This document shows positions 1-64,000 of a stretch of 64,000 nt of DNA, in pieces. Made by a program: the position numbers and the translations under genes. The stretch comes from Bacteroidales bacterium. GTDB taxonomy: Bacteria > Bacteroidota > Bacteroidia > Bacteroidales > FEN-979. The stretch is taken from contig JACZJJ010000039.1 in NCBI GenBank assembly GCA_014860625.1, forward strand, positions 871-64,870. Direction: 5' to 3'. Each line of letters opens with the position of its first letter. Position 1 is the stretch's first letter. The notes below the pieces were generated by a model. That model was not told the DNA's origin, made no database searches, and saw nothing but the letters and a program-made list of their open reading frames with translations.

Positions 1-146
1 CTGGAAGAACCATTTTCCGGAAATTATTTCCTTACGGCGAGACAAGAGTCTCAGTTGATCAAATTCTGAAGAACGATGCCCCCGGAATGTTTGTGGTAAC
101 AGTAACAACAAGATCTCTAATGAAATCTGTAAAGATTATCAGGTAA
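1..146 (+). CDS. 3' end of an upstream gene; the tail resembles the end of a T9SS C-terminal sorting domain
   Basis: Frame 3 is open from base 3 to TAA at 144-146. It reads ...DAPGMFVVTVTTRSLMKSVKIIR*, a beta-strand-rich ending typical of Bacteroidota CTD cargo. Only 47 codons are visible. Confidence 0.4.
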   Translation, partial: GRTIFRKLFPYGETRVSVDQILKNDAPGMFVVTVTTRSLMKSVKIIR

Positions 147-157
147 CAATAAGCCTT

Positions 158-1576
158 ATGGCCTCTCCCTGTTGTATTCGCATTCCGGTGGTTTTGGCCT
201 TCTTAATCATGGTGGGAATATCCGCTTTGGCCCAAACTTATGTTGTTCAGGGAGTAATCAAAGACAACAATTCATTGGAGCCGGTCAGCAATGTCAACAT
301 TATAGTAAACGGGACCAACGATGGTGTGTTTTCGGATCGCGACGGAAGATTTTCGCTTACACTAAAACGTATCCCGTCCTCTATCACATTATCCTGTGTG
401 GGTTATGAGCCACTATATTTTGAGATTGACAACATCCCCGAGAAACCACTAGAACTGATCCTGAGGCAGAGTGCCTATACACTTCAGGAGATTGACATCA
501 ATGCAACCCGGTACAGCTATGTTTACAAAGACCGGGAATATTCCATCCAGGACTACGAAATCATGGATGACAGGCTTCTGCTGTTGGTATTCCGGTACCA
601 GCTGAAGTATTCTGAACTTGTCCTGCTCACAATGAACGGGGATACAATAACCATTTCCCCTGTTCCAGAGCAAAAACCGAAATGCCTGTTTAAAGATTTT
701 CTTGGAAATATACATTACATCTCTACAAAAGGGAGTTCTTTTCAATGCTATTATAATGAACTGGTTAAGAAGATTGAGTTTCCTTTCACTTCTACATATG
801 ATTCTCTTTTGCGAACCGTTAAACCGTTTTTGTTCAGTACCGGCAATCGGTTTTATTTCCAGGAGTTCACGCCAGATGGAATGGGAACAAATTACGGGTA
901 TTATGATACTGCCCACCATAAGAAGTATTTCCAGGTCAAACAGGATGAGAAAGCCCGAAAAAGTTTTGCTGACGATGTCAGGTTCTACAACCGATGGAAC
1001 GATGCCCTGTTGGCGAACCAGGAATCTATATCCAGCCCGGATGTTCCTGATAACAAAAGCCAATCAACATTAAACACTTCACATCTGGGGATGTTACCTT
1101 TGGTAAGCGGCACTGATCTTCAGGCCAACAAAACCTTCAATTATCACAGGATAAATGCTCCGTTAATTAAACTGGGTGATGACGAAATGGCTGTGTTTAA
1201 CTTTACAGAAGGTATCATAGAATTCATGAGTCTGGAAGGGAAAGTATATCGTACCGTACCCATTACTTTCCAGAAAGAGAAAGATGGAAATCTTCTGGCA
1301 GGTTTACTGGGTGTGTTTGTGCCTTTTTCTGAATGGGAATGGAGTGGAAAGATCTACATTGATGGTTACTTCAGGGATGTTTATACTACTTTTATCAAAC
1401 AGGGCATGGTTCAGATCAGGAAGATTGACCTGGAAACCGGAAAACTGGTCAGAACGTTCAATGTGCCTTTCTCTTTCCCTGAAAAAATTGAAATTTACCA
1501 GGGAAATTCGTATTTCTTGATTAAGGAATCCGCTGAGGATTTCGGCAAATGGAGGCTTGGAAAGCTAAAGATGTAA
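158..1576 (+). CDS. Secreted hypothetical protein with an N-terminal carboxypeptidase-regulatory-like (CarboxypepD_reg) domain
   Basis: 472-aa ORF. It has a signal-like N-terminus (VVLAFLIMVGISALAQ) followed by YVVQGVIKD..PVSNVNIIVNGTNDGVFSDRDGRFSL, the classic CarboxypepD_reg motif. I do not recognise the rest. Confidence 0.6.
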   Translation: MASPCCIRIPVVLAFLIMVGISALAQTYVVQGVIKDNNSLEPVSNVNIIVNGTNDGVFSDRDGRFSLTLKRIPSSITLSCVGYEPLYFEIDNIPEKPLELILRQSAYTLQEIDINATRYSYVYKDREYSIQDYEIMDDRLLLLVFRYQLKYSELVLLTMNGDTITISPVPEQKPKCLFKDFLGNIHYISTKGSSFQCYYNELVKKIEFPFTSTYDSLLRTVKPFLFSTGNRFYFQEFTPDGMGTNYGYYDTAHHKKYFQVKQDEKARKSFADDVRFYNRWNDALLANQESISSPDVPDNKSQSTLNTSHLGMLPLVSGTDLQANKTFNYHRINAPLIKLGDDEMAVFNFTEGIIEFMSLEGKVYRTVPITFQKEKDGNLLAGLLGVFVPFSEWEWSGKIYIDGYFRDVYTTFIKQGMVQIRKIDLETGKLVRTFNVPFSFPEKIEIYQGNSYFLIKESAEDFGKWRLGKLKM

Positions 1577-1622
1577 TCAAAATAAATTTATTGCGTCTAA
1601 AGGTTTTTTAGAATCCATTGAC

Positions 1623-3122
1623 ATGAATATGAAAACAAGATTATTGCAAAACATCGCGCTGGCAGTCGCCCTTGTTCTGTATACGGCATATGGGAAAGCG
1701 CAAACATCCTCTTCATTCTCTCTTCAGTTTCAAAAAGAGATGAGTCCCATTCCTCTCTCAGGCAGGGCATTCGTGATCCTTAGCAGTGATACTGCAGTAA
1801 GCCCTGATATTCCCGATCCCTTTCATCCATTTATCACATTTGGTATGAATTTCAGAAACTGGAATCCTGGTGAGCAACTTCTGCTCAATCAGAAAAACGT
1901 GGATTTTTTTCTCTTATCACCTGATAGTTTAAGAGGATATTATTCGCTCCGGGTGGTGATTGATACAGATACTACAAGCAGTATCCTGGAACAGAACGGA
2001 ACCTGTTTCAGCGATGAGATCAGGATATATGCAGAACCCGGAAAAGCAAACCGGTTTGAAGTGGAAATAAAGCATATGCTCAGCGGGCGCGGCTTCCGGG
2101 AGAAAAAAAACATCCGGTTACTCCGTGTGGAAAGCAAACTGCTGAGCGATTTTTACAAGCAGCCATCCTATATCGAAGCAGCAGTGATTCTGCCAAATTC
2201 CTATTTTGAGGATAGTCTGAAACAATATCCCACCATGTATGTATTCCCAGGATGGGGGTCTACACATACGGCAGCCACGCGAAACAACTTCCAGCAAACG
2301 CGGTACGGCATGACGGGGATCGGAGAAGAAAAGATAACGGTCTTCCTCAACCAGGACTGCTCCTATGGCTTTCATGTATTTGCCGATTCCTACAATAACG
2401 GACCCCGGTCAAGTTCTTTTATCAGTGAGTTCATCCCTGCCTTTGAGTCAAAATTCAGAGCCATTTCCGATCCGCATGCCCGTTTTCTGACAGGCCAGTC
2501 TTCAGGTGGTTGGGCAGCGTTATGGCTAATGGTAAATTATCCAGATACTTTCGGCATGGTGTGGGCTGCGTCCCCAGATCCGGTCGACTTCCGGGAGTTC
2601 ATGCACATAAATCTCTATGCCCCGGATGCCAACCTCTACTATCAATCAAATGGATCACTCACTCCGGGAATCCGGTCCGACAAAATAACGTTCCCTATCA
2701 GGGAGTGGATCGACATGGAAACCACCATGGGTAATGGAGGACAGTTCCAATCATTTGAAGCCGTATTCGGAAAACAGGGAACCAACCGCAAACCACAGCC
2801 CTTGTTTGACAGACAAACAGGAAACATTTCACCGACAACAATCAAAGACTGGGAATCATATGATATCAATCGGATTATACTAAAACAAGGGAAAGATATC
2901 AAAGACAAGCTGGATGGAAAAATTACCATTGTTGTTGCCGGAGATGATCCCTTTTTCCTCGACCTGCCGGTCAGAAAGTTAAAAGAGACCTGCGAGCAAA
3001 CCGGGATCAACGCCGATATCAGAATATTAACTGAAGGAGGACACAACACATGGAGTGATGAAATCAGGCAGGAGATGCATCGGAAAATGGATGATATTTA
3101 CAAGAATAACCGTTCAAAGTAA
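1623..3122 (+). CDS. Putative esterase (alpha/beta hydrolase, enterochelin-esterase-like family)
   Basis: 499-aa ORF with a signal peptide and the nucleophile elbow GQSSGGWAALW (GxSxG). A C-terminal GGHNTW fits the catalytic His region. Confidence 0.65.
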   Translation: MNMKTRLLQNIALAVALVLYTAYGKAQTSSSFSLQFQKEMSPIPLSGRAFVILSSDTAVSPDIPDPFHPFITFGMNFRNWNPGEQLLLNQKNVDFFLLSPDSLRGYYSLRVVIDTDTTSSILEQNGTCFSDEIRIYAEPGKANRFEVEIKHMLSGRGFREKKNIRLLRVESKLLSDFYKQPSYIEAAVILPNSYFEDSLKQYPTMYVFPGWGSTHTAATRNNFQQTRYGMTGIGEEKITVFLNQDCSYGFHVFADSYNNGPRSSSFISEFIPAFESKFRAISDPHARFLTGQSSGGWAALWLMVNYPDTFGMVWAASPDPVDFREFMHINLYAPDANLYYQSNGSLTPGIRSDKITFPIREWIDMETTMGNGGQFQSFEAVFGKQGTNRKPQPLFDRQTGNISPTTIKDWESYDINRIILKQGKDIKDKLDGKITIVVAGDDPFFLDLPVRKLKETCEQTGINADIRILTEGGHNTWSDEIRQEMHRKMDDIYKNNRSK

Positions 3123-3138
3123 TCAGCAATTTTACGGG

Positions 3139-4353
3139 ATGAGAAGAAATATTCTACTAATAGTAATTTGCGCCTCACTCGTTGCATGCTTTAGGGAGAA
3201 GCAAAACCTGGTGACCGTTCCCTTTACTCTCGACCACAACCGGATGCTGGTGGATGGGAAAATTCAACGAAACGACAGTACCTGGCGAAAAGCAGTCCTG
3301 TGGGTCGACACCGGAAACCCGGATCTCTTTCTCAGTCCGGAACTGGCGAATGATCTCGGGATTGAATTGCCAACTGACAGCCTGCTTCCGGATCATGGAT
3401 TCGTCGAAGTATTTCCACCTAAAAGCATCCGATTGGCCGGAATGGAGCTGAATCTGGATAGTGTAACCTGCTATGTGGTTGTGAGCCGATACTGGTTCTT
3501 CACGGCATCCCATTGCGACATGAATCTTCCCTCAACCATACTGAAACGGTATGATGTGGTCCTGGATTATCCCGAAAGGGAACTGACCCTCGCCAAACCC
3601 GGAGAGATTAAATTCAACGGACTGCCAGTTGCAGCTGATATCCGGGCTGAAACAGGGATCATCCAGATTGAAGCTATGATGGAGGAAGACAGCCTGAGTT
3701 TTGCCCTCGATAATGGTGCATCGTACAGCTTTGGGTCCACTGAATTGCTCGACCTCCTGCAGGAAACTGAACCAGATCTGCCAGTGTGCACAGGCGCCGT
3801 AGGCTGTGCAAACATCTGGGGATTGGTCCCGCGGGAGGAGAGCTGGGCAGTTGTCAGGATTCCCAAACTGAAGTGGGGAGCCATTTCGCTGACAGATGTC
3901 GGGATGACCATCCCTCCTGATTTCACACCCGATGGTAAGGGGATGATGAATTGGTACTCTCAAAAAACCGTGCATCCGGTGGACGGATTTCTCGGACCGA
4001 ATGCCTACAACGCTTTTTGTTTAGGAATTGATTACCGAAATCAATTGATATATTTTTATCAGAGCGGGGAACCTGAACCGAACGATATGGACCTGGTGGG
4101 GTTAACCTTACATCCCGAAGCCGACAGCTCCTGGGTTGTCATCGGTGTGGCCAGGACAAATGGGAAACCCTTAGTAGAAGGAGTAAAGGCAGGGGATAAA
4201 CTCCTGCAAATCGACGACCTAAAAACTACCGGAGCGACCATGGGAACAGTTGTGGATGCCTTGAGAGGGAAGCCTGGAGAAAAGCGAACCGTGATCCTTG
4301 AACGAAACGGGGCACGAATTTCCGTCGTTGCAAAGATTACGAGAATAATCTAA
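3139..4353 (+). CDS. Retropepsin-like aspartyl protease domain protein with a C-terminal PDZ domain
   Basis: The ATG at 3139 (MRRNILLIVICASLVAC) gives a lipoprotein-like signal. Motifs are VDTGNP and LDNGASYS (DTG/DNG aspartyl-protease-like). The C-terminal GVKAGDKLLQIDD...GKPGEKRTVILERNG is PDZ-like. The upstream part of the 3055 ORF overlaps the esterase gene and was trimmed. Confidence 0.55.
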   Translation: MRRNILLIVICASLVACFREKQNLVTVPFTLDHNRMLVDGKIQRNDSTWRKAVLWVDTGNPDLFLSPELANDLGIELPTDSLLPDHGFVEVFPPKSIRLAGMELNLDSVTCYVVVSRYWFFTASHCDMNLPSTILKRYDVVLDYPERELTLAKPGEIKFNGLPVAADIRAETGIIQIEAMMEEDSLSFALDNGASYSFGSTELLDLLQETEPDLPVCTGAVGCANIWGLVPREESWAVVRIPKLKWGAISLTDVGMTIPPDFTPDGKGMMNWYSQKTVHPVDGFLGPNAYNAFCLGIDYRNQLIYFYQSGEPEPNDMDLVGLTLHPEADSSWVVIGVARTNGKPLVEGVKAGDKLLQIDDLKTTGATMGTVVDALRGKPGEKRTVILERNGARISVVAKITRII

Positions 4354-4366
4354 GGGTCAGACTTAC

Positions 4367-4912
4367 CTATTCCGACAAATCTGACATTAACCTCTTTTTC
4401 ACTCTGTCGGCCACCCGATCCGCTGCAAAACTGAAATGCTGCTGAACAATAACCCACTTCCCTTTCCGCTTTTCCAACACGCCGGTCCACCGGGTATCCT
4501 TCCAACAACCTACCTGGCCACTGTATTCCCCGCAATCATCCAGCTCTGCCCGAAACCAGGCAACATCCCCGGCAGGGCCAATGGATATGTTCAAGTCGCG
4601 GATTTCGTGACTCACATAATGGTTCGCCGAATCGATCCAACCATCTGAGTAACCCCGGAATTGTTCGATTCCTCTTACTGTGGCATCAGAGGTTGGCTGG
4701 AACATAAAGAATGCTGTGTCATCCGCCATGGTTGCAAAAAGCAGGTCAAAATCTTTGGTTTTAAACCAGCTTATTGAGTTATCGATTACCGTAGCGATAG
4801 TCTGGATCTCTGCTTCATTGATAATTTTTTGCTTCTCTGTGGTACACGAATGAAGAGCTATAAATAGGAGCAAACTTGTGCAAGTAAAAATGAGGTGAAT
4901 ACACTTTTTCAT
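4367..4912 (-). CDS. SnoaL-like / DUF4440 (NTF2-fold) lipoprotein
   Basis: ATG at 4912 (MKKCIHLIFTCTSLLLFIALHSC, lipobox). The body (ISWFKTKDFDLL...WTGVLEKRKGKWVIVQQHFSFA) is typical of SnoaL/DUF4440 proteins. Confidence 0.5.
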   Translation of the reverse strand: MKKCIHLIFTCTSLLLFIALHSCTTEKQKIINEAEIQTIATVIDNSISWFKTKDFDLLFATMADDTAFFMFQPTSDATVRGIEQFRGYSDGWIDSANHYVSHEIRDLNISIGPAGDVAWFRAELDDCGEYSGQVGCWKDTRWTGVLEKRKGKWVIVQQHFSFAADRVADRVKKRLMSDLSE

Positions 4913-5106
4913 ACAGTTGATTTTCTTGTAAAGATAAGAAGGAGATACCATCATGTCCTTCTGAACGCCAATATTTTAGCTGAACTTGAATCCTAACTGG
5001 ATAATCTCAGGAATTGCATGGATGAAAATCGATCTGACTATCTGAGCTGCTACCCTCCCGTACAAATTTACATCAAGCAACGGATTTCCTATTCCCCGAA
5101 ATAGTG

Positions 5107-5114
5107 TATTTTTG
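5107..5114 (+). promoter_or_regulatory. Bacteroidota sigma-A -7 box (TAnnTTTG) for the DUF1846 gene
   Basis: TATTTTTG lies 18 nt upstream of the ATG at 5133. The box covers the alternative ATG at 5112, which argues for the 5133 start. Confidence 0.5.
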
Positions 5115-5132
5115 AACCTTATAATAAAGCGC

Positions 5133-6650
5133 ATGGCAGAAAAGATCGGTTTTGACAATGAGAAATATCTGGAAGAGCAATCGGCAGAGATCCTGAAAAG
5201 GGTTGACCGGTTTCAGGGTAAACTGTACCTCGAATTTGGAGGAAAACTTCTTTATGACTATCACGCTTCCCGGGTTCTTCCCGGATTTGACCCGAACGTC
5301 AAAATGCGTCTTCTTCAAAAGCTCAAGGACAAGATCAACGTAATCCTTTGCATCTATGCCGGAGACATTGAACGCAAAAAGATGCGTGCCGATTTCGGGA
5401 TCACCTATGATGCCGACTCGCTCAAGACGATCGACGACTTCAAGGAGTGGGGAATCGATGTCAACGCTGTAGTTATTACACGATACGCCGGACAGCCTTC
5501 CGCCAAAGCGTTCAAAAACAAGCTGGAGCGAAGGGGTGTGAAGGTTTACACCCATCAGTTCACCAAAGGGTATCCAACTGATGTGGACCAGATTGTCAGT
5601 GATGAGGGGTATGGATCCAACGAATATATTCCAACCGATAAACCGATTGTGATCGTAACAGGACCTGGTCCCGGAAGCGGTAAACTGGGCACCTGCCTGG
5701 GACAACTCTACCACGAGTACCGAAGAGGTGCGAAAGTGGGTTACGCCAAATTTGAGACCTTTCCCATATGGAACCTCCCGCTCAGTAAAAAGGTTAATAT
5801 TGCCTATGAAGCCGCTACGGTTGACCTGAAGGATGTCAACCTCATTGACTCACATCACCTGGAAGCCTATAGTGAAACCACCGTTAATTACAACAGGGAT
5901 ATTGAAGCATTTCCGCTGCTCAGAAAGATCATCGAGAAGATCACCGGGGAGGAGTCATTTTACCTGTCACCAACCGATATGGGAGTGAACCGTGTTGGGT
6001 TTGGCATCACGGATGATGCCGTGGTACAGGAGGCTTCACACCAGGAGATTATTCGTCGTTATTTCCGTTGTGCAGTTGAGTACGCCATGGGTTTTGTAGA
6101 CAAAGAGATCCTTGAACGGGCCGAATTGATCATGGAGAAGGTAAATGGTAAACCTGAAGACAGAGCTGTTGTCATTCCTGCACGAAAAGCAGCTGAAGAT
6201 GCTGAAAAGAACGGAAAAGGAAATGAGGGGATCTATTGCGGGGCTGCACTCCAACTGAAAGACGGGACCATCATCACCGGAAAAAATTCTCCTATGATGC
6301 ATGCCAGTTCCAGCCTGATCCTGAATGCCGCCAAACACCTCACCGGGTTGCCCGACAACATTTACCTGATCCCGGAAAATGTGATCAGCTCGATTACGTT
6401 TTTGAAAAAGGAAGTCCTCCTCGGCCGTGTGATCAGTCTTGATGTTGAAGAAACACTGATTGCCCTGAGTATCAGCGCCATATCCAATCCTGCTGCCCAA
6501 ATGGCGGTAGAGTGTCTGAAAGATCTCAGGAATTGTGAGGTACACCTTACACATATCCCCACACCGGGAGATGAGGCGGGACTGCGTAAGCTTGGAGTTA
6601 ATCTTACTTCCGACCCCGATTTCTCTTCCCGAAGCCTGTTTATCAGCTGA
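5133..6650 (+). CDS. DUF1846 (UPF0371) family protein
   Basis: [24 protein letters not shown]...[26 protein letters not shown] is the characteristic N-terminus of the UPF0371/DUF1846 family. The length of about 505 aa also fits. Confidence 0.8.
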
Positions 6651-6687
6651 CGCTTCGTCTTAAGAGGTATTTTTACAAGTCTCCCTT

Positions 6688-6722
6688 TTTCACCATTTCA
6701 CTATTTCACCATCTCACTATTG
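6688..6722. repeat. Phased 8-nt degenerate tandem array (about 4 units)
   Basis: caccattt cactattt caccatct cactatt. The reverse complement belongs to the GGTGAAAT/GGTGAGAT family that recurs at 44896-44983. It fills the convergent spacer between DUF1846 and MFS and encodes the last residues and stop of the MFS protein (..SEMVK*). Confidence 0.8.
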
Positions 6723-7870
6723 TTTTTAAAAATCAACGGTAATAACGGCAATGCCAGGAGGTTCAACCCTGCGAAGAGAATAAAGGTCCACTTGTACCCA
6801 ATGGTGTCGCTCAGGAACCCTCCACCGGCCAGACCGATACCTGATCCGATATTGGCGACGGCCATCAGGATAGCAAACATGGAGGCGGCAATCCGCATAT
6901 CTGTTTTACCCATCGAAGTGGCGAAATAGACGGTTTCGAAATAGCCGTATGACAAGCCGAACAGGAATACCAGTGGCCATGCCAGAAGCGGGTTGGTGAT
7001 CAGGGCAATCAGAAAAACCGTGACGAGAGAGGCATAGATTGCCAATCTCAGGGAGCGGGGATGGCCAATCCTGTCGGTGAGTTTCCCCCCGGTCACCCCA
7101 CCAACGATCACGCCAAGACCCCAAACTGCCGCGTAAAAGCCTGCCATCATATAGGAAATTCCGAAAGTTTCCTGCAGGAATGGATTGATCAGCTGGTTGG
7201 CTCCGCTGGCAACGATAAAACCAAGGATTCCCAGAAGTCCCAGGGCCACGATCTGTCTGTTCCCGAATGCCCGGAATGCGCTCCATTCAAAGGTTCGGCC
7301 GGGCGGGCGCGAAGGCTCTTTCAGAATCAGCACCAGGGGAATCGGAATAAGTGTCATCACTGCAAGCGAAATGAATACTGCATCCCAGTTGGCAAGCTGC
7401 GAAAGTATGCCAACTGTTGCCGAGATCAGCACGATGCCGAGCGCCCGCCCGGCCACCATGATGCCCTGTACCGTCCCCTCATCCTCCTTGGGGGTTGTAT
7501 CCAGGGCAAACCCGTCGGTACAGGTATCGTACATGGCCATCCCTGTCAGGGATAAAAAAGCAACCATCGTAAGCAGAACAAATGATTCCGAAGGATTGAT
7601 CAGCATGAATACCAGTTGTCCACCTGCCTGAATCAGCAGTCCGATGATGATATAGGGTTTTCGGTAACCCATGCCGAAAAGGTTCACGCGGTCGCTCAGC
7701 ATACCCAGGAAAATTTTCAGGATCAGCGGCATCAGGGCAACAGCGGAAAAGATGCCGATCTGGCTCATGGAGATTCCGAACGATCGAAGGTAGATGGCGT
7801 TAAGTGCGGTAAAATAACCCAGAATAGACCCCTGCGCAAAGTAGAGCATGGAGAAAGTTGCGTAACGCAT
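6701..7870 (-). CDS. MFS transporter
   Basis: About 390 aa and multi-pass hydrophobic, with the MFS loop motif GMLSDRVNLFGMGYRKP. The first ATG is at 7870, and a GTG at 7888 would overlap the selD stop. It lies immediately downstream of nifS-selD on the same strand. Confidence 0.8.
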   Translation of the reverse strand: MRYATFSMLYFAQGSILGYFTALNAIYLRSFGISMSQIGIFSAVALMPLILKIFLGMLSDRVNLFGMGYRKPYIIIGLLIQAGGQLVFMLINPSESFVLLTMVAFLSLTGMAMYDTCTDGFALDTTPKEDEGTVQGIMVAGRALGIVLISATVGILSQLANWDAVFISLAVMTLIPIPLVLILKEPSRPPGRTFEWSAFRAFGNRQIVALGLLGILGFIVASGANQLINPFLQETFGISYMMAGFYAAVWGLGVIVGGVTGGKLTDRIGHPRSLRLAIYASLVTVFLIALITNPLLAWPLVFLFGLSYGYFETVYFATSMGKTDMRIAASMFAILMAVANIGSGIGLAGGGFLSDTIGYKWTFILFAGLNLLALPLLPLIFKNNSEMVK

Positions 7871-7884
7871 CCGTTTTGTTCCTG

Positions 7885-10335
7885 TCACAATCTCTCTGTT
7901 TCGATGACTATTTTTCCCTCACCGGGGATGAAATTCCCGATCAGGCTCGCATGTTCCACCCCCGATTCTTTAAGGGCGGCAACCAGTGATCCTGCCTCTT
8001 TTGCCGGGACAGCAATCAGCAACCCTCCTGATGTTTGGGCATCACAGAGGATCATCTTTTCGATCTCCGATATTCGGGATCCCCATATAACAGCCGATTC
8101 TACATGTTGGAGATTGAACTTTGTCCCTCCCGGGATGATTCCTTGTGCCGCCATCTCCTCCACACCTTCAAGGAGAGGTATCCCTGATATGTCGATCTGA
8201 ACATTGACCATTTCACTGGTCACCATCTCCTTCAGATGGCCCAGCAATCCAAACCCAGTGACATCGGTGCAGGCATGCACGGTAAATCGCGTCATCAACT
8301 CAGCGGCTTTTCTGTTCAGCTCCACCATGCAGGTGATCAATTTCTCTTCGTATATCGGACGAAGCAAGCCACGTTTCATAGCCGTTGTGAGGATACCGGT
8401 TCCCAATGGTTTCGTCAGAATCAGAACATCCCCAGCCATTGCTCCCCGGTTTCTGATGATCCTGCCCGGATCCACCAACCCTGTAACGGACATGCCAAAC
8501 AACGGCTCGGTCAATTCAACGGTATGGCCGCCCAGTATCTGGATCCCTGCTTCTGCAGCTTTGTCAGATGCCCCTTTCAGAATCTCCTGCAACACCTCCA
8601 AAGGCAATCTTGTATCGGGAAAACCAACAATATTCAGTGCGTAAAGAGGTCTTCCTCCCATTGCGTAAATATCACTGATTGCATTGGCTGCTGCAATCAT
8701 ACCATAGGTATACGGATCGTCAACCACGGGAGGGATAACATCGACTGTCTGCACCAGAGCCTGTGATTCGTTCAGCTTATAAACTGCAGCATCATCGGAT
8801 GTTTCGTGCCCAACAAGAACATTTGGGTCTGTACCCCGTGGAAGCTTTTTCAGCACCTCTTCCAGCGTTTGGGGGTTGATCTTACAGGCACAGCCGAGGG
8901 CGTGGGTGTACTCGGTAAGGCGGATCGCCCCCCCTTTTACCCCTAAATCCCCTGAAGGGGACTTGCTCTGCTGCGCAGGTACCCCTAAATCCCCTGAAGG
9001 GGACTTGCTCTGCTGCGCAGGTACCCCTAAATCCCCTGAAGGGGACTTGCTCTGCTTCGCAGAATTATCCTCCCGAAGGGAGGAGGAAGCCCCCCTTAGG
9101 GGATTTAGGGGAAATGGAATTTCGTACTTCGTATTTCGTATTTCCTTATATGCTTTTACGATAATCGGTACTGCCTCCCTGATCTCCGCTTCCGTAGTCA
9201 TCCTGCCAACGGAGAAGCGGATGGTTCCCATGGCATATTCGGTTGGCACATGCATGGCTGCGAGAACTCCCGAAACACCCTCCTCTCCGGCATGGCAGGC
9301 TGCACCGGCTGATGCGGCTACTCCTTTCATTGCCAGCAACAGGGTATTGGCTTCCACACCAGGGAAACCAAGACTCAGTGTATTTGGAAGCCGAAGATCC
9401 GGGTGGCCATGAAGCAGAACTTCAGGAATCTCCTTGCTGATGCAGTTGTGAAGTAAGTCGCGAAGATTCGCGATACGGGATATGGGACTGGTGACTGGTG
9501 ACTGATGACTGGTAACTGGGAACTGATGACTGGTAACTGGGAACTGTGAACTGCGAACTGCAGACTGCCAACTGCCAACTAGTTCGGCTGCTTTTCCCAA
9601 CCCTACTATGCTGATCACATTCTCGGTTCCGGCACGGCGGTTTGCTTCATGATCGGCACCATGCATCAGCTTTGTCAGTTGCACCCCACGCCTGATGTAG
9701 AGAGCTCCTATTCCTTTGGGAGCGTATATTTTATGTCCGGCGACGGATAAGAGATCTATCCCAAGTTCATCCACTCGGACAGGGATCTTTCCTATGCTCT
9801 GAGCCGCATCGGAATGAAAAAGCACCCCCGATTCGCGGGCTATCGTGCTGATCTCAGAGATCGGCTGGATAGAGCCGGTTTCATTGTTTGCATGCATGAT
9901 TGAGATCAGGAGCGTTCCGGGACGGATAGCTGCATGGATCTCTTCCGGATCTACGATTCCAAAAGCATTGACGCCCACCCGCGTAACTTCAAAACCTTCA
10001 CTTTCCAGGTAATTGCATACCTCTGAAACTGCCGGATGTTCGATGGAGGAGGTAATGATATGGTTTCCCCGATCACGTCCGGCAAACATGACTCCCTTTA
10101 TGGCATAGTTGTTTGATTCCGTGCCTCCACCTGTAAAAACCACTTCAGCAGGGGAGCAGTGAATCATGGATGCAACCTGACTTCGGGCCTGAATCACTGC
10201 CTGAGCGGCAATCCTCCCAAATTCATGCATACTTGACGGATTCCCGAACATTCCCTCAAGGAAGGGCTTCATCGCCTCCGAAACCTTCGGATCCAACGGC
10301 GTTGTAGCGTTATAATCGAGGTAAATCGGATCCAT
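7885..10335 (-). CDS. selD: Fusion protein: NifS-like cysteine desulfurase / selenocysteine-lyase domain plus selenophosphate synthetase (SelD, Cys-type)
   Basis: The N-terminal half has class-V aminotransferase motifs (HANNETGSIQP, HSDAAQSIG, LSVAGHKIYAPKGIGALY with the PLP Lys, GAACHAG with the active Cys). The C-terminal half is SelD (IRLTEYTHALGCACKINP, DVTGFGLLGHL, GIQILGGHTV). It is one uninterrupted 816-codon frame. The SelD active-site codon is TGT (Cys), not TGA. Confidence 0.85.
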   Translation of the reverse strand: MDPIYLDYNATTPLDPKVSEAMKPFLEGMFGNPSSMHEFGRIAAQAVIQARSQVASMIHCSPAEVVFTGGGTESNNYAIKGVMFAGRDRGNHIITSSIEHPAVSEVCNYLESEGFEVTRVGVNAFGIVDPEEIHAAIRPGTLLISIMHANNETGSIQPISEISTIARESGVLFHSDAAQSIGKIPVRVDELGIDLLSVAGHKIYAPKGIGALYIRRGVQLTKLMHGADHEANRRAGTENVISIVGLGKAAELVGSWQSAVRSSQFPVTSHQFPVTSHQSPVTSPISRIANLRDLLHNCISKEIPEVLLHGHPDLRLPNTLSLGFPGVEANTLLLAMKGVAASAGAACHAGEEGVSGVLAAMHVPTEYAMGTIRFSVGRMTTEAEIREAVPIIVKAYKEIRNTKYEIPFPLNPLRGASSSLREDNSAKQSKSPSGDLGVPAQQSKSPSGDLGVPAQQSKSPSGDLGVKGGAIRLTEYTHALGCACKINPQTLEEVLKKLPRGTDPNVLVGHETSDDAAVYKLNESQALVQTVDVIPPVVDDPYTYGMIAAANAISDIYAMGGRPLYALNIVGFPDTRLPLEVLQEILKGASDKAAEAGIQILGGHTVELTEPLFGMSVTGLVDPGRIIRNRGAMAGDVLILTKPLGTGILTTAMKRGLLRPIYEEKLITCMVELNRKAAELMTRFTVHACTDVTGFGLLGHLKEMVTSEMVNVQIDISGIPLLEGVEEMAAQGIIPGGTKFNLQHVESAVIWGSRISEIEKMILCDAQTSGGLLIAVPAKEAGSLVAALKESGVEHASLIGNFIPGEGKIVIETERL
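8939..9064. repeat. 3 x 42-nt perfect/near-perfect tandem repeat inside the nifS-selD linker
   Basis: acccctaaatcccctgaaggggacttgctctgctgcgcaggt occurs three times (8939-8980, 8981-9022, 9023-9064; the last copy diverges at its end). On the minus strand it translates to (A)QQSKSPSGDLGVP x3. Confidence 0.95.
9069..9145. repeat. Composite repeat: small hairpin, inverted copy of the cccctaaatcccct module, then a 7-nt array
   Basis: cctcccgaagggagg (9069-9083). ccccccttaggggatttagggg (9090-9111) is the inverse of the unit core at 8940-8960. ttcgtac ttcgtat ttcgtat (9119-9145) has the same unit family as 49174-49240. Confidence 0.8.
9484..9580. repeat. Phased 7-nt degenerate array (about 14 units, NNNACTG) inside the NifS-like domain coding region
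   Basis: gggactg gtgactg gtgactg atgactg gtaactg ggaactg atgactg gtaactg ggaactg tgaactg cgaactg cagactg ccaactg ccaact. It is read in frame as QFPVTSH QFPVTSH QSPVTS. Confidence 0.9.
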
Positions 10336-11365
10336 TTTTTAATGTCTTACGCGCAAATTCAGCAAGTCCGATAGCAATCTCCCTGGCATCAAACACATTC
10401 ACCGGAAAGGTATACCGTTTTTGGTTCTCGCGTCGATGTATAGAGAATGAGTATGTTTCGTCGTAATAGGAGAGTACCTGGTTGGCAACGGCTGCATAAT
10501 CCTTTTCCCTGATGGAAACTAAAGCTCCCTGAGCCCTCTGCTTACCTAAACGGGTTTCAATCTTCATCACCGCTTCACACAACAATTGATCATTGATGCC
10601 GGCATATTCACCTACCAGTCTCTCAACACGAACCTCTTTCGGTACCTCAAGGATGACCAGGGGAGCCCCGTGAATCTTTCGGATTACAGGATCTGGCATT
10701 GTGACCCGTCCAATCATCCTGCTTTCATCTTCCATCCAGATAAACTGTTCTTTATCCAGTTGTTGCCAGATACTGAACAGATTATTCTCAAATTGTTCAT
10801 TGGTGGGCTGATCAGGTAACCCAATGCCACCAAAAGCGGAGCCTTTATGGGATGCAAGGGCCTCCAGGTCAATCACCTGCTCGCCGATCTCTTCCAGCTT
10901 ATTCAGCACCTCTGTTTTTCCACTCCCGGTAAAGCCACCAACAATCACTACATTCGCCGGTTCATCAAAGGAGGCCCGGATGAATTTTCGATATGCCTTA
11001 TAGCCTCCGGTAAGAAGTGTTGTGCGATATCCGTTTGTTTCGAACATCCATGCCATGTTCAAGCTGCGCATCCCTCCGCGCCAGCAGTAGATGTATAAAT
11101 TTCTCCCGTGAGTCTTTTTGCTGATATCCCGAAGTATCCTGCCCGTTTTTGGAAGGATGATATCCAGCCCCCGGATGATGGCGTGATCGCGGCCCGACTG
11201 CACGTATAAAGTACCCACTTCTGCCCTTTCTTCATCCGAAAAGATCGGGATATTGATGGCGCCAGGGATATGACCCTGCTGGAACTCGGCCGGAGAACGC
11301 ACATCCACAATCGTTTCAGATTCACTTGCTGCGAGAAAAGTTGTTGCATCCAGGTAAACAGGCAT
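10310..11365 (-). CDS. selU: tRNA 2-selenouridine synthase (SelU / YbbB / MnmH)
   Basis: Rhodanese domain with the active-site loop YCWRGGMRS, then the P-loop GGFTGSGKTE. The ATG at 11365 (MPVYLDATTF) lies behind a -7 box. The 3' end overlaps the nifS-selD start by 26 nt. Confidence 0.85.
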   Translation of the reverse strand: MPVYLDATTFLAASESETIVDVRSPAEFQQGHIPGAINIPIFSDEERAEVGTLYVQSGRDHAIIRGLDIILPKTGRILRDISKKTHGRNLYIYCWRGGMRSLNMAWMFETNGYRTTLLTGGYKAYRKFIRASFDEPANVVIVGGFTGSGKTEVLNKLEEIGEQVIDLEALASHKGSAFGGIGLPDQPTNEQFENNLFSIWQQLDKEQFIWMEDESRMIGRVTMPDPVIRKIHGAPLVILEVPKEVRVERLVGEYAGINDQLLCEAVMKIETRLGKQRAQGALVSIREKDYAAVANQVLSYYDETYSFSIHRRENQKRYTFPVNVFDAREIAIGLAEFARKTLKNGSDLPRL

Positions 11366-11389
11366 AATTGGAGATGTGGGAAACCAGCA

Positions 11390-11397
11390 CAAATGTA
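11390..11397 (-). promoter_or_regulatory. -7 box (TACATTTG on the minus strand) for the selU operon
   Basis: Plus-strand caaatgta, 24 nt upstream of the selU ATG. It sits back-to-back with the purF box. Confidence 0.5.
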
Positions 11398-11407
11398 CAG
11401 TATTTTA

Positions 11408-11415
11408 TATCTTTG
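11408..11415 (+). promoter_or_regulatory. -7 box (TATCTTTG) for purF
   Basis: It lies 22 nt upstream of the ATG at 11438. Confidence 0.5.
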
Positions 11416-11437
11416 CACTTCAATTGATCCTGAGAAG

Positions 11438-13339
11438 ATGAGTGATTTTATCCATCACGAATGTGGCATTGCATTGGTCAGGTTGCGTAAACCGCCTGAA
11501 TATTACCTTGCCAGGTACGGCACTTCGTTTTACGGGCTGAACAAGCTGCACCTGTTGATGCAGAAGCAGCACAACCGCGGGCAGGATGGTGCCGGTGTGG
11601 CTGCCATCAAGTTTGATGTTGATCCCGGCCACCGGTATATCAACAGGATCCGGTCCAACTCATCAACACCCATCAAAGATATTTTCTCCCGTATTGGGAA
11701 TGCCGTGAAGGAAATTGAAGAGAAGCACCCTCAACGGCTTCACGATCCCGATTGGTTGAAACACCATCTGGAAATGTACGGGGAACTCCTGATGGGGCAT
11801 CTCAGGTATGGAACATTCGGCCAGAATACGTCAGACAGCCTTCATCCATTTATCCGTGAGAATAACTGGAAGACCAAAAATCTGGTGCTTGCAGGAAATT
11901 TCAACCTTACCAACGTCGATGAACTTTTCCAAAAGCTGATTGCCTATGGGCAATGTCCGGTGGAGACCTCCGATACCATCACGATCATGGAGAAGATCGG
12001 CCATTTTCTGGACGAGGAGAATGAGAAGCAGTACCAGAAGTTTAAAAAGGAGGGTTTCGAGAAGCACCAGATCTCCAGCCTGATTGCACGGGATCTTGAT
12101 GTCAGGGAAATTCTTATGAATGCCTCCGAAAATTGGGACGGAGGGTATGTGATCACCGGGATGTTTGGTCATGGCGATGCCTTCGTGATGAGAGACCCAA
12201 ACGGCATCAGGCCGGCCTTCTATTATGCCGATGATGAAGTAGTGGTTGCAGCTTCTGAGCGGCCTGCCATCCAAACAGCGTTCAATGTCAGCAGTGATCA
12301 GGTGAAGGAGCTTACACCCGGACATGCCCTGATCATAAAACGTGATGGAAAATTTGAAGAAGCACAGTATAAAACTCCCGGTCCTAAGTTCTCCTGTTCT
12401 TTTGAACGGATCTATTTTTCCAGGGGTACCGACAAGGATATCTACCTGGAGCGTAAGAAACTTGGAAAATTTCTCACCCCTGCTATTCTGAAAGCAGTGG
12501 ATTACGATATTGAGAATACTGTTTTTACATATATCCCAAATACGGCCATCGATGCCTACTTTGGATTGGTCAAGGAGTTGGATCTCTTTTGCGATGGCAT
12601 CAAACGTGACCGGTTACTGAATATAAAAGAGAGCTGTACTCCGGCACAGGTTGAAGAGATCCTGAAATTAAAACCGCGTGCCGAAAAAGTGGCTGTCAAG
12701 GATATGAAGCTGCGAACCTTCATCACTCAGGACAGCCAACGCGACGACCTTGCAGCTCACGTCTACGATATCACTTATGGAAGTATCAATGCCGGAAGTG
12801 ACAACCTGGTTGTTCTCGACGACTCAATCGTAAGAGGCACTACCCTTAAACAGAGCATTTTACGCATACTTGACCGCTTGGGCCCAAAAAAGATCATCAT
12901 TGCCTCTTCAGCTCCTCAGATTCGTTACCCCGATTGCTACGGGATCGACATGGCCAAGCTGACGGATTTTATTGCATTCAAAGCGACCATCGCACTGCTC
13001 AAGGAGACGCATCAGGAACACATCATCAATGATGTCTACAAACGGTGCAAAGAGCAGGAATTGCTTCCAAAGGAGGAGATTGTCAACTTCGTCAAAGATA
13101 TCTACAAGCCATTTTCGGCCGCCCGAATATCTGATAAAATCTCTGAGTTGCTTACTCCTCCAAACTGCCACGCCCAGGTTGAGATTATCTACCAAACGAT
13201 TGAAGACCTTCATGATGCCTGTCCGGATCATACCGGCGACTGGTACTTTACAGGGAACTACCCAACTCCTGGGGGGAATAAAGTAGTCAACAAATCTTTT
13301 CTAAATTACATTGAAGGAAAAAACGTAAGGGCTTATTAG
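11438..13339 (+). CDS. purF: Amidophosphoribosyltransferase (long Bacteroidota type)
   Basis: MSDFIHHECGIALV (Ntn Cys nucleophile after a short propeptide), NRGQDGAGVA, and the PRTase motif VVLDDSIVRGTT. The upstream part of ORF 11270 overlaps selU and was trimmed. Confidence 0.9.
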   Translation: MSDFIHHECGIALVRLRKPPEYYLARYGTSFYGLNKLHLLMQKQHNRGQDGAGVAAIKFDVDPGHRYINRIRSNSSTPIKDIFSRIGNAVKEIEEKHPQRLHDPDWLKHHLEMYGELLMGHLRYGTFGQNTSDSLHPFIRENNWKTKNLVLAGNFNLTNVDELFQKLIAYGQCPVETSDTITIMEKIGHFLDEENEKQYQKFKKEGFEKHQISSLIARDLDVREILMNASENWDGGYVITGMFGHGDAFVMRDPNGIRPAFYYADDEVVVAASERPAIQTAFNVSSDQVKELTPGHALIIKRDGKFEEAQYKTPGPKFSCSFERIYFSRGTDKDIYLERKKLGKFLTPAILKAVDYDIENTVFTYIPNTAIDAYFGLVKELDLFCDGIKRDRLLNIKESCTPAQVEEILKLKPRAEKVAVKDMKLRTFITQDSQRDDLAAHVYDITYGSINAGSDNLVVLDDSIVRGTTLKQSILRILDRLGPKKIIIASSAPQIRYPDCYGIDMAKLTDFIAFKATIALLKETHQEHIINDVYKRCKEQELLPKEEIVNFVKDIYKPFSAARISDKISELLTPPNCHAQVEIIYQTIEDLHDACPDHTGDWYFTGNYPTPGGNKVVNKSFLNYIEGKNVRAY

Positions 13340-13366
13340 GGATTAGGGATCAGCAATCAGGGATAG
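13336..13366. repeat. Phased 7-nt array (about 4.5 units, TTAGGGA/TCAGGGA family)
   Basis: ttaggga ttaggga tcagcaa tcaggga tag. The purF stop TAG is inside the first unit. The array fills the convergent spacer between purF and HIT. It is the same family as 34295-34346. Confidence 0.8.
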
Positions 13367-13378
13367 TATCGGGTTGTT

Positions 13379-13786
13379 TTATGCGTTTTGATCCCGGTAC
13401 GCTTTGGAAATCCGTTCCGTGATCTTGCTTAACTCCTCCTGAGAGAATTTCAGTTTTGGCTTCTTAAAATCAATGTCATAGATGGTTTGCAGCGGAACCA
13501 GATGAATATGCGCATGAGGGACCTCAAGCCCGATGACTGCTATACCAATACGTTTGCATGGGATTACCGTTCCCATTGCCAGAGCCACCTTTTTTGAAAA
13601 GGTAAAAAGATCCGCCAGAGTGTTGTCAGGGATGGCAAAAATATAATCCATCTCCTCTTTGGGAATAACCAGTGTGTGGCCTTTGGCGATGGGATTGATA
13701 TCAAGGAAAGCAAGAAAACGATCATCCTCTGCCACCTTGAAAGATGGAATCTCCCCAGCTACTATGCGAGAAAAAAGGCTTCCCAT
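13379..13786 (-). CDS. HIT (histidine triad) family protein
   Basis: HAHIHLVP histidine-triad motif. The ATG at 13786 (MGSLFSRIVAGEIP) is 2 nt after the greA stop. The listed start at 13795 is a TTG. Confidence 0.85.
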   Translation of the reverse strand: MGSLFSRIVAGEIPSFKVAEDDRFLAFLDINPIAKGHTLVIPKEEMDYIFAIPDNTLADLFTFSKKVALAMGTVIPCKRIGIAVIGLEVPHAHIHLVPLQTIYDIDFKKPKLKFSQEELSKITERISKAYRDQNA

Positions 13787-13788
13787 GA

Positions 13789-14271
13789 TTAACAATTTTT
13801 CCGGGAGATCTCGAGAATCTCAAATGAGATCATTCCGGCAGGTATTTCTATATCAACTTTTTCTCCAATGATTTTGCCCAGGATCCCCTTGGCGATGGGT
13901 GAATTTACTGAAATTTTACACTCTTTGACGTTTGCTTCGTTTTCAGGTACCAGCGTATAGCAAACATTGGCACCGCTTTTCAGATTTTTCAGCCTGACCG
14001 TAGAAAAGATCAGGACTTTCGAATTATCGAGTTTCGTTTCATCAATCAAACGGGCACCACTAATCGTATCCTGGAGCTTTGAGATTCTTAACTCAAGCAT
14101 CGATTGTGCTTCTTTTGCAGCTGTATACTCTGCATTTTCAGACAAATCGCCTTTGTCCCTGGCTTCGGCTATCTGTTTTGAAATCCCTGGTCTCTCCACA
14201 GCAGTCATTTGATGGAGTTCATCCTTCAGTTTTTGTAATCCCTCCGGAGTAAAATAGTTAATTTCTGACAT
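13789..14271 (-). CDS. greA: Transcription elongation factor GreA
   Basis: MSEINYFTPEGLQKLKDEL...AEARDKGDLSENAEYTAAKEAQ is the GreA N-terminal coiled coil, followed by the C-terminal FKBP-like domain. ATG at 14271. Confidence 0.9.
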   Translation of the reverse strand: MSEINYFTPEGLQKLKDELHQMTAVERPGISKQIAEARDKGDLSENAEYTAAKEAQSMLELRISKLQDTISGARLIDETKLDNSKVLIFSTVRLKNLKSGANVCYTLVPENEANVKECKISVNSPIAKGILGKIIGEKVDIEIPAGMISFEILEISRKNC

Positions 14272-14303
14272 GGTTCCCAGTTTATCTTGCAATGATAATA
14301 AGG

Positions 14304-14332
14304 AAAAAGACCCTTTTACAAGGGTCCTTTTT
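14304..14332 (-). terminator. Rho-independent terminator after the PorV-like gene
   Basis: 7-bp stem gaccctt/aagggtc (14309-14315 / 14320-14326) with a 4-nt loop, flanked by T/A runs on both sides. Confidence 0.6.
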
Positions 14333-14374
14333 CTCTATGTAAAGTTAGGTTAAAAAACCTAAACTACAGCAATA

Positions 14375-15451
14375 TTAAAAATTAAGTGTTATTCCTACGT
14401 TATGAACGCCTCCAAAAGGGTTTGTTGACCGGTAGGAGTAGTCGATACCTATTCCAGTCTCCTTCTCTTTGTTGAAAGGCACTGACACGGTAAATCCGGC
14501 AGAAATACCAGTAAATACAGTGCCTCTGTCAGCGACATTGGTCTCAAAGATACCTTGCTGGTATGTATAAGCAGCCCTTAGAGAGAGATAATATTTGAGT
14601 GCATACTCGAGACCGAGGATAAACTGGTCCTTTGTGAATGAGTTGGAATTAAAGTTTCCGGCAAGTGTAATACGGTTCATTTCACCAATCAGGAAATCAT
14701 ATGAAGCACCAATTCTCAATGTAGCAGGCAATTCAAACTTCTCAGCCCGCTGTGATACGGTAAACAAGTCGTTGTCATTACCATGTCCCGGGATGATTCC
14801 GCGGAAAGAGAGTCCGTCACCAGAAAACCTCATGGGAGTACCTACATTTTTCAGAGCCACACCGAATTTGATCTGATCACGCTCGCCCGTCACATACTGA
14901 ACCCCTGCATCGATGGCAATTCCCAATGCACTGGCATCGGAGATAGACTCGGAGATAATCTTAAAGTTGATCCCACCATAAATGCTGTTTGAGAATGCTT
15001 TTGCATAACCAATGTTGATGTTCATGTAAGCTGGTTTGAAGGTTCCCACACCACCTTCGGGAGAGTTTGTAGTAGTAATTTCAATCTCACCGAAGTTCAT
15101 CGACATTACGGCAGCCGTAAGGACTCCTTTATTTTCCCCCAGTTTCTGGCTCAATCCGAATGAATAAATATTAATTCCGGATCCCTGTAACCAGTTTGTG
15201 TATGAAAATATGATCTCCGTCCCTGAGGTAAAAGCAGTACCGGCAATGTTGGTGAAAAGAGCTTCAAGTCCGTGCGTACAAGCGGTTCCAACGCCGCCCC
15301 AACCGGAACTCTTAGCCCAGGGGTTAATGAGCAACTCAGAAGCCCCTGCCTGGCCTGAACGGTCTTTGTTCCCGGCTGTAACCTGACTGGCAGGATACAC
15401 AATTAAAACTACCAGGAATAAAGCCAGTAAAATGCTATATATGTTCTTCAT
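14375..15451 (-). CDS. PorV/PorQ-family outer-membrane beta-barrel (T9SS-associated)
   Basis: Signal peptide, then GASELLINPWAKSSGWGGVGTA...ALFTNIAG, which resembles the PorV/LptO N-terminal signature (aaeLLip.gAra.gmGGa...NPAG). It has alternating beta-strand character to a C-terminal ...GITLNF. ATG at 15451. Confidence 0.65.
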   Translation of the reverse strand: MKNIYSILLALFLVVLIVYPASQVTAGNKDRSGQAGASELLINPWAKSSGWGGVGTACTHGLEALFTNIAGTAFTSGTEIIFSYTNWLQGSGINIYSFGLSQKLGENKGVLTAAVMSMNFGEIEITTTNSPEGGVGTFKPAYMNINIGYAKAFSNSIYGGINFKIISESISDASALGIAIDAGVQYVTGERDQIKFGVALKNVGTPMRFSGDGLSFRGIIPGHGNDNDLFTVSQRAEKFELPATLRIGASYDFLIGEMNRITLAGNFNSNSFTKDQFILGLEYALKYYLSLRAAYTYQQGIFETNVADRGTVFTGISAGFTVSVPFNKEKETGIGIDYSYRSTNPFGGVHNVGITLNF

Positions 15452-15494
15452 AGTGATGTATTTTTGTTGTTGAAACATGTTATAATCATTTACA

Positions 15495-18400
15495 TTACAG
15501 TGAGTTCAAGTCAACAGGTCGTAGAATTCCGAACCATTTCAAGGTTCGTTCACCAAGCCCTTCGGCTTTCACATGTATCAGGTAGACTCCACCTGCAATT
15601 GGAATTCCGGCAAAATTCTTGAGGTCCCAGTCGATGGAAGTTTTGGCATCGGTATTCAAACCGGCATTAGAGGCTCTTGGAAGACCTATACCGGATTTAT
15701 CAACATTGAATTGCCGTATCATCGTTCCACTGAGGTCATAAATAGTAACCGTACACCTTGTCGGAAGATTGACGATTTTGATTCGGTTATCAAGCTGATT
15801 TCGCTCGTAGTCATCGTATGCATAGTAAGGATTTGGAACCACGTTGATGATATCCAGATCACTCTCCATTTTTGCCATATTGTTCTTGGACGTTGCGATC
15901 GCTTCTGTACTGAAGGAATACATGGGCCATGCTCTGTTTTGCGCTGTATCCACAGCGCTGTCCGCAATTGCTTCGGAATAGTATCGCTGGTAAGGCTTTG
16001 CAACTCTGATAAGAATCGCTACCGGACCGCTGAGCCATGGTTTACCTTGAATTGCCAGTGGCATGTTCACCCACATGGATGAGGCATAAGCCCGGGTTTT
16101 GTAGATATTATCCAGTTTCTTCAGATTCAAGACACTGAACAACTTCTGCCCAGCATCATAAGCCGGAAAGTTCAGGTTTATGGTGTCGAGAGTTAAATCC
16201 CTGTGGGCCATCACGTAAACGTAGTGTTGTCCGCCGAATACCGGGTTAAAGCTCTCATCGTGCATCCTTGACGAAGGATTCCAGATCATGTCGCGACCAT
16301 TATCAGCAACAAGCCAGGAGTTCTCTCCAAACATGATATTCAGTCGTTCGCCGGTTTCCAGATTAATGGCGTAACCAGGGAACCAACCCATGCCATACTC
16401 AGAGATATAACTGGAGTTATACATCGGGTCAGTGCTAACAACTCCGGTATCTCCGTCTACGTTCACCGATTTTCCTTTCCTCAGGTCGAATAACCGTGCA
16501 CGGCCTTCCGAAATGAGAGAGTCGGGGCAAAGCTCAACAACCGGGGATCTTGTCCATAGCGATTTATCGGTAGTGATAATGATATCAACGCTGGCCAGAT
16601 TCTCAAGCCTGTTAAATTTCTTGGAGTTGGAGCTGTATGCGGGGCCTACGGAAAGTTGCTGTGTATAGGCACAAAGAGCGTAGGGTGCCCAGGTTCCTCC
16701 CTGGATTCCTCCAACGAATGGATGAGTTGCACCCATGACCTGGATCTGCTGGAAATTCTTATTCGGATCCCAGGGATCATCGGCTGCCATATCCCAGTCA
16801 TAAAGTGATGAATTGCCACCGGCTTTATAGGTACCAGCCCTGATCCAGTTCACATCGATTCCCGGAGGATTATCCCAGTCAGGCACACCGCCGAGCCATT
16901 TATTGGCCGGATCAGCATAGACTGCAGGTGGTGCGAAGAGGAGTCCGTTATCATCGGTGTGAATAGCGCCAGGAAGTGTATCTCCCGGGTTTGGAATCTG
17001 TGAAATCTCAAGAGCAATCCCAAGATCCAGGAAGAGTTGTTCATACGGATAGATCGTTGTCGTATCGGAAATGTAAGTAATCCCTGTCCTGGTATCTACC
17101 ATTTTCCAAAGGCCGAATCGAATGTTCGGATTGGTAAAGGTGGGATTTGCAGGTCCCGTAACCATCGAGTCAAATGTTACAATATATTCACTGGCAATCA
17201 CATTCAAGGGGTCAACAACCTGAACATTCAACGGTCCGTAACCTGTCATATATTTTGCCTGGTAAGCAATTGGATAGTCCTGGCTACCGTATTTATTGGT
17301 GGCGCTGGCAGGTGGTTTGCTCATAATTTCCTGAACAGAGGAGGGATCCAGAAAGAGGACCTTTCCACCGTTACCCTGACCCTGAATACGGGTAATTGTA
17401 GGACCGTCACCGTATAGGGAGTTTGGTACATCATCGAGAGGAATATGCGGAATTCCCGTATAACTCTTCAGGTTACTCCGGCCAGCCAGGTAGGGCTTTT
17501 TCTGCCCTGCAAGTCCTGTCGGGTCTGTCTGGTTGTAAGGAGCATATTGATTGTAAGCATAGGAAATCGCCATGTAGTAATACTGCTTGTGGTTGATCAG
17601 GGTAAGATCCTGGGTAGCGAATTTGTCTTCGGTCAATTCAAATGAATGAACAACACCAGTATTGGTTCCATCTACCATCACTTCGCCAACGTTTCCATTG
17701 AGGGCCTGATCAAATGTCCAGTTAACCAGTTTGGTAACATCGTTCTTGATATCGCACTGGAAGACAAGACGTGATTTGCTCGGGTCATAAAGATCTGCTG
17801 CACTTACGGTAGCATCTTTTAACTGGAAGACCTGGTATCCCTCAAACCTGTAAAGGGAGTCGTTTCGTTGGTTGTGAGGTAAGGTATCCGGGTTTGGAAT
17901 TTTCGGATCATACTCTACATATCTCTCCTGGTAGTTATTTCCTGCATCATTCACTTTTCTGTTAGTGATGTACATGATCAACTTACCATCCATCTCCTGG
18001 ATGGTAAGGTCAGGAGCATTTGGTCCGTTGAGAACCGCAAAACAGTTGTCAAACAAACTCTGACAAAGGTCGTCAACAACACGCAATTTCTCAACAGCTT
18101 CCCACGGAGTTCCGGAAATCGTACGTGCCCATGGAATACCAACAGTGATGTAGTTACAGGCACCCGGGCCGAGTGTAAATGGTCCTGCTGACTGCATAAA
18201 ACGGCGGTCGCTCGGGTTGTTGCCGGCGGTCTCCTCCGTCCAGTATTTGTCTCCGTTTGGCGGTTGGCCAGCAGTTCCCCAGTCGCAGGGATCCGAATCA
18301 CCCGGAAACATAAAGGTACAAGCCGGGCCAACACCACCTGCACTGGTGTGTGCATTTCCACCGTAGAGCATTGTCGTATTGTCTTTCCAGATCCCGCGGA

Positions 18401-19775
18401 GGAAGAGGTAGTATTCAGGAGCATAATCGGGATCCTGCATGTACCATGGAACCCCTGAAAGGCTGTTATTATGGTATACAAAACGGCGCATTCCATATCG
18501 CTCATTATCGATAATACCATCACCATAGCCAGCATCAGCACCATTGATAGCCATCTGGTCTAAGGGGTATTCGCTTGTCAAAATCGAGCAATCCCCTGTA
18601 AATTTAGGATTATCCCGTTGGTCGGGATCCATGTAAGGGCCTTGGAAAAAGTCAACTCCAACGGCTGGAGGATGAGCTCCATAGGCCTCAATCTGCCCTG
18701 TTCCGTCAATGGGCTTTCCATTGTAACAATATCCCAATCCACGACTCACATCACAACCTACATAGTCGTCCTGGGCGTATCCGAGGTCGGGGTCAACCCA
18801 CTGGCTGAAGTAGGTGCCTGTAAGGGTATAAGTTGATCTGTTGATCACCTCATAGCTATAAAAGGTCATGTCGTTGATTTCATCGTTTGTGGCAAATGAA
18901 AAATACTGCGACCTGATCTCCATCCCAATGGGTTCTCCTTCGGTTTCAGAGTGGTAGTTACCTTTGTCGTTATACACTGCCCATAAGGTCTGGTCGCCTT
19001 TGATTACCTGGTCAACAAGTATACCGAGGGTATCTCCTGCTCCGCCATTTTTCAGTGGTGCCCGTGCAACACGTTCTCCCGGTTTCAGGTTATTCGGACA
19101 AAGTTTGTTTGCCAGATCATAATAAGGATAGTCTCCCTCTGCTGGATCGTAGGTTCCGTCTCCGCCCTGATCAAAAAAGGGTGCCAGGTAGTAAGCTTGT
19201 CCGGCAGCGCGGTCGCCATGAGCCGGCCAATCCATAATCGATGGGGGGATCTGGTAGTCCGGATAGTTATCCTTGTTATCCCACCAGGCCAGAAACTCCT
19301 GAACCTCGGCACGGGTTATTGGATAAAGCTTGTCGTACTTGGCGCAAACGTCCGCTTCAATAGCGGCTGATCCGTCGATGGTAAGAGGACCAGGCCAGAA
19401 GTCATTCTTGGTATGTGCCGAAGCGCCGCTGGCACCTTGTCCGTAACGGTATGCTGCAAGCTTCAGGTTGTTGTTGATATCAATCCCGCCAATCCAGAGG
19501 GAGAAGGAGAACATCGACATCTTTCTTGACCCTTTGGGGATCTCATACTCTGCATTCTCCAGGAACCATCCGTTTCCGAACGAGTAGATGATCGCCCTCA
19601 CATTGTTGAGGTCAAGGTATTTATAAGCTGAGCCAGCATCGCAACTTGCGGCTGTTTCCTTGATCGTAACTGTACTCTTTGTGCCATTCCTGACTTTTTC
19701 CTTCGAAAACGCCGAAGGTTGAAGCACAATCAGGCAAAAGAGCGAGACGAATAAGAAACGAAGTATATTTTTCAT
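15495..19775 (-). CDS. Very large secreted protein (1426 aa) with a T9SS C-terminal sorting domain; function unknown
   Basis: Signal peptide MKNILRFLFVSLFCLIVLQPSAFS. The last ~100 aa (NVVPNPYYAYDD...IKIVNLPTRCTVTIYDLSGTMIRQF...GGVYLIHVKAEG...KWFGILR) look like a T9SS type-A CTD. I recognise no catalytic motif. Confidence 0.6.
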   Translation of the reverse strand: MKNILRFLFVSLFCLIVLQPSAFSKEKVRNGTKSTVTIKETAASCDAGSAYKYLDLNNVRAIIYSFGNGWFLENAEYEIPKGSRKMSMFSFSLWIGGIDINNNLKLAAYRYGQGASGASAHTKNDFWPGPLTIDGSAAIEADVCAKYDKLYPITRAEVQEFLAWWDNKDNYPDYQIPPSIMDWPAHGDRAAGQAYYLAPFFDQGGDGTYDPAEGDYPYYDLANKLCPNNLKPGERVARAPLKNGGAGDTLGILVDQVIKGDQTLWAVYNDKGNYHSETEGEPIGMEIRSQYFSFATNDEINDMTFYSYEVINRSTYTLTGTYFSQWVDPDLGYAQDDYVGCDVSRGLGYCYNGKPIDGTGQIEAYGAHPPAVGVDFFQGPYMDPDQRDNPKFTGDCSILTSEYPLDQMAINGADAGYGDGIIDNERYGMRRFVYHNNSLSGVPWYMQDPDYAPEYYLFLRGIWKDNTTMLYGGNAHTSAGGVGPACTFMFPGDSDPCDWGTAGQPPNGDKYWTEETAGNNPSDRRFMQSAGPFTLGPGACNYITVGIPWARTISGTPWEAVEKLRVVDDLCQSLFDNCFAVLNGPNAPDLTIQEMDGKLIMYITNRKVNDAGNNYQERYVEYDPKIPNPDTLPHNQRNDSLYRFEGYQVFQLKDATVSAADLYDPSKSRLVFQCDIKNDVTKLVNWTFDQALNGNVGEVMVDGTNTGVVHSFELTEDKFATQDLTLINHKQYYYMAISYAYNQYAPYNQTDPTGLAGQKKPYLAGRSNLKSYTGIPHIPLDDVPNSLYGDGPTITRIQGQGNGGKVLFLDPSSVQEIMSKPPASATNKYGSQDYPIAYQAKYMTGYGPLNVQVVDPLNVIASEYIVTFDSMVTGPANPTFTNPNIRFGLWKMVDTRTGITYISDTTTIYPYEQLFLDLGIALEISQIPNPGDTLPGAIHTDDNGLLFAPPAVYADPANKWLGGVPDWDNPPGIDVNWIRAGTYKAGGNSSLYDWDMAADDPWDPNKNFQQIQVMGATHPFVGGIQGGTWAPYALCAYTQQLSVGPAYSSNSKKFNRLENLASVDIIITTDKSLWTRSPVVELCPDSLISEGRARLFDLRKGKSVNVDGDTGVVSTDPMYNSSYISEYGMGWFPGYAINLETGERLNIMFGENSWLVADNGRDMIWNPSSRMHDESFNPVFGGQHYVYVMAHRDLTLDTINLNFPAYDAGQKLFSVLNLKKLDNIYKTRAYASSMWVNMPLAIQGKPWLSGPVAILIRVAKPYQRYYSEAIADSAVDTAQNRAWPMYSFSTEAIATSKNNMAKMESDLDIINVVPNPYYAYDDYERNQLDNRIKIVNLPTRCTVTIYDLSGTMIRQFNVDKSGIGLPRASNAGLNTDAKTSIDWDLKNFAGIPIAGGVYLIHVKAEGLGERTLKWFGILRPVDLNSL

Positions 19776-19839
19776 AGTGCTGATATTTTTGAATATACTG
19801 ATACAATTTGTGTTCACCATATGATGTATCCTCCCTTGA

Positions 19840-22800
19840 TTAGAAATTAAACATTAAACCTAACCTGATCTGGCGGGGGGAACTAAAGTTATATGGATTG
19901 GCGATCCATACGGAATAGAGATCCCGGTACGATTGCGAGCTAACCTGCTGGTTAATCTGGTTCTGATATTCAGGAGCCGATAGATACCCGTCATCCGTAG
20001 CACTTCCAGTGGCCGGATATACATTGGTAACGTTCTGGGTATTCAAGAGGTTAAGAATATCAAGATATACGTTGATGGTGCCACCACGCTTGTTTTTTCC
20101 CATTGCAAACAAGAAGTCCTTGTCAATACGCATGTTGATCACGAACTGCCATGGCAGTCGGGCGCCGTTAATTGATCCTTTGATCGGACCCATCCCACCG
20201 TATGGCATAATCTTGCTCGATTTGGTGTAAGGTGTTCCGGATCCACCGGTGACAGTAAAGTTGGCACCAAAATTTGAAAGAAGCTGTACAGGTGCTTTGC
20301 CACTCTTTTTACGATGAATAACCGGTCCGTTATAATCTTTTCCAACACCCCAGCGGTAGTCGATACTGATGTTAAACTGGTGACGACGGTCGAAACTCAG
20401 AGGGTTAAGTGTTCTGAGGTTCGGTTGTTCCGACCTTACAATAGCAGAGGCTGCATTGGGGTCCGACCCGGTTCCGTCAGCAAACTGGAGGGTATAGTTG
20501 AATCGAACCCGCGCATTGCTGGTTCGGCGAAGGTCGTATGTAAGTGTAAGACCTTTTACCGTTCCGAAGTCGATATTGGTATATGAATAATATGTTCTGG
20601 GATAAGCACCCGTGAGACGGTACTGCTGAATTTCATCACGCATTTCGCGGTAGAAAACAGCCAGCTTCAGAGAAGAAGCGTTGTTGATCTTCTGCTGGAA
20701 TCCCAATTCATAATCGATGGTTTTTGAAGGCTGCAGAGCCGGGTTATTCAGTGTTCCGCCTGCCGAAGTCCGAATAAAATAGTAAGATATCGGGTCAATG
20801 ATGTTTCCGCCGGTGGGACGCTGAGTTAAGATATCGTAGTGAGCATAAAACAATGCATCATCAGAGATGGGGAACGAGAATGAAATACGTGGCATGAAAT
20901 TGGTCTGCGGTTCATAATCCTGGAAGACATCCGCCTGGATCGTGTTGACACCAGGATCAACCAGGAATGGGGAGATCCCGTTTCCACGGTCAAGAATCTT
21001 CGGGTCGGTAATGACCGTACCTTCTGCATTGTACCAATCGCTACCCAAACGATATCCGGTAATTTCAGTAGGGCTGTTTACATTGTCAACATACACCACA
21101 TAGTCGTTTCCGATATTGTTTGGATGACTTACAATCTGTCCGTTCAGTTCACCCACCTCTCCGGCCGTTTTTGCCTGATAGAATAGGTATGGGTCTTTTA
21201 ACACCGGCTGGTTGGCGTCAAACCTGTCAACACGTAACCCAATATTAAAGATCAGGTCTTTAAAGGCGAACTTATCCTGAATATATCCTGCAATGTAAAT
21301 TGGTTCATAGGCTCCGATCGGACGGGTATAGTTTCCTTCCTCATCTTTTGCGGTAAAGAAATCTTCCCATGCAGGTTTTGTAGAGAGTTTATTCCCCATA
21401 TAGTCATATCCGCGATAACCCACTTTTGAATCCCCGTTATCAAGCAACTCATCGGCATTGAACATGTCGATGGAGAAAATCTGATCGGTAACGGAAATCG
21501 TGTGGAGTTGCTGATCGGCATCGTAGTAGTTAATGGAGTTTGAATTGTAGTCAAAGGAGTTGATATCGATAAAGTCCACTCCGTTAACCGGGAGGCCAAG
21601 TTTCTTTCTCAGGTTAACGTCGAAGTTCCTCTGAAGCTGAGATACATACTGACGGTAATAGTAAATGGTGTCCATGAAGACATTATCCTGGTATACCAGA
21701 TGAGGATTGGCAAGGTCAAGTTCTGCAAGCTGTGCATTGGTCAACCCGTTCATCAGGGTCCAAAGTGAGGTTGCATTGTACCCATAGAAAGATGAACTCC
21801 TCTGCTGATACTGCAATCCGAGTTGAATTTCATGATTGCCAAAGTCGGCTGCAAAGGAAGCGTTAATGGAGAGCTGGTCGGAAGTCCCGATGTTGAATCC
21901 GTTTGTCCTGTTCCCCGGACTCTGCCACATGCCATAAATACCATCGGGTTCCATCCCATTGATCAGACCTTTGCCTGAGATGATCTCGTCAGTGTTTCTG
22001 TAGTGCCCGTCAGGATCGTTTGCAAAAAGATTGTAATACTGGGATGTCCATGCCGCAGGTTCAGCATTGATGCTATATGGCGTATATAATACAATGGTGT
22101 CGCGGAAGCCATTTTGCAGGTACGCATACTTCCCTGAAACCGAGTCGTACTCCAGTTGCGGAGTATATGCACGAATGGTATTGGTCTCAAACCTCCCGAT
22201 GTATCCGTATTTGAAAATATCTTCTTTATGCTCGGCATCTTCTGTTTTGTCGTAAGTACGGGTATAATCAGCACCAATACTGTAATAGATGTTGTCAACA
22301 AAGACTTTTTCCTTCTCCGGGTTGCGGAAACGCTGTGTAAAACGTCCGTTCACACGCCAGACATACCCCGTGGAGTGGCTATTGTTGGCATAATTAAGGA
22401 GTGACCCTCCGTAGCTGAAGTTATTCCTGTCATACATCTGGAAGGTTCCACCAAATGACATGTTAATTGTAGGTGAAAGACGGAAGTCGAGTTTGCCTGA
22501 CACGAGCACTTCATATCGGGATGTGTTCAAGGTGGCTCTGGTCTTCTCGAGATCGTCCATGGTCAGAAACTCCCCGTTGAAAAGCACACCTTCACCGGTA
22601 TTGTTCAACCGGAGCGGGGTGGTTGAGAGGAGGTTGATCACGTCATCATTTGCCTTGTACAATCCCGTTGTGCTGGGGGCTCCATCTTTGCGGTAAGTAA
22701 AGTCACCGGCGATAAAGTAACCCATGATTGGGATCTTGGTTTTAGCAACAGTGTCTTTCTTGGAAAAAAGTGGTCCGGTTAGGTTCAGTCCCACACGGTT

Positions 22801-23550
22801 GTAACCGAATGGATCCAGGAACTGCGATGTCTGGAGATCGATCCCTGCTGAAAAATCGCGGGAAGGGCCCCTGGTTGTTACGCTGATAATACCTCCGGCT
22901 GCGTCACCATATGATGCTGGTGTACCTCCAAGGATAACCTCTACCTGCTCGATGGCAGACTGTGGCAGAGAAGCGCTTCCGACAACGCGCATCCCGTCAA
23001 TGTAGTAAACCTCTGTATTGGAACGGGCACCACGGATGGAGGAAATCCCTCCACTGGCATTGGTTGTAACACCACCCACGGTGGTGGCAACAGCCGAAGC
23101 CGATTTGTTGGCCATTTTGGAGATCTCCTCCTGGGTGACCGTACCACCGGAAACCGTTTGGTCTTTCGAGATCAGGGGGACTTTGTAGTCTACAATTTCT
23201 ACCTCTGAAAGAGTGGTTGTTGAAGTCTCCAGATCGACATCCTGGAATGTGATCTTATCGACAAAAATGATAACCCCTTGCATAAAATAGTCACGATAAC
23301 CGACATAGGTTGCTTTGAGGTCAACTTTACCTGCAGGGACAGGTTTGATCTGATAATTTCCATCGAAGTCCGATGTTGTACCACCAATCTGAACACCACC
23401 TGTTTCAACCACAATATTGGCAAAAGGGATCGGCTCTTTCGTCTGCCTGTCGATGATTTTCCCCTTGAGGGTACCGGATCCGGATTGTGAGAATACCAAC
23501 ACACTTGATGTCAGTACAATTCCAATAACAAATAGTAAATTTCTTAACAT
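19840..23550 (-). CDS. TonB-dependent-receptor-like outer-membrane protein with a CarboxypepD_reg domain and plug
   Basis: Signal peptide, GTLKGKIIDRQTKEPIPFANIVVE (CarboxypepD_reg), and a plug-like IRGARSNTEVYYIDGMRV...IEQVEVILGGTPASYGDAAGGIISVTTRG. A long beta-rich barrel ends in ...RLGLMFNF. ATG at 23550. Confidence 0.75.
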   Translation of the reverse strand: MLRNLLFVIGIVLTSSVLVFSQSGSGTLKGKIIDRQTKEPIPFANIVVETGGVQIGGTTSDFDGNYQIKPVPAGKVDLKATYVGYRDYFMQGVIIFVDKITFQDVDLETSTTTLSEVEIVDYKVPLISKDQTVSGGTVTQEEISKMANKSASAVATTVGGVTTNASGGISSIRGARSNTEVYYIDGMRVVGSASLPQSAIEQVEVILGGTPASYGDAAGGIISVTTRGPSRDFSAGIDLQTSQFLDPFGYNRVGLNLTGPLFSKKDTVAKTKIPIMGYFIAGDFTYRKDGAPSTTGLYKANDDVINLLSTTPLRLNNTGEGVLFNGEFLTMDDLEKTRATLNTSRYEVLVSGKLDFRLSPTINMSFGGTFQMYDRNNFSYGGSLLNYANNSHSTGYVWRVNGRFTQRFRNPEKEKVFVDNIYYSIGADYTRTYDKTEDAEHKEDIFKYGYIGRFETNTIRAYTPQLEYDSVSGKYAYLQNGFRDTIVLYTPYSINAEPAAWTSQYYNLFANDPDGHYRNTDEIISGKGLINGMEPDGIYGMWQSPGNRTNGFNIGTSDQLSINASFAADFGNHEIQLGLQYQQRSSSFYGYNATSLWTLMNGLTNAQLAELDLANPHLVYQDNVFMDTIYYYRQYVSQLQRNFDVNLRKKLGLPVNGVDFIDINSFDYNSNSINYYDADQQLHTISVTDQIFSIDMFNADELLDNGDSKVGYRGYDYMGNKLSTKPAWEDFFTAKDEEGNYTRPIGAYEPIYIAGYIQDKFAFKDLIFNIGLRVDRFDANQPVLKDPYLFYQAKTAGEVGELNGQIVSHPNNIGNDYVVYVDNVNSPTEITGYRLGSDWYNAEGTVITDPKILDRGNGISPFLVDPGVNTIQADVFQDYEPQTNFMPRISFSFPISDDALFYAHYDILTQRPTGGNIIDPISYYFIRTSAGGTLNNPALQPSKTIDYELGFQQKINNASSLKLAVFYREMRDEIQQYRLTGAYPRTYYSYTNIDFGTVKGLTLTYDLRRTSNARVRFNYTLQFADGTGSDPNAASAIVRSEQPNLRTLNPLSFDRRHQFNISIDYRWGVGKDYNGPVIHRKKSGKAPVQLLSNFGANFTVTGGSGTPYTKSSKIMPYGGMGPIKGSINGARLPWQFVINMRIDKDFLFAMGKNKRGGTINVYLDILNLLNTQNVTNVYPATGSATDDGYLSAPEYQNQINQQVSSQSYRDLYSVWIANPYNFSSPRQIRLGLMFNF

Positions 23551-23622
23551 ACCATATAATTTTATGTTAGAACACTGTGCTTTTAAAAGGTGGTAAAGAT
23601 AATAATATTTTAATCTATGATA

Positions 23623-23630
23623 CAAAATTA
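23623..23630 (-). promoter_or_regulatory. -7 box (TAATTTTG on the minus strand) upstream of the TonB-receptor-like gene
   Basis: Plus-strand caaaatta, 73 nt upstream of the ATG at 23550. Confidence 0.35.
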
Positions 23631-23747
23631 TTTAATGCCAGCAAGGAAATCAAGACCCAATCCAAATAACGGAGTCCTAATATACCAGCATGAAAAAATA
23701 GCTGTCAAACGATACCATTTTATGGACGAAAATATGGTGGGATTTTG

Positions 23748-23999
23748 TCACTTTCTTCCAGGTGTGACCTTTTTTGACTTCCGGCGGGTATCTTTCATCA
23801 TGCTTCGGGTCCGTTTCGACTGACTCTTATGATGCCGTTTCAGGTCCATCTCATAGGATTTTCTGGCTTGATTCTCATTGTGCCTTCGTTCACGGTCTAT
23901 CTTTTTCTGGCGAACGGCCGATTCGGGAAAACAGGATGTGAGTGTGACCGGAACAAGAAAGACAAGACAAAGAAATGCAAGGATAAGAAGTCGTTTCAT
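23748..23999 (-). CDS. Small, extremely basic lipoprotein (83 aa), hypothetical
   Basis: MKRLLILAFLCLVFLVPVTLTSC lipobox, followed by a K/R-rich tail (RQKKIDRERRHNENQARK...RRKSKKVTPGRK). It is on the same strand as, and upstream of, the T9SS-associated trio. Confidence 0.45.
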   Translation of the reverse strand: MKRLLILAFLCLVFLVPVTLTSCFPESAVRQKKIDRERRHNENQARKSYEMDLKRHHKSQSKRTRSMMKDTRRKSKKVTPGRK

Positions 24000-24084
24000 A
24001 AAAACCAGATTAATGGGAGCAATGTACAATTAATCCTGAACCTGTTCGTTACTCTAACGCTTCAAATCCTGAAATATTTTACCT

Positions 24085-24510
24085 ATGAATATCCGTTTCC
24101 CCTGGTTGATCCTCCTGCCATTGTTGATTTTTACTTCCTGTAAGAAGGAGAATCCCCAGCCGGTAATTCCGGAAGTCTACGTGAATTTCACCATCAACCC
24201 CAACTCTACCGAATACCTTGAACTGAATGCTCCTGGCGGATGGGTTACCGTGACCGGAGGGTACCGCGGTATCCTGCTTTACCGGCTCACTGTAAATGAA
24301 TTCCTTGCATTTGAAAGGACCTGTCCGTGGGATCCATGGGAAGATGGTGCTCGCATAGAAGTTGAAGAATCGCAAGTTACTGCCATGTGCCCGGTATGTG
24401 GCTCAAAATATATCCTGCTAGACGGCTCTCCCTTTGAAGGTCCTTCCACCTACCTGCTGAAGCAGTACCGTACGACATACGACGGAAGTTTGTTGTTTGT
24501 CTATAATTGA
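24085..24510 (+). CDS. Lipoprotein with a degenerate Rieske-like motif pair
   Basis: Lipobox LLIFTSC. CPWDP ... CPVCGSKY resemble the Rieske boxes CPHxG / CPxHGSxF, but the His ligands are replaced. Confidence 0.45.
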   Translation: MNIRFPWLILLPLLIFTSCKKENPQPVIPEVYVNFTINPNSTEYLELNAPGGWVTVTGGYRGILLYRLTVNEFLAFERTCPWDPWEDGARIEVEESQVTAMCPVCGSKYILLDGSPFEGPSTYLLKQYRTTYDGSLLFVYN

Positions 24511-24592
24511 GGTTAGACAGGTTGGACAGGTTGGACAGGTTAGACAGGTTGGACAGGTTTGCCAACTGCCAACTGCAGACTGGGAACTGACT
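24511..24592. repeat. Phased array that switches period: 5.5 x 9 nt, then 4 x 7 nt
   Basis: ggttagaca ggttggaca ggttggaca ggttagaca ggttggaca ggtttgcca | actgcca actgcag actggga actgact. It fills the entire convergent spacer from the TGA at 24508-24510 to the ahcY stop at 24591-24593. Confidence 0.9.
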
Positions 24593-26012
24593 AGTACCTG
24601 TAGTGCTCGGGCTTGTAAGGGCCGTCAACCGGGATGCGGATATACTCAGACTGTTCAGGAGTGAGAACCGTCAGTTTCACGCCCAGTTGCTCAAGATGCA
24701 GACGGGCTACCTCTTCATCCAGTTTTTTCGAAAGACGGTAAACGTCAACTTCGTAATCATGCTCCCAGAGGTCGAGTTGAGCGAGAGTTTGGTTTGAGAA
24801 TGAGTTGCTCATGACAAACGACGGGTGGCCGGTGGCACAACCGAGGTTCACCAGGCGACCTTCGGCGAGCATGTAAATGGACTTCCCATCAGGATACGTA
24901 TATTTATCTACCTGTGGTTTGATGTTCAGTTTTTTGATTCCGGGCCATGCGTTGAGCTGGTCAACCTGGATCTCATTGTCGAAATGGCCAATGTTGCAAA
25001 CAATGGCTTCATCTTTCATCTTCGACATATGCTCAGCAGTCAAAACATCTTTGTTGCCGGTAGTAGTTACCCAGATATTTCCTTCGGCAAGGGCATCTTC
25101 TACCGTTGTCACCTCGAAGCCTTCCATCGCTGCCTGCAGGGCACAGATGGGATCAATCTCCGTTACCAATACGCGGGCGCCATAGGATTTCATCGATTTG
25201 GCACATCCCTTCCCTACATCGCCGTATCCCAGCACAACAACCACTTTACCGGCAATCATCACATCGGTTGCGCGCTTGATGCCATCAGCCAGTGACTCGC
25301 GGCATCCGTAGAGGTTGTCGAACTTCGATTTGGTGACCGAATCGTTCACGTTGATAGCGGGAACAAGCAGTGAACCGCTTTCTTTCATCTGATAAAGGCG
25401 GTGTACGCCTGTTGTCGTCTCTTCCGAAACGCCTTTCCAATCCTTCACTGTTCGGTGCCAGTGTTGGTTGTCTTCTACAAATACCTCACGCAAGACTTTC
25501 ATCATGGCACGTTCATCAGCCGTTGGGAGTTCTTTTTTCAACAACTCGGGATTTTTCTCAATTTCAAATCCTTTGTGGATCATCAGAGTTGCATCGCCGC
25601 CGTCATCAACGATCAGGTTTGGCCCGAGGCCTCCAGGGAATACAAGAGCCTGATTGGTACACCACCAATATTCGTCGAGGGTCTCGCCTTTCCATGCAAA
25701 CACCGGAATCCCTTTAACAGCAATGGCCGCAGCAGCATGGTCCTGAGTAGAGAAGATATTGCAACTCGCCCAGCGCACATCAGCACCCAGCTCAATCAAC
25801 GTTTCGATCAACACGGCAGTTTGGATGGTCATGTGGAGTGAACCTGTTATCCGGGCCCCTTTAAGTGGCTTCTCATCAGCGTATTTCCTTCTGATGGACA
25901 TGAGTCCGGGCATCTCTTTTTCGGCGATGTCAATCTCTTTTCGACCCCAGTCGGCAAGTGACAGGTCGGCAACTTTGAATTTTAAATCTTTGTCAAGCGC
26001 TATATTTTCCAT
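24591..26012 (-). CDS. ahcY: Adenosylhomocysteinase
   Basis: 473 aa. [26 protein letters not shown] and the NAD-binding [10 protein letters not shown] give full-length similarity to the SAH hydrolase pattern. Confidence 0.95.
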
Positions 26013-26037
26013 TACATTCGTTTATAAAAATGAGCCG

Positions 26038-26045
26038 CAAAGTTA
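26038..26045 (-). promoter_or_regulatory. -7 box (TAACTTTG on the minus strand) for ahcY
   Basis: Plus-strand caaagtta, 25 nt upstream of the ahcY ATG at 26012. Confidence 0.5.
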
Positions 26046-26077
26046 CTCAAAATCGGAATGCAGCCAAATGAAATTCG

Positions 26078-26085
26078 TACTTTTG
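26078..26085 (+). promoter_or_regulatory. -7 box (TACTTTTG) for the PPTase-metH-metF operon
   Basis: It lies 29 nt upstream of the ATG at 26115, downstream of the alternative ATG at 26058. This supports the 26115 start. Confidence 0.5.
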
Positions 26086-26114
26086 TTTTCGGCGGGAGCC
26101 ATGAACAACCCAGT

Positions 26115-26768
26115 ATGCCTGTTATCTACACCAGACTCATCAACCCGAAAACCAAGCTCATTGTGTGGCATTGTACTGAAGATGCAGATCTGATTTACAG
26201 TCAGCTTGATCTTGTGCAGGAAGATGAGGCGATCTATGCCACCATTCGCAACCAAAACAGAAAACTGCAATGGCTCGCATGCCGTATGGCTCTATCCCAT
26301 TTGATGCAGACCAAAGCGATAGGGATTCGTTATGATGAACATGGCAAACCTTTCCTGATTTCAGGAGAGGCAGAGATCTCCTTTTCGCATACCGGAAAAT
26401 ACGGAGCTGCCATCTGTTCAACCAATTCGGCCGTTGGAATTGACCTGGAGCAGGTGAGGGAGAAAATCAGCCGGGTGGAGGAGCGGTTCCTCTCTCCGGA
26501 TGAACTGACAATGGCATCCGGCGAGGACCGCATGAAGAAACTCACCCTTTTCTGGGCAGTGAAAGAGGCGTTGTATAAAATCAACGGAAAGCCCGATTTA
26601 GACATGCAGCATGACATATGTATCGAATCGTTTGACTACCTTTGCAGGACCGATGGTGAGCTTACAGCCCGGATGAAAATGTTGGGCCGGAGAATTGAGA
26701 TTCCGGTATTTTACCACATGTTGGATGATGCGATTCTGGCTTGGGCAACGATATCGGAAAAGATCTAA
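26115..26768 (+). CDS. Sfp-type 4'-phosphopantetheinyl transferase
   Basis: Motifs GKPFL, FSHTGKYGAAIC, VGIDLEQV and FWAVKEALYK match the PPTase superfamily signatures (V/I)G(I/V)D and (F/W)xxKE(A/S)xxK. Confidence 0.75.
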   Translation: MPVIYTRLINPKTKLIVWHCTEDADLIYSQLDLVQEDEAIYATIRNQNRKLQWLACRMALSHLMQTKAIGIRYDEHGKPFLISGEAEISFSHTGKYGAAICSTNSAVGIDLEQVREKISRVEERFLSPDELTMASGEDRMKKLTLFWAVKEALYKINGKPDLDMQHDICIESFDYLCRTDGELTARMKMLGRRIEIPVFYHMLDDAILAWATISEKI

Positions 26769-26771
26769 GAG

Positions 26772-29700
26772 ATGGCAGTAAAACCAGTAAAACACCTTGC
26801 AAAACGAATTCTGATCCTCGACGGGGCCATGGGGACGATGATCCAGAACTATTCTCTGAAAGAAGAGGATTACCGTGGAGAGCGGTTCAAGGATTTTCAA
26901 ACCAGCCTGAAAGGGAATAATGACTTGCTGGTGCTAACCCAGCCGGAGATCATTCAGGAGATCCATGAAAAATACCTGGAAGCAGGTGCCGATATCATTG
27001 AAACGGACACCTTCAACGCCAACCGCATCTCGATGGCCGACTATCAGATGGAGAGCCTTGTCTACGAGATCAACCTGGAAGCTGCCAAGCTCGCCCGGGA
27101 GGCTGCCGACCGGTATTCGCGCTTTACCCCCGACAAGCCACGCTGGGTTGCCGGTTCAATGGGCCCTACCAACAAAACCGCATCCCTCTCGCCCGATGTG
27201 CAGGATCCCGCTTTCCGTGCCGTGACTTTCGACGATCTTTACCAGGCCTACCGAGAGCAAGCCTTGGGCCTGATAGACGGAAAAGTCGACATCCTGGTGG
27301 TAGAGACCATCTTCGACACTCTGAATGCGAAAGCAGCCCTGGTTGCTATTTTCGACATTCTGGAAGAGCGCAAAATCAATCTTCCGGTGGTTGCCTCTGT
27401 TACGGTGACCGACCTGAGCGGAAGGACCCTGTCAGGACAAACCCTCGAAGCATTCCTCTATTCCATTTATCATTTCGATCTCTTTGCGCTTGGTCTCAAC
27501 TGCTCGCTCGGCGCAAAGGACCTCCGCCCCTACCTGGAGGAGCTTTCACGAATTGCTCCTTTCCCATTGATGATCTACCCCAATGCCGGACTGCCGAACC
27601 AGTACGGGAACTACGACGAGACTCCGGAAACCATGGCCGGTTTTGTCAGGGATTTCCTCGAAGAGGGGTTTGTGAATATTATTGGAGGATGTTGTGGAAC
27701 CACGCAGGAACACATCCGCAAACTGGCAGATCTTGCTTCCGGATACAAGCCGCGCCAGGTCCCGAAAAAGAGCCACGAATTGAGACTGAGCGGATTGGAA
27801 CCCCTTTTGGTTTACAAGGAGAGCAACTTTATCAACATCGGTGAACGCACCAATGTAAGCGGCTCTAAGAAATTTGCCCGCCTCATCCGGGAAGAAAAAT
27901 ATGAAGAGGCCCTCTCTGTTGCCAAGCAGCAGGTTGAAAATGGGGCGCAGATCATCGACATCAGCATGGATGAGGCGATGCTGGATGCCGAAAAAGCGAT
28001 GACCACCTTCCTGCATATGCTGGCATCCGATCCCGATATTGCCAAAGTTCCATTGATGGTCGACTCATCCAGATGGCCGGTCATCGCATCGGGGCTTACC
28101 TGTATCCAGGGGAAACCCGTCGTGAACTCAATCAGTCTGAAAGAGGGTCCGGATGAGTTCAGGGAGCATGCCCGCTTTTTGAAAAAGATGGGAGCTGCCG
28201 TAGTGGTGATGGCATTCGACGAGGAGGGTCAGGCTACGACCTTTGAACGGCGGATTGAGATTGCCCAAAGAGCCTATAACATCCTGACCAAAGAGATCGG
28301 CATCCTGCCCGAAGACATTATTTTCGATCCCAATATTCTCACGGTTGCTACCGGTATAGATGAGCATAATACCTATGCCGTTGACTTTCTTCACACGGTA
28401 ACATGGATCAAGGAGAACCTGCCGTATGCCCGTGTCAGCGGAGGCATCAGCAACCTCTCCTTCTCATTCCGCGGGAACGAACTCATCCGTGAAGCGATGC
28501 ATTCGGCATTTCTCTACCATGCCATCAAAGCGGGATTGGATATGGGTATCGTCAATGCCGGGAACCTCCAGGTTTATGATGAGATCCCGAAAGATTTGCT
28601 GAAGCTGGTTGAAGATGTGATCCTGAACCGGAGAAAAGATGCCACGGAACGGCTTGTTGCCTATGCCGATGCCCACCAGGATGGTGCGAAGAGAGAGATC
28701 CTGGAGCAGGAGTGGCGGACCTTCACGCTGGCAAAACGCCTGGCCCATGCATTGATCAAAGGCAACACCGAGTTTATTGACCAGGACATTGATGAAGCGC
28801 TTGTTCATTACGACCAGGCACTCCAGATCATTGAAGGTCCGCTGATGGATGGGATGAACCATGTTGGTGATCTCTTTGGTGCCGGAAAGATGTTCCTGCC
28901 CCAGGTGGTCAAAAGTGCCCGGGTGATGAAAAAAGCCGTTGCCCGGCTGATGCCTGTCCTGGAAGCCGAGAAAGCACAGGACAAGCTGGCGGCGCGAAGT
29001 GCGGGCAAGATTCTGATGGCTACCGTGAAAGGAGATGTTCACGACATCGGAAAAAATATCGTGGGCGTTGTACTGGGATGCAACAACTTCGAGGTCTTCG
29101 ACCTGGGAGTGATGGTCCCTGCCGATAAGATCCTCCAGGAAGCCATTGCCCGGAATGTAGATGTGATAGGCCTCTCCGGACTCATCACCCCTTCGCTGGA
29201 AGAGATGGTTTACGTGGCAAAGGAGATGCAGCGCACCGGGTTGAAAATCCCTCTTCTCATTGGAGGAGCTACCACCTCTGAGATCCATACAGCGGTTAAA
29301 ATAGAACCTTACATTGATTCTCCGGTGATCCATGTCAAAGATGCCTCCAGGGCGGTTGGCGTAATGCGTAATTTACTCTCTGCCGATCAGCAGGGTCCTT
29401 ATACCGACTCCGTAAGGAAACACTACGAGGAGCTGAGGACCCAGCATGAAAAGAAGCATAAAAAGGTGAATATCACCCTCTCCGAAGCGAGAAAGAACCG
29501 GCTGAAAATTACCTGGGATGCCTATTTCGTTCCCAAGCCCCAGATGACCGGAAACATGGTATTCTATGATTTTCCGTTGGGCGACATACGGGATTATATT
29601 GACTGGACTTTCTTTTTCCACGCCTGGAAGCTGAACGGAAAATATCCTGCCATTCTGGAAGACCCTGTCAAGGGAGAGGAGGCACGAAAACTTCTCGATG

Positions 29701-30449
29701 ATGCCCTGGTGATGCTCAACGACATCATCAGCAAAAAGATGTTACTGGCAAAAGGCATCATGGGAATCTATCCCTGCAACTCGGTGGGTGACGATGTGGA
29801 GATTTACAAAGACGACTCACGCAGGGAGGTGGTTACCACCTTGCGTTTCCTGCGCAACCAGGAGCAGAAAGAGAGCGGGAAACCCAACTTGTGCCTGGCT
29901 GATTTTATAGCTCCGAAAGAGACCGGACAGGTCGACTACATTGGCGGGTTTGTTGTAACGGCAGGACTGGGTGTCAAAGAGTGGGTGCAACAGTATGAGC
30001 AGGAGCTAGACGATTACCAGGCCATCCTGATCAAGGTGCTGGCCGACCGCCTTGCCGAAGCCTTTGCCGAGAAGCTGCATCACCAGGTAAGGAAAGAGTT
30101 CTGGGGGTATGCAAAAGAGGAAGATCTCGACATTCAGTCGATTCTGCGGGAAGGGTACCAGGGTATCCGTCCGGCACCAGGCTATCCCGCCTGTCCCGAT
30201 CATTCCGAAAAAGAACAGCTCTTTGAACTGCTGGCAGTAGATAAAAATATTGATGTGCGGCTCACCGAGAATTTTGCGATGTATCCCGCAGCAAGCGTTT
30301 GCGGCTACTATTTTTCGCATCCCGAAAGCCGCTACTTTAACCTTGGAAAAATCAACAAAGACCAGGTCTCCGATTATTCCAGGAGGAAAGGAGTTACCAC
30401 CGACCGCACTGAGAAATTGTTGAACCCCGTTTTGAATTATAACGTATGA
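26772..30449 (+). CDS. metH: Cobalamin-dependent methionine synthase
   Basis: 1225 aa. It has the Hcy-binding N-terminus ([11 protein letters not shown]), a pterin-binding module, the B12-binding DxHxxG motif ([12 protein letters not shown]) and the AdoMet reactivation domain. Confidence 0.95.
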
Positions 30450-31402
30450 GAGTCATTGACCAGATAAATCAATCCGATAAAACCCTTTTTTCGTTTGAGC
30501 TGTTACCACCCCTGAAGGGGCATAACATCGAACTCATCTACCAGGCCATCGACCCCCTGATTGATTTCAACCCTTCATTTATCAACGTAACCTACCATCA
30601 GGAAGAGGTCATCTATAAAAAACATCCCAGCGGTCTTCTGGAGAAAAAGACCATCCGGAAACGACCCGGCACCGTAGCCATTTCAGCGGCAATCAAATAC
30701 AGGTATCCTTCGGTAGAGGTGGTTCCACACCTGATTTGCGGAGGCTTCTCCAAAGAGGATACGGAATATGCCCTGATCGACTTCCACTACCTGGGCATCA
30801 ACAACCTTCTGGCACTGCGGGGGGACCCTCCGAAAGGGATCCGTGGCTTCATTCCCGAACCCGACGGACATCCATATGCCTCGGGGCTTGTTAAACAGAT
30901 CATCAACATGAATAAAGGGAAATACCTCGACGAAGGCCTCCGGAATACGACGGCCACCGATTTCTGTGTCGGCATTGCCGGCTATCCCGAAAAACATCTC
31001 GAATCCCCTAATGTTGCGTACGACCTGAAGTACCTGAAGGAGAAAATCGACGCCGGTGCCGAATACATCATAACCCAGATGTTCTTCAACAACCAGAGTT
31101 ATTTCGACTACGTGAAGCGCTGCCGGGAAGCCGGCATCACGGTTCCGATCATCCCGGGGCTGAAACCCGTAGCCACCATACAGGACATCAATCTCCTGCC
31201 TCAGATTTTCAATATCGATATTCCGGAAGATCTGGTGAAAGAGATTCAGAAATGCAAGAACAACGACGAAGCATTCCAGGTTGGGATCGAGTGGACCATC
31301 AACCAGTCGAAAGAGCTGATCGCATTTGGTGTTCCCGTTCTGCACTATTTCACCGTCGGCATCTCGGAAAATATCCGGCAAATTGCTGCTGCCGTCATTT
31401 AA
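30446..31402 (+). CDS. metF: 5,10-methylenetetrahydrofolate reductase
   Basis: [12 protein letters not shown]-terminal motif, 318 aa. The ATGA start/stop overlap with metH implies translational coupling. Confidence 0.9.
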
Positions 31403-31412
31403 TCCATCGCTT

Positions 31413-32150
31413 ATGCAACTCAATCATTCGCTGACCAACAGCATCATCAAGGAAAAGAAAAAGCGGTTTGCCGTTTTGATCGATCCCGACAAGTACACGC
31501 TCGACCGGTTAAAACGGTTGATCAAGATCTCCTGTAAATCGGGTGTCGACTATTTTTTCTTTGGAGGGAGTCTCCTTACCAGGGATCAGCAGGATCTTTT
31601 TCTCACGCACATCAAGGAAAATTGTGATATCCCGGTCATTCTTTTTCCCGGCAACCATTTCCAGATCAATGCAAAAGCAGATGGAATTCTATTCCTCTCC
31701 CTCATCTCCGGCAGAAATCCGGAGTTGCTTATCGGGAAACATGTGGTGGCAGCTCCTTACCTGAAGGCGAGCAAGCTGGAAGTGATCTCTACCGGTTACA
31801 TGCTGATTGACGGAGGGAACCGCACAACAGTTGCTTATATGAGCAACACAGATCCTATCCCGGCCGAAAAAAGTGAAATTGCAGTTTGCACTGCACTTGC
31901 CGGTGAACTCCTCGGACTGAAGCTTATCTATATGGATGCCGGCAGTGGAGCCAGCAATCCTGTTCCGTTAAGCATGATCAAACAAGTGAAGAAATACATC
32001 TCGATCCCGTTGGTGATAGGGGGAGGAATCCGCACTCCTCTCCAGGCTGCCAAAGCCTGTCAGGCAGGAGCTGACGTTGTTGTTGTTGGCAACGCGATTG
32101 AAGAAGACCTCAAGCTCGTACCCAGCATCTCAGAAGCAATCCACGGTTAA
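31413..32150 (+). CDS. Geranylgeranylglyceryl / heptaprenylglyceryl phosphate synthase family protein (PcrB-like)
   Basis: ATG at 31413. Motifs GVDYFFFGGS, LIYMDAGSGA and LVIGGGIRT are typical of the GGGPS/PcrB TIM-barrel family. Confidence 0.7.
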   Translation: MQLNHSLTNSIIKEKKKRFAVLIDPDKYTLDRLKRLIKISCKSGVDYFFFGGSLLTRDQQDLFLTHIKENCDIPVILFPGNHFQINAKADGILFLSLISGRNPELLIGKHVVAAPYLKASKLEVISTGYMLIDGGNRTTVAYMSNTDPIPAEKSEIAVCTALAGELLGLKLIYMDAGSGASNPVPLSMIKQVKKYISIPLVIGGGIRTPLQAAKACQAGADVVVVGNAIEEDLKLVPSISEAIHG

Positions 32151-32171
32151 CTACTTTCAACACAAACTTTT

Positions 32172-34337
32172 ATGTATAAAATTACGATCATCCTGGCCAT
32201 GGCTCTCCTGTCGGTGTGCAGCCATGCCCAATCCAGGCTATTCACTATTGAAGATGCCACCGGTCTGAACCGCTCCCTTTCCCCAAAACGGTTGAGCCAG
32301 CTTCAATGGTGTGGCGGTTCCATGAACTTTTCGCTCGTAGAAGGCAACTACCTGATATCGGAATCTGTGAAATCAGCTGCCCGGGATACCCTTCTCGACC
32401 TGAACAAACTCAACGGTCAGTTGACGGAGATGAAAACAGATTCGTTGAAACGATTTCCTGCAGTCACCTTCTCCTCGCCTAGCGACTTGTGGTTTGTTCA
32501 GAAAGGGCAGATATTCAACTATTCGCTGGAGAAGAAAAGGATGCGGACCCTAAACTCATACAATCCAAAAGGTGAAAATGTGGAGATTGATCCGGAGCAG
32601 TTTCACGTAGCCTTTACCCTTGATCACAACATTTTTGTGTCTGTTGATGGTGAGGAGAAACAGGTTACCGTCGATGGAAAGGTGGGTCTTGAATACGGCA
32701 CATCTGTTCACCGCAATGAATTTGGAATCAGCAAAGGACTTTTCTGGTCACCCAAAGGAGATCTCCTTGCTTTCTACCGGATGGATGAGTCGATGGTGTC
32801 CGATTACCCGCTGGTGGATATCGACACCCGGATGGCCGAAGTCGCCCCGACAAAGTACCCGATGGCAGGGATGACAAGTCACGAAGTTACAATAGGAGTT
32901 TACAATCCGGCATCCGGATCCACCATTTACCTCAACACAGAGAAACCCGCCGACCAGTACCTTACCAATATCACGTGGAGTCCCGATCAGAAATTTATCT
33001 ATGTTGCAGTTCTCAACAGGGATCAGAACCATCTCTGGTTGAACCAGTATGATGCTACAGACGGAACATTTGTGAAAACACTCTTCGAAGAGAGTAGTGA
33101 CAGCTATGTGGAACCTCAACATGAACTCTATTTCCTGCCGGATCATCCGAACTCGTTTGTTTGGATGAGCGACCGCAATGGGTACAATCACCTCTATTTA
33201 TATGATACCAATGGGGAGTTGATCCGGCAACTGACAAAAGGAGAGTGGGTGGTGACAAACTTCACCGGATTTGATCCCAAGGGGACTACCGCCTTTTTCA
33301 TGTGCACAAAAAACAATCCGCTGGGCGATTTCATGTATTCGGTTGACCTTCACTCCCTGGAACTTACAGAGATTACCAAATCTCCCGGAAGCCACAGGGT
33401 GTTGCTATCGGATGATGCCAACTATATTTTAGATACCTACTCTTCTCTGACCGTTCCATCCGTAACAGAGTTGCTTGATGCCAGGGGAAGGCAAATCAGG
33501 ATGGTACAGGAGAGTCCCGATCCATTGGAAGGTTATGAACTGGGCAAAACCGAAATCTTTTCCATCCCCAACGAAGACAACATTGATCTTTACTGCCGCC
33601 TGATCAAGCCTGTCGGATTCGACGCCACAAAACAATACCCGGTCTTTATCTATGTTTACGGTGGCCCTCATTCACAACTGGTCACAGACTCATGGCTGGG
33701 AGGTGGCGGGTTTTTCCTGAATTACATGGCCCAGCAGGGGTTTGTTGTATTCACCCTTGATAACAGGGGAACAGCCAACCGGGGAACGGCTTTTGAGCAT
33801 GCCATTTTCAGGCAGGTTGGAACGGCTGAGATGGCCGACCAGATGAGCGGAGTGAACTATTTGAAATCACTGCCATGGGTAGACACTACCCGGATCGGGA
33901 TCAACGGATGGAGCTACGGAGGGTTCATGGCGCTGACGATGGCGTTGAGAAATCCAGGCCAGTTTCCCGTTGTAGTAGCCGGCGGACCTGTTGTCGACTG
34001 GAAATACTACGAAGTGATGTATGGGGAGCGTTACATGGATACCCCGGAAGCCAATCCGGATGGATATAAGACATCCTGCCTGCTGAATTATGTAAAGGAC
34101 CTGACGGGCGATATTCTGATCATCCAGGGATACCAGGACAATACGGTAGTTCCTCAAAACGCCCTGAACTTCATCAAAAGATGTGTGGAAGAGGGCAAGC
34201 AGGTTGATTTCTTCCTCTATCCCAACCACCCGCATAACGTCAGGGGAAAAGACCGGGTGCATTTGAATACCATGATTCTGGATTACTTTAACGAGGGATT
34301 AGCGATTAGCGATCAGGGATTAGGGATCAGGGATTAG
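32172..34337 (+). CDS. Dipeptidyl-peptidase IV family serine peptidase (S9B)
   Basis: Signal peptide, an N-terminal beta-propeller region and the catalytic GINGWSYGGFMAL (GWSYGG). The last ~12 residues (LAISDQGLGIRD*) are encoded by the 7-nt array. Confidence 0.85.
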   Translation: MYKITIILAMALLSVCSHAQSRLFTIEDATGLNRSLSPKRLSQLQWCGGSMNFSLVEGNYLISESVKSAARDTLLDLNKLNGQLTEMKTDSLKRFPAVTFSSPSDLWFVQKGQIFNYSLEKKRMRTLNSYNPKGENVEIDPEQFHVAFTLDHNIFVSVDGEEKQVTVDGKVGLEYGTSVHRNEFGISKGLFWSPKGDLLAFYRMDESMVSDYPLVDIDTRMAEVAPTKYPMAGMTSHEVTIGVYNPASGSTIYLNTEKPADQYLTNITWSPDQKFIYVAVLNRDQNHLWLNQYDATDGTFVKTLFEESSDSYVEPQHELYFLPDHPNSFVWMSDRNGYNHLYLYDTNGELIRQLTKGEWVVTNFTGFDPKGTTAFFMCTKNNPLGDFMYSVDLHSLELTEITKSPGSHRVLLSDDANYILDTYSSLTVPSVTELLDARGRQIRMVQESPDPLEGYELGKTEIFSIPNEDNIDLYCRLIKPVGFDATKQYPVFIYVYGGPHSQLVTDSWLGGGGFFLNYMAQQGFVVFTLDNRGTANRGTAFEHAIFRQVGTAEMADQMSGVNYLKSLPWVDTTRIGINGWSYGGFMALTMALRNPGQFPVVVAGGPVVDWKYYEVMYGERYMDTPEANPDGYKTSCLLNYVKDLTGDILIIQGYQDNTVVPQNALNFIKRCVEEGKQVDFFLYPNHPHNVRGKDRVHLNTMILDYFNEGLAISDQGLGIRD

Positions 34338-34346
34338 CGATTAGGG
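34295..34346. repeat. Phased 7-nt array (7.4 units, GGGATTA/GCGATTA/GGGATCA)
   Basis: gggatta gcgatta gcgatca gggatta gggatca gggatta gcgatta ggg. It supplies the DPP-IV C-terminal tail and its stop codon. Confidence 0.9.
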
Positions 34347-34365
34347 TTTCATTGATATATATTAA

Positions 34366-34420
34366 ATTCATGACATTCATCACTTCATCACTCCATGACC
34401 CCATCACCTCATCACCATTT
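34366..34420. repeat. Phased 8-nt array (about 7 units, ACNNCATC)
   Basis: attcatga cattcatc acttcatc actccatg accccatc acctcatc accattt. It ends exactly at the ATG at 34421 of the next gene. Confidence 0.8.
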
Positions 34421-35124
34421 ATGAGCTTTCTCGATAATATCAAACACCCCACTCTTCTGCTTGATGAGCAGAGATGCCGGGCGAATATCAGGCTGATGGC
34501 GGAGAAAGCGAGGAGAAACAATGTTCGGTTCCGGCCCCATTTCAAATCGCATCAATCAGCCATTATCGGCGAATGGTTCAGGGAAGAGGGCGTAAGGGCT
34601 ATCACGGTATCTTCTGTGGGTATGGCTTCTTACTTTGCGGAAGCCGGCTGGGACGACATCACAGTTGCTTTCCCTGTTAACCTGAGAGAGATGGATGAGA
34701 TCGACCGGGTAATTTCATCTTTAACGATGTGATGCAGATGGAGATAGGTTCATGCACTGCTGATCAGATCACCCTTTGTTTGGCTGCACCCGTCGTTGAC
34801 CTTTACCCGGATCGAAACGAAGCTATTGTTTATGCCGGAGCCATTCACCTTTCGAAGGAGCACATCAAACACAAGGGTCAGGAGATATTCGGGCTGGTGG
34901 TAAATCTCACAGATGAAGGATGGTCGCCACCTCTCACAGGATGTTATGCAGCCGGACTTTCACAGGAACATGGTATCCTAAGAATTGATCCATCCATGTT
35001 CAGTACCCTTCAGCCCGGCTCCCTGATCGGGATTCTTCCGGTTCATGCCTGTCTTACTGCAGATGTTATGAAGCAGTATACGACTCTTGAGAGGAAGCCA
35101 ATATCTATGTTCACCGGAATCTAA
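34421..35124 (+). pseudogene. D-serine dehydratase-like / D-threonine-aldolase-like PLP enzyme (alanine racemase N-terminal fold) with an internal deletion and frameshift
   Basis: The N-terminal fragment (MSFLDNIKHPTLLLDEQRCRANI...RFRPHFKSHQS...) stops at 34732. A C-terminal fragment in another frame (34729-35124, ...GLSQEHGILRID...ILPVHACLTADV) matches the family C-terminal domain. Together they total about 235 aa, against about 360-380 aa expected for the family. Confidence 0.55.
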
Positions 35125-35161
35125 CCACGGTTCACCGGGTATTTTCTCCTTTCCAACGATT

Positions 35162-35196
35162 TTATTTTTATTAAATCTAAATTAGCAGTACTTTTG
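35162..35196 (+). promoter_or_regulatory. Conserved 35-nt promoter module: 23-nt AT-rich box + 4 nt + -7 box TACTTTTG
   Basis: TTATTTTTATTAAATCTAAATTA gcag TACTTTTG. It is nearly identical in sequence and spacing to 49309-49343. Confidence 0.5.
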
Positions 35197-35375
35197 CTGC
35201 GGAATAATTTAGGAAATAATTGCAACATTATTCAATAAGATGCGTCATATGACAGACAAAACCCAAGCCGTTAAGCATCTGATAATCATTTGTTAATATT
35301 TTGTTAAACTGAGATTTTGCTGTAACCTTTTCGTTTTATTTGCATCTTATTACCCAAACACAAAAACAGACAACC

Positions 35376-35696
35376 ATGAAAACAATTAAATATCTTACCC
35401 TCACCCTGGTCCTTTTTCTGAGTGGCACTGCTCTATTCGCAACAGTCGACGGGACCACCATCAAAGAAACAACCCCCGTGGTTACCCTGGAAATACATTT
35501 GTTGATTCCACAAGTTCCGCAACTAGCCTCTTTTGAAGAAGGAGAGGTTGAAAATATGACCATCCTGTTAATGGAAGCAGCCAGAAGGTTTTCTCCGGTG
35601 ATGCCGCTGGAAGCTTGCTTTAACGATATACTGGCTGAAGACGAAGGACTTTCACCGGTTGTACCTCTGGTGGCTCCATATAGCGAAACCTTGTAA
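35376..35696 (+). CDS. Small secreted hypothetical protein (106 aa) with a reiterated P-V-x-P-L motif
   Basis: Signal peptide MKTIKYLTLTLVLFLSGTALFA. Four related segments follow (TPVVTLE, IPQVPQLASFEEGE, SPVMPLEACFNDI, SPVVPLVAPYSE). It is followed by a strong terminator. Confidence 0.45.
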   Translation: MKTIKYLTLTLVLFLSGTALFATVDGTTIKETTPVVTLEIHLLIPQVPQLASFEEGEVENMTILLMEAARRFSPVMPLEACFNDILAEDEGLSPVVPLVAPYSETL

Positions 35697-35763
35697 CGTA
35701 AAGACGCCATTCATCGCGTCTCGATTTAATATACCATCCCAATACACTGTGCTAGTGAAAAGG

Positions 35764-35792
35764 CCGCCCCGGTTTTCGGGGCGGTTTTTTTT
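35764..35792 (+). terminator. Rho-independent terminator
   Basis: 8-bp GC stem ccgccccg/cggggcgg (35764-35771 / 35777-35784), a 5-nt loop, then T8 (35785-35792). Confidence 0.85.
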
Positions 35793-35975
35793 GTTTTTAA
35801 AAAAGACAAGTTTAATATTCAGGCTGAAACAATAATATATATCGTTTTCTAAATGATCTGAATGTCCCCACTTATATACATACCCGGAAGGTTCTCCTCC
35901 TGAAGATAATTGTAATTTTTATATGTTTCAGTATGATGGCTTGTTCCACTCCAGGCAGGAAAAAAAAAGCGCACG

Positions 35976-37265
35976 TCAGTCTTTCACACAACGAATAGAA
36001 AGCCCGTCACCCTTCAGGTTGCTCCCTCTCTCTATACTGCCAGTGTTGTATTCCATATAGCGTATCCAGGCAAAAGATGCAGTGTTTTGGGTAGAACTCC
36101 AGAATGCACCTAACTTCCCAATATCTCTAATTGAGCTGTTGTGGCTGCGATATCCCCCCGGAAGAGCCGTAAAATCAGTCGTATTTGACGCTGCGGTATT
36201 CGGGCTTTGCCAATGGGCCATACCGGTTTCTTTCAGCTTGCCGCCACCAACACTCGTACCTCCCAGAAACGCGGCGAGAGTTGCCCATTCCTCATCGGTG
36301 GGTAAATGCCAGCCTTCTGGACAAATAGCATCGGACGCTGCCCGCCAATTGTAAAGCACTCCGTAAGTAATGGAATCGGTGGAAGTGTTGTAAACGCAGT
36401 AAGCCGGTCCGGTGGTAAGGGAACCCCATTCTGTGCTATCACTGACTTTTTGAATGGGTGTACCATCACGGTATTTTGTTGTCCTTAAATTTTCAGCCAT
36501 CCAGGTCTGTGTTCCGATGATCGTAGTTCTATATTGGTTTCCGTCAATATCGGCTACCACGGCATCTGAGTTCTTCACACAGCGCACCGTATGCCCTTTT
36601 TCCAGAGAATTCGCGAGGATCATATAGGCACCACCATGCCCGTAGTACAATTGCGGAAGTTCACTCTCCCCCTGGGAGATAGAACTCCACCACATCGCGG
36701 CACTGCCAAAATAAGCAAAACTATGATTTTCACGCCACCCCCCAGGAAGTGCTGTAAAGCCGCTTTCATTGGTTGCTTTTTCATTGGGGCTTTGCCAATG
36801 GCTCGTCCCTGCCTCTTTGAGTTTGCCTCCTGCAATGTAGGAGCCCCCAAGATAGTCGAAGAGTATAGACCAGTCGTCTACAGTAGGTACGTGCCAGCCT
36901 TCGGGTGCAAGAGTGCCTGTCTTTACTGCATACCCGTTATAGTAGGCTCCGTATGAGATTTTATATGAAGTATCATTGTTATAAAAACAATACCCGGGGC
37001 TGGTTAATTTATTCCACGCTGATTGATCAGCCACCAAGGAGATCAGGCTGCCATCATTTAACCTGGTGGTCCTCAGGTTTTCAGCCATCCATATCTGTGT
37101 CCCGATCTGGATGGTCTTGTACACATTGCCATCCACATCGGTCACAATACCCGAGGCTCCGGGAGGGTTTACTTCCTGCACCTGTTCATCTTTCTTACAG
37201 CCCGCAGCCAGTAGCAAAACCGCTGCTGAAAACAACAACGGGAATGCCAGATTTCTGATTTTCAT
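35976..37265 (-). CDS. Lipoprotein with two FISUMP (Fibrobacter succinogenes major paralogous) domains
   Basis: ATG at 37265 (MKIRNLAFPLLFSAAVLLLAAGC lipobox). There are two copies of the pattern GTQ(I/T)WMAENLRTT...GWH(V/L)PT..(D/E)W..L...LGG....GGKLKE.G..HWQSPN...N.(S/T).F(T)ALPGG. The upstream 98 codons of the listed ORF overlap the preceding gene and were trimmed. Confidence 0.75.
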   Translation of the reverse strand: MKIRNLAFPLLFSAAVLLLAAGCKKDEQVQEVNPPGASGIVTDVDGNVYKTIQIGTQIWMAENLRTTRLNDGSLISLVADQSAWNKLTSPGYCFYNNDTSYKISYGAYYNGYAVKTGTLAPEGWHVPTVDDWSILFDYLGGSYIAGGKLKEAGTSHWQSPNEKATNESGFTALPGGWRENHSFAYFGSAAMWWSSISQGESELPQLYYGHGGAYMILANSLEKGHTVRCVKNSDAVVADIDGNQYRTTIIGTQTWMAENLRTTKYRDGTPIQKVSDSTEWGSLTTGPAYCVYNTSTDSITYGVLYNWRAASDAICPEGWHLPTDEEWATLAAFLGGTSVGGGKLKETGMAHWQSPNTAASNTTDFTALPGGYRSHNSSIRDIGKLGAFWSSTQNTASFAWIRYMEYNTGSIERGSNLKGDGLSIRCVKD

Positions 37266-37398
37266 GTTTTTAGTCTTAAAGTTGTTCATTAAATATCCTG
37301 AATTCAGTTTTATAATCCATTGATATTCATTATTATATCGCTCATTTTCCCGTTGAGACAAACTGGATGACTTTTTTTCCATGATCCCTCTGTCTTTG

Positions 37399-39657
37399 TC
37401 ACTGCCCAAAAATTTCCGAATACGGATAGGTGAATGAATAACAATACTGGGTGCACCACTGGTATTCAAAATCCATGAAAGCAGGTCCCCAGTTTTTACC
37501 GGTATTTGTATTGTAAACTTCCATGAAATTAAATTCAGTATAACCGTTGTTTGCTGCAAGGGTCACAGGGCTCATTTCTGTTTCCTGGAAACCATTCATA
37601 AACTCAGGTTTGTTGTTGTAATCGTAAATGGTACTCCACTGGTCGTTCACATGATTCAGATCGAACCTTCGACTGTAGATCTCAAAATTCACCGGAAACA
37701 CCTGCATCTGTTTCCCCAGGGCCCTGACATCGGTAAAATAGGTCATTGAAACATCCGATCCGCCGGAAGGTGCGGGTGCCAACGTATAATTGACGCCATA
37801 TGCCAGCGAAATATTAACCGAGCCTTCTGTACCGCTTGCATACTGCACATTTCCCCTGTAGGTTATATTGTTCAGGAAGGGCGGCGGATTAAAGGATGGG
37901 GGTGTCGTTCCTTGCTGCGGAGAGGAAGGGAAAGCAATATACTGCCCGGGGTCAGTCCAGGTAAAACCGTATATATTATTCGGAAGTCCAATTGGCGGAC
38001 CGCCCTGGTGAAAATTAAAAAGAAATGGGAGTGCAGCCCGTTCTGTGAAATCATACATGGACAGGCGCATAAAACCCCAGTACCAGCCCCAGGAGGTAAA
38101 CCCGAAGGCCATGGTGTTGGTGGTTGTCGGATTCACTGTTGCCGTGGCGGGGTCGGGTTGATCGGGGTCATAATAAAGCACTTTTACAACCCCCTGGACA
38201 GGCAGTTCATGACGCCATGGATGGTAGGCATCGGAACTGAAGATCTGAATGGTGTGGTCCCCTCCTGTGAACGCTTGTGAAGTATCCTGGATGCTGTAGA
38301 AGTTCCATTCATTGTCGGCCATTGCCAGGCTGTCGTTCCATTTGGTATAGGGGTAAATGCTCGGATATTTATCAGCATTGGCTGTGAAAGACACGGCAGA
38401 CGCGTCAATTGAACCGGAAATAGAATTTACCGGTACTGTTTTGCCATTGGTGAGATCATTCGGTGTGATTACCGTACCGTTGACTATCGAATAATTAAGG
38501 CCCACCGACTGAAGGAGAAGCGCCGCAATAAACCTCGACCGTGCAAGTCCGTTCAGGTAGGTCGTATCAGGGGCCATCGCCAGTTGATAGTACTGCATGT
38601 CGGAGGCAAATTGCACCTTGTTCCGGAAGTCGGCCAGGTTAAGCACCATGAAATCAACTGTATTCAGGTATGCGTTGATCTCATCCTCGATCTGATGCCT
38701 GAACGTGCCATAAAGGTATTCCCTGAAGGTAAATCCGGTAGTGTCCTGAGCATTCACGATATTTCCATACACTGTAAGCGCCTGATACTGATAATTGATG
38801 ATCGTAGAAAAATAGTTCTCAAGGATGCCCAGGGCAGTTGATGCATGTTGACTCTGATGCGCTGAACCATAGCTCTGGATGATAACCTGTTCGGCGAACT
38901 TGGCCAGTAGTCCGTCCTGTAGCAGCGATGAATTGGGGCAAACCAGTCCATGCAGGCCCGTAACACTGGCAACAGCTCCGCTGGTGTTGTTGCCTGCAGC
39001 AACTGAGTAGTATTGCTGCCAGAATGTTTCAAGCATACTCCAGGAGGGCCCTGCCAGTCCCATTTTTATGTCAAGGGCTGTCTGCGAATAATAGAGCAGG
39101 CCGCTGTTTGAAGTGGAAGAATAAAGATCACCGATGTTGTCGAAATATTTTTGTGCATTCAGGGCAAGCTCGAAGTTTTCCAGTTTTGTAAAGTCGAGCG
39201 ACATCTCTGCTGCAAGTGCTGAGAGGCTGGCATTCAGGGAGGCAAGTTCCGCGTTAATGGAAGTAAGCTGTCCGTTCATGTTCTCCAGTTCAGCCTGCGT
39301 TTTTACATGCTCGGTTTCATTCCTCGATTCAAAATAGATATCCAAACCCAGTTCAGCAATTTCGAAGAAGGGAAAATCTCCGACATTTCCCTGGACTCCA
39401 AATAACCGGCTCTGATACAACCCTTTGCCGATCTGTAAATGGTGAAAAGCACTCAAACCGCCCCCCGATGCCTTTTCATGGGGAAGAAGGATTTCGGGCA
39501 ATTTCCCTGGGATTAGCAGATTCTGAGCCGAAGGCGGGATGGGTTCATAGTTGACATCGTTCCCCTTCCGGCAACCTGACGACACGACTACGATAAGCCC
39601 GCTGATGAATATCAGGGAGCGCACGGCATACCTGAATATCCTTGATGACAGGATCAT
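37399..39657 (-). CDS. Large hypothetical lipoprotein (752 aa): helical/coiled-coil N-terminal half, beta-rich C-terminal half
   Basis: Lipobox VVVSSGC. There is a heptad-like stretch ELENMNGQLTSINAELASLNASLSALAAEM. I recognise no family motif. Confidence 0.55.
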   Translation of the reverse strand: MILSSRIFRYAVRSLIFISGLIVVVSSGCRKGNDVNYEPIPPSAQNLLIPGKLPEILLPHEKASGGGLSAFHHLQIGKGLYQSRLFGVQGNVGDFPFFEIAELGLDIYFESRNETEHVKTQAELENMNGQLTSINAELASLNASLSALAAEMSLDFTKLENFELALNAQKYFDNIGDLYSSTSNSGLLYYSQTALDIKMGLAGPSWSMLETFWQQYYSVAAGNNTSGAVASVTGLHGLVCPNSSLLQDGLLAKFAEQVIIQSYGSAHQSQHASTALGILENYFSTIINYQYQALTVYGNIVNAQDTTGFTFREYLYGTFRHQIEDEINAYLNTVDFMVLNLADFRNKVQFASDMQYYQLAMAPDTTYLNGLARSRFIAALLLQSVGLNYSIVNGTVITPNDLTNGKTVPVNSISGSIDASAVSFTANADKYPSIYPYTKWNDSLAMADNEWNFYSIQDTSQAFTGGDHTIQIFSSDAYHPWRHELPVQGVVKVLYYDPDQPDPATATVNPTTTNTMAFGFTSWGWYWGFMRLSMYDFTERAALPFLFNFHQGGPPIGLPNNIYGFTWTDPGQYIAFPSSPQQGTTPPSFNPPPFLNNITYRGNVQYASGTEGSVNISLAYGVNYTLAPAPSGGSDVSMTYFTDVRALGKQMQVFPVNFEIYSRRFDLNHVNDQWSTIYDYNNKPEFMNGFQETEMSPVTLAANNGYTEFNFMEVYNTNTGKNWGPAFMDFEYQWCTQYCYSFTYPYSEIFGQ

Positions 39658-39679
39658 GGGTTTGTACGATTGAACCCGG

Positions 39680-40129
39680 TTACTTTTTTGTCGCGGTATA
39701 CGTTACCCTGACAATGGGTGAGCCTGGTCTACTGGTGAATTCTCTGGATATTGTCCCGGTGAGAGAAAGGTCCGCTACATTGAAAGTACCGATGATGGAA
39801 TCGTGCATGGACAGTCCATTATTGTATGCAAACATGTTGTCAGTTGCAAAGGGTATTGTCTGATTGTCAAAATCAGCATCCACTTTGTCATAAATGCCTG
39901 TGGCCTGGTAAAGGATACCATATTTGTATCTTTTCAGGTTAAGGGTGGCACCTGTGTTGGTAACTATAAAGATTACCGTATCGTTCTGAGATGTAAAGCC
40001 TTGCCATGTTCCCATAAGCTGCGGGTATTTGGGTGTTGGCGCAGGGGCCGGGTCTTCTGATTTGGTACAGGAAACAGCTAATACACCAACTGTAATCAGC
40101 ATGATAAAAAATGATTGTATCGTTTTCAT
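39680..40129 (-). CDS. Small hypothetical lipoprotein (149 aa), beta-rich (lipocalin-like size)
   Basis: Lipobox VLAVSC, then a Pro-rich linker (EDPAPAPTPKYP). It lies 22 nt upstream of the 752-aa gene on the same strand. Confidence 0.5.
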   Translation of the reverse strand: MKTIQSFFIMLITVGVLAVSCTKSEDPAPAPTPKYPQLMGTWQGFTSQNDTVIFIVTNTGATLNLKRYKYGILYQATGIYDKVDADFDNQTIPFATDNMFAYNNGLSMHDSIIGTFNVADLSLTGTISREFTSRPGSPIVRVTYTATKK

Positions 40130-40467
40130 GATTTGGTCTTTTTGGTTTTCACATGTTAATGAAATGAAATATTTTGCAAATGTAATAATGATTTAGTCTA
40201 AATAAACTATATTGTGAAAATATTTTATTTAGTTATATGATTGCAGGGATCGGGATCGACTTGTGAAACTATGTGAATCCAAGTAGTAAGATCAACGCTG
40301 ATCAGCTTACCGTGTCATCAGGAACCGGCGCCGGTTGATCTTCCTGGATTCAAAACTAGCATGTGGCTGAAGTGTTGGAAAGTTTGTCTGACATGTCTGG
40401 AATTAACGGATTCCAAAAGTAATCTGGAACAAACATGGAACAAACCTGCACTGTGATCAGGTTTCTG

Positions 40468-40540
40468 AGCCTCTCAGCGGACTCGAACCGCCGACCTGCT
40501 AATTACGAATCAGCTGCTCTACCAACTGAGCTAAAGAGGC
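40468..40540 (-). tRNA. tRNA-Thr (anticodon CGU)
   Basis: The reverse complement folds as a cloverleaf: GCCTCTT-TA-GCTC-AGTTGGTA-GAGC-A-GCTGA-TTCGTAA-TTAGC-AGGTC-GGCGG-TTCGAGT-CCGCT-GAGAGGC-T. No CCA is encoded. Confidence 0.9.
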
Positions 40541-40565
40541 GCTTTAATGCTGCGGGTTTGGTATG

Positions 40566-40593
40566 GTAGGGGCAGGTTCCAAACCTGCCCTAC
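40566..40593. other. 12-bp (one bulge) hairpin between the two tRNA genes
   Basis: gtaggggcaggtt cca aacctgccctac. Confidence 0.6.
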
Positions 40594-40605
40594 TAACCGC
40601 GGCTG

Positions 40606-40679
40606 TCGGGATGAGAAGACTCGAACTTCCGACCCCCACGTCCCGAACGTGGTGCGCTAGCCAACTGCGCTACATCCCG
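40606..40679 (-). tRNA. tRNA-Pro (anticodon CGG)
   Basis: Reverse complement: CGGGATG-TA-GCGC-AGTTGGCTA-GCGC-A-CCACG-TTCGGGA-CGTGG-GGGTC-GGAAG-TTCGAGT-CTTCT-CATCCCG-A. Confidence 0.9.
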
Positions 40680-40740
40680 GCTTTTCCCCGAATTCAATAC
40701 CATGAGGCAGAATTATGGGAGCGCAAAAATACAAAAAATA

Positions 40741-42039
40741 TTACAGATCCAGAAACCAATTCCCCAGACGGTCAAATCCCTTTACAATCTTTGGGCAATA
40801 CTCTTTTACAAAGGAGCCGTTCAGTCCATTTTCCTGGAAATTCTCAGAGGCGGCGAGGAGTGCACGCTGGCCATCAAAATCAACGTAAGCCATTCGGGCA
40901 GTGAGTTCGTCCCCATTCCGGGCAAAATCGCTGCCGGGCAAAACTGCAACGCCTGTTTCATCCAGAAGCCGATTCGCCAGGTCGAGGGAATTCATGATCC
41001 CGCGGCTGGCCAGTCTCTGACGAAAGGGGGTGAAATTGGGAAACATATAAAACCCTCCTTGAGGGAGCTGTATATCAAGACCCATTTCATGGAATCGGTC
41101 TGTCATAAAATGGGCGATCGATTTAAGAATCCGCCTGGAGTGATGCAGATAGAGGTCGATTTCAGGATGGTCTTCAAATGCGGTCACTGCAGCATGCTGG
41201 ATAGGTGCTGAAGTGGAGGTAAACGTTTCGCTGGCAACAACCGAGATGGCATCCTGAAGCCATGACAGGTTTGAGGGGAACGAGAATGTCCCCAGCCGCC
41301 AACCTCCGGCGCCACACCATTTGCTCAATCCGCTGCTGACGATCGTGCCCTCGGGATAGAACCGGGCAATGGAAACATGTTGCCCCTGGTGATGAATGCC
41401 GCCGTAAATCTCGTCTGAAACAAGAATCACCTTGTACTTGCGCGCTACTTTTGCCAGAAGCTTCAACCGTTCGATCGGATAGGTATAACCGGTTGGGTTG
41501 GAAGGATAGTTCAGGATTACAATGCGGGGCCGTTCAGGATCTTCCCTGCAGATCTTCTCCAGATCCTCGTAGCTGAGTCGCCAGTTGTTTTCTTCACGGG
41601 TTGGGACCCATCTGACATGCCTTCCAATGATATGAGCCTGAGGAGAGTATGAGACCCAACTGGGTGTAGGGATAATCAGGTCGCCGTAATAGACCAGTTG
41701 AAGCAGGAAGATCAGCTCTTTGGATCCGGGGCCAATCAGGATATGAGCAGGATCCGTCGTGAGTTTCTGTGTCCTGAAATTGTATGAAGCAACCGCCTCC
41801 CGTAAGGATTGAAGCCCCTTCACAGGGAGGTAATCCTTCTGGTGGGCATTCCGTCGCAACGCTTCAACTACAATTTCAGGGACCGGGAAAGGCGATTGGC
41901 CGAGACCAAATTTAAATACCTCTTTACCTGCGTTTACAAGCTCCTGGCTCTTTTCATTGATTGCCAGTGTTGATGAAGTCTTGAGTCCCCTGACATTCAG
42001 ATTCAGGTTTATATGTAAGTGCTCCCGTTTTGTTCGCAT
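40741..42039 (-). CDS. Class I/II PLP-dependent aminotransferase (AspC-like)
   Basis: NYPSNPTG and SGLSKWCGAGGWRLG (PLP Lys) motifs, 432 aa. Confidence 0.85.
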   Translation of the reverse strand: MRTKREHLHINLNLNVRGLKTSSTLAINEKSQELVNAGKEVFKFGLGQSPFPVPEIVVEALRRNAHQKDYLPVKGLQSLREAVASYNFRTQKLTTDPAHILIGPGSKELIFLLQLVYYGDLIIPTPSWVSYSPQAHIIGRHVRWVPTREENNWRLSYEDLEKICREDPERPRIVILNYPSNPTGYTYPIERLKLLAKVARKYKVILVSDEIYGGIHHQGQHVSIARFYPEGTIVSSGLSKWCGAGGWRLGTFSFPSNLSWLQDAISVVASETFTSTSAPIQHAAVTAFEDHPEIDLYLHHSRRILKSIAHFMTDRFHEMGLDIQLPQGGFYMFPNFTPFRQRLASRGIMNSLDLANRLLDETGVAVLPGSDFARNGDELTARMAYVDFDGQRALLAASENFQENGLNGSFVKEYCPKIVKGFDRLGNWFLDL

Positions 42040-42069
42040 AAAAATAGATCGTTTCGCTAAATTATATAT

Positions 42070-42077
42070 TATATTTG
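42070..42077 (+). promoter_or_regulatory. -7 box (TATATTTG) for the amino-acid permease gene
   Basis: It lies 39 nt upstream of the ATG at 42117. Confidence 0.4.
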
Positions 42078-42116
42078 AAATTCTAACCTCATGTTAAGTA
42101 TAAACTGAACACGCCG

Positions 42117-43526
42117 ATGAGCAATCAAAAAAAATCCCTTGGAATGTTCACCCTTTCCATGATCAGTGTTGCTGCAGTGCTTTCTGTCAGGAATTACCCC
42201 GGCATGGCCGAGGAGGGCTGGTCGATGATACTCTGGTATTTTATTGGTTCTTTCTTCTTCCTCTTACCACTGGCCCTGGTTGCTGCTGAACTTGCATCCG
42301 GATGGCCACAGGAGGGAGGGGTTTATGCATGGGTCAAAGAGGCCTTCGGGATCAAAACCGGTTTCATGTCGATCTGGGCCGTCTTCATCGAAAATATCCC
42401 CTGGTACCCTACCGTACTATCCTTTATGGCTGTTACCATCGCTTACATATTCAACCCTTCAATTGCGAACAACCACATTTTCGTCGGGTGTGTCATGCTG
42501 GGCCTGTGGTGGGGGCTTACCCTGTTGAATTTTATGGGTCCTAACCTGGTGGCACGTTTCAGCTCCCTGGGCACCATCCTTGGGTCCATTGTACCTTCTG
42601 TTGTTCTCATCGCTTTAGGCATTACCTGGATGGCAATGGGAAAACCCAGTCAGCTTCCCCCATTTACATTTCAGGAGATTCTTCCCGTTACGTTTAATAT
42701 GGGGGTTCTGGTTTATGCATCCTCTATCCTGCTCATGTTTGCGGGCGTTGAGATGTCGGGATACTATGCCAGCCATGTCGACAATCCGCAGAAAAAATAT
42801 CCGCGTGCGATGTTAATGGCTACCCTGTTGATCTTTCTTTTGAGTGTCTTTGGTACCTTACCTATTGCCATGGTCATTCCAGCCGATAAAATCAGCCTGA
42901 CAGGAGGAGTCATCCAGGTAATGGATACCATCTTTATTTCCCTCGGCATGCAATGGGCCACACCTGTTATGGCTGTGATGCTGGTCTTAGGTGGAATTGC
43001 GCTGATGAGTACCTGGATGATGGGTCCGCTCACCAGTATGGCCCCTATCTCCCGGGCCGGGTTTTTGCCTCCCTTCTTCAGGAAACAAAATAAGCACAAA
43101 TCACCTGTTGGCCCCCTGCTGGTTCAGGGAGCTTTGTCAACCCTGTTAATCCTGGCCATGGTATTCATTCCAAACATCAACACCGCCTATTGGATCCTGA
43201 CCTCCTTTACTACTACCCTTCTGACCCTTTACTATCTCCCTGTATTTGCAGCTGTGATCAAACTCCGGTATACACAGCCCAGCACCCCCAGGCCATTTAA
43301 GATATGGGGCGGAAATTACGGGATATGGATCATTGCGGGGATCGGGTTTCTGGCAACGACCTTTGCCGGATTCATGGCATTCAACAAACCCGATGGAATA
43401 GATATGTTTTCCAACATGGAGTATATGCTGATCATGACCATTGGAACCGTTATCTGGATGATTCCTTACTTATTGTTTCGATGGTTCCGCAGGCCAGGAT
43501 GGAAAGCGGACGACCCTGCAAGTTAG
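42117..43526 (+). CDS. Amino acid permease (APC superfamily)
   Basis: 469 aa with about 12 hydrophobic spans and an N-terminal pattern (LSMISVAAVLSVRNYP..) like glutamate/GABA-type APC transporters. Confidence 0.8.
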   Translation: MSNQKKSLGMFTLSMISVAAVLSVRNYPGMAEEGWSMILWYFIGSFFFLLPLALVAAELASGWPQEGGVYAWVKEAFGIKTGFMSIWAVFIENIPWYPTVLSFMAVTIAYIFNPSIANNHIFVGCVMLGLWWGLTLLNFMGPNLVARFSSLGTILGSIVPSVVLIALGITWMAMGKPSQLPPFTFQEILPVTFNMGVLVYASSILLMFAGVEMSGYYASHVDNPQKKYPRAMLMATLLIFLLSVFGTLPIAMVIPADKISLTGGVIQVMDTIFISLGMQWATPVMAVMLVLGGIALMSTWMMGPLTSMAPISRAGFLPPFFRKQNKHKSPVGPLLVQGALSTLLILAMVFIPNINTAYWILTSFTTTLLTLYYLPVFAAVIKLRYTQPSTPRPFKIWGGNYGIWIIAGIGFLATTFAGFMAFNKPDGIDMFSNMEYMLIMTIGTVIWMIPYLLFRWFRRPGWKADDPAS

Positions 43527-43541
43527 ACCGTTTCAGTATGT

Positions 43542-44834
43542 TCAGATTTCCATGAGTTTCGAAGCCAGCTCCGACAGATGAACATCCGGACTGATAACCA
43601 GTGATGGTTTCAGGAAATCAAGGGATCCCTTTTCCCGCTTTAGCCTCTCTTCGCCTCCACCCGTGATATTCAGCATGATCACCGCATCAGGCGAAACGGA
43701 TTTATTGTTAACCGCATGAATCAATGATGCGGTGGCAACTGCAGCAGCCGGGTGTATGTCGATCCCTTCTGTTTCTTCAAAGAGTCGGGCCGCATCAGCT
43801 GCTTCCCGGTTGGTCATGAACTCCAACTCACCGTCTGTGTCCACCATGGCATCAAAGAGCCCCCCAATGATCCCCCAGGGTGGTTTCCTGTTTGAGAGTA
43901 CCTTGGCATTGATCTCCATCACTTGTTCACGTGCCAGCTGGTCATCCTGGGGAAAGAGATCCCGGGAGCGGGCTTTCCAGGCATCAACCATCGGATGAAA
44001 CGGGTAGTTTTGAGAAAGGACCAATTTCATCTTGTGAGAACCAAAACGACCATCGGAAAGTAACCGGAGATTTGCTTCCCAGGCTGCAATGGCACCTGTA
44101 CCGCTGCCAATTGCCTGGAAATAGAGATCTGGAATTCTCCCAATAGTGGTTGCCGCTGAAAGTACCGTTGTGGCCATGCCATCTCTGCGAGCGATGTTTT
44201 TAGCTCCACCTTCTGGTATAAATCCATCAATCTGGCAAACCAGGTTGGAAAGGTGAATAGCATCGTAATAATCGCATCCGGGAGGGGGTGAAATGAGTGT
44301 GATACAATCATTTAACGGTGTATCAAACCACAACGCACAAAGTGTATCCGAGGGCACCGAAAGAAGCAGCGGGATGTTGTTGTCGGAACAAACACGCGCA
44401 AATGCCCTGGCTGTATTTCCTGCCGATGCGACAACCAGCGTTTGATGTTGTTCCGGCCTGAGACGGGCACAAACCGAATAGGCCTCCGTTTCTTTGAACG
44501 AGCAGGTGCGCATCAGCGCTCCTTTTTCCGGCCAGTATCCGCTAAACGTAATATAGAGGTTCTCCAGCCCAAGATGATTCGCAAATTTTTCACTCTTAAA
44601 CGTAACTGGTGCCGACGATCCTTCAAGTATCCGGTGCAGCGGAAGCCAGTCTCCGAATTTATAAATGCCGTAGCGATCATCGTTCAATGTAATCTGAATG
44701 TTGTCATAAACACTTGAAAGCAGTGAAGGTTTTGGTTCTCCTGTTGCGTCAAGGATCCATCCTTTATCCTCAAACGTGTTGCCTGTAATACGAGATGCGA
44801 GGTGGTACCGGGTTGGGAGTTGAATTTCACTCAT
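43542..44834 (-). CDS. Threonine-synthase-fold PLP enzyme, cysteate-synthase-like
   Basis: PLP-Lys context CSFKETEAYS and the ASAGNTARAFA loop of the TrpB/ThrC fold. The N-terminal pattern Y.L....G..FEDKGW.LD......SLL...Y...Q....D..GIYKF.DWLPL recalls the cysteate synthase family. The subfamily assignment is from memory and was not searched. Confidence 0.55.
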   Translation of the reverse strand: MSEIQLPTRYHLASRITGNTFEDKGWILDATGEPKPSLLSSVYDNIQITLNDDRYGIYKFGDWLPLHRILEGSSAPVTFKSEKFANHLGLENLYITFSGYWPEKGALMRTCSFKETEAYSVCARLRPEQHQTLVVASAGNTARAFARVCSDNNIPLLLSVPSDTLCALWFDTPLNDCITLISPPPGCDYYDAIHLSNLVCQIDGFIPEGGAKNIARRDGMATTVLSAATTIGRIPDLYFQAIGSGTGAIAAWEANLRLLSDGRFGSHKMKLVLSQNYPFHPMVDAWKARSRDLFPQDDQLAREQVMEINAKVLSNRKPPWGIIGGLFDAMVDTDGELEFMTNREAADAARLFEETEGIDIHPAAAVATASLIHAVNNKSVSPDAVIMLNITGGGEERLKREKGSLDFLKPSLVISPDVHLSELASKLMEI

Positions 44835-44859
44835 GGAATGCTGGTGGTTTGTTCTCTGG

Positions 44860-44867
44860 CAAAAATA
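44860..44867 (-). promoter_or_regulatory. -7 box (TATTTTTG on the minus strand) for the cysteate-synthase-like gene
   Basis: Plus-strand caaaaata, 25 nt upstream of the ATG at 44834. Confidence 0.5.
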
Positions 44868-44888
44868 CAGAAAATGGGAGGAAAAAGG

Positions 44889-44896
44889 TACTTTTG
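44889..44896 (+). promoter_or_regulatory. -7 box (TACTTTTG) directly abutting the 8-nt array upstream of the ybaN-like gene
   Basis: Its last base is the first base of the array, so the array would be transcribed as the leader or 5' coding end. Confidence 0.45.
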
Positions 44897-45011
44897 CGAA
44901 ATGGCGAAATGGCGAAATGGTGAGATGGTGAAATGGTGAGATGGTGAAATGGTGAAATGGCGAAATGACGAAATGGCGAAATAGCGAAAAGCGAAAAGCG
45001 AAAAGCGAAAA
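44896..45011. repeat. Phased array: 11 x 8 nt (GCGAAATG/GTGAAATG/GTGAGATG), then 4 x 7 nt (GCGAAAA)
   Basis: gcgaaatg x3, gtgagatg, gtgaaatg, gtgagatg, gtgaaatg x2, gcgaaatg, acgaaatg, gcgaaata, gcgaaaa x4. It lies in the divergent spacer and contains an ATG in nearly every 8-nt unit. Confidence 0.95.
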
Positions 45012-45396
45012 CAGTGGAATCGTGAAGAACCGGGTTCTCCGGGTGTTAATCCTGGTTTCGGGCTGGATACTTGTTGGTATGGGTGCAATTGGGGTAATTC
45101 TGCCTCTGATTCCAACAACCCCTTTCCTGCTCCTGGCTGCTCTCTGCTTCTATAAAAGTTCGACCAGATTCTACAACTGGCTCTATGCCAACCGGGTTTT
45201 CGGTAAATACCTTCTAGATTATAAAAAGAAAAAGGGAATCCCTGTCAAGGTAAAAATCGGAACGCTGCTCTTCATGTGGACCTCTCTCTTTATCTCCGTA
45301 TACCTTGTTCCCATCCTTTGGTTGAGGTTCATTCTAATTGCAATAGGGACGGCAGTTACAATTCACCTTTTGCTCATCCGTACAAAACAATCCTGA
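44965..45396 (+). CDS. ybaN: DUF454 / YbaN-family inner-membrane protein
   Basis: GAIGVILPLIPTTPFLLLAALCFYKSSTRFYNWL is the YbaN signature. The first 16 codons (MTKWRNSEKRKAKSEN) are array-encoded. GTG at 45022 is an alternative start. Confidence 0.7.
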   Translation: MTKWRNSEKRKAKSENSGIVKNRVLRVLILVSGWILVGMGAIGVILPLIPTTPFLLLAALCFYKSSTRFYNWLYANRVFGKYLLDYKKKKGIPVKVKIGTLLFMWTSLFISVYLVPILWLRFILIAIGTAVTIHLLLIRTKQS

Positions 45397-45471
45397 ATAG
45401 TTTTCCTTAGCTGATCAACTTCCCGGATATTTTGTTTATTTTTACAGATTCTAAATTAAATATTCAACACC

Positions 45472-46020
45472 ATGAAAACAAGAATAATAGCAATTACCAT
45501 ATCCCTGCTTTTTGTTGTCTTCTCCATATCCGCTCAGGATCATGCAGCCATGCAGATGACCGCCTCCTCCGAACAACTCAAGGCGATCTGTGTCCTTTAC
45601 CCTACCGATGGAAATGAAGTTTCGGGCATTGTAACCTTCACCTCCACTCCTGACGGCGTGAAAGTAACCGCAGATGTCCTAGGGTTGTCTCCCGGCAAGC
45701 ATGGGTTTCATGTTCATGAATTCGGAGATTGTTCAGCACCCGACGGCACCTCTGCAGGAGGCCATTTCAACCCTGAGCACATGAAACACGGCGGTCCGCA
45801 GGATCAGATGAGGCATGAAGGGGATCTCGGGAATCTGGAAGCCGATGAGACTGGCAGAGCTCGCATGACATTTATTGATAAAGATCTCATGCTTAGCGGA
45901 CCGCACTCCATTGTCGGCTATTCCATCATTGTCCACGCCCAGGAAGACGACCTTATTTCCCAACCTACGGGAAATGCCGGCGCCAGGGTAGCATGCGGGG
46001 TGATAGGGGTAATGAAGTAG
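45472..46020 (+). CDS. sodC: Periplasmic Cu/Zn superoxide dismutase
   Basis: Signal peptide plus HGFHVHEFGDCS, GGHFNP, HEGDLGN and VHAQEDD metal-ligand motifs. Confidence 0.95.
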   Translation: MKTRIIAITISLLFVVFSISAQDHAAMQMTASSEQLKAICVLYPTDGNEVSGIVTFTSTPDGVKVTADVLGLSPGKHGFHVHEFGDCSAPDGTSAGGHFNPEHMKHGGPQDQMRHEGDLGNLEADETGRARMTFIDKDLMLSGPHSIVGYSIIVHAQEDDLISQPTGNAGARVACGVIGVMK

Positions 46021-46104
46021 GACGTGAGACGAAGCACAGGGCACAGGGCGCAGGGCGCAGAGTGCAAAGATCAATCCCTGAGCTCTGAGCTCTGAGCTCT
46101 GAGC
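46021..46104. repeat. Phased 7-nt array, 12 units in one continuous phase, with gradual unit drift
   Basis: gacgtga gacgaag cacaggg cacaggg cgcaggg cgcagag tgcaaag atcaatc cctgagc tctgagc tctgagc tctgagc. It starts at the base after the sodC stop and supplies the GH3 C-terminal tail (..AQSSELRD*) and stop. Confidence 0.9.
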
Positions 46105-48347
46105 TTAATAACAACTTCCAGCCCCGTTCCGGCTCCCAAATCCTGACTTCTGGCATCAGGGAGAGACCCTCCAACAAAAACGTTCATGTTCCCGGGGATA
46201 AAAACAGATTCACCCTCTTCGTTTACCACCATGAGATCTTCATGCGAGAGATTGAATTCAACAGTCTCAGACTCGCCAGGCACCAGAAAGATCCTCCTGA
46301 AGCCTTTCAGGTCGTAAATGGGAACCCGAAATGGCACATCTTCTCTTGAAAGGTATAGCTGAACTACCTCGTCGGAGGGAAAATCTCCCTCGTTGGTGAT
46401 TTCGCAGGCAACCTGCAATCCGCTCCCTTCCTTTATTTCCCGGATGCCGGTTTCCAGATTCTCATACCTGAAGGTGGTATAGCTGAGTCCGAAACCAAAC
46501 GGGAACATCGGTTCTTCTTTCATATACTTGTACGTTCGGCCGATCATGGAGTAATCATCAAATGGCGGCAACTGATCCACTGATTTTGGGAATGTCACCG
46601 GCAATCTGCCGGCAGGCGAGGTCTCTCCAAAGAGTACATCGGCAACAGCAGCTCCTCCCTGCTCTCCCGGATACCAGGCAAAGATCAGAGCATCAACCAG
46701 ATCGTATACCTCCGACAGGTCGAGCGGACTCCCTCCGGTTATCACTGCAATAACCGGTTTCGTATGATCTTTGATGTGTGCCCTGAGGTAATTTATCTGG
46801 TTATCCGGCATCCTGATATCCGCTTTGTCCGCACCCATCGTTGTAGCAAGAGCCTCTCCGTCTTCTCCTTCAAAAAGCGGATTGATTCCCATCACGATGA
46901 TGGTGGCATCGGCATTGTTCACATCAAAAAGTGTCCATCTTGGGTTGTCGGTATCCTCACCGGTAAGCAGGAACCCAGCGTGATACGAGATGCGGGATCC
47001 GGGATCGACGGCGGATGTGATCCCTTCGAGAATGGTGACCGCTTCGGCAGGAACTCCGTTGTAGTTGCCCAGCAATACGTTGACATCGGCAGCCAGAGGT
47101 CCTGTGACAATGTATCTGTGAAGATCTTTCCGAAGGGGCAGCACACCATTATTTTTTAACAATACCAATGATTTTGCTGCCACTTCCCGTGCAACCTGTT
47201 TGTGTTTATCGCAGTTGATCACGGTTTCTGGCATCGAATCCCAGGGGTTCAATCCGGGAGGATCGAAGAGTCCCAGCCTGAAACGGGTCTTCAGCAAATA
47301 AGCCAGGTTTCGGTCTATATCGGCTTCGGTGATCAATCCCTCCTTAACAGCAGGCAACAGTTCCCTATAAGCCACCCCGCAGTTCAGGTCCACCCCGGCG
47401 AGGATTGCTTTTACAGCAGACTCCTGGTTGTTTGCGGTTACCTTGTGAAACTGGTTGAAGTCGGTAAGCGCCCAGCAGTCGCTAACAATATGTCCCTGGA
47501 ATCCCCACTCGTTGCGAAGAATCTCCTGCAAAAGATAAGGACTGCCGCAGCAAGGCTCATCGTACGTTCGGTTGTAGGCGCACATCACCGATTCCACATG
47601 GCCCTCCTGCACCAGTCGCTTGAAAGCAGGAAGATAGGTCTCACGAAAATCCTTTACCGGTGGGTTTGCGTTGAATTCATGGCGTAGCTTCTCCGGACCG
47701 CTGTGAACCACAAAGTGCTTCGCACAGGCTGCCGTTTTCAGGTAGCGTGGATCGTCACCCTGCATCCCACGAACAAAGGCGACTCCCAATTTTCCGGTTA
47801 ACAGGGGATCTTCTCCCCAGGTCTCCATTCCCCTTCCCCACCGTGGATCGCGGAAGATGTTGATGTTTGGCGACCAGAAGCTCAACCCTCCATATTGGGT
47901 GATATTTCCTATCCGTAGCGCCGCATTGTACTTGGCACGGGCTTCATCAGAAATGGCATCAGCGACTCGAAAGACAAGCGCTGAATCAAACGTGGCTGCC
48001 ATCGCGATGGGTTGGGGAAACACCGTAGCCCGGCCCATTCGGGCAACACCGTGCAAAGCCTCACTCCACCAGTTGTAAGCGGGAATTCCAAGCCGGTCGA
48101 TGGCCGGACTGTTGTACAGCATCTGCGAACATTTTTCTTCCAATGTCAAACGTGATAGCAGGTCCTGAACGCGTTCTTCAACTGGTATAGAGGGATCTTT
48201 CCAGGCTGGGACTGTCGAGGGCTGGGCAATGAGGAATGAGGGAGAAAGAATGAGGGATAGGATGAGGGACGAAGGAAGAGGGACGAAGGAAGAGGAGAAT
48301 TTCCAATTTCGAATTTCCAATTTCCAATTTCTTTTAATTACCTGCAT
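46071..48347 (-). CDS. Glycoside hydrolase family 3 (beta-glucosidase / beta-xylosidase type)
   Basis: VEERVQDLLSRLTLEEKCSQM, KHFVVHSGPE and GHIVSDCWAL (nucleophile Asp region), plus a C-terminal FnIII-like domain. ATG at 48347. The N-terminal ~40 aa and the last 10 aa are array-encoded. Confidence 0.9.
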   Translation of the reverse strand: MQVIKRNWKLEIRNWKFSSSFVPLPSSLILSLILSPSFLIAQPSTVPAWKDPSIPVEERVQDLLSRLTLEEKCSQMLYNSPAIDRLGIPAYNWWSEALHGVARMGRATVFPQPIAMAATFDSALVFRVADAISDEARAKYNAALRIGNITQYGGLSFWSPNINIFRDPRWGRGMETWGEDPLLTGKLGVAFVRGMQGDDPRYLKTAACAKHFVVHSGPEKLRHEFNANPPVKDFRETYLPAFKRLVQEGHVESVMCAYNRTYDEPCCGSPYLLQEILRNEWGFQGHIVSDCWALTDFNQFHKVTANNQESAVKAILAGVDLNCGVAYRELLPAVKEGLITEADIDRNLAYLLKTRFRLGLFDPPGLNPWDSMPETVINCDKHKQVAREVAAKSLVLLKNNGVLPLRKDLHRYIVTGPLAADVNVLLGNYNGVPAEAVTILEGITSAVDPGSRISYHAGFLLTGEDTDNPRWTLFDVNNADATIIVMGINPLFEGEDGEALATTMGADKADIRMPDNQINYLRAHIKDHTKPVIAVITGGSPLDLSEVYDLVDALIFAWYPGEQGGAAVADVLFGETSPAGRLPVTFPKSVDQLPPFDDYSMIGRTYKYMKEEPMFPFGFGLSYTTFRYENLETGIREIKEGSGLQVACEITNEGDFPSDEVVQLYLSREDVPFRVPIYDLKGFRRIFLVPGESETVEFNLSHEDLMVVNEEGESVFIPGNMNVFVGGSLPDARSQDLGAGTGLEVVIKLRAQSSELRD
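48228..48332. repeat. Phased 7-nt array (about 15 units) covering the GH3 N-terminal coding region
   Basis: aatgagg aatgagg gagaaag aatgagg ... cgaagga agaggga cgaagga agaggag aatttcc aatttcg aatttcc aatttcc aatttct. Confidence 0.9.
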
Positions 48348-48437
48348 AATGATTGTATTTCTCACAAAGATGCACAAGATTGCCGGCAAAGTTGTATCTT
48401 GTGGGATAGAATGTGATGAAAAATTAATCAAACAGAG

Positions 48438-49157
48438 ATGAATGCACAGGAACTAATCAAAGATATCCGCAGCTTTTGTGAATCCCATGCTGATCCGGAA
48501 ATCGTTCAAAAATATGCCCGCTATTTTAAAGAAGGCTATGATGCCTATGGACTTCCCAGCGGAGAATTCATGGCCAAGGTAAAAGACCTTTTGGCATCCA
48601 ACACTTTCACTGTGGAAACGGTAGTCGAATCCAGTTATGAGTTGATGAAATCGGAGAAATATGAGCTCCCCAGCTTTGCTATGCAATTGCTGAAAGGGTT
48701 CTCCAACCAGTTTACAAAAGATACATTCACGGTTATTGAGCACTGGTTCCCCGTCGGAATTCGAAACTGGGCTCACACCGATGGTCTGTGCAGTGAGTTG
48801 TTATCCCCGATGATTCAAAAAAAGATTATCACCATGAAGGATTTTGCGCCCTGGCGGAAATCGAACTACCGGTTTCAGCGACGGGCAGTTCCAGTGGCGT
48901 TGATCAAATCCGTGAAAAAGAGTCCGGATGTAATGCCATACCTTGATTTCCTCGATCCGATGATGATGGATACTGAACGTGTAGTTCATCAGGGATTAGG
49001 CTGGTTTCTCCGGGAAGCCTGGAAAGTACATCCTATACAAGTCGAAACTTTTCTGATGAAGTGGAAGAACGATGCTGCCCGGCTGATCTTTCAGTATGCG
49101 ACCGAGAAGATGGCGAAAGAGGAGCGGTTGCGGTTCCGACGAAACCAGAACCCCTAA
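48438..49157 (+). CDS. DNA alkylation repair protein (AlkD-like HEAT-repeat family)
   Basis: 239 aa. ARYFKEGYDAYGL and the later helical repeats resemble the DNA_alkylation family. The stop TAA lies inside the cccctaaatcccct module. Confidence 0.6.
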   Translation: MNAQELIKDIRSFCESHADPEIVQKYARYFKEGYDAYGLPSGEFMAKVKDLLASNTFTVETVVESSYELMKSEKYELPSFAMQLLKGFSNQFTKDTFTVIEHWFPVGIRNWAHTDGLCSELLSPMIQKKIITMKDFAPWRKSNYRFQRRAVPVALIKSVKKSPDVMPYLDFLDPMMMDTERVVHQGLGWFLREAWKVHPIQVETFLMKWKNDAARLIFQYATEKMAKEERLRFRRNQNP

Positions 49158-49240
49158 ATCCCCTAAAGGGGACTTACTTTACTTCGTAATTCTACCTTCG
49201 TACTTCCAGTTCTGACTTCTGGCATCTGACCTCTGACTAA
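49151..49240. repeat. Composite repeat: cccctaaatcccctaaagggg module plus 9.5 x 7-nt array (ACTTCGT/CTTCTGA family)
   Basis: The module (49151-49171) is a near copy of the unit core at 8940-8960. The array is ttacttt acttcgt aattcta ccttcgt acttcca gttctga cttctgg catctga cctctga. Segment 49195-49237 is a reverse-complement copy of 56805-56847 with 4 mismatches in 43. Confidence 0.9.
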
Positions 49241-49308
49241 TCACCAGGGTACATATCCATCTCCCCAGTTAGTAAGAGATCTTCATGATTTTGGAAATAT
49301 TTATTTCA

Positions 49309-49343
49309 TTATTTTTATTTAATCTAAATTATTAATATTTTTG
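49309..49343 (+). promoter_or_regulatory. Second copy of the 35-nt promoter module (23-nt box + 4 nt + TATTTTTG)
   Basis: TTATTTTTATTTAATCTAAATTA ttaa TATTTTTG. The -7 box ends 24 nt before the ATG at 49368. Confidence 0.55.
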
Positions 49344-49367
49344 TGCCAATATTAATCCATCAAACTA

Positions 49368-50807
49368 ATGGCAACTGTTGACAGTAATTCTTCACAACAA
49401 GCGCTGAACATGATCCTCGCAGCGATCGGACTTCGCGAGTCGAGCTATTCAGGCAAGGTAACAATAGAGGGAAAGGATCCCATTTTAACTTCCCGTCATC
49501 GCTTTGGTGAGGTCATGGCGGCAGCCCAGGCTGCTTTTGGCATGGCCCTGGGAGAGATCTGGCAGCAACGAGGGGGTTCGGTCCAGGATGTGACAACCAA
49601 TGTACGTAATGCTGTCCATCAGCACCACGGTATTGCATTTATGCGTCAGAATGGCCGGCAGCTTCCTTTTACCGACTATGGAGCAAGCGTTGGTCTTGAC
49701 TCGCCGATAAGCGGTGAGTTTTATCCTACCCGTGACGGGCGTTTCGTAAAAATCGAATTGTATTATCCCCGATTGGTTGATGCTGTCTACAAAGTCCTCA
49801 AATGTGCACCAACGCAACGAGCCGTAGAGGCTGCGATCATGCAGTGGGATGCCGAAGCCCTGGAACTTGCGATCCGTGAGGAATCCGGAGCCATTGGAGT
49901 AGTTCGCACAGCCGAGGAGTGGCTGGCACATCCTGTAGGACGCCGCCTGGCATCCAAGCCGGTTGTAGAGGTTATAAAAATCGGCGAAAGTGATCCCATC
50001 CCATTTCCAACCGGTGGAGATATGCCTTTATCGGGGATCCGGGTACTCGACTCCTCCCACGTGATTGGCGGACCGGTTACGGCCCGCACCCTTGCCGAAT
50101 TTGGTGCCGACGTGTTGCATCTCTCAAAACCGAACTACCCCGACCACCTGAACTGGCGTTTGGAAACCGACAACGGAAAGCGTGCAGCCTATTGCGATTT
50201 TGATGTGGAGGCCGACAAACGCAAGTTCTTTGAGCTTCTGCAGAAAGCAGATGTATTTACCTGTTCCTATCTGAACCTCGATCAGAGGGGAATCTCTCCC
50301 CGCAGCCTCGCAGCCGCCAAGCCCGGGATCATTGCCCATGAACTGCGATGTTTTGACTTTGAAGGGGAGTGGGCTAATTTCCGCGGATTTGACATGATGG
50401 CGGTAACAGTTTCGGGATATGTCGATGCAGAAGGAGCTGTGGATGCCCCAATGATGCCTGTGCAGGCTATTTTTGCCGATTACCTTGCGGCTTACGCAGG
50501 ATCGGCAGGAGTGGCTGCGGCACTTCTACGCAGGGCTACCGAGGGGGGAAGCTACCAGGTTAGGGTATCGCTGACCCGAATGTGCATGTGGGCACAGGAA
50601 CTGGGACTTCTCGACCATAGTGCACTCAATGGCACATTACCCTATGCCGATATCGTGGCTGAAACAGACCTGCCTCTTGCTAAGATTGAGAGTCCGTTTG
50701 GTGAGATCATTTACCTGCCAACCATGATCGACATGCCCGATATTAAACCGAAGTTTGAGCGTGGTCCGCAGCCACTCGGGTCTTCGCTCCTTGAATGGAT
50801 AGACTGA
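49368..50807 (+). CDS. Family III CoA-transferase (CaiB/BaiF type)
   Basis: GIRVLDSSHVIGGPVTARTLAEFGADVLHL is the typical family III N-terminal Rossmann motif, here after an extra ~210-aa N-terminal region. Confidence 0.75.
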   Translation: MATVDSNSSQQALNMILAAIGLRESSYSGKVTIEGKDPILTSRHRFGEVMAAAQAAFGMALGEIWQQRGGSVQDVTTNVRNAVHQHHGIAFMRQNGRQLPFTDYGASVGLDSPISGEFYPTRDGRFVKIELYYPRLVDAVYKVLKCAPTQRAVEAAIMQWDAEALELAIREESGAIGVVRTAEEWLAHPVGRRLASKPVVEVIKIGESDPIPFPTGGDMPLSGIRVLDSSHVIGGPVTARTLAEFGADVLHLSKPNYPDHLNWRLETDNGKRAAYCDFDVEADKRKFFELLQKADVFTCSYLNLDQRGISPRSLAAAKPGIIAHELRCFDFEGEWANFRGFDMMAVTVSGYVDAEGAVDAPMMPVQAIFADYLAAYAGSAGVAAALLRRATEGGSYQVRVSLTRMCMWAQELGLLDHSALNGTLPYADIVAETDLPLAKIESPFGEIIYLPTMIDMPDIKPKFERGPQPLGSSLLEWID

Positions 50808-50823
50808 CCGTTCCTTTGTACTT

Positions 50824-53133
50824 TCAGCCTTCCTTAATGCACATCGTCCGAAAATATTTCTTTCCGTTCTTTTCCGTGCGTTCTACTCCATGGATATCGC
50901 TTTCGTAACCCGGAAATGCATTCTCGAAATCCTGCCTTAGTTTAAGGTAATCCCAGATCGGTTTTGCCTTGTCGTTCATCTTCTCCCCGCCCATCATGAT
51001 AGGAATTCCCGGAGGATATGGAACAAGCATGACGGCGGGGATCCGGTCCATCATCTTGTCGAGTTCAACGAATTCAACATTTTTCTTCACAACGGCATGA
51101 TAAGCGTCCGCCGGCTTCATGGCCTGATCGGGAATCACCTGGAAGGCCTCCTGCATGCGGTCGAGCATCCGGTGTTCGCGGGTATACCTGTGAACAGCGT
51201 TGGCGTGTTCCTTCAGGCCCACTTTTGTGTAATGCCCGGGCCATGCTGCAACCATCTCGGGGAAGACTTCCGCCATCGGAGCATTCCTGTCATAGGCCTC
51301 TTTGAATTTCAACAGTTCGGCAAAGAGAGTTCCCTGCTTCCCACGGGTAGTGCCCAGTGAATTCAAAAGAAGGAAGGAATAGTAATCGGTTTTTTCACAA
51401 ACAATCCCTTTGTCAATGAGATAGTTGGTGACCAGTGATGCCGGGATGCCTTCCTCGGTCATCTCCCCTTCATCATTGATACCGGGAGTTGTGAAGGTCA
51501 GCTTGATAGGATCAAGCATGGCATAGTCATCTTCGATATCCTTGAATCCATGCCAGGGGTCCTCTTTGCTCATGACCCAGGCCGACTGTGTTTTTGCAAG
51601 GACTTCTGCAGGAACATCTTCAATGTTGACCCATTCGCCATCCAGCTTTACCCGTTTTGGTTGCCACATGCCGAAAAACCAGTCGTTCGCGTTCTTCTTC
51701 TGCAGGTCCTTCAGAATGGTCACCATTTTCTTTCTGAGATGAATCGCTTCGATGATGGTATCGTTAAACATGATCTCCCCGTTATCATCCATCATCTTCG
51801 TAGCCACGTCGAGGGATGCAACCATGCTGTACTGGGGCGACGTTGAACCGTGCATCATGTAGGATTCGTTGAACTCATCAGGATTAACTTTCACATGGGT
51901 GCCGTTCCTGATATGCAGCATCGATGCCTGCGAGAAGGCCGTCAGCAGCTTGTGTGTCGAATGGGAGACGAAGATCGGCGGATGCTCCTTATTGAGGTCA
52001 TCATCGGCCATGCCAAAGTGGTTCTTGTAGATCGGATGAAACCGGGCATATGCATACCACGCTTCATCAAAATGGAGATTCTCGACACTCCGGGTAAGCT
52101 GTGTTTTGATCTGAACAACATTGTAACAAATCCCATCGTAGGTGGAGTTTGTGAGTGCCGACATCTTGGGAGTTTCGGTTTTCCTTTCGGATGTGATAAG
52201 TGCAGATGCCTTGATTTTACTCTTGATGGATTCGGGTGAAAATTCGGAGAGCCTTACCGGACCGATAATTCCTCTCATGTTTCGCCGGGGGATCATGTAG
52301 ACTGGAATCGCCTCTGTGATGACCATAGCATAATTGAGGGATTTGTGGCAGTTCCTGTCAACAAAAGCAATTTCATCCTTCACGAGCTGACTCCGCCAGA
52401 TGATCTGGTTCACGTTAGAGGTGCCGTTCAGCACGTAATAGGTATAATCAGCGCCAAACACTCGGGCCGAATTCTTTTCGGCATCACCGGTCACACCACT
52501 ATGATCCAGTAATGAACCCAGTTCGGGAACTGAAATGGAGAGGTCGGAACGAAGGGTATTCTCTCCAAAAAACTTATGGAACACTACACCGGCCGGACTC
52601 CTCAGAAACCCTTCCCCTCCCATATGACCCGGTGTATGCCATGCATATTTATATTCCTGTGTATACTTCACCAGCATCCCGAAAAAAGCGGGGTAGATGG
52701 TTTCTGTATATTTATCCAGGTGCATCACAATGCGGCCGGAGAGAAACTCAATGGTATCGGCAGTTTTCCACAAATATCCGTCGATCTTTTGAAGTGCCTC
52801 AACCGGGATATCTTCTGTTTCCAGCCTGTCGGCCAATAATAATACAGGCAATTTGGTACAGCGCTCCCTGATGTGGTTGATGAGATCGACTGCAGTGGTC
52901 TTTTCCGTTGCATCCTCTTCGGGAAGGTTCCAGTCCACAACAACCACACCGATATCTGATCGCGAACGAACGATCTCCATCGCATCCTCATAGGTTAATG
53001 ACGGGATAACGCTGCATTCCTGAATGTCCTCCAACTCCTCCACCAGCTCAGCAAGCCTGAAGCCTTCATCTGTTGGGGCACTGAATTCGGCTGAAACAAT
53101 TAATACAGGCCATTGATGTCTTGTGATTTTCAT
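50824..53133 (-). CDS. Large (wing-domain) Orn/Lys/Arg decarboxylase, biodegradative type; substrate unassigned
   Basis: 769 aa. It has an N-terminal receiver-like wing domain, WHTPGHMGG, and the PLP-Lys motif SHSTHKLL. Confidence 0.85.
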   Translation of the reverse strand: MKITRHQWPVLIVSAEFSAPTDEGFRLAELVEELEDIQECSVIPSLTYEDAMEIVRSRSDIGVVVVDWNLPEEDATEKTTAVDLINHIRERCTKLPVLLLADRLETEDIPVEALQKIDGYLWKTADTIEFLSGRIVMHLDKYTETIYPAFFGMLVKYTQEYKYAWHTPGHMGGEGFLRSPAGVVFHKFFGENTLRSDLSISVPELGSLLDHSGVTGDAEKNSARVFGADYTYYVLNGTSNVNQIIWRSQLVKDEIAFVDRNCHKSLNYAMVITEAIPVYMIPRRNMRGIIGPVRLSEFSPESIKSKIKASALITSERKTETPKMSALTNSTYDGICYNVVQIKTQLTRSVENLHFDEAWYAYARFHPIYKNHFGMADDDLNKEHPPIFVSHSTHKLLTAFSQASMLHIRNGTHVKVNPDEFNESYMMHGSTSPQYSMVASLDVATKMMDDNGEIMFNDTIIEAIHLRKKMVTILKDLQKKNANDWFFGMWQPKRVKLDGEWVNIEDVPAEVLAKTQSAWVMSKEDPWHGFKDIEDDYAMLDPIKLTFTTPGINDEGEMTEEGIPASLVTNYLIDKGIVCEKTDYYSFLLLNSLGTTRGKQGTLFAELLKFKEAYDRNAPMAEVFPEMVAAWPGHYTKVGLKEHANAVHRYTREHRMLDRMQEAFQVIPDQAMKPADAYHAVVKKNVEFVELDKMMDRIPAVMLVPYPPGIPIMMGGEKMNDKAKPIWDYLKLRQDFENAFPGYESDIHGVERTEKNGKKYFRTMCIKEG

Positions 53134-53154
53134 AATATCTTATTTGTATCGTTA

Positions 53155-54456
53155 CTAATTCTGCGGTTTTTTCTTGGGCGTTAACAGCATGGCGTATACA
53201 GCCATGATGACCAGAACCAACGCAATGACAAGCCAGAGTTCATCGAGAGTGGCCGAAACAAAGGCCGAAAGGATAAAGATAGAGGAGATGGCCACAATGA
53301 TTTTGGTGCTGATTTTTCCGGTTCCCTCTTCACGTTCCTTTTTGATGAGCGCAATGCCCGACCAGAAATAGGGGAATAATAGCAAGAGCACAGACAGGGT
53401 TACTGTGATATTAAACGCTGTAGCCACATTGCTTCCAAGCAGCATCAGGATCCCCTGCAAAATTGTCATGATGATGCCATTAATCACTAACCCTTTGCTG
53501 TTTATCCCATGCTTGTTGGTAAAGGAGTAGGCTTTGGGCAGGAAGCCGTTATCGGCGCTGGTTTTGGCGGCACTGGCCGACGAGAGATTCCATACAAGGA
53601 AACTCGCAAGGCAGGCTATCGCCATCACAATGGAGACAACCTGTCCAACAACCAGTGATCCCGTAATTTTATGCATCGACATAGCAAAAGAGGCCGGAGC
53701 ATTCTGGATTTCCCTGGCCGAAAACATCCCCTCCATCACGGTGGTAGAAACGATATAGATAGCAGCCACAATGATGAAACCCGTGATGGTGGCAACAGGA
53801 ACGATCTTTTTCGGATTCTGGATATATACATTGTTGGTAGCAACACTTTCCACTCCTACAAAGGCGAAGATCAACACGGCGAACCCCGACATAATGGCCA
53901 TGCCTTCTTTCTTTCCGCTCACATTCCAGTTGTCGTTGAACTGGGTCAGGTCGAAATCGAACCATCCGGCTACGGCCGTAATAATGACTGAAAGCAGTAA
54001 GAAGGCCACGGTAATGGAAACAATCTTGGTGATGATCCCTGCTCCGCGCATCGACAATGCAACAAACAACCAGATCAGGACAATAACTGTTATCCCCAGG
54101 ATGACAGGATGCTTAAGCTGCGGGACGAACATCTCCATGTAACCGAGTCCGGCTATGAGGATGGAGACATTGGAGATGAGGTTTCCGTACACATAAAAGA
54201 AGCCGCTTTTTGCGCCCAGGATGGGATTGACATAGGTCGCAAGTGCCGTTGGACTCGGATCATCAAATTGCGACCCGGCCCGCACGTAAACAAGTGTCAG
54301 AAACAGGGCTCCGATGGTCACAAGGATAAATGATATCAGGGTGATGGATCCTGTAAAAGCGAGCTGTTGAGGCAAGGCAATCACACCACTGCCGGCAAGG
54401 CTGGACACGATCAGTGCAGTCGCACCGATCAGTCCCAATTTTTTCTTGTCTGTCAT
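53155..54456 (-). CDS. Amino acid / polyamine antiporter (APC superfamily, AdiC/CadB/PotE-like)
   Basis: 433 aa with 12 hydrophobic spans. It lies directly upstream of the decarboxylase on the same strand. Confidence 0.8.
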   Translation of the reverse strand: MTDKKKLGLIGATALIVSSLAGSGVIALPQQLAFTGSITLISFILVTIGALFLTLVYVRAGSQFDDPSPTALATYVNPILGAKSGFFYVYGNLISNVSILIAGLGYMEMFVPQLKHPVILGITVIVLIWLFVALSMRGAGIITKIVSITVAFLLLSVIITAVAGWFDFDLTQFNDNWNVSGKKEGMAIMSGFAVLIFAFVGVESVATNNVYIQNPKKIVPVATITGFIIVAAIYIVSTTVMEGMFSAREIQNAPASFAMSMHKITGSLVVGQVVSIVMAIACLASFLVWNLSSASAAKTSADNGFLPKAYSFTNKHGINSKGLVINGIIMTILQGILMLLGSNVATAFNITVTLSVLLLLFPYFWSGIALIKKEREEGTGKISTKIIVAISSIFILSAFVSATLDELWLVIALVLVIMAVYAMLLTPKKKPQN

Positions 54457-54525
54457 GAAGCTGGAATTGAGTTACTCTTAGTTATCATCCGTAAATGTAA
54501 GAAATTTATTCCGCTCCAAAAAAAA

Positions 54526-54553
54526 CGTCTAACTTCTGACTTCTAACTTTTCT
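54526..54553. repeat. Phased 7-nt array (about 4 units, TTCTGAC/TTCTAAC)
   Basis: cgtctaac ttctgac ttctaac ttttcta g. It contains the stop codon of the ABC-2 permease gene and belongs to the same family (reverse orientation) as 56786-56897. Confidence 0.7.
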
Positions 54554-55727
54554 AGTGCCATTTAAAAAGCTTCAACCCCACGGTAAAGAAAACGACTCCT
54601 GTCAACGTCAGAATCAGGGAAGGGATTGCGGTTTGAGCAAATCCGGCTCCTTCAATGAAGATACTCCGGATGCCGTCGGCCAGCATAGTGAGTGGCAGGG
54701 GTTGAATGATCGGGATTGCCCAGTCGGGGAAATTGTGGTAGCTGAAGAAGATGCCGGAGAGGATCATCATGGGCATGCTCACCACATTGATAAAGGCATT
54801 TCCAATTTCGGTTTTAGAGGTATGGCAGGCCAGGAAGATCCCGATGCCGGAGAACGCGATATTCCCTGCCAGAAACAGAACTAACAGTGCGGGAATATTT
54901 CCCTGGATGGTGATCCCGAAAGCCAGCCAGGCGAAGAGCACGAGCAAAATTGCTTCGATCACATTCATCACCAGCCTTACGGTGATCATCGCTATCAGGT
55001 AGTTGGATCGCTTCATCGGAGTGGCAATCATCCGCCTGAGCAGCTTTTTCGATCTCGTATCAATAATATAGTATCCCAGTCCCCACAGGCAAGAGAACAT
55101 CACACCCATCGCAATCATCCCGGGGATCAGAAAATCGATGTAGCGGGTTCCAGTGACGGTGAGAACGTCAACTTCCGTCGCTGAAGCAGCACTCAGATCC
55201 TCTTCGTATCCTGGAGACTGGATCCTGGATGCTGGGTGCTGGGTGCTGGATGCTGGATCCTGGATCTCAGATCCCAGATCGCGTATCCCGTATCCCGTAT
55301 CCCGATTCAGATCCCTAGCTGGGATTTGGTTCAGGACAGGTGCCATCCTTACATATGTCAACTGGGCATCGGGATTCATCGGGTCAAAATGATACCTGTA
55401 CCCACTGTCTCCGATGGTAACTGCCACATTCACATGCCCCCGTTTGAGCTGAACCATGGCCGCTTCCCAGGGCATCTTCTCCAGTTGGAAGGTGGTGTTT
55501 CCCAGTTTATCATCCTTCAACACGATGGAATATGTTCCGGTGTCGGCTGAAATCAGTGCCACATGTCTGACACTTTCTGGTTTACGGGTAAAGGCCAGTC
55601 CAAGTCCGATCGACATCAGGATAGGAAAGCCAATACCCCAGAACAGTACCCCCGGCTCCCGAACCTTTTCCAGAACATTTGCCAGGATAAGCTGCCACAA
55701 TTGGTTATTCCTGATCCTGTCAATCAT
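54552..55727 (-). CDS. ABC-2 type transporter permease
   Basis: An N-terminal TM helix, a large external loop, then 5 C-terminal TM helices (ABC2_membrane pattern). It overlaps the ATPase gene by 8 nt. The loop contains an in-frame 7-nt array. Confidence 0.8.
   Translation of the reverse strand: MIDRIRNNQLWQLILANVLEKVREPGVLFWGIGFPILMSIGLGLAFTRKPESVRHVALISADTGTYSIVLKDDKLGNTTFQLEKMPWEAAMVQLKRGHVNVAVTIGDSGYRYHFDPMNPDAQLTYVRMAPVLNQIPARDLNRDTGYGIRDLGSEIQDPASSTQHPASRIQSPGYEEDLSAASATEVDVLTVTGTRYIDFLIPGMIAMGVMFSCLWGLGYYIIDTRSKKLLRRMIATPMKRSNYLIAMITVRLVMNVIEAILLVLFAWLAFGITIQGNIPALLVLFLAGNIAFSGIGIFLACHTSKTEIGNAFINVVSMPMMILSGIFFSYHNFPDWAIPIIQPLPLTMLADGIRSIFIEGAGFAQTAIPSLILTLTGVVFFTVGLKLFKWH
55208..55312. 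repeat. Phased 7-nt array, 15 units (105 nt), in frame inside the ABC-2 permease loop
   Basis: tcctgga gactgga tcctgga tgctggg tgctggg tgctgga tgctgga tcctgga tctcaga tcccaga tcgcgta tcccgta tcccgta tcccgat tcagatc. It is read as DTGYGIR DLGSEIQ DPASSTQ HPASRIQ SPGYEED. Confidence 0.9.
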
Positions 55728-56457
55728 GCAACCTCCTTCCGGTCAAAGCAGTGAAGAGGTCATCCAGAGTTTTAAGTGAGGCGTCTTCTCCCAAAAGATC
55801 TTCCATCGTCCCCTCTTTCAGGATCTTTCCTTCATCGATGATCACGATCTGTTCGCAAAGCTGTTCCGCCTCCTCCATGTAATGGGTAGTGAGGATCATC
55901 GACGTATCAGAAGATTTACGGAGGTTTCGCAGGATCTCCCAGATCTCTCGGCGGGCGTTGGGATCCAGTCCGGTTGTAGGTTCATCGAGGAGAAGGATCC
56001 GGGGAAGGTTGATCAGGGCAATTCCGAGAGCAAGGCGCTGACGCTGTCCGCCCGAAAGGTTGACTGTATAAGCTTTGCGCTTCTCTTCCAGTCCGACGAG
56101 ATGGAGGACCTCCTCTACCCGTTCTTTGCCCAGACCGAAAAAGCTGCCGAAAAGCCGTAACGTTTCATAGGTTGTCAGCTTTTCAATGTAACGTGTCTCC
56201 TGCAGCGAGAGCCCGATCACCTGACGGAGCTCTTTTTCGTTCCCTTTCCAGGGCTTCCCGAGAATCCGGATCTCTCCCCGGTCGGGTTTCTGGATCCCTT
56301 CGATCATCTCCACCAGTGTGGTTTTGCCAGCGCCGTTTGGGCCAAGCAGAGCTACGAACTGTCCGGGCATGATCGTCAGGCTCACACCCTGCACTGCCTG
56401 AACAGTTTTGAAGGACTTGAAGACGTTCCTGACTTCGATGACGGGAGAGGGGGACAT
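55720..56457 (-). CDS. ABC transporter ATP-binding protein
   Basis: Walker A GPNGAGKTT, signature LSGGQRQRL, Walker B LLLDEPT. Confidence 0.9.
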   Translation of the reverse strand: MSPSPVIEVRNVFKSFKTVQAVQGVSLTIMPGQFVALLGPNGAGKTTLVEMIEGIQKPDRGEIRILGKPWKGNEKELRQVIGLSLQETRYIEKLTTYETLRLFGSFFGLGKERVEEVLHLVGLEEKRKAYTVNLSGGQRQRLALGIALINLPRILLLDEPTTGLDPNARREIWEILRNLRKSSDTSMILTTHYMEEAEQLCEQIVIIDEGKILKEGTMEDLLGEDASLKTLDDLFTALTGRRLHD

Positions 56458-56461
56458 GGTA

Positions 56462-56469
56462 CAAAGATA
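56462..56469 (-). promoter_or_regulatory. -7 box (TATCTTTG on the minus strand) only 4 nt from the ABC ATPase ATG
   Basis: Plus-strand caaagata at 56462-56469, with the ATG at 56457. This implies a leaderless or near-leaderless mRNA. Confidence 0.4.
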
Positions 56470-56542
56470 ACACGAAAGTTAGATGTCAATAAAAATTGTA
56501 AATTGCTCCTCAAACATTGATCTGTTTTTAACCAGAATTTCC

Positions 56543-56803
56543 ATGGAAAAGAGTAAAAAGTTTTGCCAGAGTTGCGGGATGCCACTCAGCAAGGACGAAC
56601 GGGGCGGCGGTACCGAAGCCGACGGGTCAAAAAGTGTTAAGTACTGTTCGCATTGTTATGAGAAAGGCAAGTTCACACTCCCCGACATCACTGCACAAGG
56701 CATGAAGGAGCGGGTGAAGGAAAAGATGTCGGAGATGGGATATTCGCCACTTGTGGCATGGTTCTTCACATTTAATATTCCGAAGCTGGAGAGGTGGAGA
56801 TAA
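56543..56803 (+). CDS. Small zinc-ribbon domain protein
   Basis: MEKSKKFCQSCGMPL...KYCSHCYEKGKF has two CxxC pairs, the pattern of the 'putative zinc ribbon' family. The last residues (..KLERWR*) run into the array. Confidence 0.6.
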   Translation: MEKSKKFCQSCGMPLSKDERGGGTEADGSKSVKYCSHCYEKGKFTLPDITAQGMKERVKEKMSEMGYSPLVAWFFTFNIPKLERWR

Positions 56804-56897
56804 AGGCAGAGGTCAGAAGTTAGAAGTCAGAACTGGAAGTACGAAGGACGAGGGACGAGGGACGAATTCGACTACGAAGTTAGAACGTAGAAGTAAT
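56786..56897. repeat. Phased 7-nt array, about 16 units (NAGAAGT / CGAGGGA families)
   Basis: ctggaga ggtggag ataaagg cagaggt cagaagt tagaagt cagaact ggaagta cgaagga cgaggga cgaggga cgaattc gactacg aagttag aacgtag aagtaat. It lies in a convergent spacer. Confidence 0.9.
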
Positions 56898-56935
56898 TTC
56901 CTTGGCGATCTTTGGGGTTTAAAGGAAAAGTATAA

Positions 56936-57652
56936 TTATCCTTCAATTGAAAACCTCCAGGCACAGAAATATTCGGCAGGGTGCGGATCAGGCGGACAGG
57001 AGATGCATTCGGTTTTTATCCGCGGGTCGATGGTTTCGGCGAATGAGGTGTATTCAATGAGGCCACCCGACTTGCAGGGATAATCATCCAGCCCTTTGCG
57101 CTGCCTGGCAACCTGAACACGGCATTCATTCATCCGGAACATAAAACTGGTTTCGGACTCTTCAACAATGGATTGTTTGTTAATGGTAGCGTACAATCGG
57201 TATCCAAGGGCTTGTTTCAGTCCTTCGAGACCAGGCCGGTCACCAAGGTTCAGCAGCTGTTTGATGGATCTTGCCTCGAAAGGAGAAAACTGAGCCCAGC
57301 TGGAGTCGTTGCACCGTTTGGCATCAAACATCCCTTTTGAAAATTCTACGGCCTGGAACCAGACACCGTCATTTGCCAGCCAGTTTGCGGCAACTGCCTC
57401 TTTGAGCTCATCCAGTTTCCCGTCCGGCATCTCCAGGAGTGGCTTCGGGATATCGCCATCCATGTTAAAATCCAACACCTTCGCCAACCGTTTGAACTGG
57501 ATCTCCCGGCTCTTCTCATAAGCTACCTGCAGGATCTCCCATGCTTTTTCTCTGCCGTACTGATGGATCACCTCGCTGTACCAGATGGCATGATGCATCA
57601 TGGTCCGGTGCCAGAAATCTATGATCAGGCGAATTGTCTCTCTTTTATCCAT
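56936..57652 (-). CDS. Hypothetical cytoplasmic protein with a C-terminal Cys cluster
   Basis: 238-aa ORF with no signal peptide. C-terminal Cys residues: ECRVQ...YPCKSGG...ECISCPPDPHPAEYFCAW. I cannot assign a family with confidence. Confidence 0.5.
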   Translation of the reverse strand: MDKRETIRLIIDFWHRTMMHHAIWYSEVIHQYGREKAWEILQVAYEKSREIQFKRLAKVLDFNMDGDIPKPLLEMPDGKLDELKEAVAANWLANDGVWFQAVEFSKGMFDAKRCNDSSWAQFSPFEARSIKQLLNLGDRPGLEGLKQALGYRLYATINKQSIVEESETSFMFRMNECRVQVARQRKGLDDYPCKSGGLIEYTSFAETIDPRIKTECISCPPDPHPAEYFCAWRFSIEG

Positions 57653-57704
57653 TGCTTAATGCGGCTGTATCTGCTTTTGGTTGTTTTTGCTAAAATACAA
57701 ATTT

Positions 57705-57760
57705 AAGTTAGAGGTCAGAAGTTAGAACTGGAAGTACAAAGTATGAAGATAGAAGTAAAT
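57705..57760. repeat. Phased 7-nt array (about 8 units), a direct copy of part of 56786-56897
   Basis: aagttag aggtcag aagttag aactgga agtacaa agtatga agataga agtaaat. Segment 57711-57741 equals 56809-56846 minus one 7-nt unit and with one substitution. Confidence 0.9.
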
Positions 57761-57823
57761 ACTACGTGTTTCCCGTAGTTCAATTTCCGTAATCACTCTA
57801 TTGTACTGCTTTTCATGAGCATC

Positions 57824-57831
57824 TACATTTG
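57824..57831 (+). promoter_or_regulatory. -7 box (TACATTTG) for the OMP-amtB operon
   Basis: It lies 26 nt upstream of the ATG at 57858. Confidence 0.5.
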
Positions 57832-57857
57832 TCCTGTTAACAAATAAACAGATCATC

Positions 57858-58637
57858 ATGAAAAGAAATTCCCTTTTACTAATGTTTCTGATCCTGTTAT
57901 TCTCGGCAGGATTGAACCAGGTGCAGTCCCAGTCAACCGTATCGTTCGGGGCTGACCTGATGAGCCGCTACATCTGGCGCGGTCTCGATGTGGGTGGACC
58001 CTCCCCCAGCATCCAACCCTCCCTGGCCTATAACTTCACCTCCAAGAACGGGGTTCACTCCCTCTCGGTTGGGGCCTGGGGAGCCTACACCTTTTCGGGC
58101 ACTGCCAATGAGGAGGTCGACCTCTTTGTCAGCTACACCCTGTTTGACATGGTGTCGTTGACCGTTACCGACTACTTCTTCCCGGGATTGAACACGGGAG
58201 AGAAGAACAACTACTTTGTCTACTCCCCCGACAGCACCGGGCATGTGTTTGAAGGAATGATCAGCTTCAATGGCACAAAAAAGATCCCGGTTACCCTCCT
58301 CTTTGCCATGAATTTTTACGGGAATGATGCCCGGAAGATGAAGAATGACAGCGTTCAGGGTGACATCATCATGTCTAAATACCTGGAGCTTGGTTTTATC
58401 CACAGTTTCAACTTCTTTGATTTTAAAGCCTTCATCGGCGCGGCGCTGGATAAGCCGGATACAAAGTTTGCTCCCCTGGGATATTATGGCAATAAAGAGG
58501 CTGGGATCATCAACATTGGCATCAAGGCATCCAAGGAGATTCAAATCACCGAAAAATTTTCACTTCCGGTGCAGTGCCAACTGATCACCAACCCGATGTT
58601 GCAGAAAATCTACTTTGTCTTCGGTATAACGATTTAG
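57858..58637 (+). CDS. Hypothetical outer-membrane beta-barrel protein upstream of amtB
   Basis: Signal peptide MKRNSLLLMFLILLFSAGLNQVQSQ, alternating beta-strand pattern and aromatic-rich strand ends. Confidence 0.5.
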   Translation: MKRNSLLLMFLILLFSAGLNQVQSQSTVSFGADLMSRYIWRGLDVGGPSPSIQPSLAYNFTSKNGVHSLSVGAWGAYTFSGTANEEVDLFVSYTLFDMVSLTVTDYFFPGLNTGEKNNYFVYSPDSTGHVFEGMISFNGTKKIPVTLLFAMNFYGNDARKMKNDSVQGDIIMSKYLELGFIHSFNFFDFKAFIGAALDKPDTKFAPLGYYGNKEAGIINIGIKASKEIQITEKFSLPVQCQLITNPMLQKIYFVFGITI

Positions 58638-58663
58638 TCATTCATTTTTAAACACAACAATTT

Positions 58664-59923
58664 ATGGTACTTAACACAATTCTACTTCAGGCCGTGACAT
58701 CCGGCCTGGACACCGGATCAACCGGTTTTATGTTGCTGGCTACCAGCCTGGTGATGCTGATGACTCCCGGACTGGCCTTTTTCTACGGAGGATTGGCTAC
58801 CCGTCGGAACATTCTGGGTATCATGATTCAGAGCTTTGTCTCCCTCGGGTGGACCACTGTTCTCTGGATCTTTTTCGGTTATTCGCTCTGCTTCTCCGGT
58901 GGGGAAGGCGGAATCATCGGAAATTTTGACAAAGCCTTTTTAATGGGGATTGCACCTGACGCACTCTGGTCGGGCAACGGGAAAATCCCGGAGATGGTAT
59001 TTGTTGCTTACCAGATGATGTTTGCCATCATCACCCCCGCCCTCATCACAGGTGCCTTTGTGAACAGGGTATCATTTAAGTCTTACATGATTTTTCTCAC
59101 CGTTTGGCAGATCATGGTATACTACCCGTTTGTACATATGATCTGGGGTGGCGGACTTCTCGCCGAATGGGGTGTTCTTGATTTTGCCGGAGGAATTGTG
59201 GTTCACGCCACGGCTGGATTTGCTGCACTTGCATCCGTATTCTATGTCGGAGCCCGTGTCAACAAGAGTTCTGTCCCAAACAGCATTCCCCTCGTTGCAA
59301 TCGGAAGCGGCCTCCTTTGGTTCGGATGGTACGGATTCAACGCCGGAAGTGAAGTGCAGGTCGATTTTATCACCTCAACTGCCTTCATCAATACCGATAT
59401 TGCCGCCTCTTTTGCCACCATCGCCTGGCTGATTGTGGAATGGACCCGGGAGCGAAAACCTAAGTTCGTCGGACTTCTCACAGGGGGCATCGCCGGATTG
59501 GCGACCATCACGCCGTGTGCCGGATTTGTCCCGGTGTGGGCTGCTCCCATTATTGGAACGGCTGCTGGTCTTGTCTGTTACCTGGCCGTTCAGTGGAAAA
59601 ACAAGATGCAGTGGGATGATGCCCTCGATGTGTGGGGTGTGCACGGAGTTGGAGGTGTTTTGGGAACAATCCTACTGGGTGTCTTCGCTTCAACAGCAGT
59701 CAACCCGGCCGGTGCCGATGGATTGATTTTCGGGGGAGGGTCCTTCCTTCTGAAACAGATCGTTGCTGTTGTAGTAGCATCAGCATACGCTTTTATTTTC
59801 ACCTACGTGATGCTGATGATCATCAACCTCATCGCCAAAGTAAAGGTGACACCCGAACATGAGCATCTGGGTCTGGATGAGGCCCTGCACGGGGAGAGAG
59901 CCTACGACGAAGGGGTTCTTTAA
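58664..59923 (+). CDS. amtB: Ammonium transporter
   Basis: FAGGIVVHATAGFAAL and DDALDVWGVHGVGGVLG (twin-His region), 11 TM helices, 419 aa. Confidence 0.95.
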   Translation: MVLNTILLQAVTSGLDTGSTGFMLLATSLVMLMTPGLAFFYGGLATRRNILGIMIQSFVSLGWTTVLWIFFGYSLCFSGGEGGIIGNFDKAFLMGIAPDALWSGNGKIPEMVFVAYQMMFAIITPALITGAFVNRVSFKSYMIFLTVWQIMVYYPFVHMIWGGGLLAEWGVLDFAGGIVVHATAGFAALASVFYVGARVNKSSVPNSIPLVAIGSGLLWFGWYGFNAGSEVQVDFITSTAFINTDIAASFATIAWLIVEWTRERKPKFVGLLTGGIAGLATITPCAGFVPVWAAPIIGTAAGLVCYLAVQWKNKMQWDDALDVWGVHGVGGVLGTILLGVFASTAVNPAGADGLIFGGGSFLLKQIVAVVVASAYAFIFTYVMLMIINLIAKVKVTPEHEHLGLDEALHGERAYDEGVL

Positions 59924-59932
59924 TAAAATTGG

Positions 59933-60016
59933 GTTCTCGCTGATTTTCGCTGATTAATTCGCAAATTTTCGCAGAAATTTGAAATGATTACCGATCATCA
60001 GCGAGAACTATTTTTT
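59933..60016 (+). terminator. Long hairpin closed by a perfect 12-bp inverted repeat, enclosing a ~10-nt periodic array, followed by T6
   Basis: gttctcgctgat (59933-59944) pairs with atcagcgagaac (59997-60008). The loop reads ttctcgctga ttttcgctga ttaattcgca aattttcgca gaaatttgaa... It is followed by ctatttttt. Confidence 0.5.
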
Positions 60017-60054
60017 CCCGGAGTACCAGCCTGTCAATGATTATCTTTGCCCCG

Positions 60055-61845
60055 ATGAACTTTTTCAGGAAGTCGATAGTCAGGAAGCTGATGCTTCTCT
60101 TTTTCATTGTCGGGATCACCTCCCTGTCGCTGATTGGCATCTACTCCTATTACAAAGCTAAGAAGGCGATCCTCCAGCGGACACTCGATCAGCTGACCTC
60201 CATCCGGGTGATGAAGAAATCGCAGGTGGAATTTTTCTTCAGCGAACGGATGAAATCGCTTGACCTGATCTCCCGGTCGGCGGCCATCAGGGAGGCTTTG
60301 GATCTGTTAAACTCGCACAATCATCCTCCCTGGCCGAAAGCCATACCCCTTGATAAGAGCAAAGCTCCCATGGACACCCTTGTTTTCAGTCTCGGTGCGT
60401 TGTATTCGATCTCCTCATCAGGGGAGAGCGGAACAGCCTGCTATGAACTGACCGACTCCAGTTGGGTATTGTCGGAGAACAGCATGGTGGATAAGCAATT
60501 GGACAAATTATCTCAAATCGTTGCAAAAAATCACAGGGAGGGGATCATGGATCTCGCATCCAGGTTTCCCGGCGACACCCTTCCTGTCTGCTTCATTGGT
60601 GCTCCAGTTACTGCCGCGAGTGGAGAAGAGATAGGGATGCTGTCATTGGAGATATCTATCCGGGAGATAGACAACATCATGCTGGAGAAGAGCAGCGAAA
60701 ACGGACTGGGTGAATCGGGGGAGGCTTATCTGGTTGGTGAAGACCTGCTGATGCGCAGCAACTCACGCTTTATCCCCAACTCTGTTTTGCTGATTCCGGT
60801 AAACACAACGAGCGTTCAAAATGCTTTCAGCAACCAGACGGGGTCGGCCATCATTGACGACTACCGCACGATTCCCTGTCTGAGCTCCTTTTCAAAACTT
60901 GATGTTCCAGGACTGAACTGGGTAATTATGGCCGAAATTGATTACCGGGAAGCCATGATCCCGATCATCTCCATCCGAAACGACCTGTTGCTGATTGCCC
61001 TGATCGTATCCGTCTTCATCTTTTCCATGGCACAGATCATTTCACGAACGATCACCCAGCCGATCATCCGGCTTAAAAACGCAGCCCTGCAGATCGGACA
61101 GGGAAAATTTGACACAGAGGTCGACATCCATGGCAACGATGAGATCAGCTTGCTTTCGCACACCTTCAACGACATGACGAGCCAGCTTGAACAGGAACGA
61201 AACAGCCGTATGACTGCCTTGTATGACGGGCAGGAACTGGAGAGGCAGCGGATCTCACGGGAACTGCACGACGGCCTCGGTCAGTTGCTTGTAGCCCTGA
61301 AGATCCGGTTTGAAAACTACAACTCCCAATGCAAGGAGGAGGACGCCGGAGCCATTTCAGAGCTCCGAAACGATTTTTCCCGGACACTGGAAGAGGTGCG
61401 CCGGGTTTCGTATGATTTAGCCCCCGCCGGCATCAGGGAATTCGGACTGGATGGATCCCTGGGATTATTTAGCAAGGAGATCCGGGAAGGCGTGGGGATC
61501 GATATCGATTTTGCCTCCTTCGGAAAATTTGACGGGATGAGCCTGAAGGCGCGAAACTACCTCTTCAGGATTACGCAGGAAGCGGTGACAAACGCCATCC
61601 GGCACGGCAAAGCCGAACGGATTGAGATCAACCTGAATGAAGGGGCTGAAAACTGGATCCTCATGATCGGCGACAACGGGTGCGGTTTCAATCCCGCTGA
61701 GATCAGGACAGGGACGGGTCTTTACAACATACGTGAGAGGAGCCGGTTGCTTGGCGGGACGTTCACTGTTGAATCCTCCAATGAAAACGGCACAACATTA
61801 CGAATTAAAATTCCAAAAACCCTACAACAGGAATCATCACTATGA
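60055..61845 (+). CDS. Sensor histidine kinase (extracytoplasmic sensor domain, HAMP, HisKA_3, HATPase)
   Basis: Two TM segments flank a ~270-aa external domain. There is a HAMP-like segment, the H-box ISRELHDGLGQLL, and GDNGCGF / GTGLYNIRER ATPase boxes. The start could be ATG 60037 or 60055. TATCTTTG at 60042-60049 favours 60055 or later. Confidence 0.85.
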   Translation: MNFFRKSIVRKLMLLFFIVGITSLSLIGIYSYYKAKKAILQRTLDQLTSIRVMKKSQVEFFFSERMKSLDLISRSAAIREALDLLNSHNHPPWPKAIPLDKSKAPMDTLVFSLGALYSISSSGESGTACYELTDSSWVLSENSMVDKQLDKLSQIVAKNHREGIMDLASRFPGDTLPVCFIGAPVTAASGEEIGMLSLEISIREIDNIMLEKSSENGLGESGEAYLVGEDLLMRSNSRFIPNSVLLIPVNTTSVQNAFSNQTGSAIIDDYRTIPCLSSFSKLDVPGLNWVIMAEIDYREAMIPIISIRNDLLLIALIVSVFIFSMAQIISRTITQPIIRLKNAALQIGQGKFDTEVDIHGNDEISLLSHTFNDMTSQLEQERNSRMTALYDGQELERQRISRELHDGLGQLLVALKIRFENYNSQCKEEDAGAISELRNDFSRTLEEVRRVSYDLAPAGIREFGLDGSLGLFSKEIREGVGIDIDFASFGKFDGMSLKARNYLFRITQEAVTNAIRHGKAERIEINLNEGAENWILMIGDNGCGFNPAEIRTGTGLYNIRERSRLLGGTFTVESSNENGTTLRIKIPKTLQQESSL

Positions 61846-62504
61846 GCAGGATCAAAGTTCTCCTGGTTGACGATCACCAGATCATCACCAACGGCATCCA
61901 GATTATGCTGGAAGGGGTGGAAGAGGTAGACTGGCTGGGCAGCACCAATGATGCCGAAGAGGCCCTCAGGCTGGTAAAAGCCATGAAGCCGGATATCCTG
62001 ATCACCGACATCTCCATGCCCAAACTGAACGGCATCGAGATCACCCAGCGGATCAAAGAAGACAAGCTACAAACCAGGGTATTGATCCTCACCATGTACA
62101 CCTTCGAAGACTTTATCTTCAACGCCATCCAGGCGGGTGCAAACGGTGTATTGTCAAAACAGGATACCACGAAGGAAGTGTTACTGGAGGCCATCCGGGC
62201 GGTACACCTGGGCAACGACTACTTCAGCCCATCGGTATCGAAGCTGGTCATGCAATCAGCCATCAAAAATGTAAGGCATCAGTCGGCTCCCGACCTTTCT
62301 AAAGTTCCTTCCCTCACCCTCCGCGAAAAAGAGATCCTGCGTCTCTATGTGGAAGGATTCACCAACCAGGAGATCGGCGAAAAACTGAACATCAGTCCGC
62401 GCACCGTGGAGACCCACAAGAACAACATCATGCAGAAGTTCAACTTTAAGAGCACCGTGGAGATGGTGAAGTATGCGCTACGGAATAATCTGGTGGCGAT
62501 GTGA
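61842..62504 (+). CDS. NarL/LuxR-family response regulator
   Basis: Receiver domain (LLVDDH, ILITDISMP) plus a LuxR HTH (LTLREKEILRLYVEGFTNQEIGEKLNISPRTVETHKNNI). The ATGA overlaps the kinase stop. Confidence 0.9.
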   Translation: MSRIKVLLVDDHQIITNGIQIMLEGVEEVDWLGSTNDAEEALRLVKAMKPDILITDISMPKLNGIEITQRIKEDKLQTRVLILTMYTFEDFIFNAIQAGANGVLSKQDTTKEVLLEAIRAVHLGNDYFSPSVSKLVMQSAIKNVRHQSAPDLSKVPSLTLREKEILRLYVEGFTNQEIGEKLNISPRTVETHKNNIMQKFNFKSTVEMVKYALRNNLVAM

Positions 62505-62773
62505 CTGAGAAGCTACCGCTTCGAGGTGGCCACCATAACGATCAATTACGTGTTGATTATCGTAGCGGGGATATTAATCAGCATCTTCATTAGACGTAGT
62601 CAGCGCTTGGTAGTTTGAGGTACCTTCGAAACAGACAAATTTCTACCAATTTTGTCTGTTAGCAATCGGCAAATATGTAAATCCTATGAGGAAGTTTATC
62701 TTCCCATATGCAACAGCATGTAGGTATCGAAATTTTTGTAATTTTACTCTTTCGAACTTATCCCATACCCTGC

Positions 62774-64000
62774 ATGTTCCGAATCCAAAGTAAAATTGAC
62801 ACCTCCAGCCCTGAGTTCCAGAAGCAGAAGGAGGAGTACCTGAAAATTCTGGCTACCTACAAAGAGAGACTGGCATCCACCACACAGGGAGGCCCCGAAC
62901 GAGCTGTTAAACGCCACAAAGAGCGCGGAAAGCTACTGGCCCGTGAACGCATCGACTTGCTGGTCGACAAAAACACGCCCTTCCTGGAGCTCTCGCCCAT
63001 GGCTGCTTACAACTTATACAACAACGAGTTCCCCTCCGCTGGGGTGGTGACCGGCATCGGGGTGATCCACGGGAAAGAGGTGATGATCGTAGCCAACGAC
63101 GCTACGGTAAAAGGCGGATCCTATACGAAGGAGACGATTAAAAAACATGTGCGGGCACAGGAGATCGCCATGGAGAACCGGCTGCCCTGTGTCTACCTGG
63201 TCGACTCGGGCGGGGTGTTCCTCCCCGACCAGGCTAACGTCTTCCCCGACAAGTATCACTTTGGACGATTCTTCTTCAACCAGGCCAGGCTTTCGGCTGA
63301 AAAAATCCCGCAGATCGCTGTCGTAATGGGCTCCTGCACCGCCGGCGGCGCTTACGTCCCGGCTATGAGCGACGAAGCCATCATTGTCCGCAACCAGGGA
63401 ACCATCTTCATCGGAGGACCACCCCTCGTAAAAGCAGCAACAGGTGATACGGTAACAGCAGAAGAGCTTGGAGGAGCAGAGGTGCATACCATGATCTCAG
63501 GGGTGGCCGATCACCTGGCCGAAAATGATGTACATGCCATCCAGATCTGCCGGAACATCTTCGAATCGATCGAACGGCATGAGTACCAGGAATTGTCCCG
63601 GACACCGATAGAAGAGCCCTTTTACGACCCAAAAGAGCTGTATGGTATTCTCCCTATCGACCCACGAAAACCGGTCGATTCGAGGGAGCTGATTGCCCGG
63701 ATGGTAGACGGAAGCCTCTTTCATGAGTTCAAAGAGAAATATGCTCCTACCATTGTGACGGGGTTCGCGCGGATAATGGGTTACGAAGTTGGAATCCTTG
63801 CCAACAACGGGGTCCTCTTTTCAGAGAGTGCGCTGAAAGCTGCCCATTTTATTGAGCTTTGCAATGCAAGATATATTCCAATTCTCTTCCTTCAAAACAT
63901 TACAGGCTTTATTGTTGGAAAACAATATGAGCATGGCGGGATAGCCCGCGACGGAGCCAAGTTTGTCCATGCCACGGCCAACGCCAACGTTCCCAAGTTC
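62774..64000 (+). CDS. Acyl-CoA carboxylase carboxyltransferase (beta) subunit, methylcrotonyl-CoA carboxylase-like; 3' end outside the window
   Basis: My own translation from the ATG at 62774 gives [23 protein letters not shown]...[26 protein letters not shown]...[11 protein letters not shown]...[18 protein letters not shown]. It is open for all 409 codons to the window end. It is not in the supplied ORF track because it has no stop. Confidence 0.85.

Follow-up and report, generated by a model that had tools for sequence, protein, structure and literature searches.

Short phased tandem arrays at gene ends and inside genes of a Prolixibacteraceae-like Bacteroidota lineage

The window, a 64-kb stretch of DNA analysed as a whole, carries arrays of short head-to-tail units at gene ends, in spacers and within coding sequences. 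A preliminary description had listed 16 such blocks, and we found that 15 of them, 1,060 nt in total, are true degenerate tandem arrays. Those at gene ends and in spacers, apart from the copies of one dispersed composite given further below, are as follows (no strand assigned unless marked):

6680–6722: 8-mer array TTTCACCA/TCTCACTA, about 5 units, with a 16-nt higher-order period
13335–13366: 7-mer array ATTAGGG/ATCAGGG, about 4 units, scored by TRF
24510–24592: compound array, 9-mer AGGTTGGAC x5.6, then 7-mers TGCCAAC and NNACTGN
34295–34346: 7-mer array GATTAGC/GATCAGG, about 7 units, TRF periods 7 and 14
34366–34420: 8-mer array NTCATSAC, about 6 units, TRF period 8, lag-8 match
44896–45011: 8-mer array GCGAAATG/GTGAAATG x11.8, then 7-mer GCGAAAA x5, scored by TRF
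46021–46105: compound array, GACGNGA, then GCACAGG x3.9, then CTGAGCT x4 (perfect), scored by TRF
54524–54553, + strand: short ACTTCTN array, 3.7 units, scored by TRF

The array at 6680–6722 (TRF periods 8 and 16; lag-8 match in autocorrelation) fills the convergent gap between the stops of a DUF1846 gene (6650) and an MFS gene (6701) and encodes the last seven codons of the MFS gene. Convergent gaps are also filled at 13335–13366, between the stops of a GATase-like gene (13339) and a HIT gene (13379), and at 46021–46105, between SOD and GH3, where, by translation, the final 11 aa of GH3 and its stop codon come from the array. The 24510–24592 array (TRF matches of 92% for period 9 and 100% for period 7; lag-9 match) fills the gap as far as the AdoHcyase stop (24591). 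With stops in all frames, the 34295–34346 array encodes the last ~14 aa and the stop (34337) of a DPP-IV-like peptidase, in which Pfam Peptidase_S9 ends at aa 710 of 721. Its neighbour at 34366–34420 lies at the 5′ end of ORF 34352–34732, for which Pfam gave no support. The 44896–45011 array, in which TRF detected a switch of period from 8 to 7, is situated between the divergent PALP and DUF454 genes, where it overlaps the putative start of DUF454, and the 54524–54553 array abuts the stop codon of an ABC-2 permease.

The claim that these phased, degenerate arrays are real was borne out by two scans. Counting merged arrays of period 6–11 and at least 25 nt within the 64-kb window, TRF found 15 arrays (759 nt), compared with a mean of 0.39 and a maximum of 2 in 100 dinucleotide shuffles, and period-7, -8 or -9 arrays appeared at essentially all the listed coordinates. 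An autocorrelation scan of the window without TRF gave 17 matches at lag 7, five at lag 8 and one at lag 9 (shuffles ~0), and none at lags 4–6, 10 or 12; two lag-11 matches at one marginal AT-rich locus (35268–35310) were discounted. Most arrays are degenerate, with 75–90% matches by TRF. Blocks 13336–13366, 54526–54553 and 57705–57760 are short or very degenerate. In agreement with the reported lack of hairpins and spacers, none of 13 folded arrays (9119–9145 and 54526–54553 were left out) beat its shuffles (z −1.9 to +1.0). Block 59945–59996 was rejected as an array; it is an unrelated hairpin with 28-nt arms at 59933–60008 (z = −6.1). Rfam has no family for the arrays, and no mobile-element genes were found in the window. 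These statistics are based on one 64-kb window and about 100 kb from relatives.

We also asked whether the arrays could be assembly artefacts. L296, an independent read-based assembly (Logan SRR12686320) and the only same-species contig compared, is 100% identical to the window over 3,627 nt, a stretch that covers two arrays and part of a third and reproduces those at 44896–45011 and 46021–46105, the latter at 100%. This identity, together with arrays at orthologous positions in metagenome-assembled genomes (MAGs) from other studies, indicates that they are not artefacts.

The distribution of the arrays relative to genes is far from even. Non-ORF DNA makes up 6.8% of the window but carries 49% of the array bases, and arrays account for about 12% of its intergenic DNA, consistent with the proposed enrichment at gene ends. 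The reported junction counts were reproduced (five convergent, three divergent and four co-directional). Arrays occupy 5–6 of seven convergent gaps versus 4 of 17 other gaps (p = 0.009, or 0.042 with a conservative count), and of the nine stop-adjacent arrays, seven are no more than 1 nt away from a stop. The described overlap with start and stop codons is present, but most of the overlap with stops is passive: an ORF runs into the array until the first array-encoded stop, and translation continues across arrays whose coding strand is free of stops. The window arrays follow no strand rule with respect to transcription: relative to the upstream gene, the ACTTC family reads in the sense direction at 49174 and in the antisense direction at 54526, and in co-directional cases G-rich and C-rich strands alternate. 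Terminator-like sites in the window were not in excess (16 found versus 20.4 expected).

Gene boundaries are only part of the picture, as four arrays are in frame inside Pfam-supported coding sequences, at a loop and a linker of NifS-SelD, the signal peptide of a GH3 glycosidase and a loop of the ABC-2 permease:

9119–9145, − strand: 7-mer array ATTTCGT/ACTTCGT, 3.7 units, scored by TRF
9484–9580, − strand: 7-mer array of the NNACTGN family, about 14 units, with a 21-nt super-period
48228–48332, − strand: compound array, AATGAGG-type units, then GGGACGAAGGAAGAG x2, then AATTTCC x4.9, scored by TRF
55208–55312, − strand: 7-mer array ATCCTGG x8.4 and ATCCCGT x3.9, scored by TRF

The 9119–9145 array, stop-free in all frames of both strands, is translated as KEIRNTKYEIP in the NifS-SelD inter-domain linker, a length hotspot in the homologue alignment. 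The array at 9484–9580 (TRF matches of 81% for period 7 and 92% for period 21) contributes QFPVTSH-type repeats of 7 aa to a loop in the NifS-like domain, with 0/0/0 stops per frame on the coding strand versus 2/4/3 on the other; this loop measures 22, 29, 29, 29 and 36 aa in homologues compared with 7–13 aa in array-free ones. The 48228–48332 array, which likewise has 0/0/0 coding-strand stops per frame, is the signal-peptide region of the GH3 glycosidase. Its block order is conserved in L001 and L003 with different copy numbers, and the leader is 26, 41 or ~45 aa long among array carriers and conventional in L036. The 55208–55312 array spans 105 nt (15 units, 35 codons) in an extracytoplasmic loop of the ABC-2 permease (Pfam ABC2_membrane_3, aa 27–385). 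Orthologous permease CDSs of 1092, 1113, 1134, 1134 and 1176 nt are all intact and differ in steps of 21, 42 and 84 nt; the array is a perfect GATCCGG x5 in L004, and the L036 permease is without one. Orthologues of the in-CDS arrays differ by 21-nt (7-aa) steps, and no out-of-frame alleles were seen among 5–10 orthologues. In long arrays, adjacent units were more similar than randomly ordered ones (p = 0.008 for 9484–9580, <0.0005 for 55208–55312, and 0.033 and 0.001), and the unit-to-unit distance grew with separation.

Unit families had been described as recurring at distant loci, and we found 82–91% matches between the paired sites: 6688 with 44916–44949 (91% over 34 nt, reverse complement), 9549–9581 with 24564 (82%), 13335–13366 with 34291–34348 (83%) and 49184 with 56804 (84% over 55 nt). 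The GAAGT/ACTTC family proved to be a dispersed composite of ~60 nt:

49174–49240, + strand: ACTTC composite, (ACTTCGT)n, a 6-nt ACTTCC, then the block AGTTCTG ACTTCTG ACCTCTG
56786–56897, − strand: ACTTC composite (GAAGT on the + strand) with extra GAAGGAC/GAGGGAC units, scored by TRF
57705–57760, − strand: degenerate ACTTC composite copy in the divergent DUF6125/Gcw spacer, not scored by TRF

The first copy begins 17 nt past the AlkD stop, contains the exact 16-mer TACTTCCAGTTCTGAC and matches the 56.8-kb copy at 84% and the 57.7-kb copy at 77%. The second, with the exact 16-mer at 56826–56841(−), takes up the gap between the convergent Zn-ribbon and DUF6125 genes and extends over the Zn-ribbon stop. 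The third has the 16-mer TACTTCCAGTTCTAAC at 57721–57736(−) and is 83% identical to 56812–56851; its part 57705–57726 matches the 54524–54553 array at 95%. An identical composite 16-mer occurs at three window loci versus 0.06 expected. All composite copies share a 1-nt phase-slip scar, indicating that they are copies of one another and not of independent origin. The 6-nt ACTTCC slip is also present in L001 (at a non-orthologous junction), L003, L037, L122 and L152. The internal order is kept across genomes with 92–96% identical proteins, which is compatible with some constraint on the sequence. A collection scan with a 14-nt composite pattern returned mostly chance matches. The block at 57705–57760 can be identified chiefly because it is a diverged copy of the 49.2- and 56.8-kb element.

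Comparison with relatives revealed both presence/absence and unit-number differences: in Prolixibacteraceae-like MAGs arrays lie at orthologous junctions, unit counts differ and some junctions are empty. Close relatives had 18 lag-7 and seven lag-8 loci in 98 kb, compared with a profile flat across lags and eight lag-7 loci in 774 kb of distant loci, where taxa had no array excess. TRF density was 3–7 arrays per 10 kb in L001–L004, L036 and L037 and about 0–1 in most other loci. The family at a given junction may change. In L295 the orthologous DUF1846/MFS junction holds an 8-mer array of different sequence from 6680–6722, the orthologue of the 13335–13366 junction a GATTAGN-family array, and an extra array lies where the window has none. 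The GH3 end in L001 equivalent to 46021–46105 has a different array, the 8-mer ATTTCCTA, and one orthologous junction reads ACTTC in the window and L037 versus ACTGC in L002 and L003. Upstream of DUF454, L001 and L002 carry the 44896–45011 family too, over 33 nt and at least 94 nt, respectively, and a single 7-nt unit separates the AlkD 3′ array (49174–49240) from its L037 orthologue. At the ABC2/AAperm junction, L002 and L003 are empty (52–53 nt) and four other genomes are filled; the arrays in L001, L004 and L036 are longer than the window's 54524–54553. A composite very similar to 34366–34420 was found at a non-orthologous junction in L003 (14844–14876).

Cyanobacteria, Xanthomonas, sulfur bacteria and a few Bacteroidetes were already known to carry arrays of this class, and the class as such has been described (Mrázek 2007, Rehm 2015, MacGregor 2015). 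Long simple sequence repeats (LSSRs) of 5–11 nt units, with heptamers dominant, were defined by Mrázek, Guo and Shah in 2007, as related in PMC4679880 and PMC4692102. As far as that survey is summarised there, its repeats resemble those of the window in their head-to-tail 5–11 nt units longer than chance, dominant heptamers, sporadic lineage-specific distribution, enrichment outside coding regions and proposed origin by polymerase slippage. By the same summaries, the window differs in its many unit families and compound arrays within 64 kb, their rather degenerate character, in-frame heptamers where the surveyed in-gene arrays have mainly unit lengths that are multiples of three, and a Prolixibacteraceae-like host outside the survey.

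The preliminary description held that no such arrays were on record for a Bacteroidota-type genome; this is refuted by the TAACTGA heptamer direct repeats of Beggiatoaceae, cyanobacteria and five Bacteroidetes, the last including some at ORF peripheries (MacGregor 2015, PMC4679880). These repeats and the window share ACTG-core heptamer arrays in Bacteroidetes hosts that adjoin start and stop codons, in-unit stops that set ORF ends, in-ORF copies limited to the periphery of proteins (among them one terminus of a glycosyl hydrolase), close relatives without an array at the same junction, and intergenic 'other heptamer direct repeats' (PMC4679880). The exact TAACTGA unit was never in tandem in the window or relatives. 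That system is a single family in 'forward' orientation immediately upstream of starts, whereas the window has many heptamer families and prefers 3′ ends and convergent junctions. Rehm et al. 2015 reported the G-rich heptamers GGGAATC (Xanthomonas) and GGGGA(C/T)T (Nostoc), which, like the window arrays, are about 90% intergenic, lie nearer the upstream ORF end than the next gene, keep their positions in related genomes with extensively varying length and sequence, and have no known function (PMC4692102). The same paper cites three tandem heptanucleotides in cyanobacteria (Calothrix/Nostoc STRR). Neither exact G-rich unit occurs in tandem in the window or relatives. The GGGATTA/GGGATCA family is similar to them in composition; most window families are not G-rich and are incapable of forming G-quadruplexes.

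The STRR arrays, which had been suggested as the closest analogue, are a fair one: in both cases several heptamer families are dispersed over the genome, mostly intergenic, tandem, without spacers and without known function. The STRR consensus units of Mazel et al. in 1990 are said to be CCCCAGT, TTGGTCA and CAACAGT. None of these three occurs in tandem in the window or relatives. Its reverse complement, TCCCAGT, brings the window family ACTGGGA within one mismatch of what we take to be STRR1. The window differs from STRR in phylum and in having 8-mer and 9-mer arrays beside heptamers. REP/BIME elements of enterobacteria and pseudomonads are palindromic hairpins mobilised by RAYT transposases. 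They too are small, dispersed, sometimes clustered repeats at gene 3′ ends and convergent junctions, but the arrays studied here lack dyad symmetry, and no transposase accompanies them in the window.

We consider it probable that the blocks are long simple sequence repeats of the described 5–11 nt class, whose most familiar case is the cyanobacterial STRR arrays, and that they multiplied within a single Prolixibacteraceae-like lineage of Bacteroidota. Judging from the sequence patterns, we also favour a satellite-like nature, in which arrays would grow locally by slippage, be copied and homogenised ectopically and survive where selection tolerates them. Slipped-strand duplication or deletion of one or a few units would let arrays grow and shrink. 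Ectopic copying or gene conversion, to which the shared scar points, would spread unit variants within and between arrays and so account for the dispersed families. Purifying selection would remove harmful arrays, so that survivors would pile up just after stops, especially of convergent genes, whose gaps may be favoured because there is no promoter to disrupt; others would persist in some divergent spacers and in protein loops, linkers, signal peptides and C-terminal tails. As 7 mod 3 = 1, successive heptamers within a gene pass through each of the three frames; read-through is possible only for units that lack stops on the coding strand, and only 21-nt (7-aa) changes survive. Stop-containing arrays truncate or extend the adjacent ORF, hence the overlap with stop codons.

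Published accounts of the same array syndrome also invoke slippage as a hypothesis (PMC4679880, PMC4692102). By itself, slippage accounts neither for the sharp 7/8-nt preference nor for the presence of one composite at several unrelated junctions, and ectopic conversion can act only where the recipient site already has an array. The clean empty ABC2/AAperm sites in L002 and L003 are also not as stepwise shrinkage predicts. The heptamer arrays here are unusually well documented; a dedicated cellular function is not required, and exaptation, for example as signal-peptide sequence, has occurred. A role as recombination substrate, one of those previously raised, is weakly suggested.

It is unlikely, in our view, that the arrays are functional cis-elements, that is, phased DNA- or RNA-binding sites for a lineage-specific protein, or terminators or insulators at gene ends. 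The binder could be a single-strand-binding regulator (S1, Csp or CsrA, as proposed for TAACTGA repeats), and a Rho-loading (rut-like) tract or a nucleoid/topoisomerase site analogous to REP/BIME would be alternatives. MacGregor proposes a regulatory role for TAACTGA arrays (PMC4679880), and such roles would suit the strong enrichment directly after stops and at convergent junctions, the 12% share of intergenic DNA, the conserved array positions, the composite order constant across loci and genomes, and unstructured arrays with periodic pyrimidine-rich motifs on one strand; with canonical terminator-like sites not enriched, something else may terminate transcription. However, the lack of a strand rule speaks against them, the many unrelated units with two or three periods would require many binding specificities, the family at one junction differs among relatives or is cleanly absent, and termination is implausible inside protein loops and signal peptides.

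A further and rather improbable reading is that the arrays, or at least the ACTTC composite, are non-autonomous mobile DNA, copied to new sites by an enzyme such as a transposase, reverse transcriptase or primase-polymerase that acts in trans from another part of the genome, and then diversified locally. It would explain the scar and the defined ends (5′ TTACTTC ... CTRACTT 3′) shared by copies at three or more non-orthologous window loci and at other loci in L001, L003, L122 and L152, other families at non-orthologous loci such as the 34366 8-mer composite, the clean filled and empty junctions, and a second small dispersed hairpin element associated with arrays. Yet the composite has no terminal inverted repeats, target-site duplication or conserved flanking motif, the window has no mobile-element gene, copy lengths and unit numbers differ at every locus, and ectopic gene conversion between pre-existing arrays accounts equally well for the scar.

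Phase variation by contingency loci occurs in host-adapted pathogens. Single-unit slippage that switches in-CDS genes or tunes divergent promoters is very improbable here, because although one heptamer gained or lost shifts the frame, perfect arrays exist (CTGAGCT x4; GATCCGG x5 in the L004 permease) and arrays occur in surface and transport proteins and two divergent promoter regions, most are degenerate, so that slippage is suppressed, most lie downstream of genes and not in promoters or 5′ coding regions, in-CDS alleles are all in frame, and the affected genes are of housekeeping type (NifS-SelD, ABC permease, peptidase). The termination, insulation, binding-array and contingency roles raised earlier were thus unsupported, with no structure, terminator excess, strand rule or out-of-frame alleles.

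A further observation weighs against satellite-like growth and copying, the reading that we favour: the heptamer cores ACTG and GCTAA recur across phyla (sequence comparison here; PMC4679880). This recurrence hints at sequence-specific causes, mutational or functional, that a purely neutral model would not predict.

At practically all the coordinates listed in the preliminary description TRF detected arrays with a period of 7, 8 or 9, and the repeats are plainly visible in the raw sequence. After merging (period 6-11, at least 25 nt), 15 arrays totalling 759 nt were found in the window, compared with a mean of 0.39 (maximum 2; about 11 nt) in 100 dinucleotide-preserving shuffles of it. An autocorrelation scan independent of TRF, with a minimum self-match of 75% over 28 nt, gave 17 matches at lag 7, 5 at lag 8 and 1 at lag 9, zero at lags 4-6, 10 and 12, and almost none in shuffles. 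Both approaches support the earlier claim that phased degenerate arrays are real. Two matches at lag 11 came from a single site (35268-35310), about 2.5 copies of an AT-rich 11-mer, which we left out of the array family. The unit families named for the window include ACTTC, ACTG and TTTCACCA, and in the array at 44896-45011 the unit changes from an 8-mer to a 7-mer partway (TRF). The units are 7-9 nt long and directly abutting with no unique spacers, unlike the 24-40 nt repeats with spacers of CRISPR loci.

The arrays are not assembly artefacts. An independent contig from Logan SRR12686320 (L296) matches window 44928-48554 with 100% identity, also through the arrays, and arrays are likewise present at orthologous positions in MAGs of other studies. 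Position 1 of that contig (window 44928) falls inside the 8-mer array upstream of DUF454, indicating that the short-read assembly breaks there; in practice, arrays break short-read assemblies and, in this clade, skew the ORFs that are called at gene ends. When 13 arrays were folded against their own shuffles none was more structured (z -1.9 to +1.0), consistent with the hairpin-less character first ascribed to them, and Rfam over the window returned two tRNAs only. One listed block, 59945-59996, proved to be a different feature, part of a hairpin at 59933-60008 (28-nt arms, 79% complementarity, RNA MFE -30.4 kcal/mol, z = -6.1). This hairpin separates the ammonium transporter gene (stop 59923) from a histidine kinase gene (start 60037), and is probably a terminator or regulatory stem-loop outside the array family.

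The window carries housekeeping and transport genes, including a SusC-type TonB receptor with a CarboxypepD_reg domain, MetH, AdoHcy hydrolase, GreA, an Orn/Lys/Arg decarboxylase, an ammonium transporter and a two-component system. By its decarboxylase, the nearest GTDB representatives are uncultured Prolixibacteraceae/Bacteroidales MAGs, Prolixibacteraceae being a family in Marinilabiliales, Bacteroidia. The nearest MAG loci show good synteny with the window, and one related locus, L295, is syntenic with window 5-24 kb.

Identity of the decarboxylase to that of the window, in loci of related MAGs
L001: 96%
L002: 95%
L037: 93%
L003: 92%
L004: 89%
L036: 86%

In the six closest MAGs TRF found 3-7 arrays per 10 kb; most other loci had about 0-1 per 10 kb, and about ten Endozoicomonas loci had zero. 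In the lag scan, close relatives (98 kb) gave 18 loci at lag 7 and 7 at lag 8, whereas the profile of distant loci (774 kb) was flat over lags, with 8 loci at lag 7; the heptamer excess in the clade is roughly 18-fold. Separately, GCTAANN heptamer arrays were seen beside a decarboxylase homologue in Desulfobacteraceae/Thermodesulfobacteriota MAG loci (L016, 110-256 and 5345-5602; L019, 4915-5113), and their core matches the GATTAGC family of the window (reverse complement GCTAATC). The decarboxylase is 69-71% identical among Bacteroidales, Desulfobacteraceae and Endozoicomonas, and the sequences suggest that this gene was transferred horizontally.

Non-ORF DNA makes up 6.8% of the window under a maximal-ORF model, yet it holds 49% of array bases, and about 12% of the intergenic DNA is array. 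The placement on gene boundaries first described therefore stands as an enrichment at gene ends, but not for four arrays, which are translated inside genes; the original junction tally (5 convergent, 3 divergent, 4 co-directional) was reproduced.

Gaps of at least 30 nt that contain an array
Convergent gaps: 5 of 7 (6 of 7 counting the marginal 11-mer locus)
Other gaps (co-directional, divergent): 4 of 17

The difference between the two kinds of gap gave a one-sided Fisher p of 0.042 conservatively and 0.009 when the marginal 11-mer locus was counted. At convergent junctions the array occupies nearly the whole gap, and in array-free convergent pairs the gap is just 13-16 nt. Of the 11 intergenic or boundary arrays, nine adjoin a stop codon, seven of these nine at a distance of at most 1 nt, and just two or three lie near start codons. 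The two clear co-directional cases have their array close against the stop of the upstream gene, not the start of the downstream one.

Since 7 mod 3 = 1, all three frames are read in turn along a heptamer array; on the strand of the gene that enters it, a boundary array has stops in two or three frames. As a result of this frame rotation and stop content, ORFs extend into an array and end at the first stop it encodes. Arrays in this way encode the C-terminal ~14 aa of the DPP-IV-like peptidase, the final 11 aa of GH3 and the 7 codons that end the MFS gene. On the coding strand, the in-CDS arrays at 9119, 9484 and 48228 have 0/0/0 stops, and that at 55208 is open in the used frame. Most arrays had been said to overlap a start or stop codon, and array-encoded stops do end ORFs, but the overlap is a passive consequence with no indication of a signal. 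MacGregor (2015) makes the same passive point for stop codons in TAACTGA arrays (PMC4679880).

The best-supported reading, which we regard as reasonably probable, is that the arrays are satellite-like heptamer/octamer DNA. Under this reading, arrays would grow by local slippage, ectopic copying would homogenise and disperse their units, and selection would filter where they persist. We found no observation that requires a function for them. That they are functional binding or termination elements appears unlikely. The bias to 3' ends and convergent junctions is predicted equally by an insulator or terminator role, but it is also predicted by passive tolerance, these being the least constrained sites. 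The folded arrays have no structure beyond shuffles, terminator-like sites in the window are not enriched (16 found, 20.4 expected), and the ACTTC family follows no strand rule, being sense at 49174 and antisense at 54526. Unit families are also interchangeable at one junction, and some relatives have clean empty junctions. A rut-like Rho-loading role (C-rich strand in the transcript) fitted one of three co-directional cases and was not supported.

In the loci of relatives, orthologous junctions hold arrays of other unit number and sequence. The array at the AlkD 3' end differs by one 7-nt unit between the window and its L037 orthologue, and in the GH3 leader array copy numbers vary while the blocks stay in the same order. 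L002 and L003 have an empty ABC2/AAperm junction (52-53 nt), which holds 30-150-nt arrays in the window, L001, L004 and L036, while a divergent junction of L295 holds an ACTGCCA array and its counterpart in the window is array-free. At the AlkD 3' end, ACTTC units in the window and L037 correspond to ACTGC units in L002 and L003, suggesting concerted replacement within a persistent array.

Lengths of orthologous arrays, genes and leaders
Array upstream of DUF454: window 116 nt, L001 33 nt, L002 at least 94 nt
ABC-2 permease gene: L003 1092 nt, L004 1113 nt, L001 and L002 1134 nt, window 1176 nt; all intact
GH3 leader: L001 ~26 aa, window 41 aa, L003 ~45 aa

Within long arrays, neighbouring units are more similar than the same units randomly ordered (p = 0.008, <0.0005, 0.033 and 0.001), and dissimilarity increases with separation, the pattern expected under growth by local duplication. 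This gradient, together with 7-nt and 21-nt differences between orthologues, would fit slippage, the same-species comparison consisting of one identical contig. The alignment of orthologous junctions proposed in the preliminary description thus revealed filled and empty sites and unit-number differences among related MAGs, but the sole same-species contig matched the window exactly. In exact-protein look-ups, the SOD returned one contig, 100% identical to the window, and a 1441-aa protein and AlkD were not on record.

Gene content was found to be mosaic exactly in the array-rich 44.9-50.8 kb (compared with L001, L002, L003, L036 and L037). The Cu/Zn SOD is missing in L001, and GH3 is missing in L002 and L037 and is a four-fragment pseudogene in L003. 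Among the compared loci the CoA-transferase gene at 49368-50807 is present in the window only, and in L002 and L036 the decarboxylase and AlkD are separated by several kb of other DNA. Loss of GH3 in L002 and L037 by recombination between flanking arrays was considered and set aside as only suggestive: the flanks align (45978-46037, 48346-48451) but the 150-nt middle does not.

The NAGAAGT family is a composite of ~60 nt: (ACTTCGT)n, one 6-nt ACTTCC unit that shifts the phase by 1 base, then AGTTCTG ACTTCTG ACCTCTG. The 16-mer TACTTCCAGTTCTRAC occurs in all three of the following copies, with 0.06 occurrences expected.

ACTTC composite copies in the window
49174-49240: 16-mer at 49201, forward strand
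56786-56897: 16-mer at 56841, reverse strand
57705-57760: 16-mer at 57736, reverse strand

The ACTTCC scar is also present in L001 (at a junction non-orthologous to these three), L003, L037, L122 and, twice, L152, the last two loci coming from contig-collection scans. Because the shared phase slip is a derived character, the ACTTC copies descend from one another, apparently by ectopic copying, and did not have separate origins. The recurrence of NAGAAGT at distant loci is thus confirmed, but as copies of one composite rather than independent occurrences; at least one family spreads between loci instead of originating afresh at every site. Other families too recur with a similar variant order at non-orthologous loci, for example the 34366 8-mer composite and L003 14844-14876. 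The metagenome and viral contig collections were scanned with ACTTCCAGTTCTNAC, whose 14 specified bases are too short for collections of that size, and heptamer context was found in 2 (L122, L152) of ~240 loci among the matches listed. In L152 the two copies, at 489 (forward) and 1178 (reverse), are inverted with ~700 nt between them, and a GATGCCG heptamer array precedes the first. A small hairpin upstream of the composite was considered as a terminator module and rejected: it accompanies the three window copies and is missing in L001, L037, L122 and L152, one window copy has no same-strand upstream gene, and terminator-like sites show no enrichment.

That the arrays are an enzymatically mobile element is improbable, as no inverted termini, target duplication or consistent flank was found at the composite ends and no transposase, integrase or reverse transcriptase among the window genes. 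We give a similarly low standing to the arrays being hairpin-less, repeat-built elements that a trans-acting factor common to several phyla actively copies to new gene-end sites or binds specifically. Such a factor would explain the scarred composite at unrelated junctions, the restriction to periods 7 and 8, and the ACTG and GCTAA cores in cyanobacteria, Beggiatoaceae, Desulfobacteraceae and this Bacteroidota lineage. If true, it would define a new class, a 'mobile microsatellite', or a conserved gene-end marking system.

The four in-frame arrays, whose translation had gone unnoticed, bear on the selective part of the satellite-like reading.

Arrays translated in frame
9119-9145: inter-domain linker of the NifS-SelD fusion (ORF 7885-10335, reverse strand)
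9484-9580: loop of NifS-SelD after GLGKAAELV, encoding QFPVTSH-type 7-aa repeats
48228-48332: signal-peptide region of the GH3 glycosidase
55208-55312: large loop of the ABC-2 permease; 105 nt, 15 heptamers, 35 codons

The permease Pfam match spans aa 27-385; orthologue length differences of 21, 42 and 84 nt are located in the GATCCGG-type array, and the L036 permease has no array at that position. NifS-SelD has 816 aa in the window and 774-831 aa in its nearest homologues, compared with typically 726-745 aa for this architecture, which is common in Bacteroidota (thousands of matches). The extra residues sit at two hotspots, the loop and the linker, where array 9119-9145 is joined by a 42-bp x3 repeat. 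Loop lengths are 22/29/29/29/36 aa versus 7-13 aa in homologues without the array, and a 21-nt super-period gives 92% matches in array 9484-9580 versus 81% at period 7 (TRF). In GH3, a basic n-region, hydrophobic core and 'AQ' cleavage context of the predicted signal peptide are kept in the leaders of the window, L001 and L003, and L036 has a conventional leader with much less array sequence. In L295 a peptidase M14 gene contains GATCCCG x4, and the NifS loop holds 7-mer as well as 8-mer arrays.

The orthologous in-CDS alleles are all open and differ by multiples of 21 nt, and these steps directly show selection filtering a frame-shifting repeat. By supplying a signal peptide, C-terminal tails with stops, and loop or linker inserts, arrays are a source of protein novelty. 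Contingency loci are very improbable: contingency SSRs are perfect tracts in promoters or 5' coding regions with non-multiple-of-3 alleles, whereas the window arrays are mostly degenerate and 3'-located, and the in-CDS alleles stay in frame.

The linker also contains a perfect, in-frame 42-bp x3 tandem repeat encoding the 14-aa repeat AQQSKSPSGDLGVP. Its core CCCCTAAATCCCCTNAAGGGGAC, a small hairpin (TCCCCT-NAA-AGGGGA), has five copies in the window (8938-9063; 9083-9114, reverse strand; 49149-49190). It is translated both ways in the linker, as PLNPLRG and SPSGDLGV, peptides present in 1-4 copies in relatives, and the intergenic copy at 49149 leads directly into an ACTTC heptamer array. From its sequence, the CCCCTAAATCCCCTNAAGGGGAC element appears to be a second family of small dispersed repeats, REP-like in kind, that accompanies the arrays. 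NifS-SelD belongs to a selenium-utilisation cluster (7885-11392, reverse strand) with a rhodanese/SelU-like gene (10310-11392) upstream, and has a GCACK motif where selenocysteine would be. Full-length D-ser_dehydrat-family proteins also carry an N-terminal alanine-racemase-like domain. At 34352-35124 there are two short overlapping ORFs, of which 34352-34732 has no Pfam match and 34729-35124 only the C-terminal D-ser_dehydrat domain; the pair may represent a gene that has decayed or been truncated, with the 8-mer array 34366-34420 now covering its 5' part.

Heptamer-dominated arrays have been known in cyanobacteria for more than 30 years and as a general bacterial class since 2007. Like STRR elements, the window arrays are tandem, dispersed heptanucleotide arrays, but the STRR host is a heterocystous cyanobacterium and the window host belongs to Bacteroidota. 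The STRR unit consensus sequences that Mazel et al. reportedly gave in 1990 (CCCCAGT, TTGGTCA, CAACAGT) are never tandem in the window or seven relatives, where just one-mismatch forms such as TCCCAGT occur. Long SSRs, as Mrázek et al. (2007) are summarised in PMC4679880 and PMC4692102, have 5-11 nt units with heptamers commonest and a sporadic phylogeny, and polymerase slippage was suggested. The window arrays share head-to-tail 5-11 nt units (TRF periods 7, 8 and 9) and exceed composition expectation (15 versus 0.39), and heptamers predominate in close relatives as well as in the window. Rehm et al. (2015) report GGGAATC repeats in Xanthomonas and GGGGAYT in Nostoc, ~90% intergenic and closer to the upstream ORF, with conserved positions, length and sequence varying among relatives, and no established function (PMC4692102); the G4-forming GGGAATC and GGGGA(C/T)T are not in tandem in the window.

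Nothing comparable was thought to have been described in Bacteroidota, a view contradicted by MacGregor (2015), who reports TAACTGA heptamer arrays in Beggiatoaceae, cyanobacteria and five Bacteroidetes and deals with the effects of stop codons, with copies at the periphery of proteins, a glycosyl hydrolase end among them, and with array-less relatives (PMC4679880). TAACTGA occurs as one single copy in the window and is never tandem there or in relatives. Its arrays are mostly 'forward', a few nt upstream of a start codon, whereas those of the window are mainly stop-adjacent (9/11). REP/BIME or MITE elements have dyad symmetry or TIR and TSD, whereas the window arrays lack excess folding and the composite ends lack TIR and TSD. 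The window arrays show every class-level property that defines long SSRs and belong to none of the named unit families. No new mechanism is established, and the value thus lies in a good model lineage, not a new kind of element: the window and its syntenic relatives form an unusually clean natural experiment, with the same junctions filled, empty or differing in unit number.

Two long ORFs of the window, of 1261 and 1441 aa, were considered as rpoB/rpoC and rejected, the first being a SusC-like TonB-dependent receptor and the second having no Pfam match. The 1441-aa ORF (15495-19820, reverse strand) is flanked by a PorV/DUF5723-like gene and a SusC-like TonB-dependent receptor, its L295 counterpart is a 1422-aa gene, and it may encode a large surface or T9SS-associated protein.
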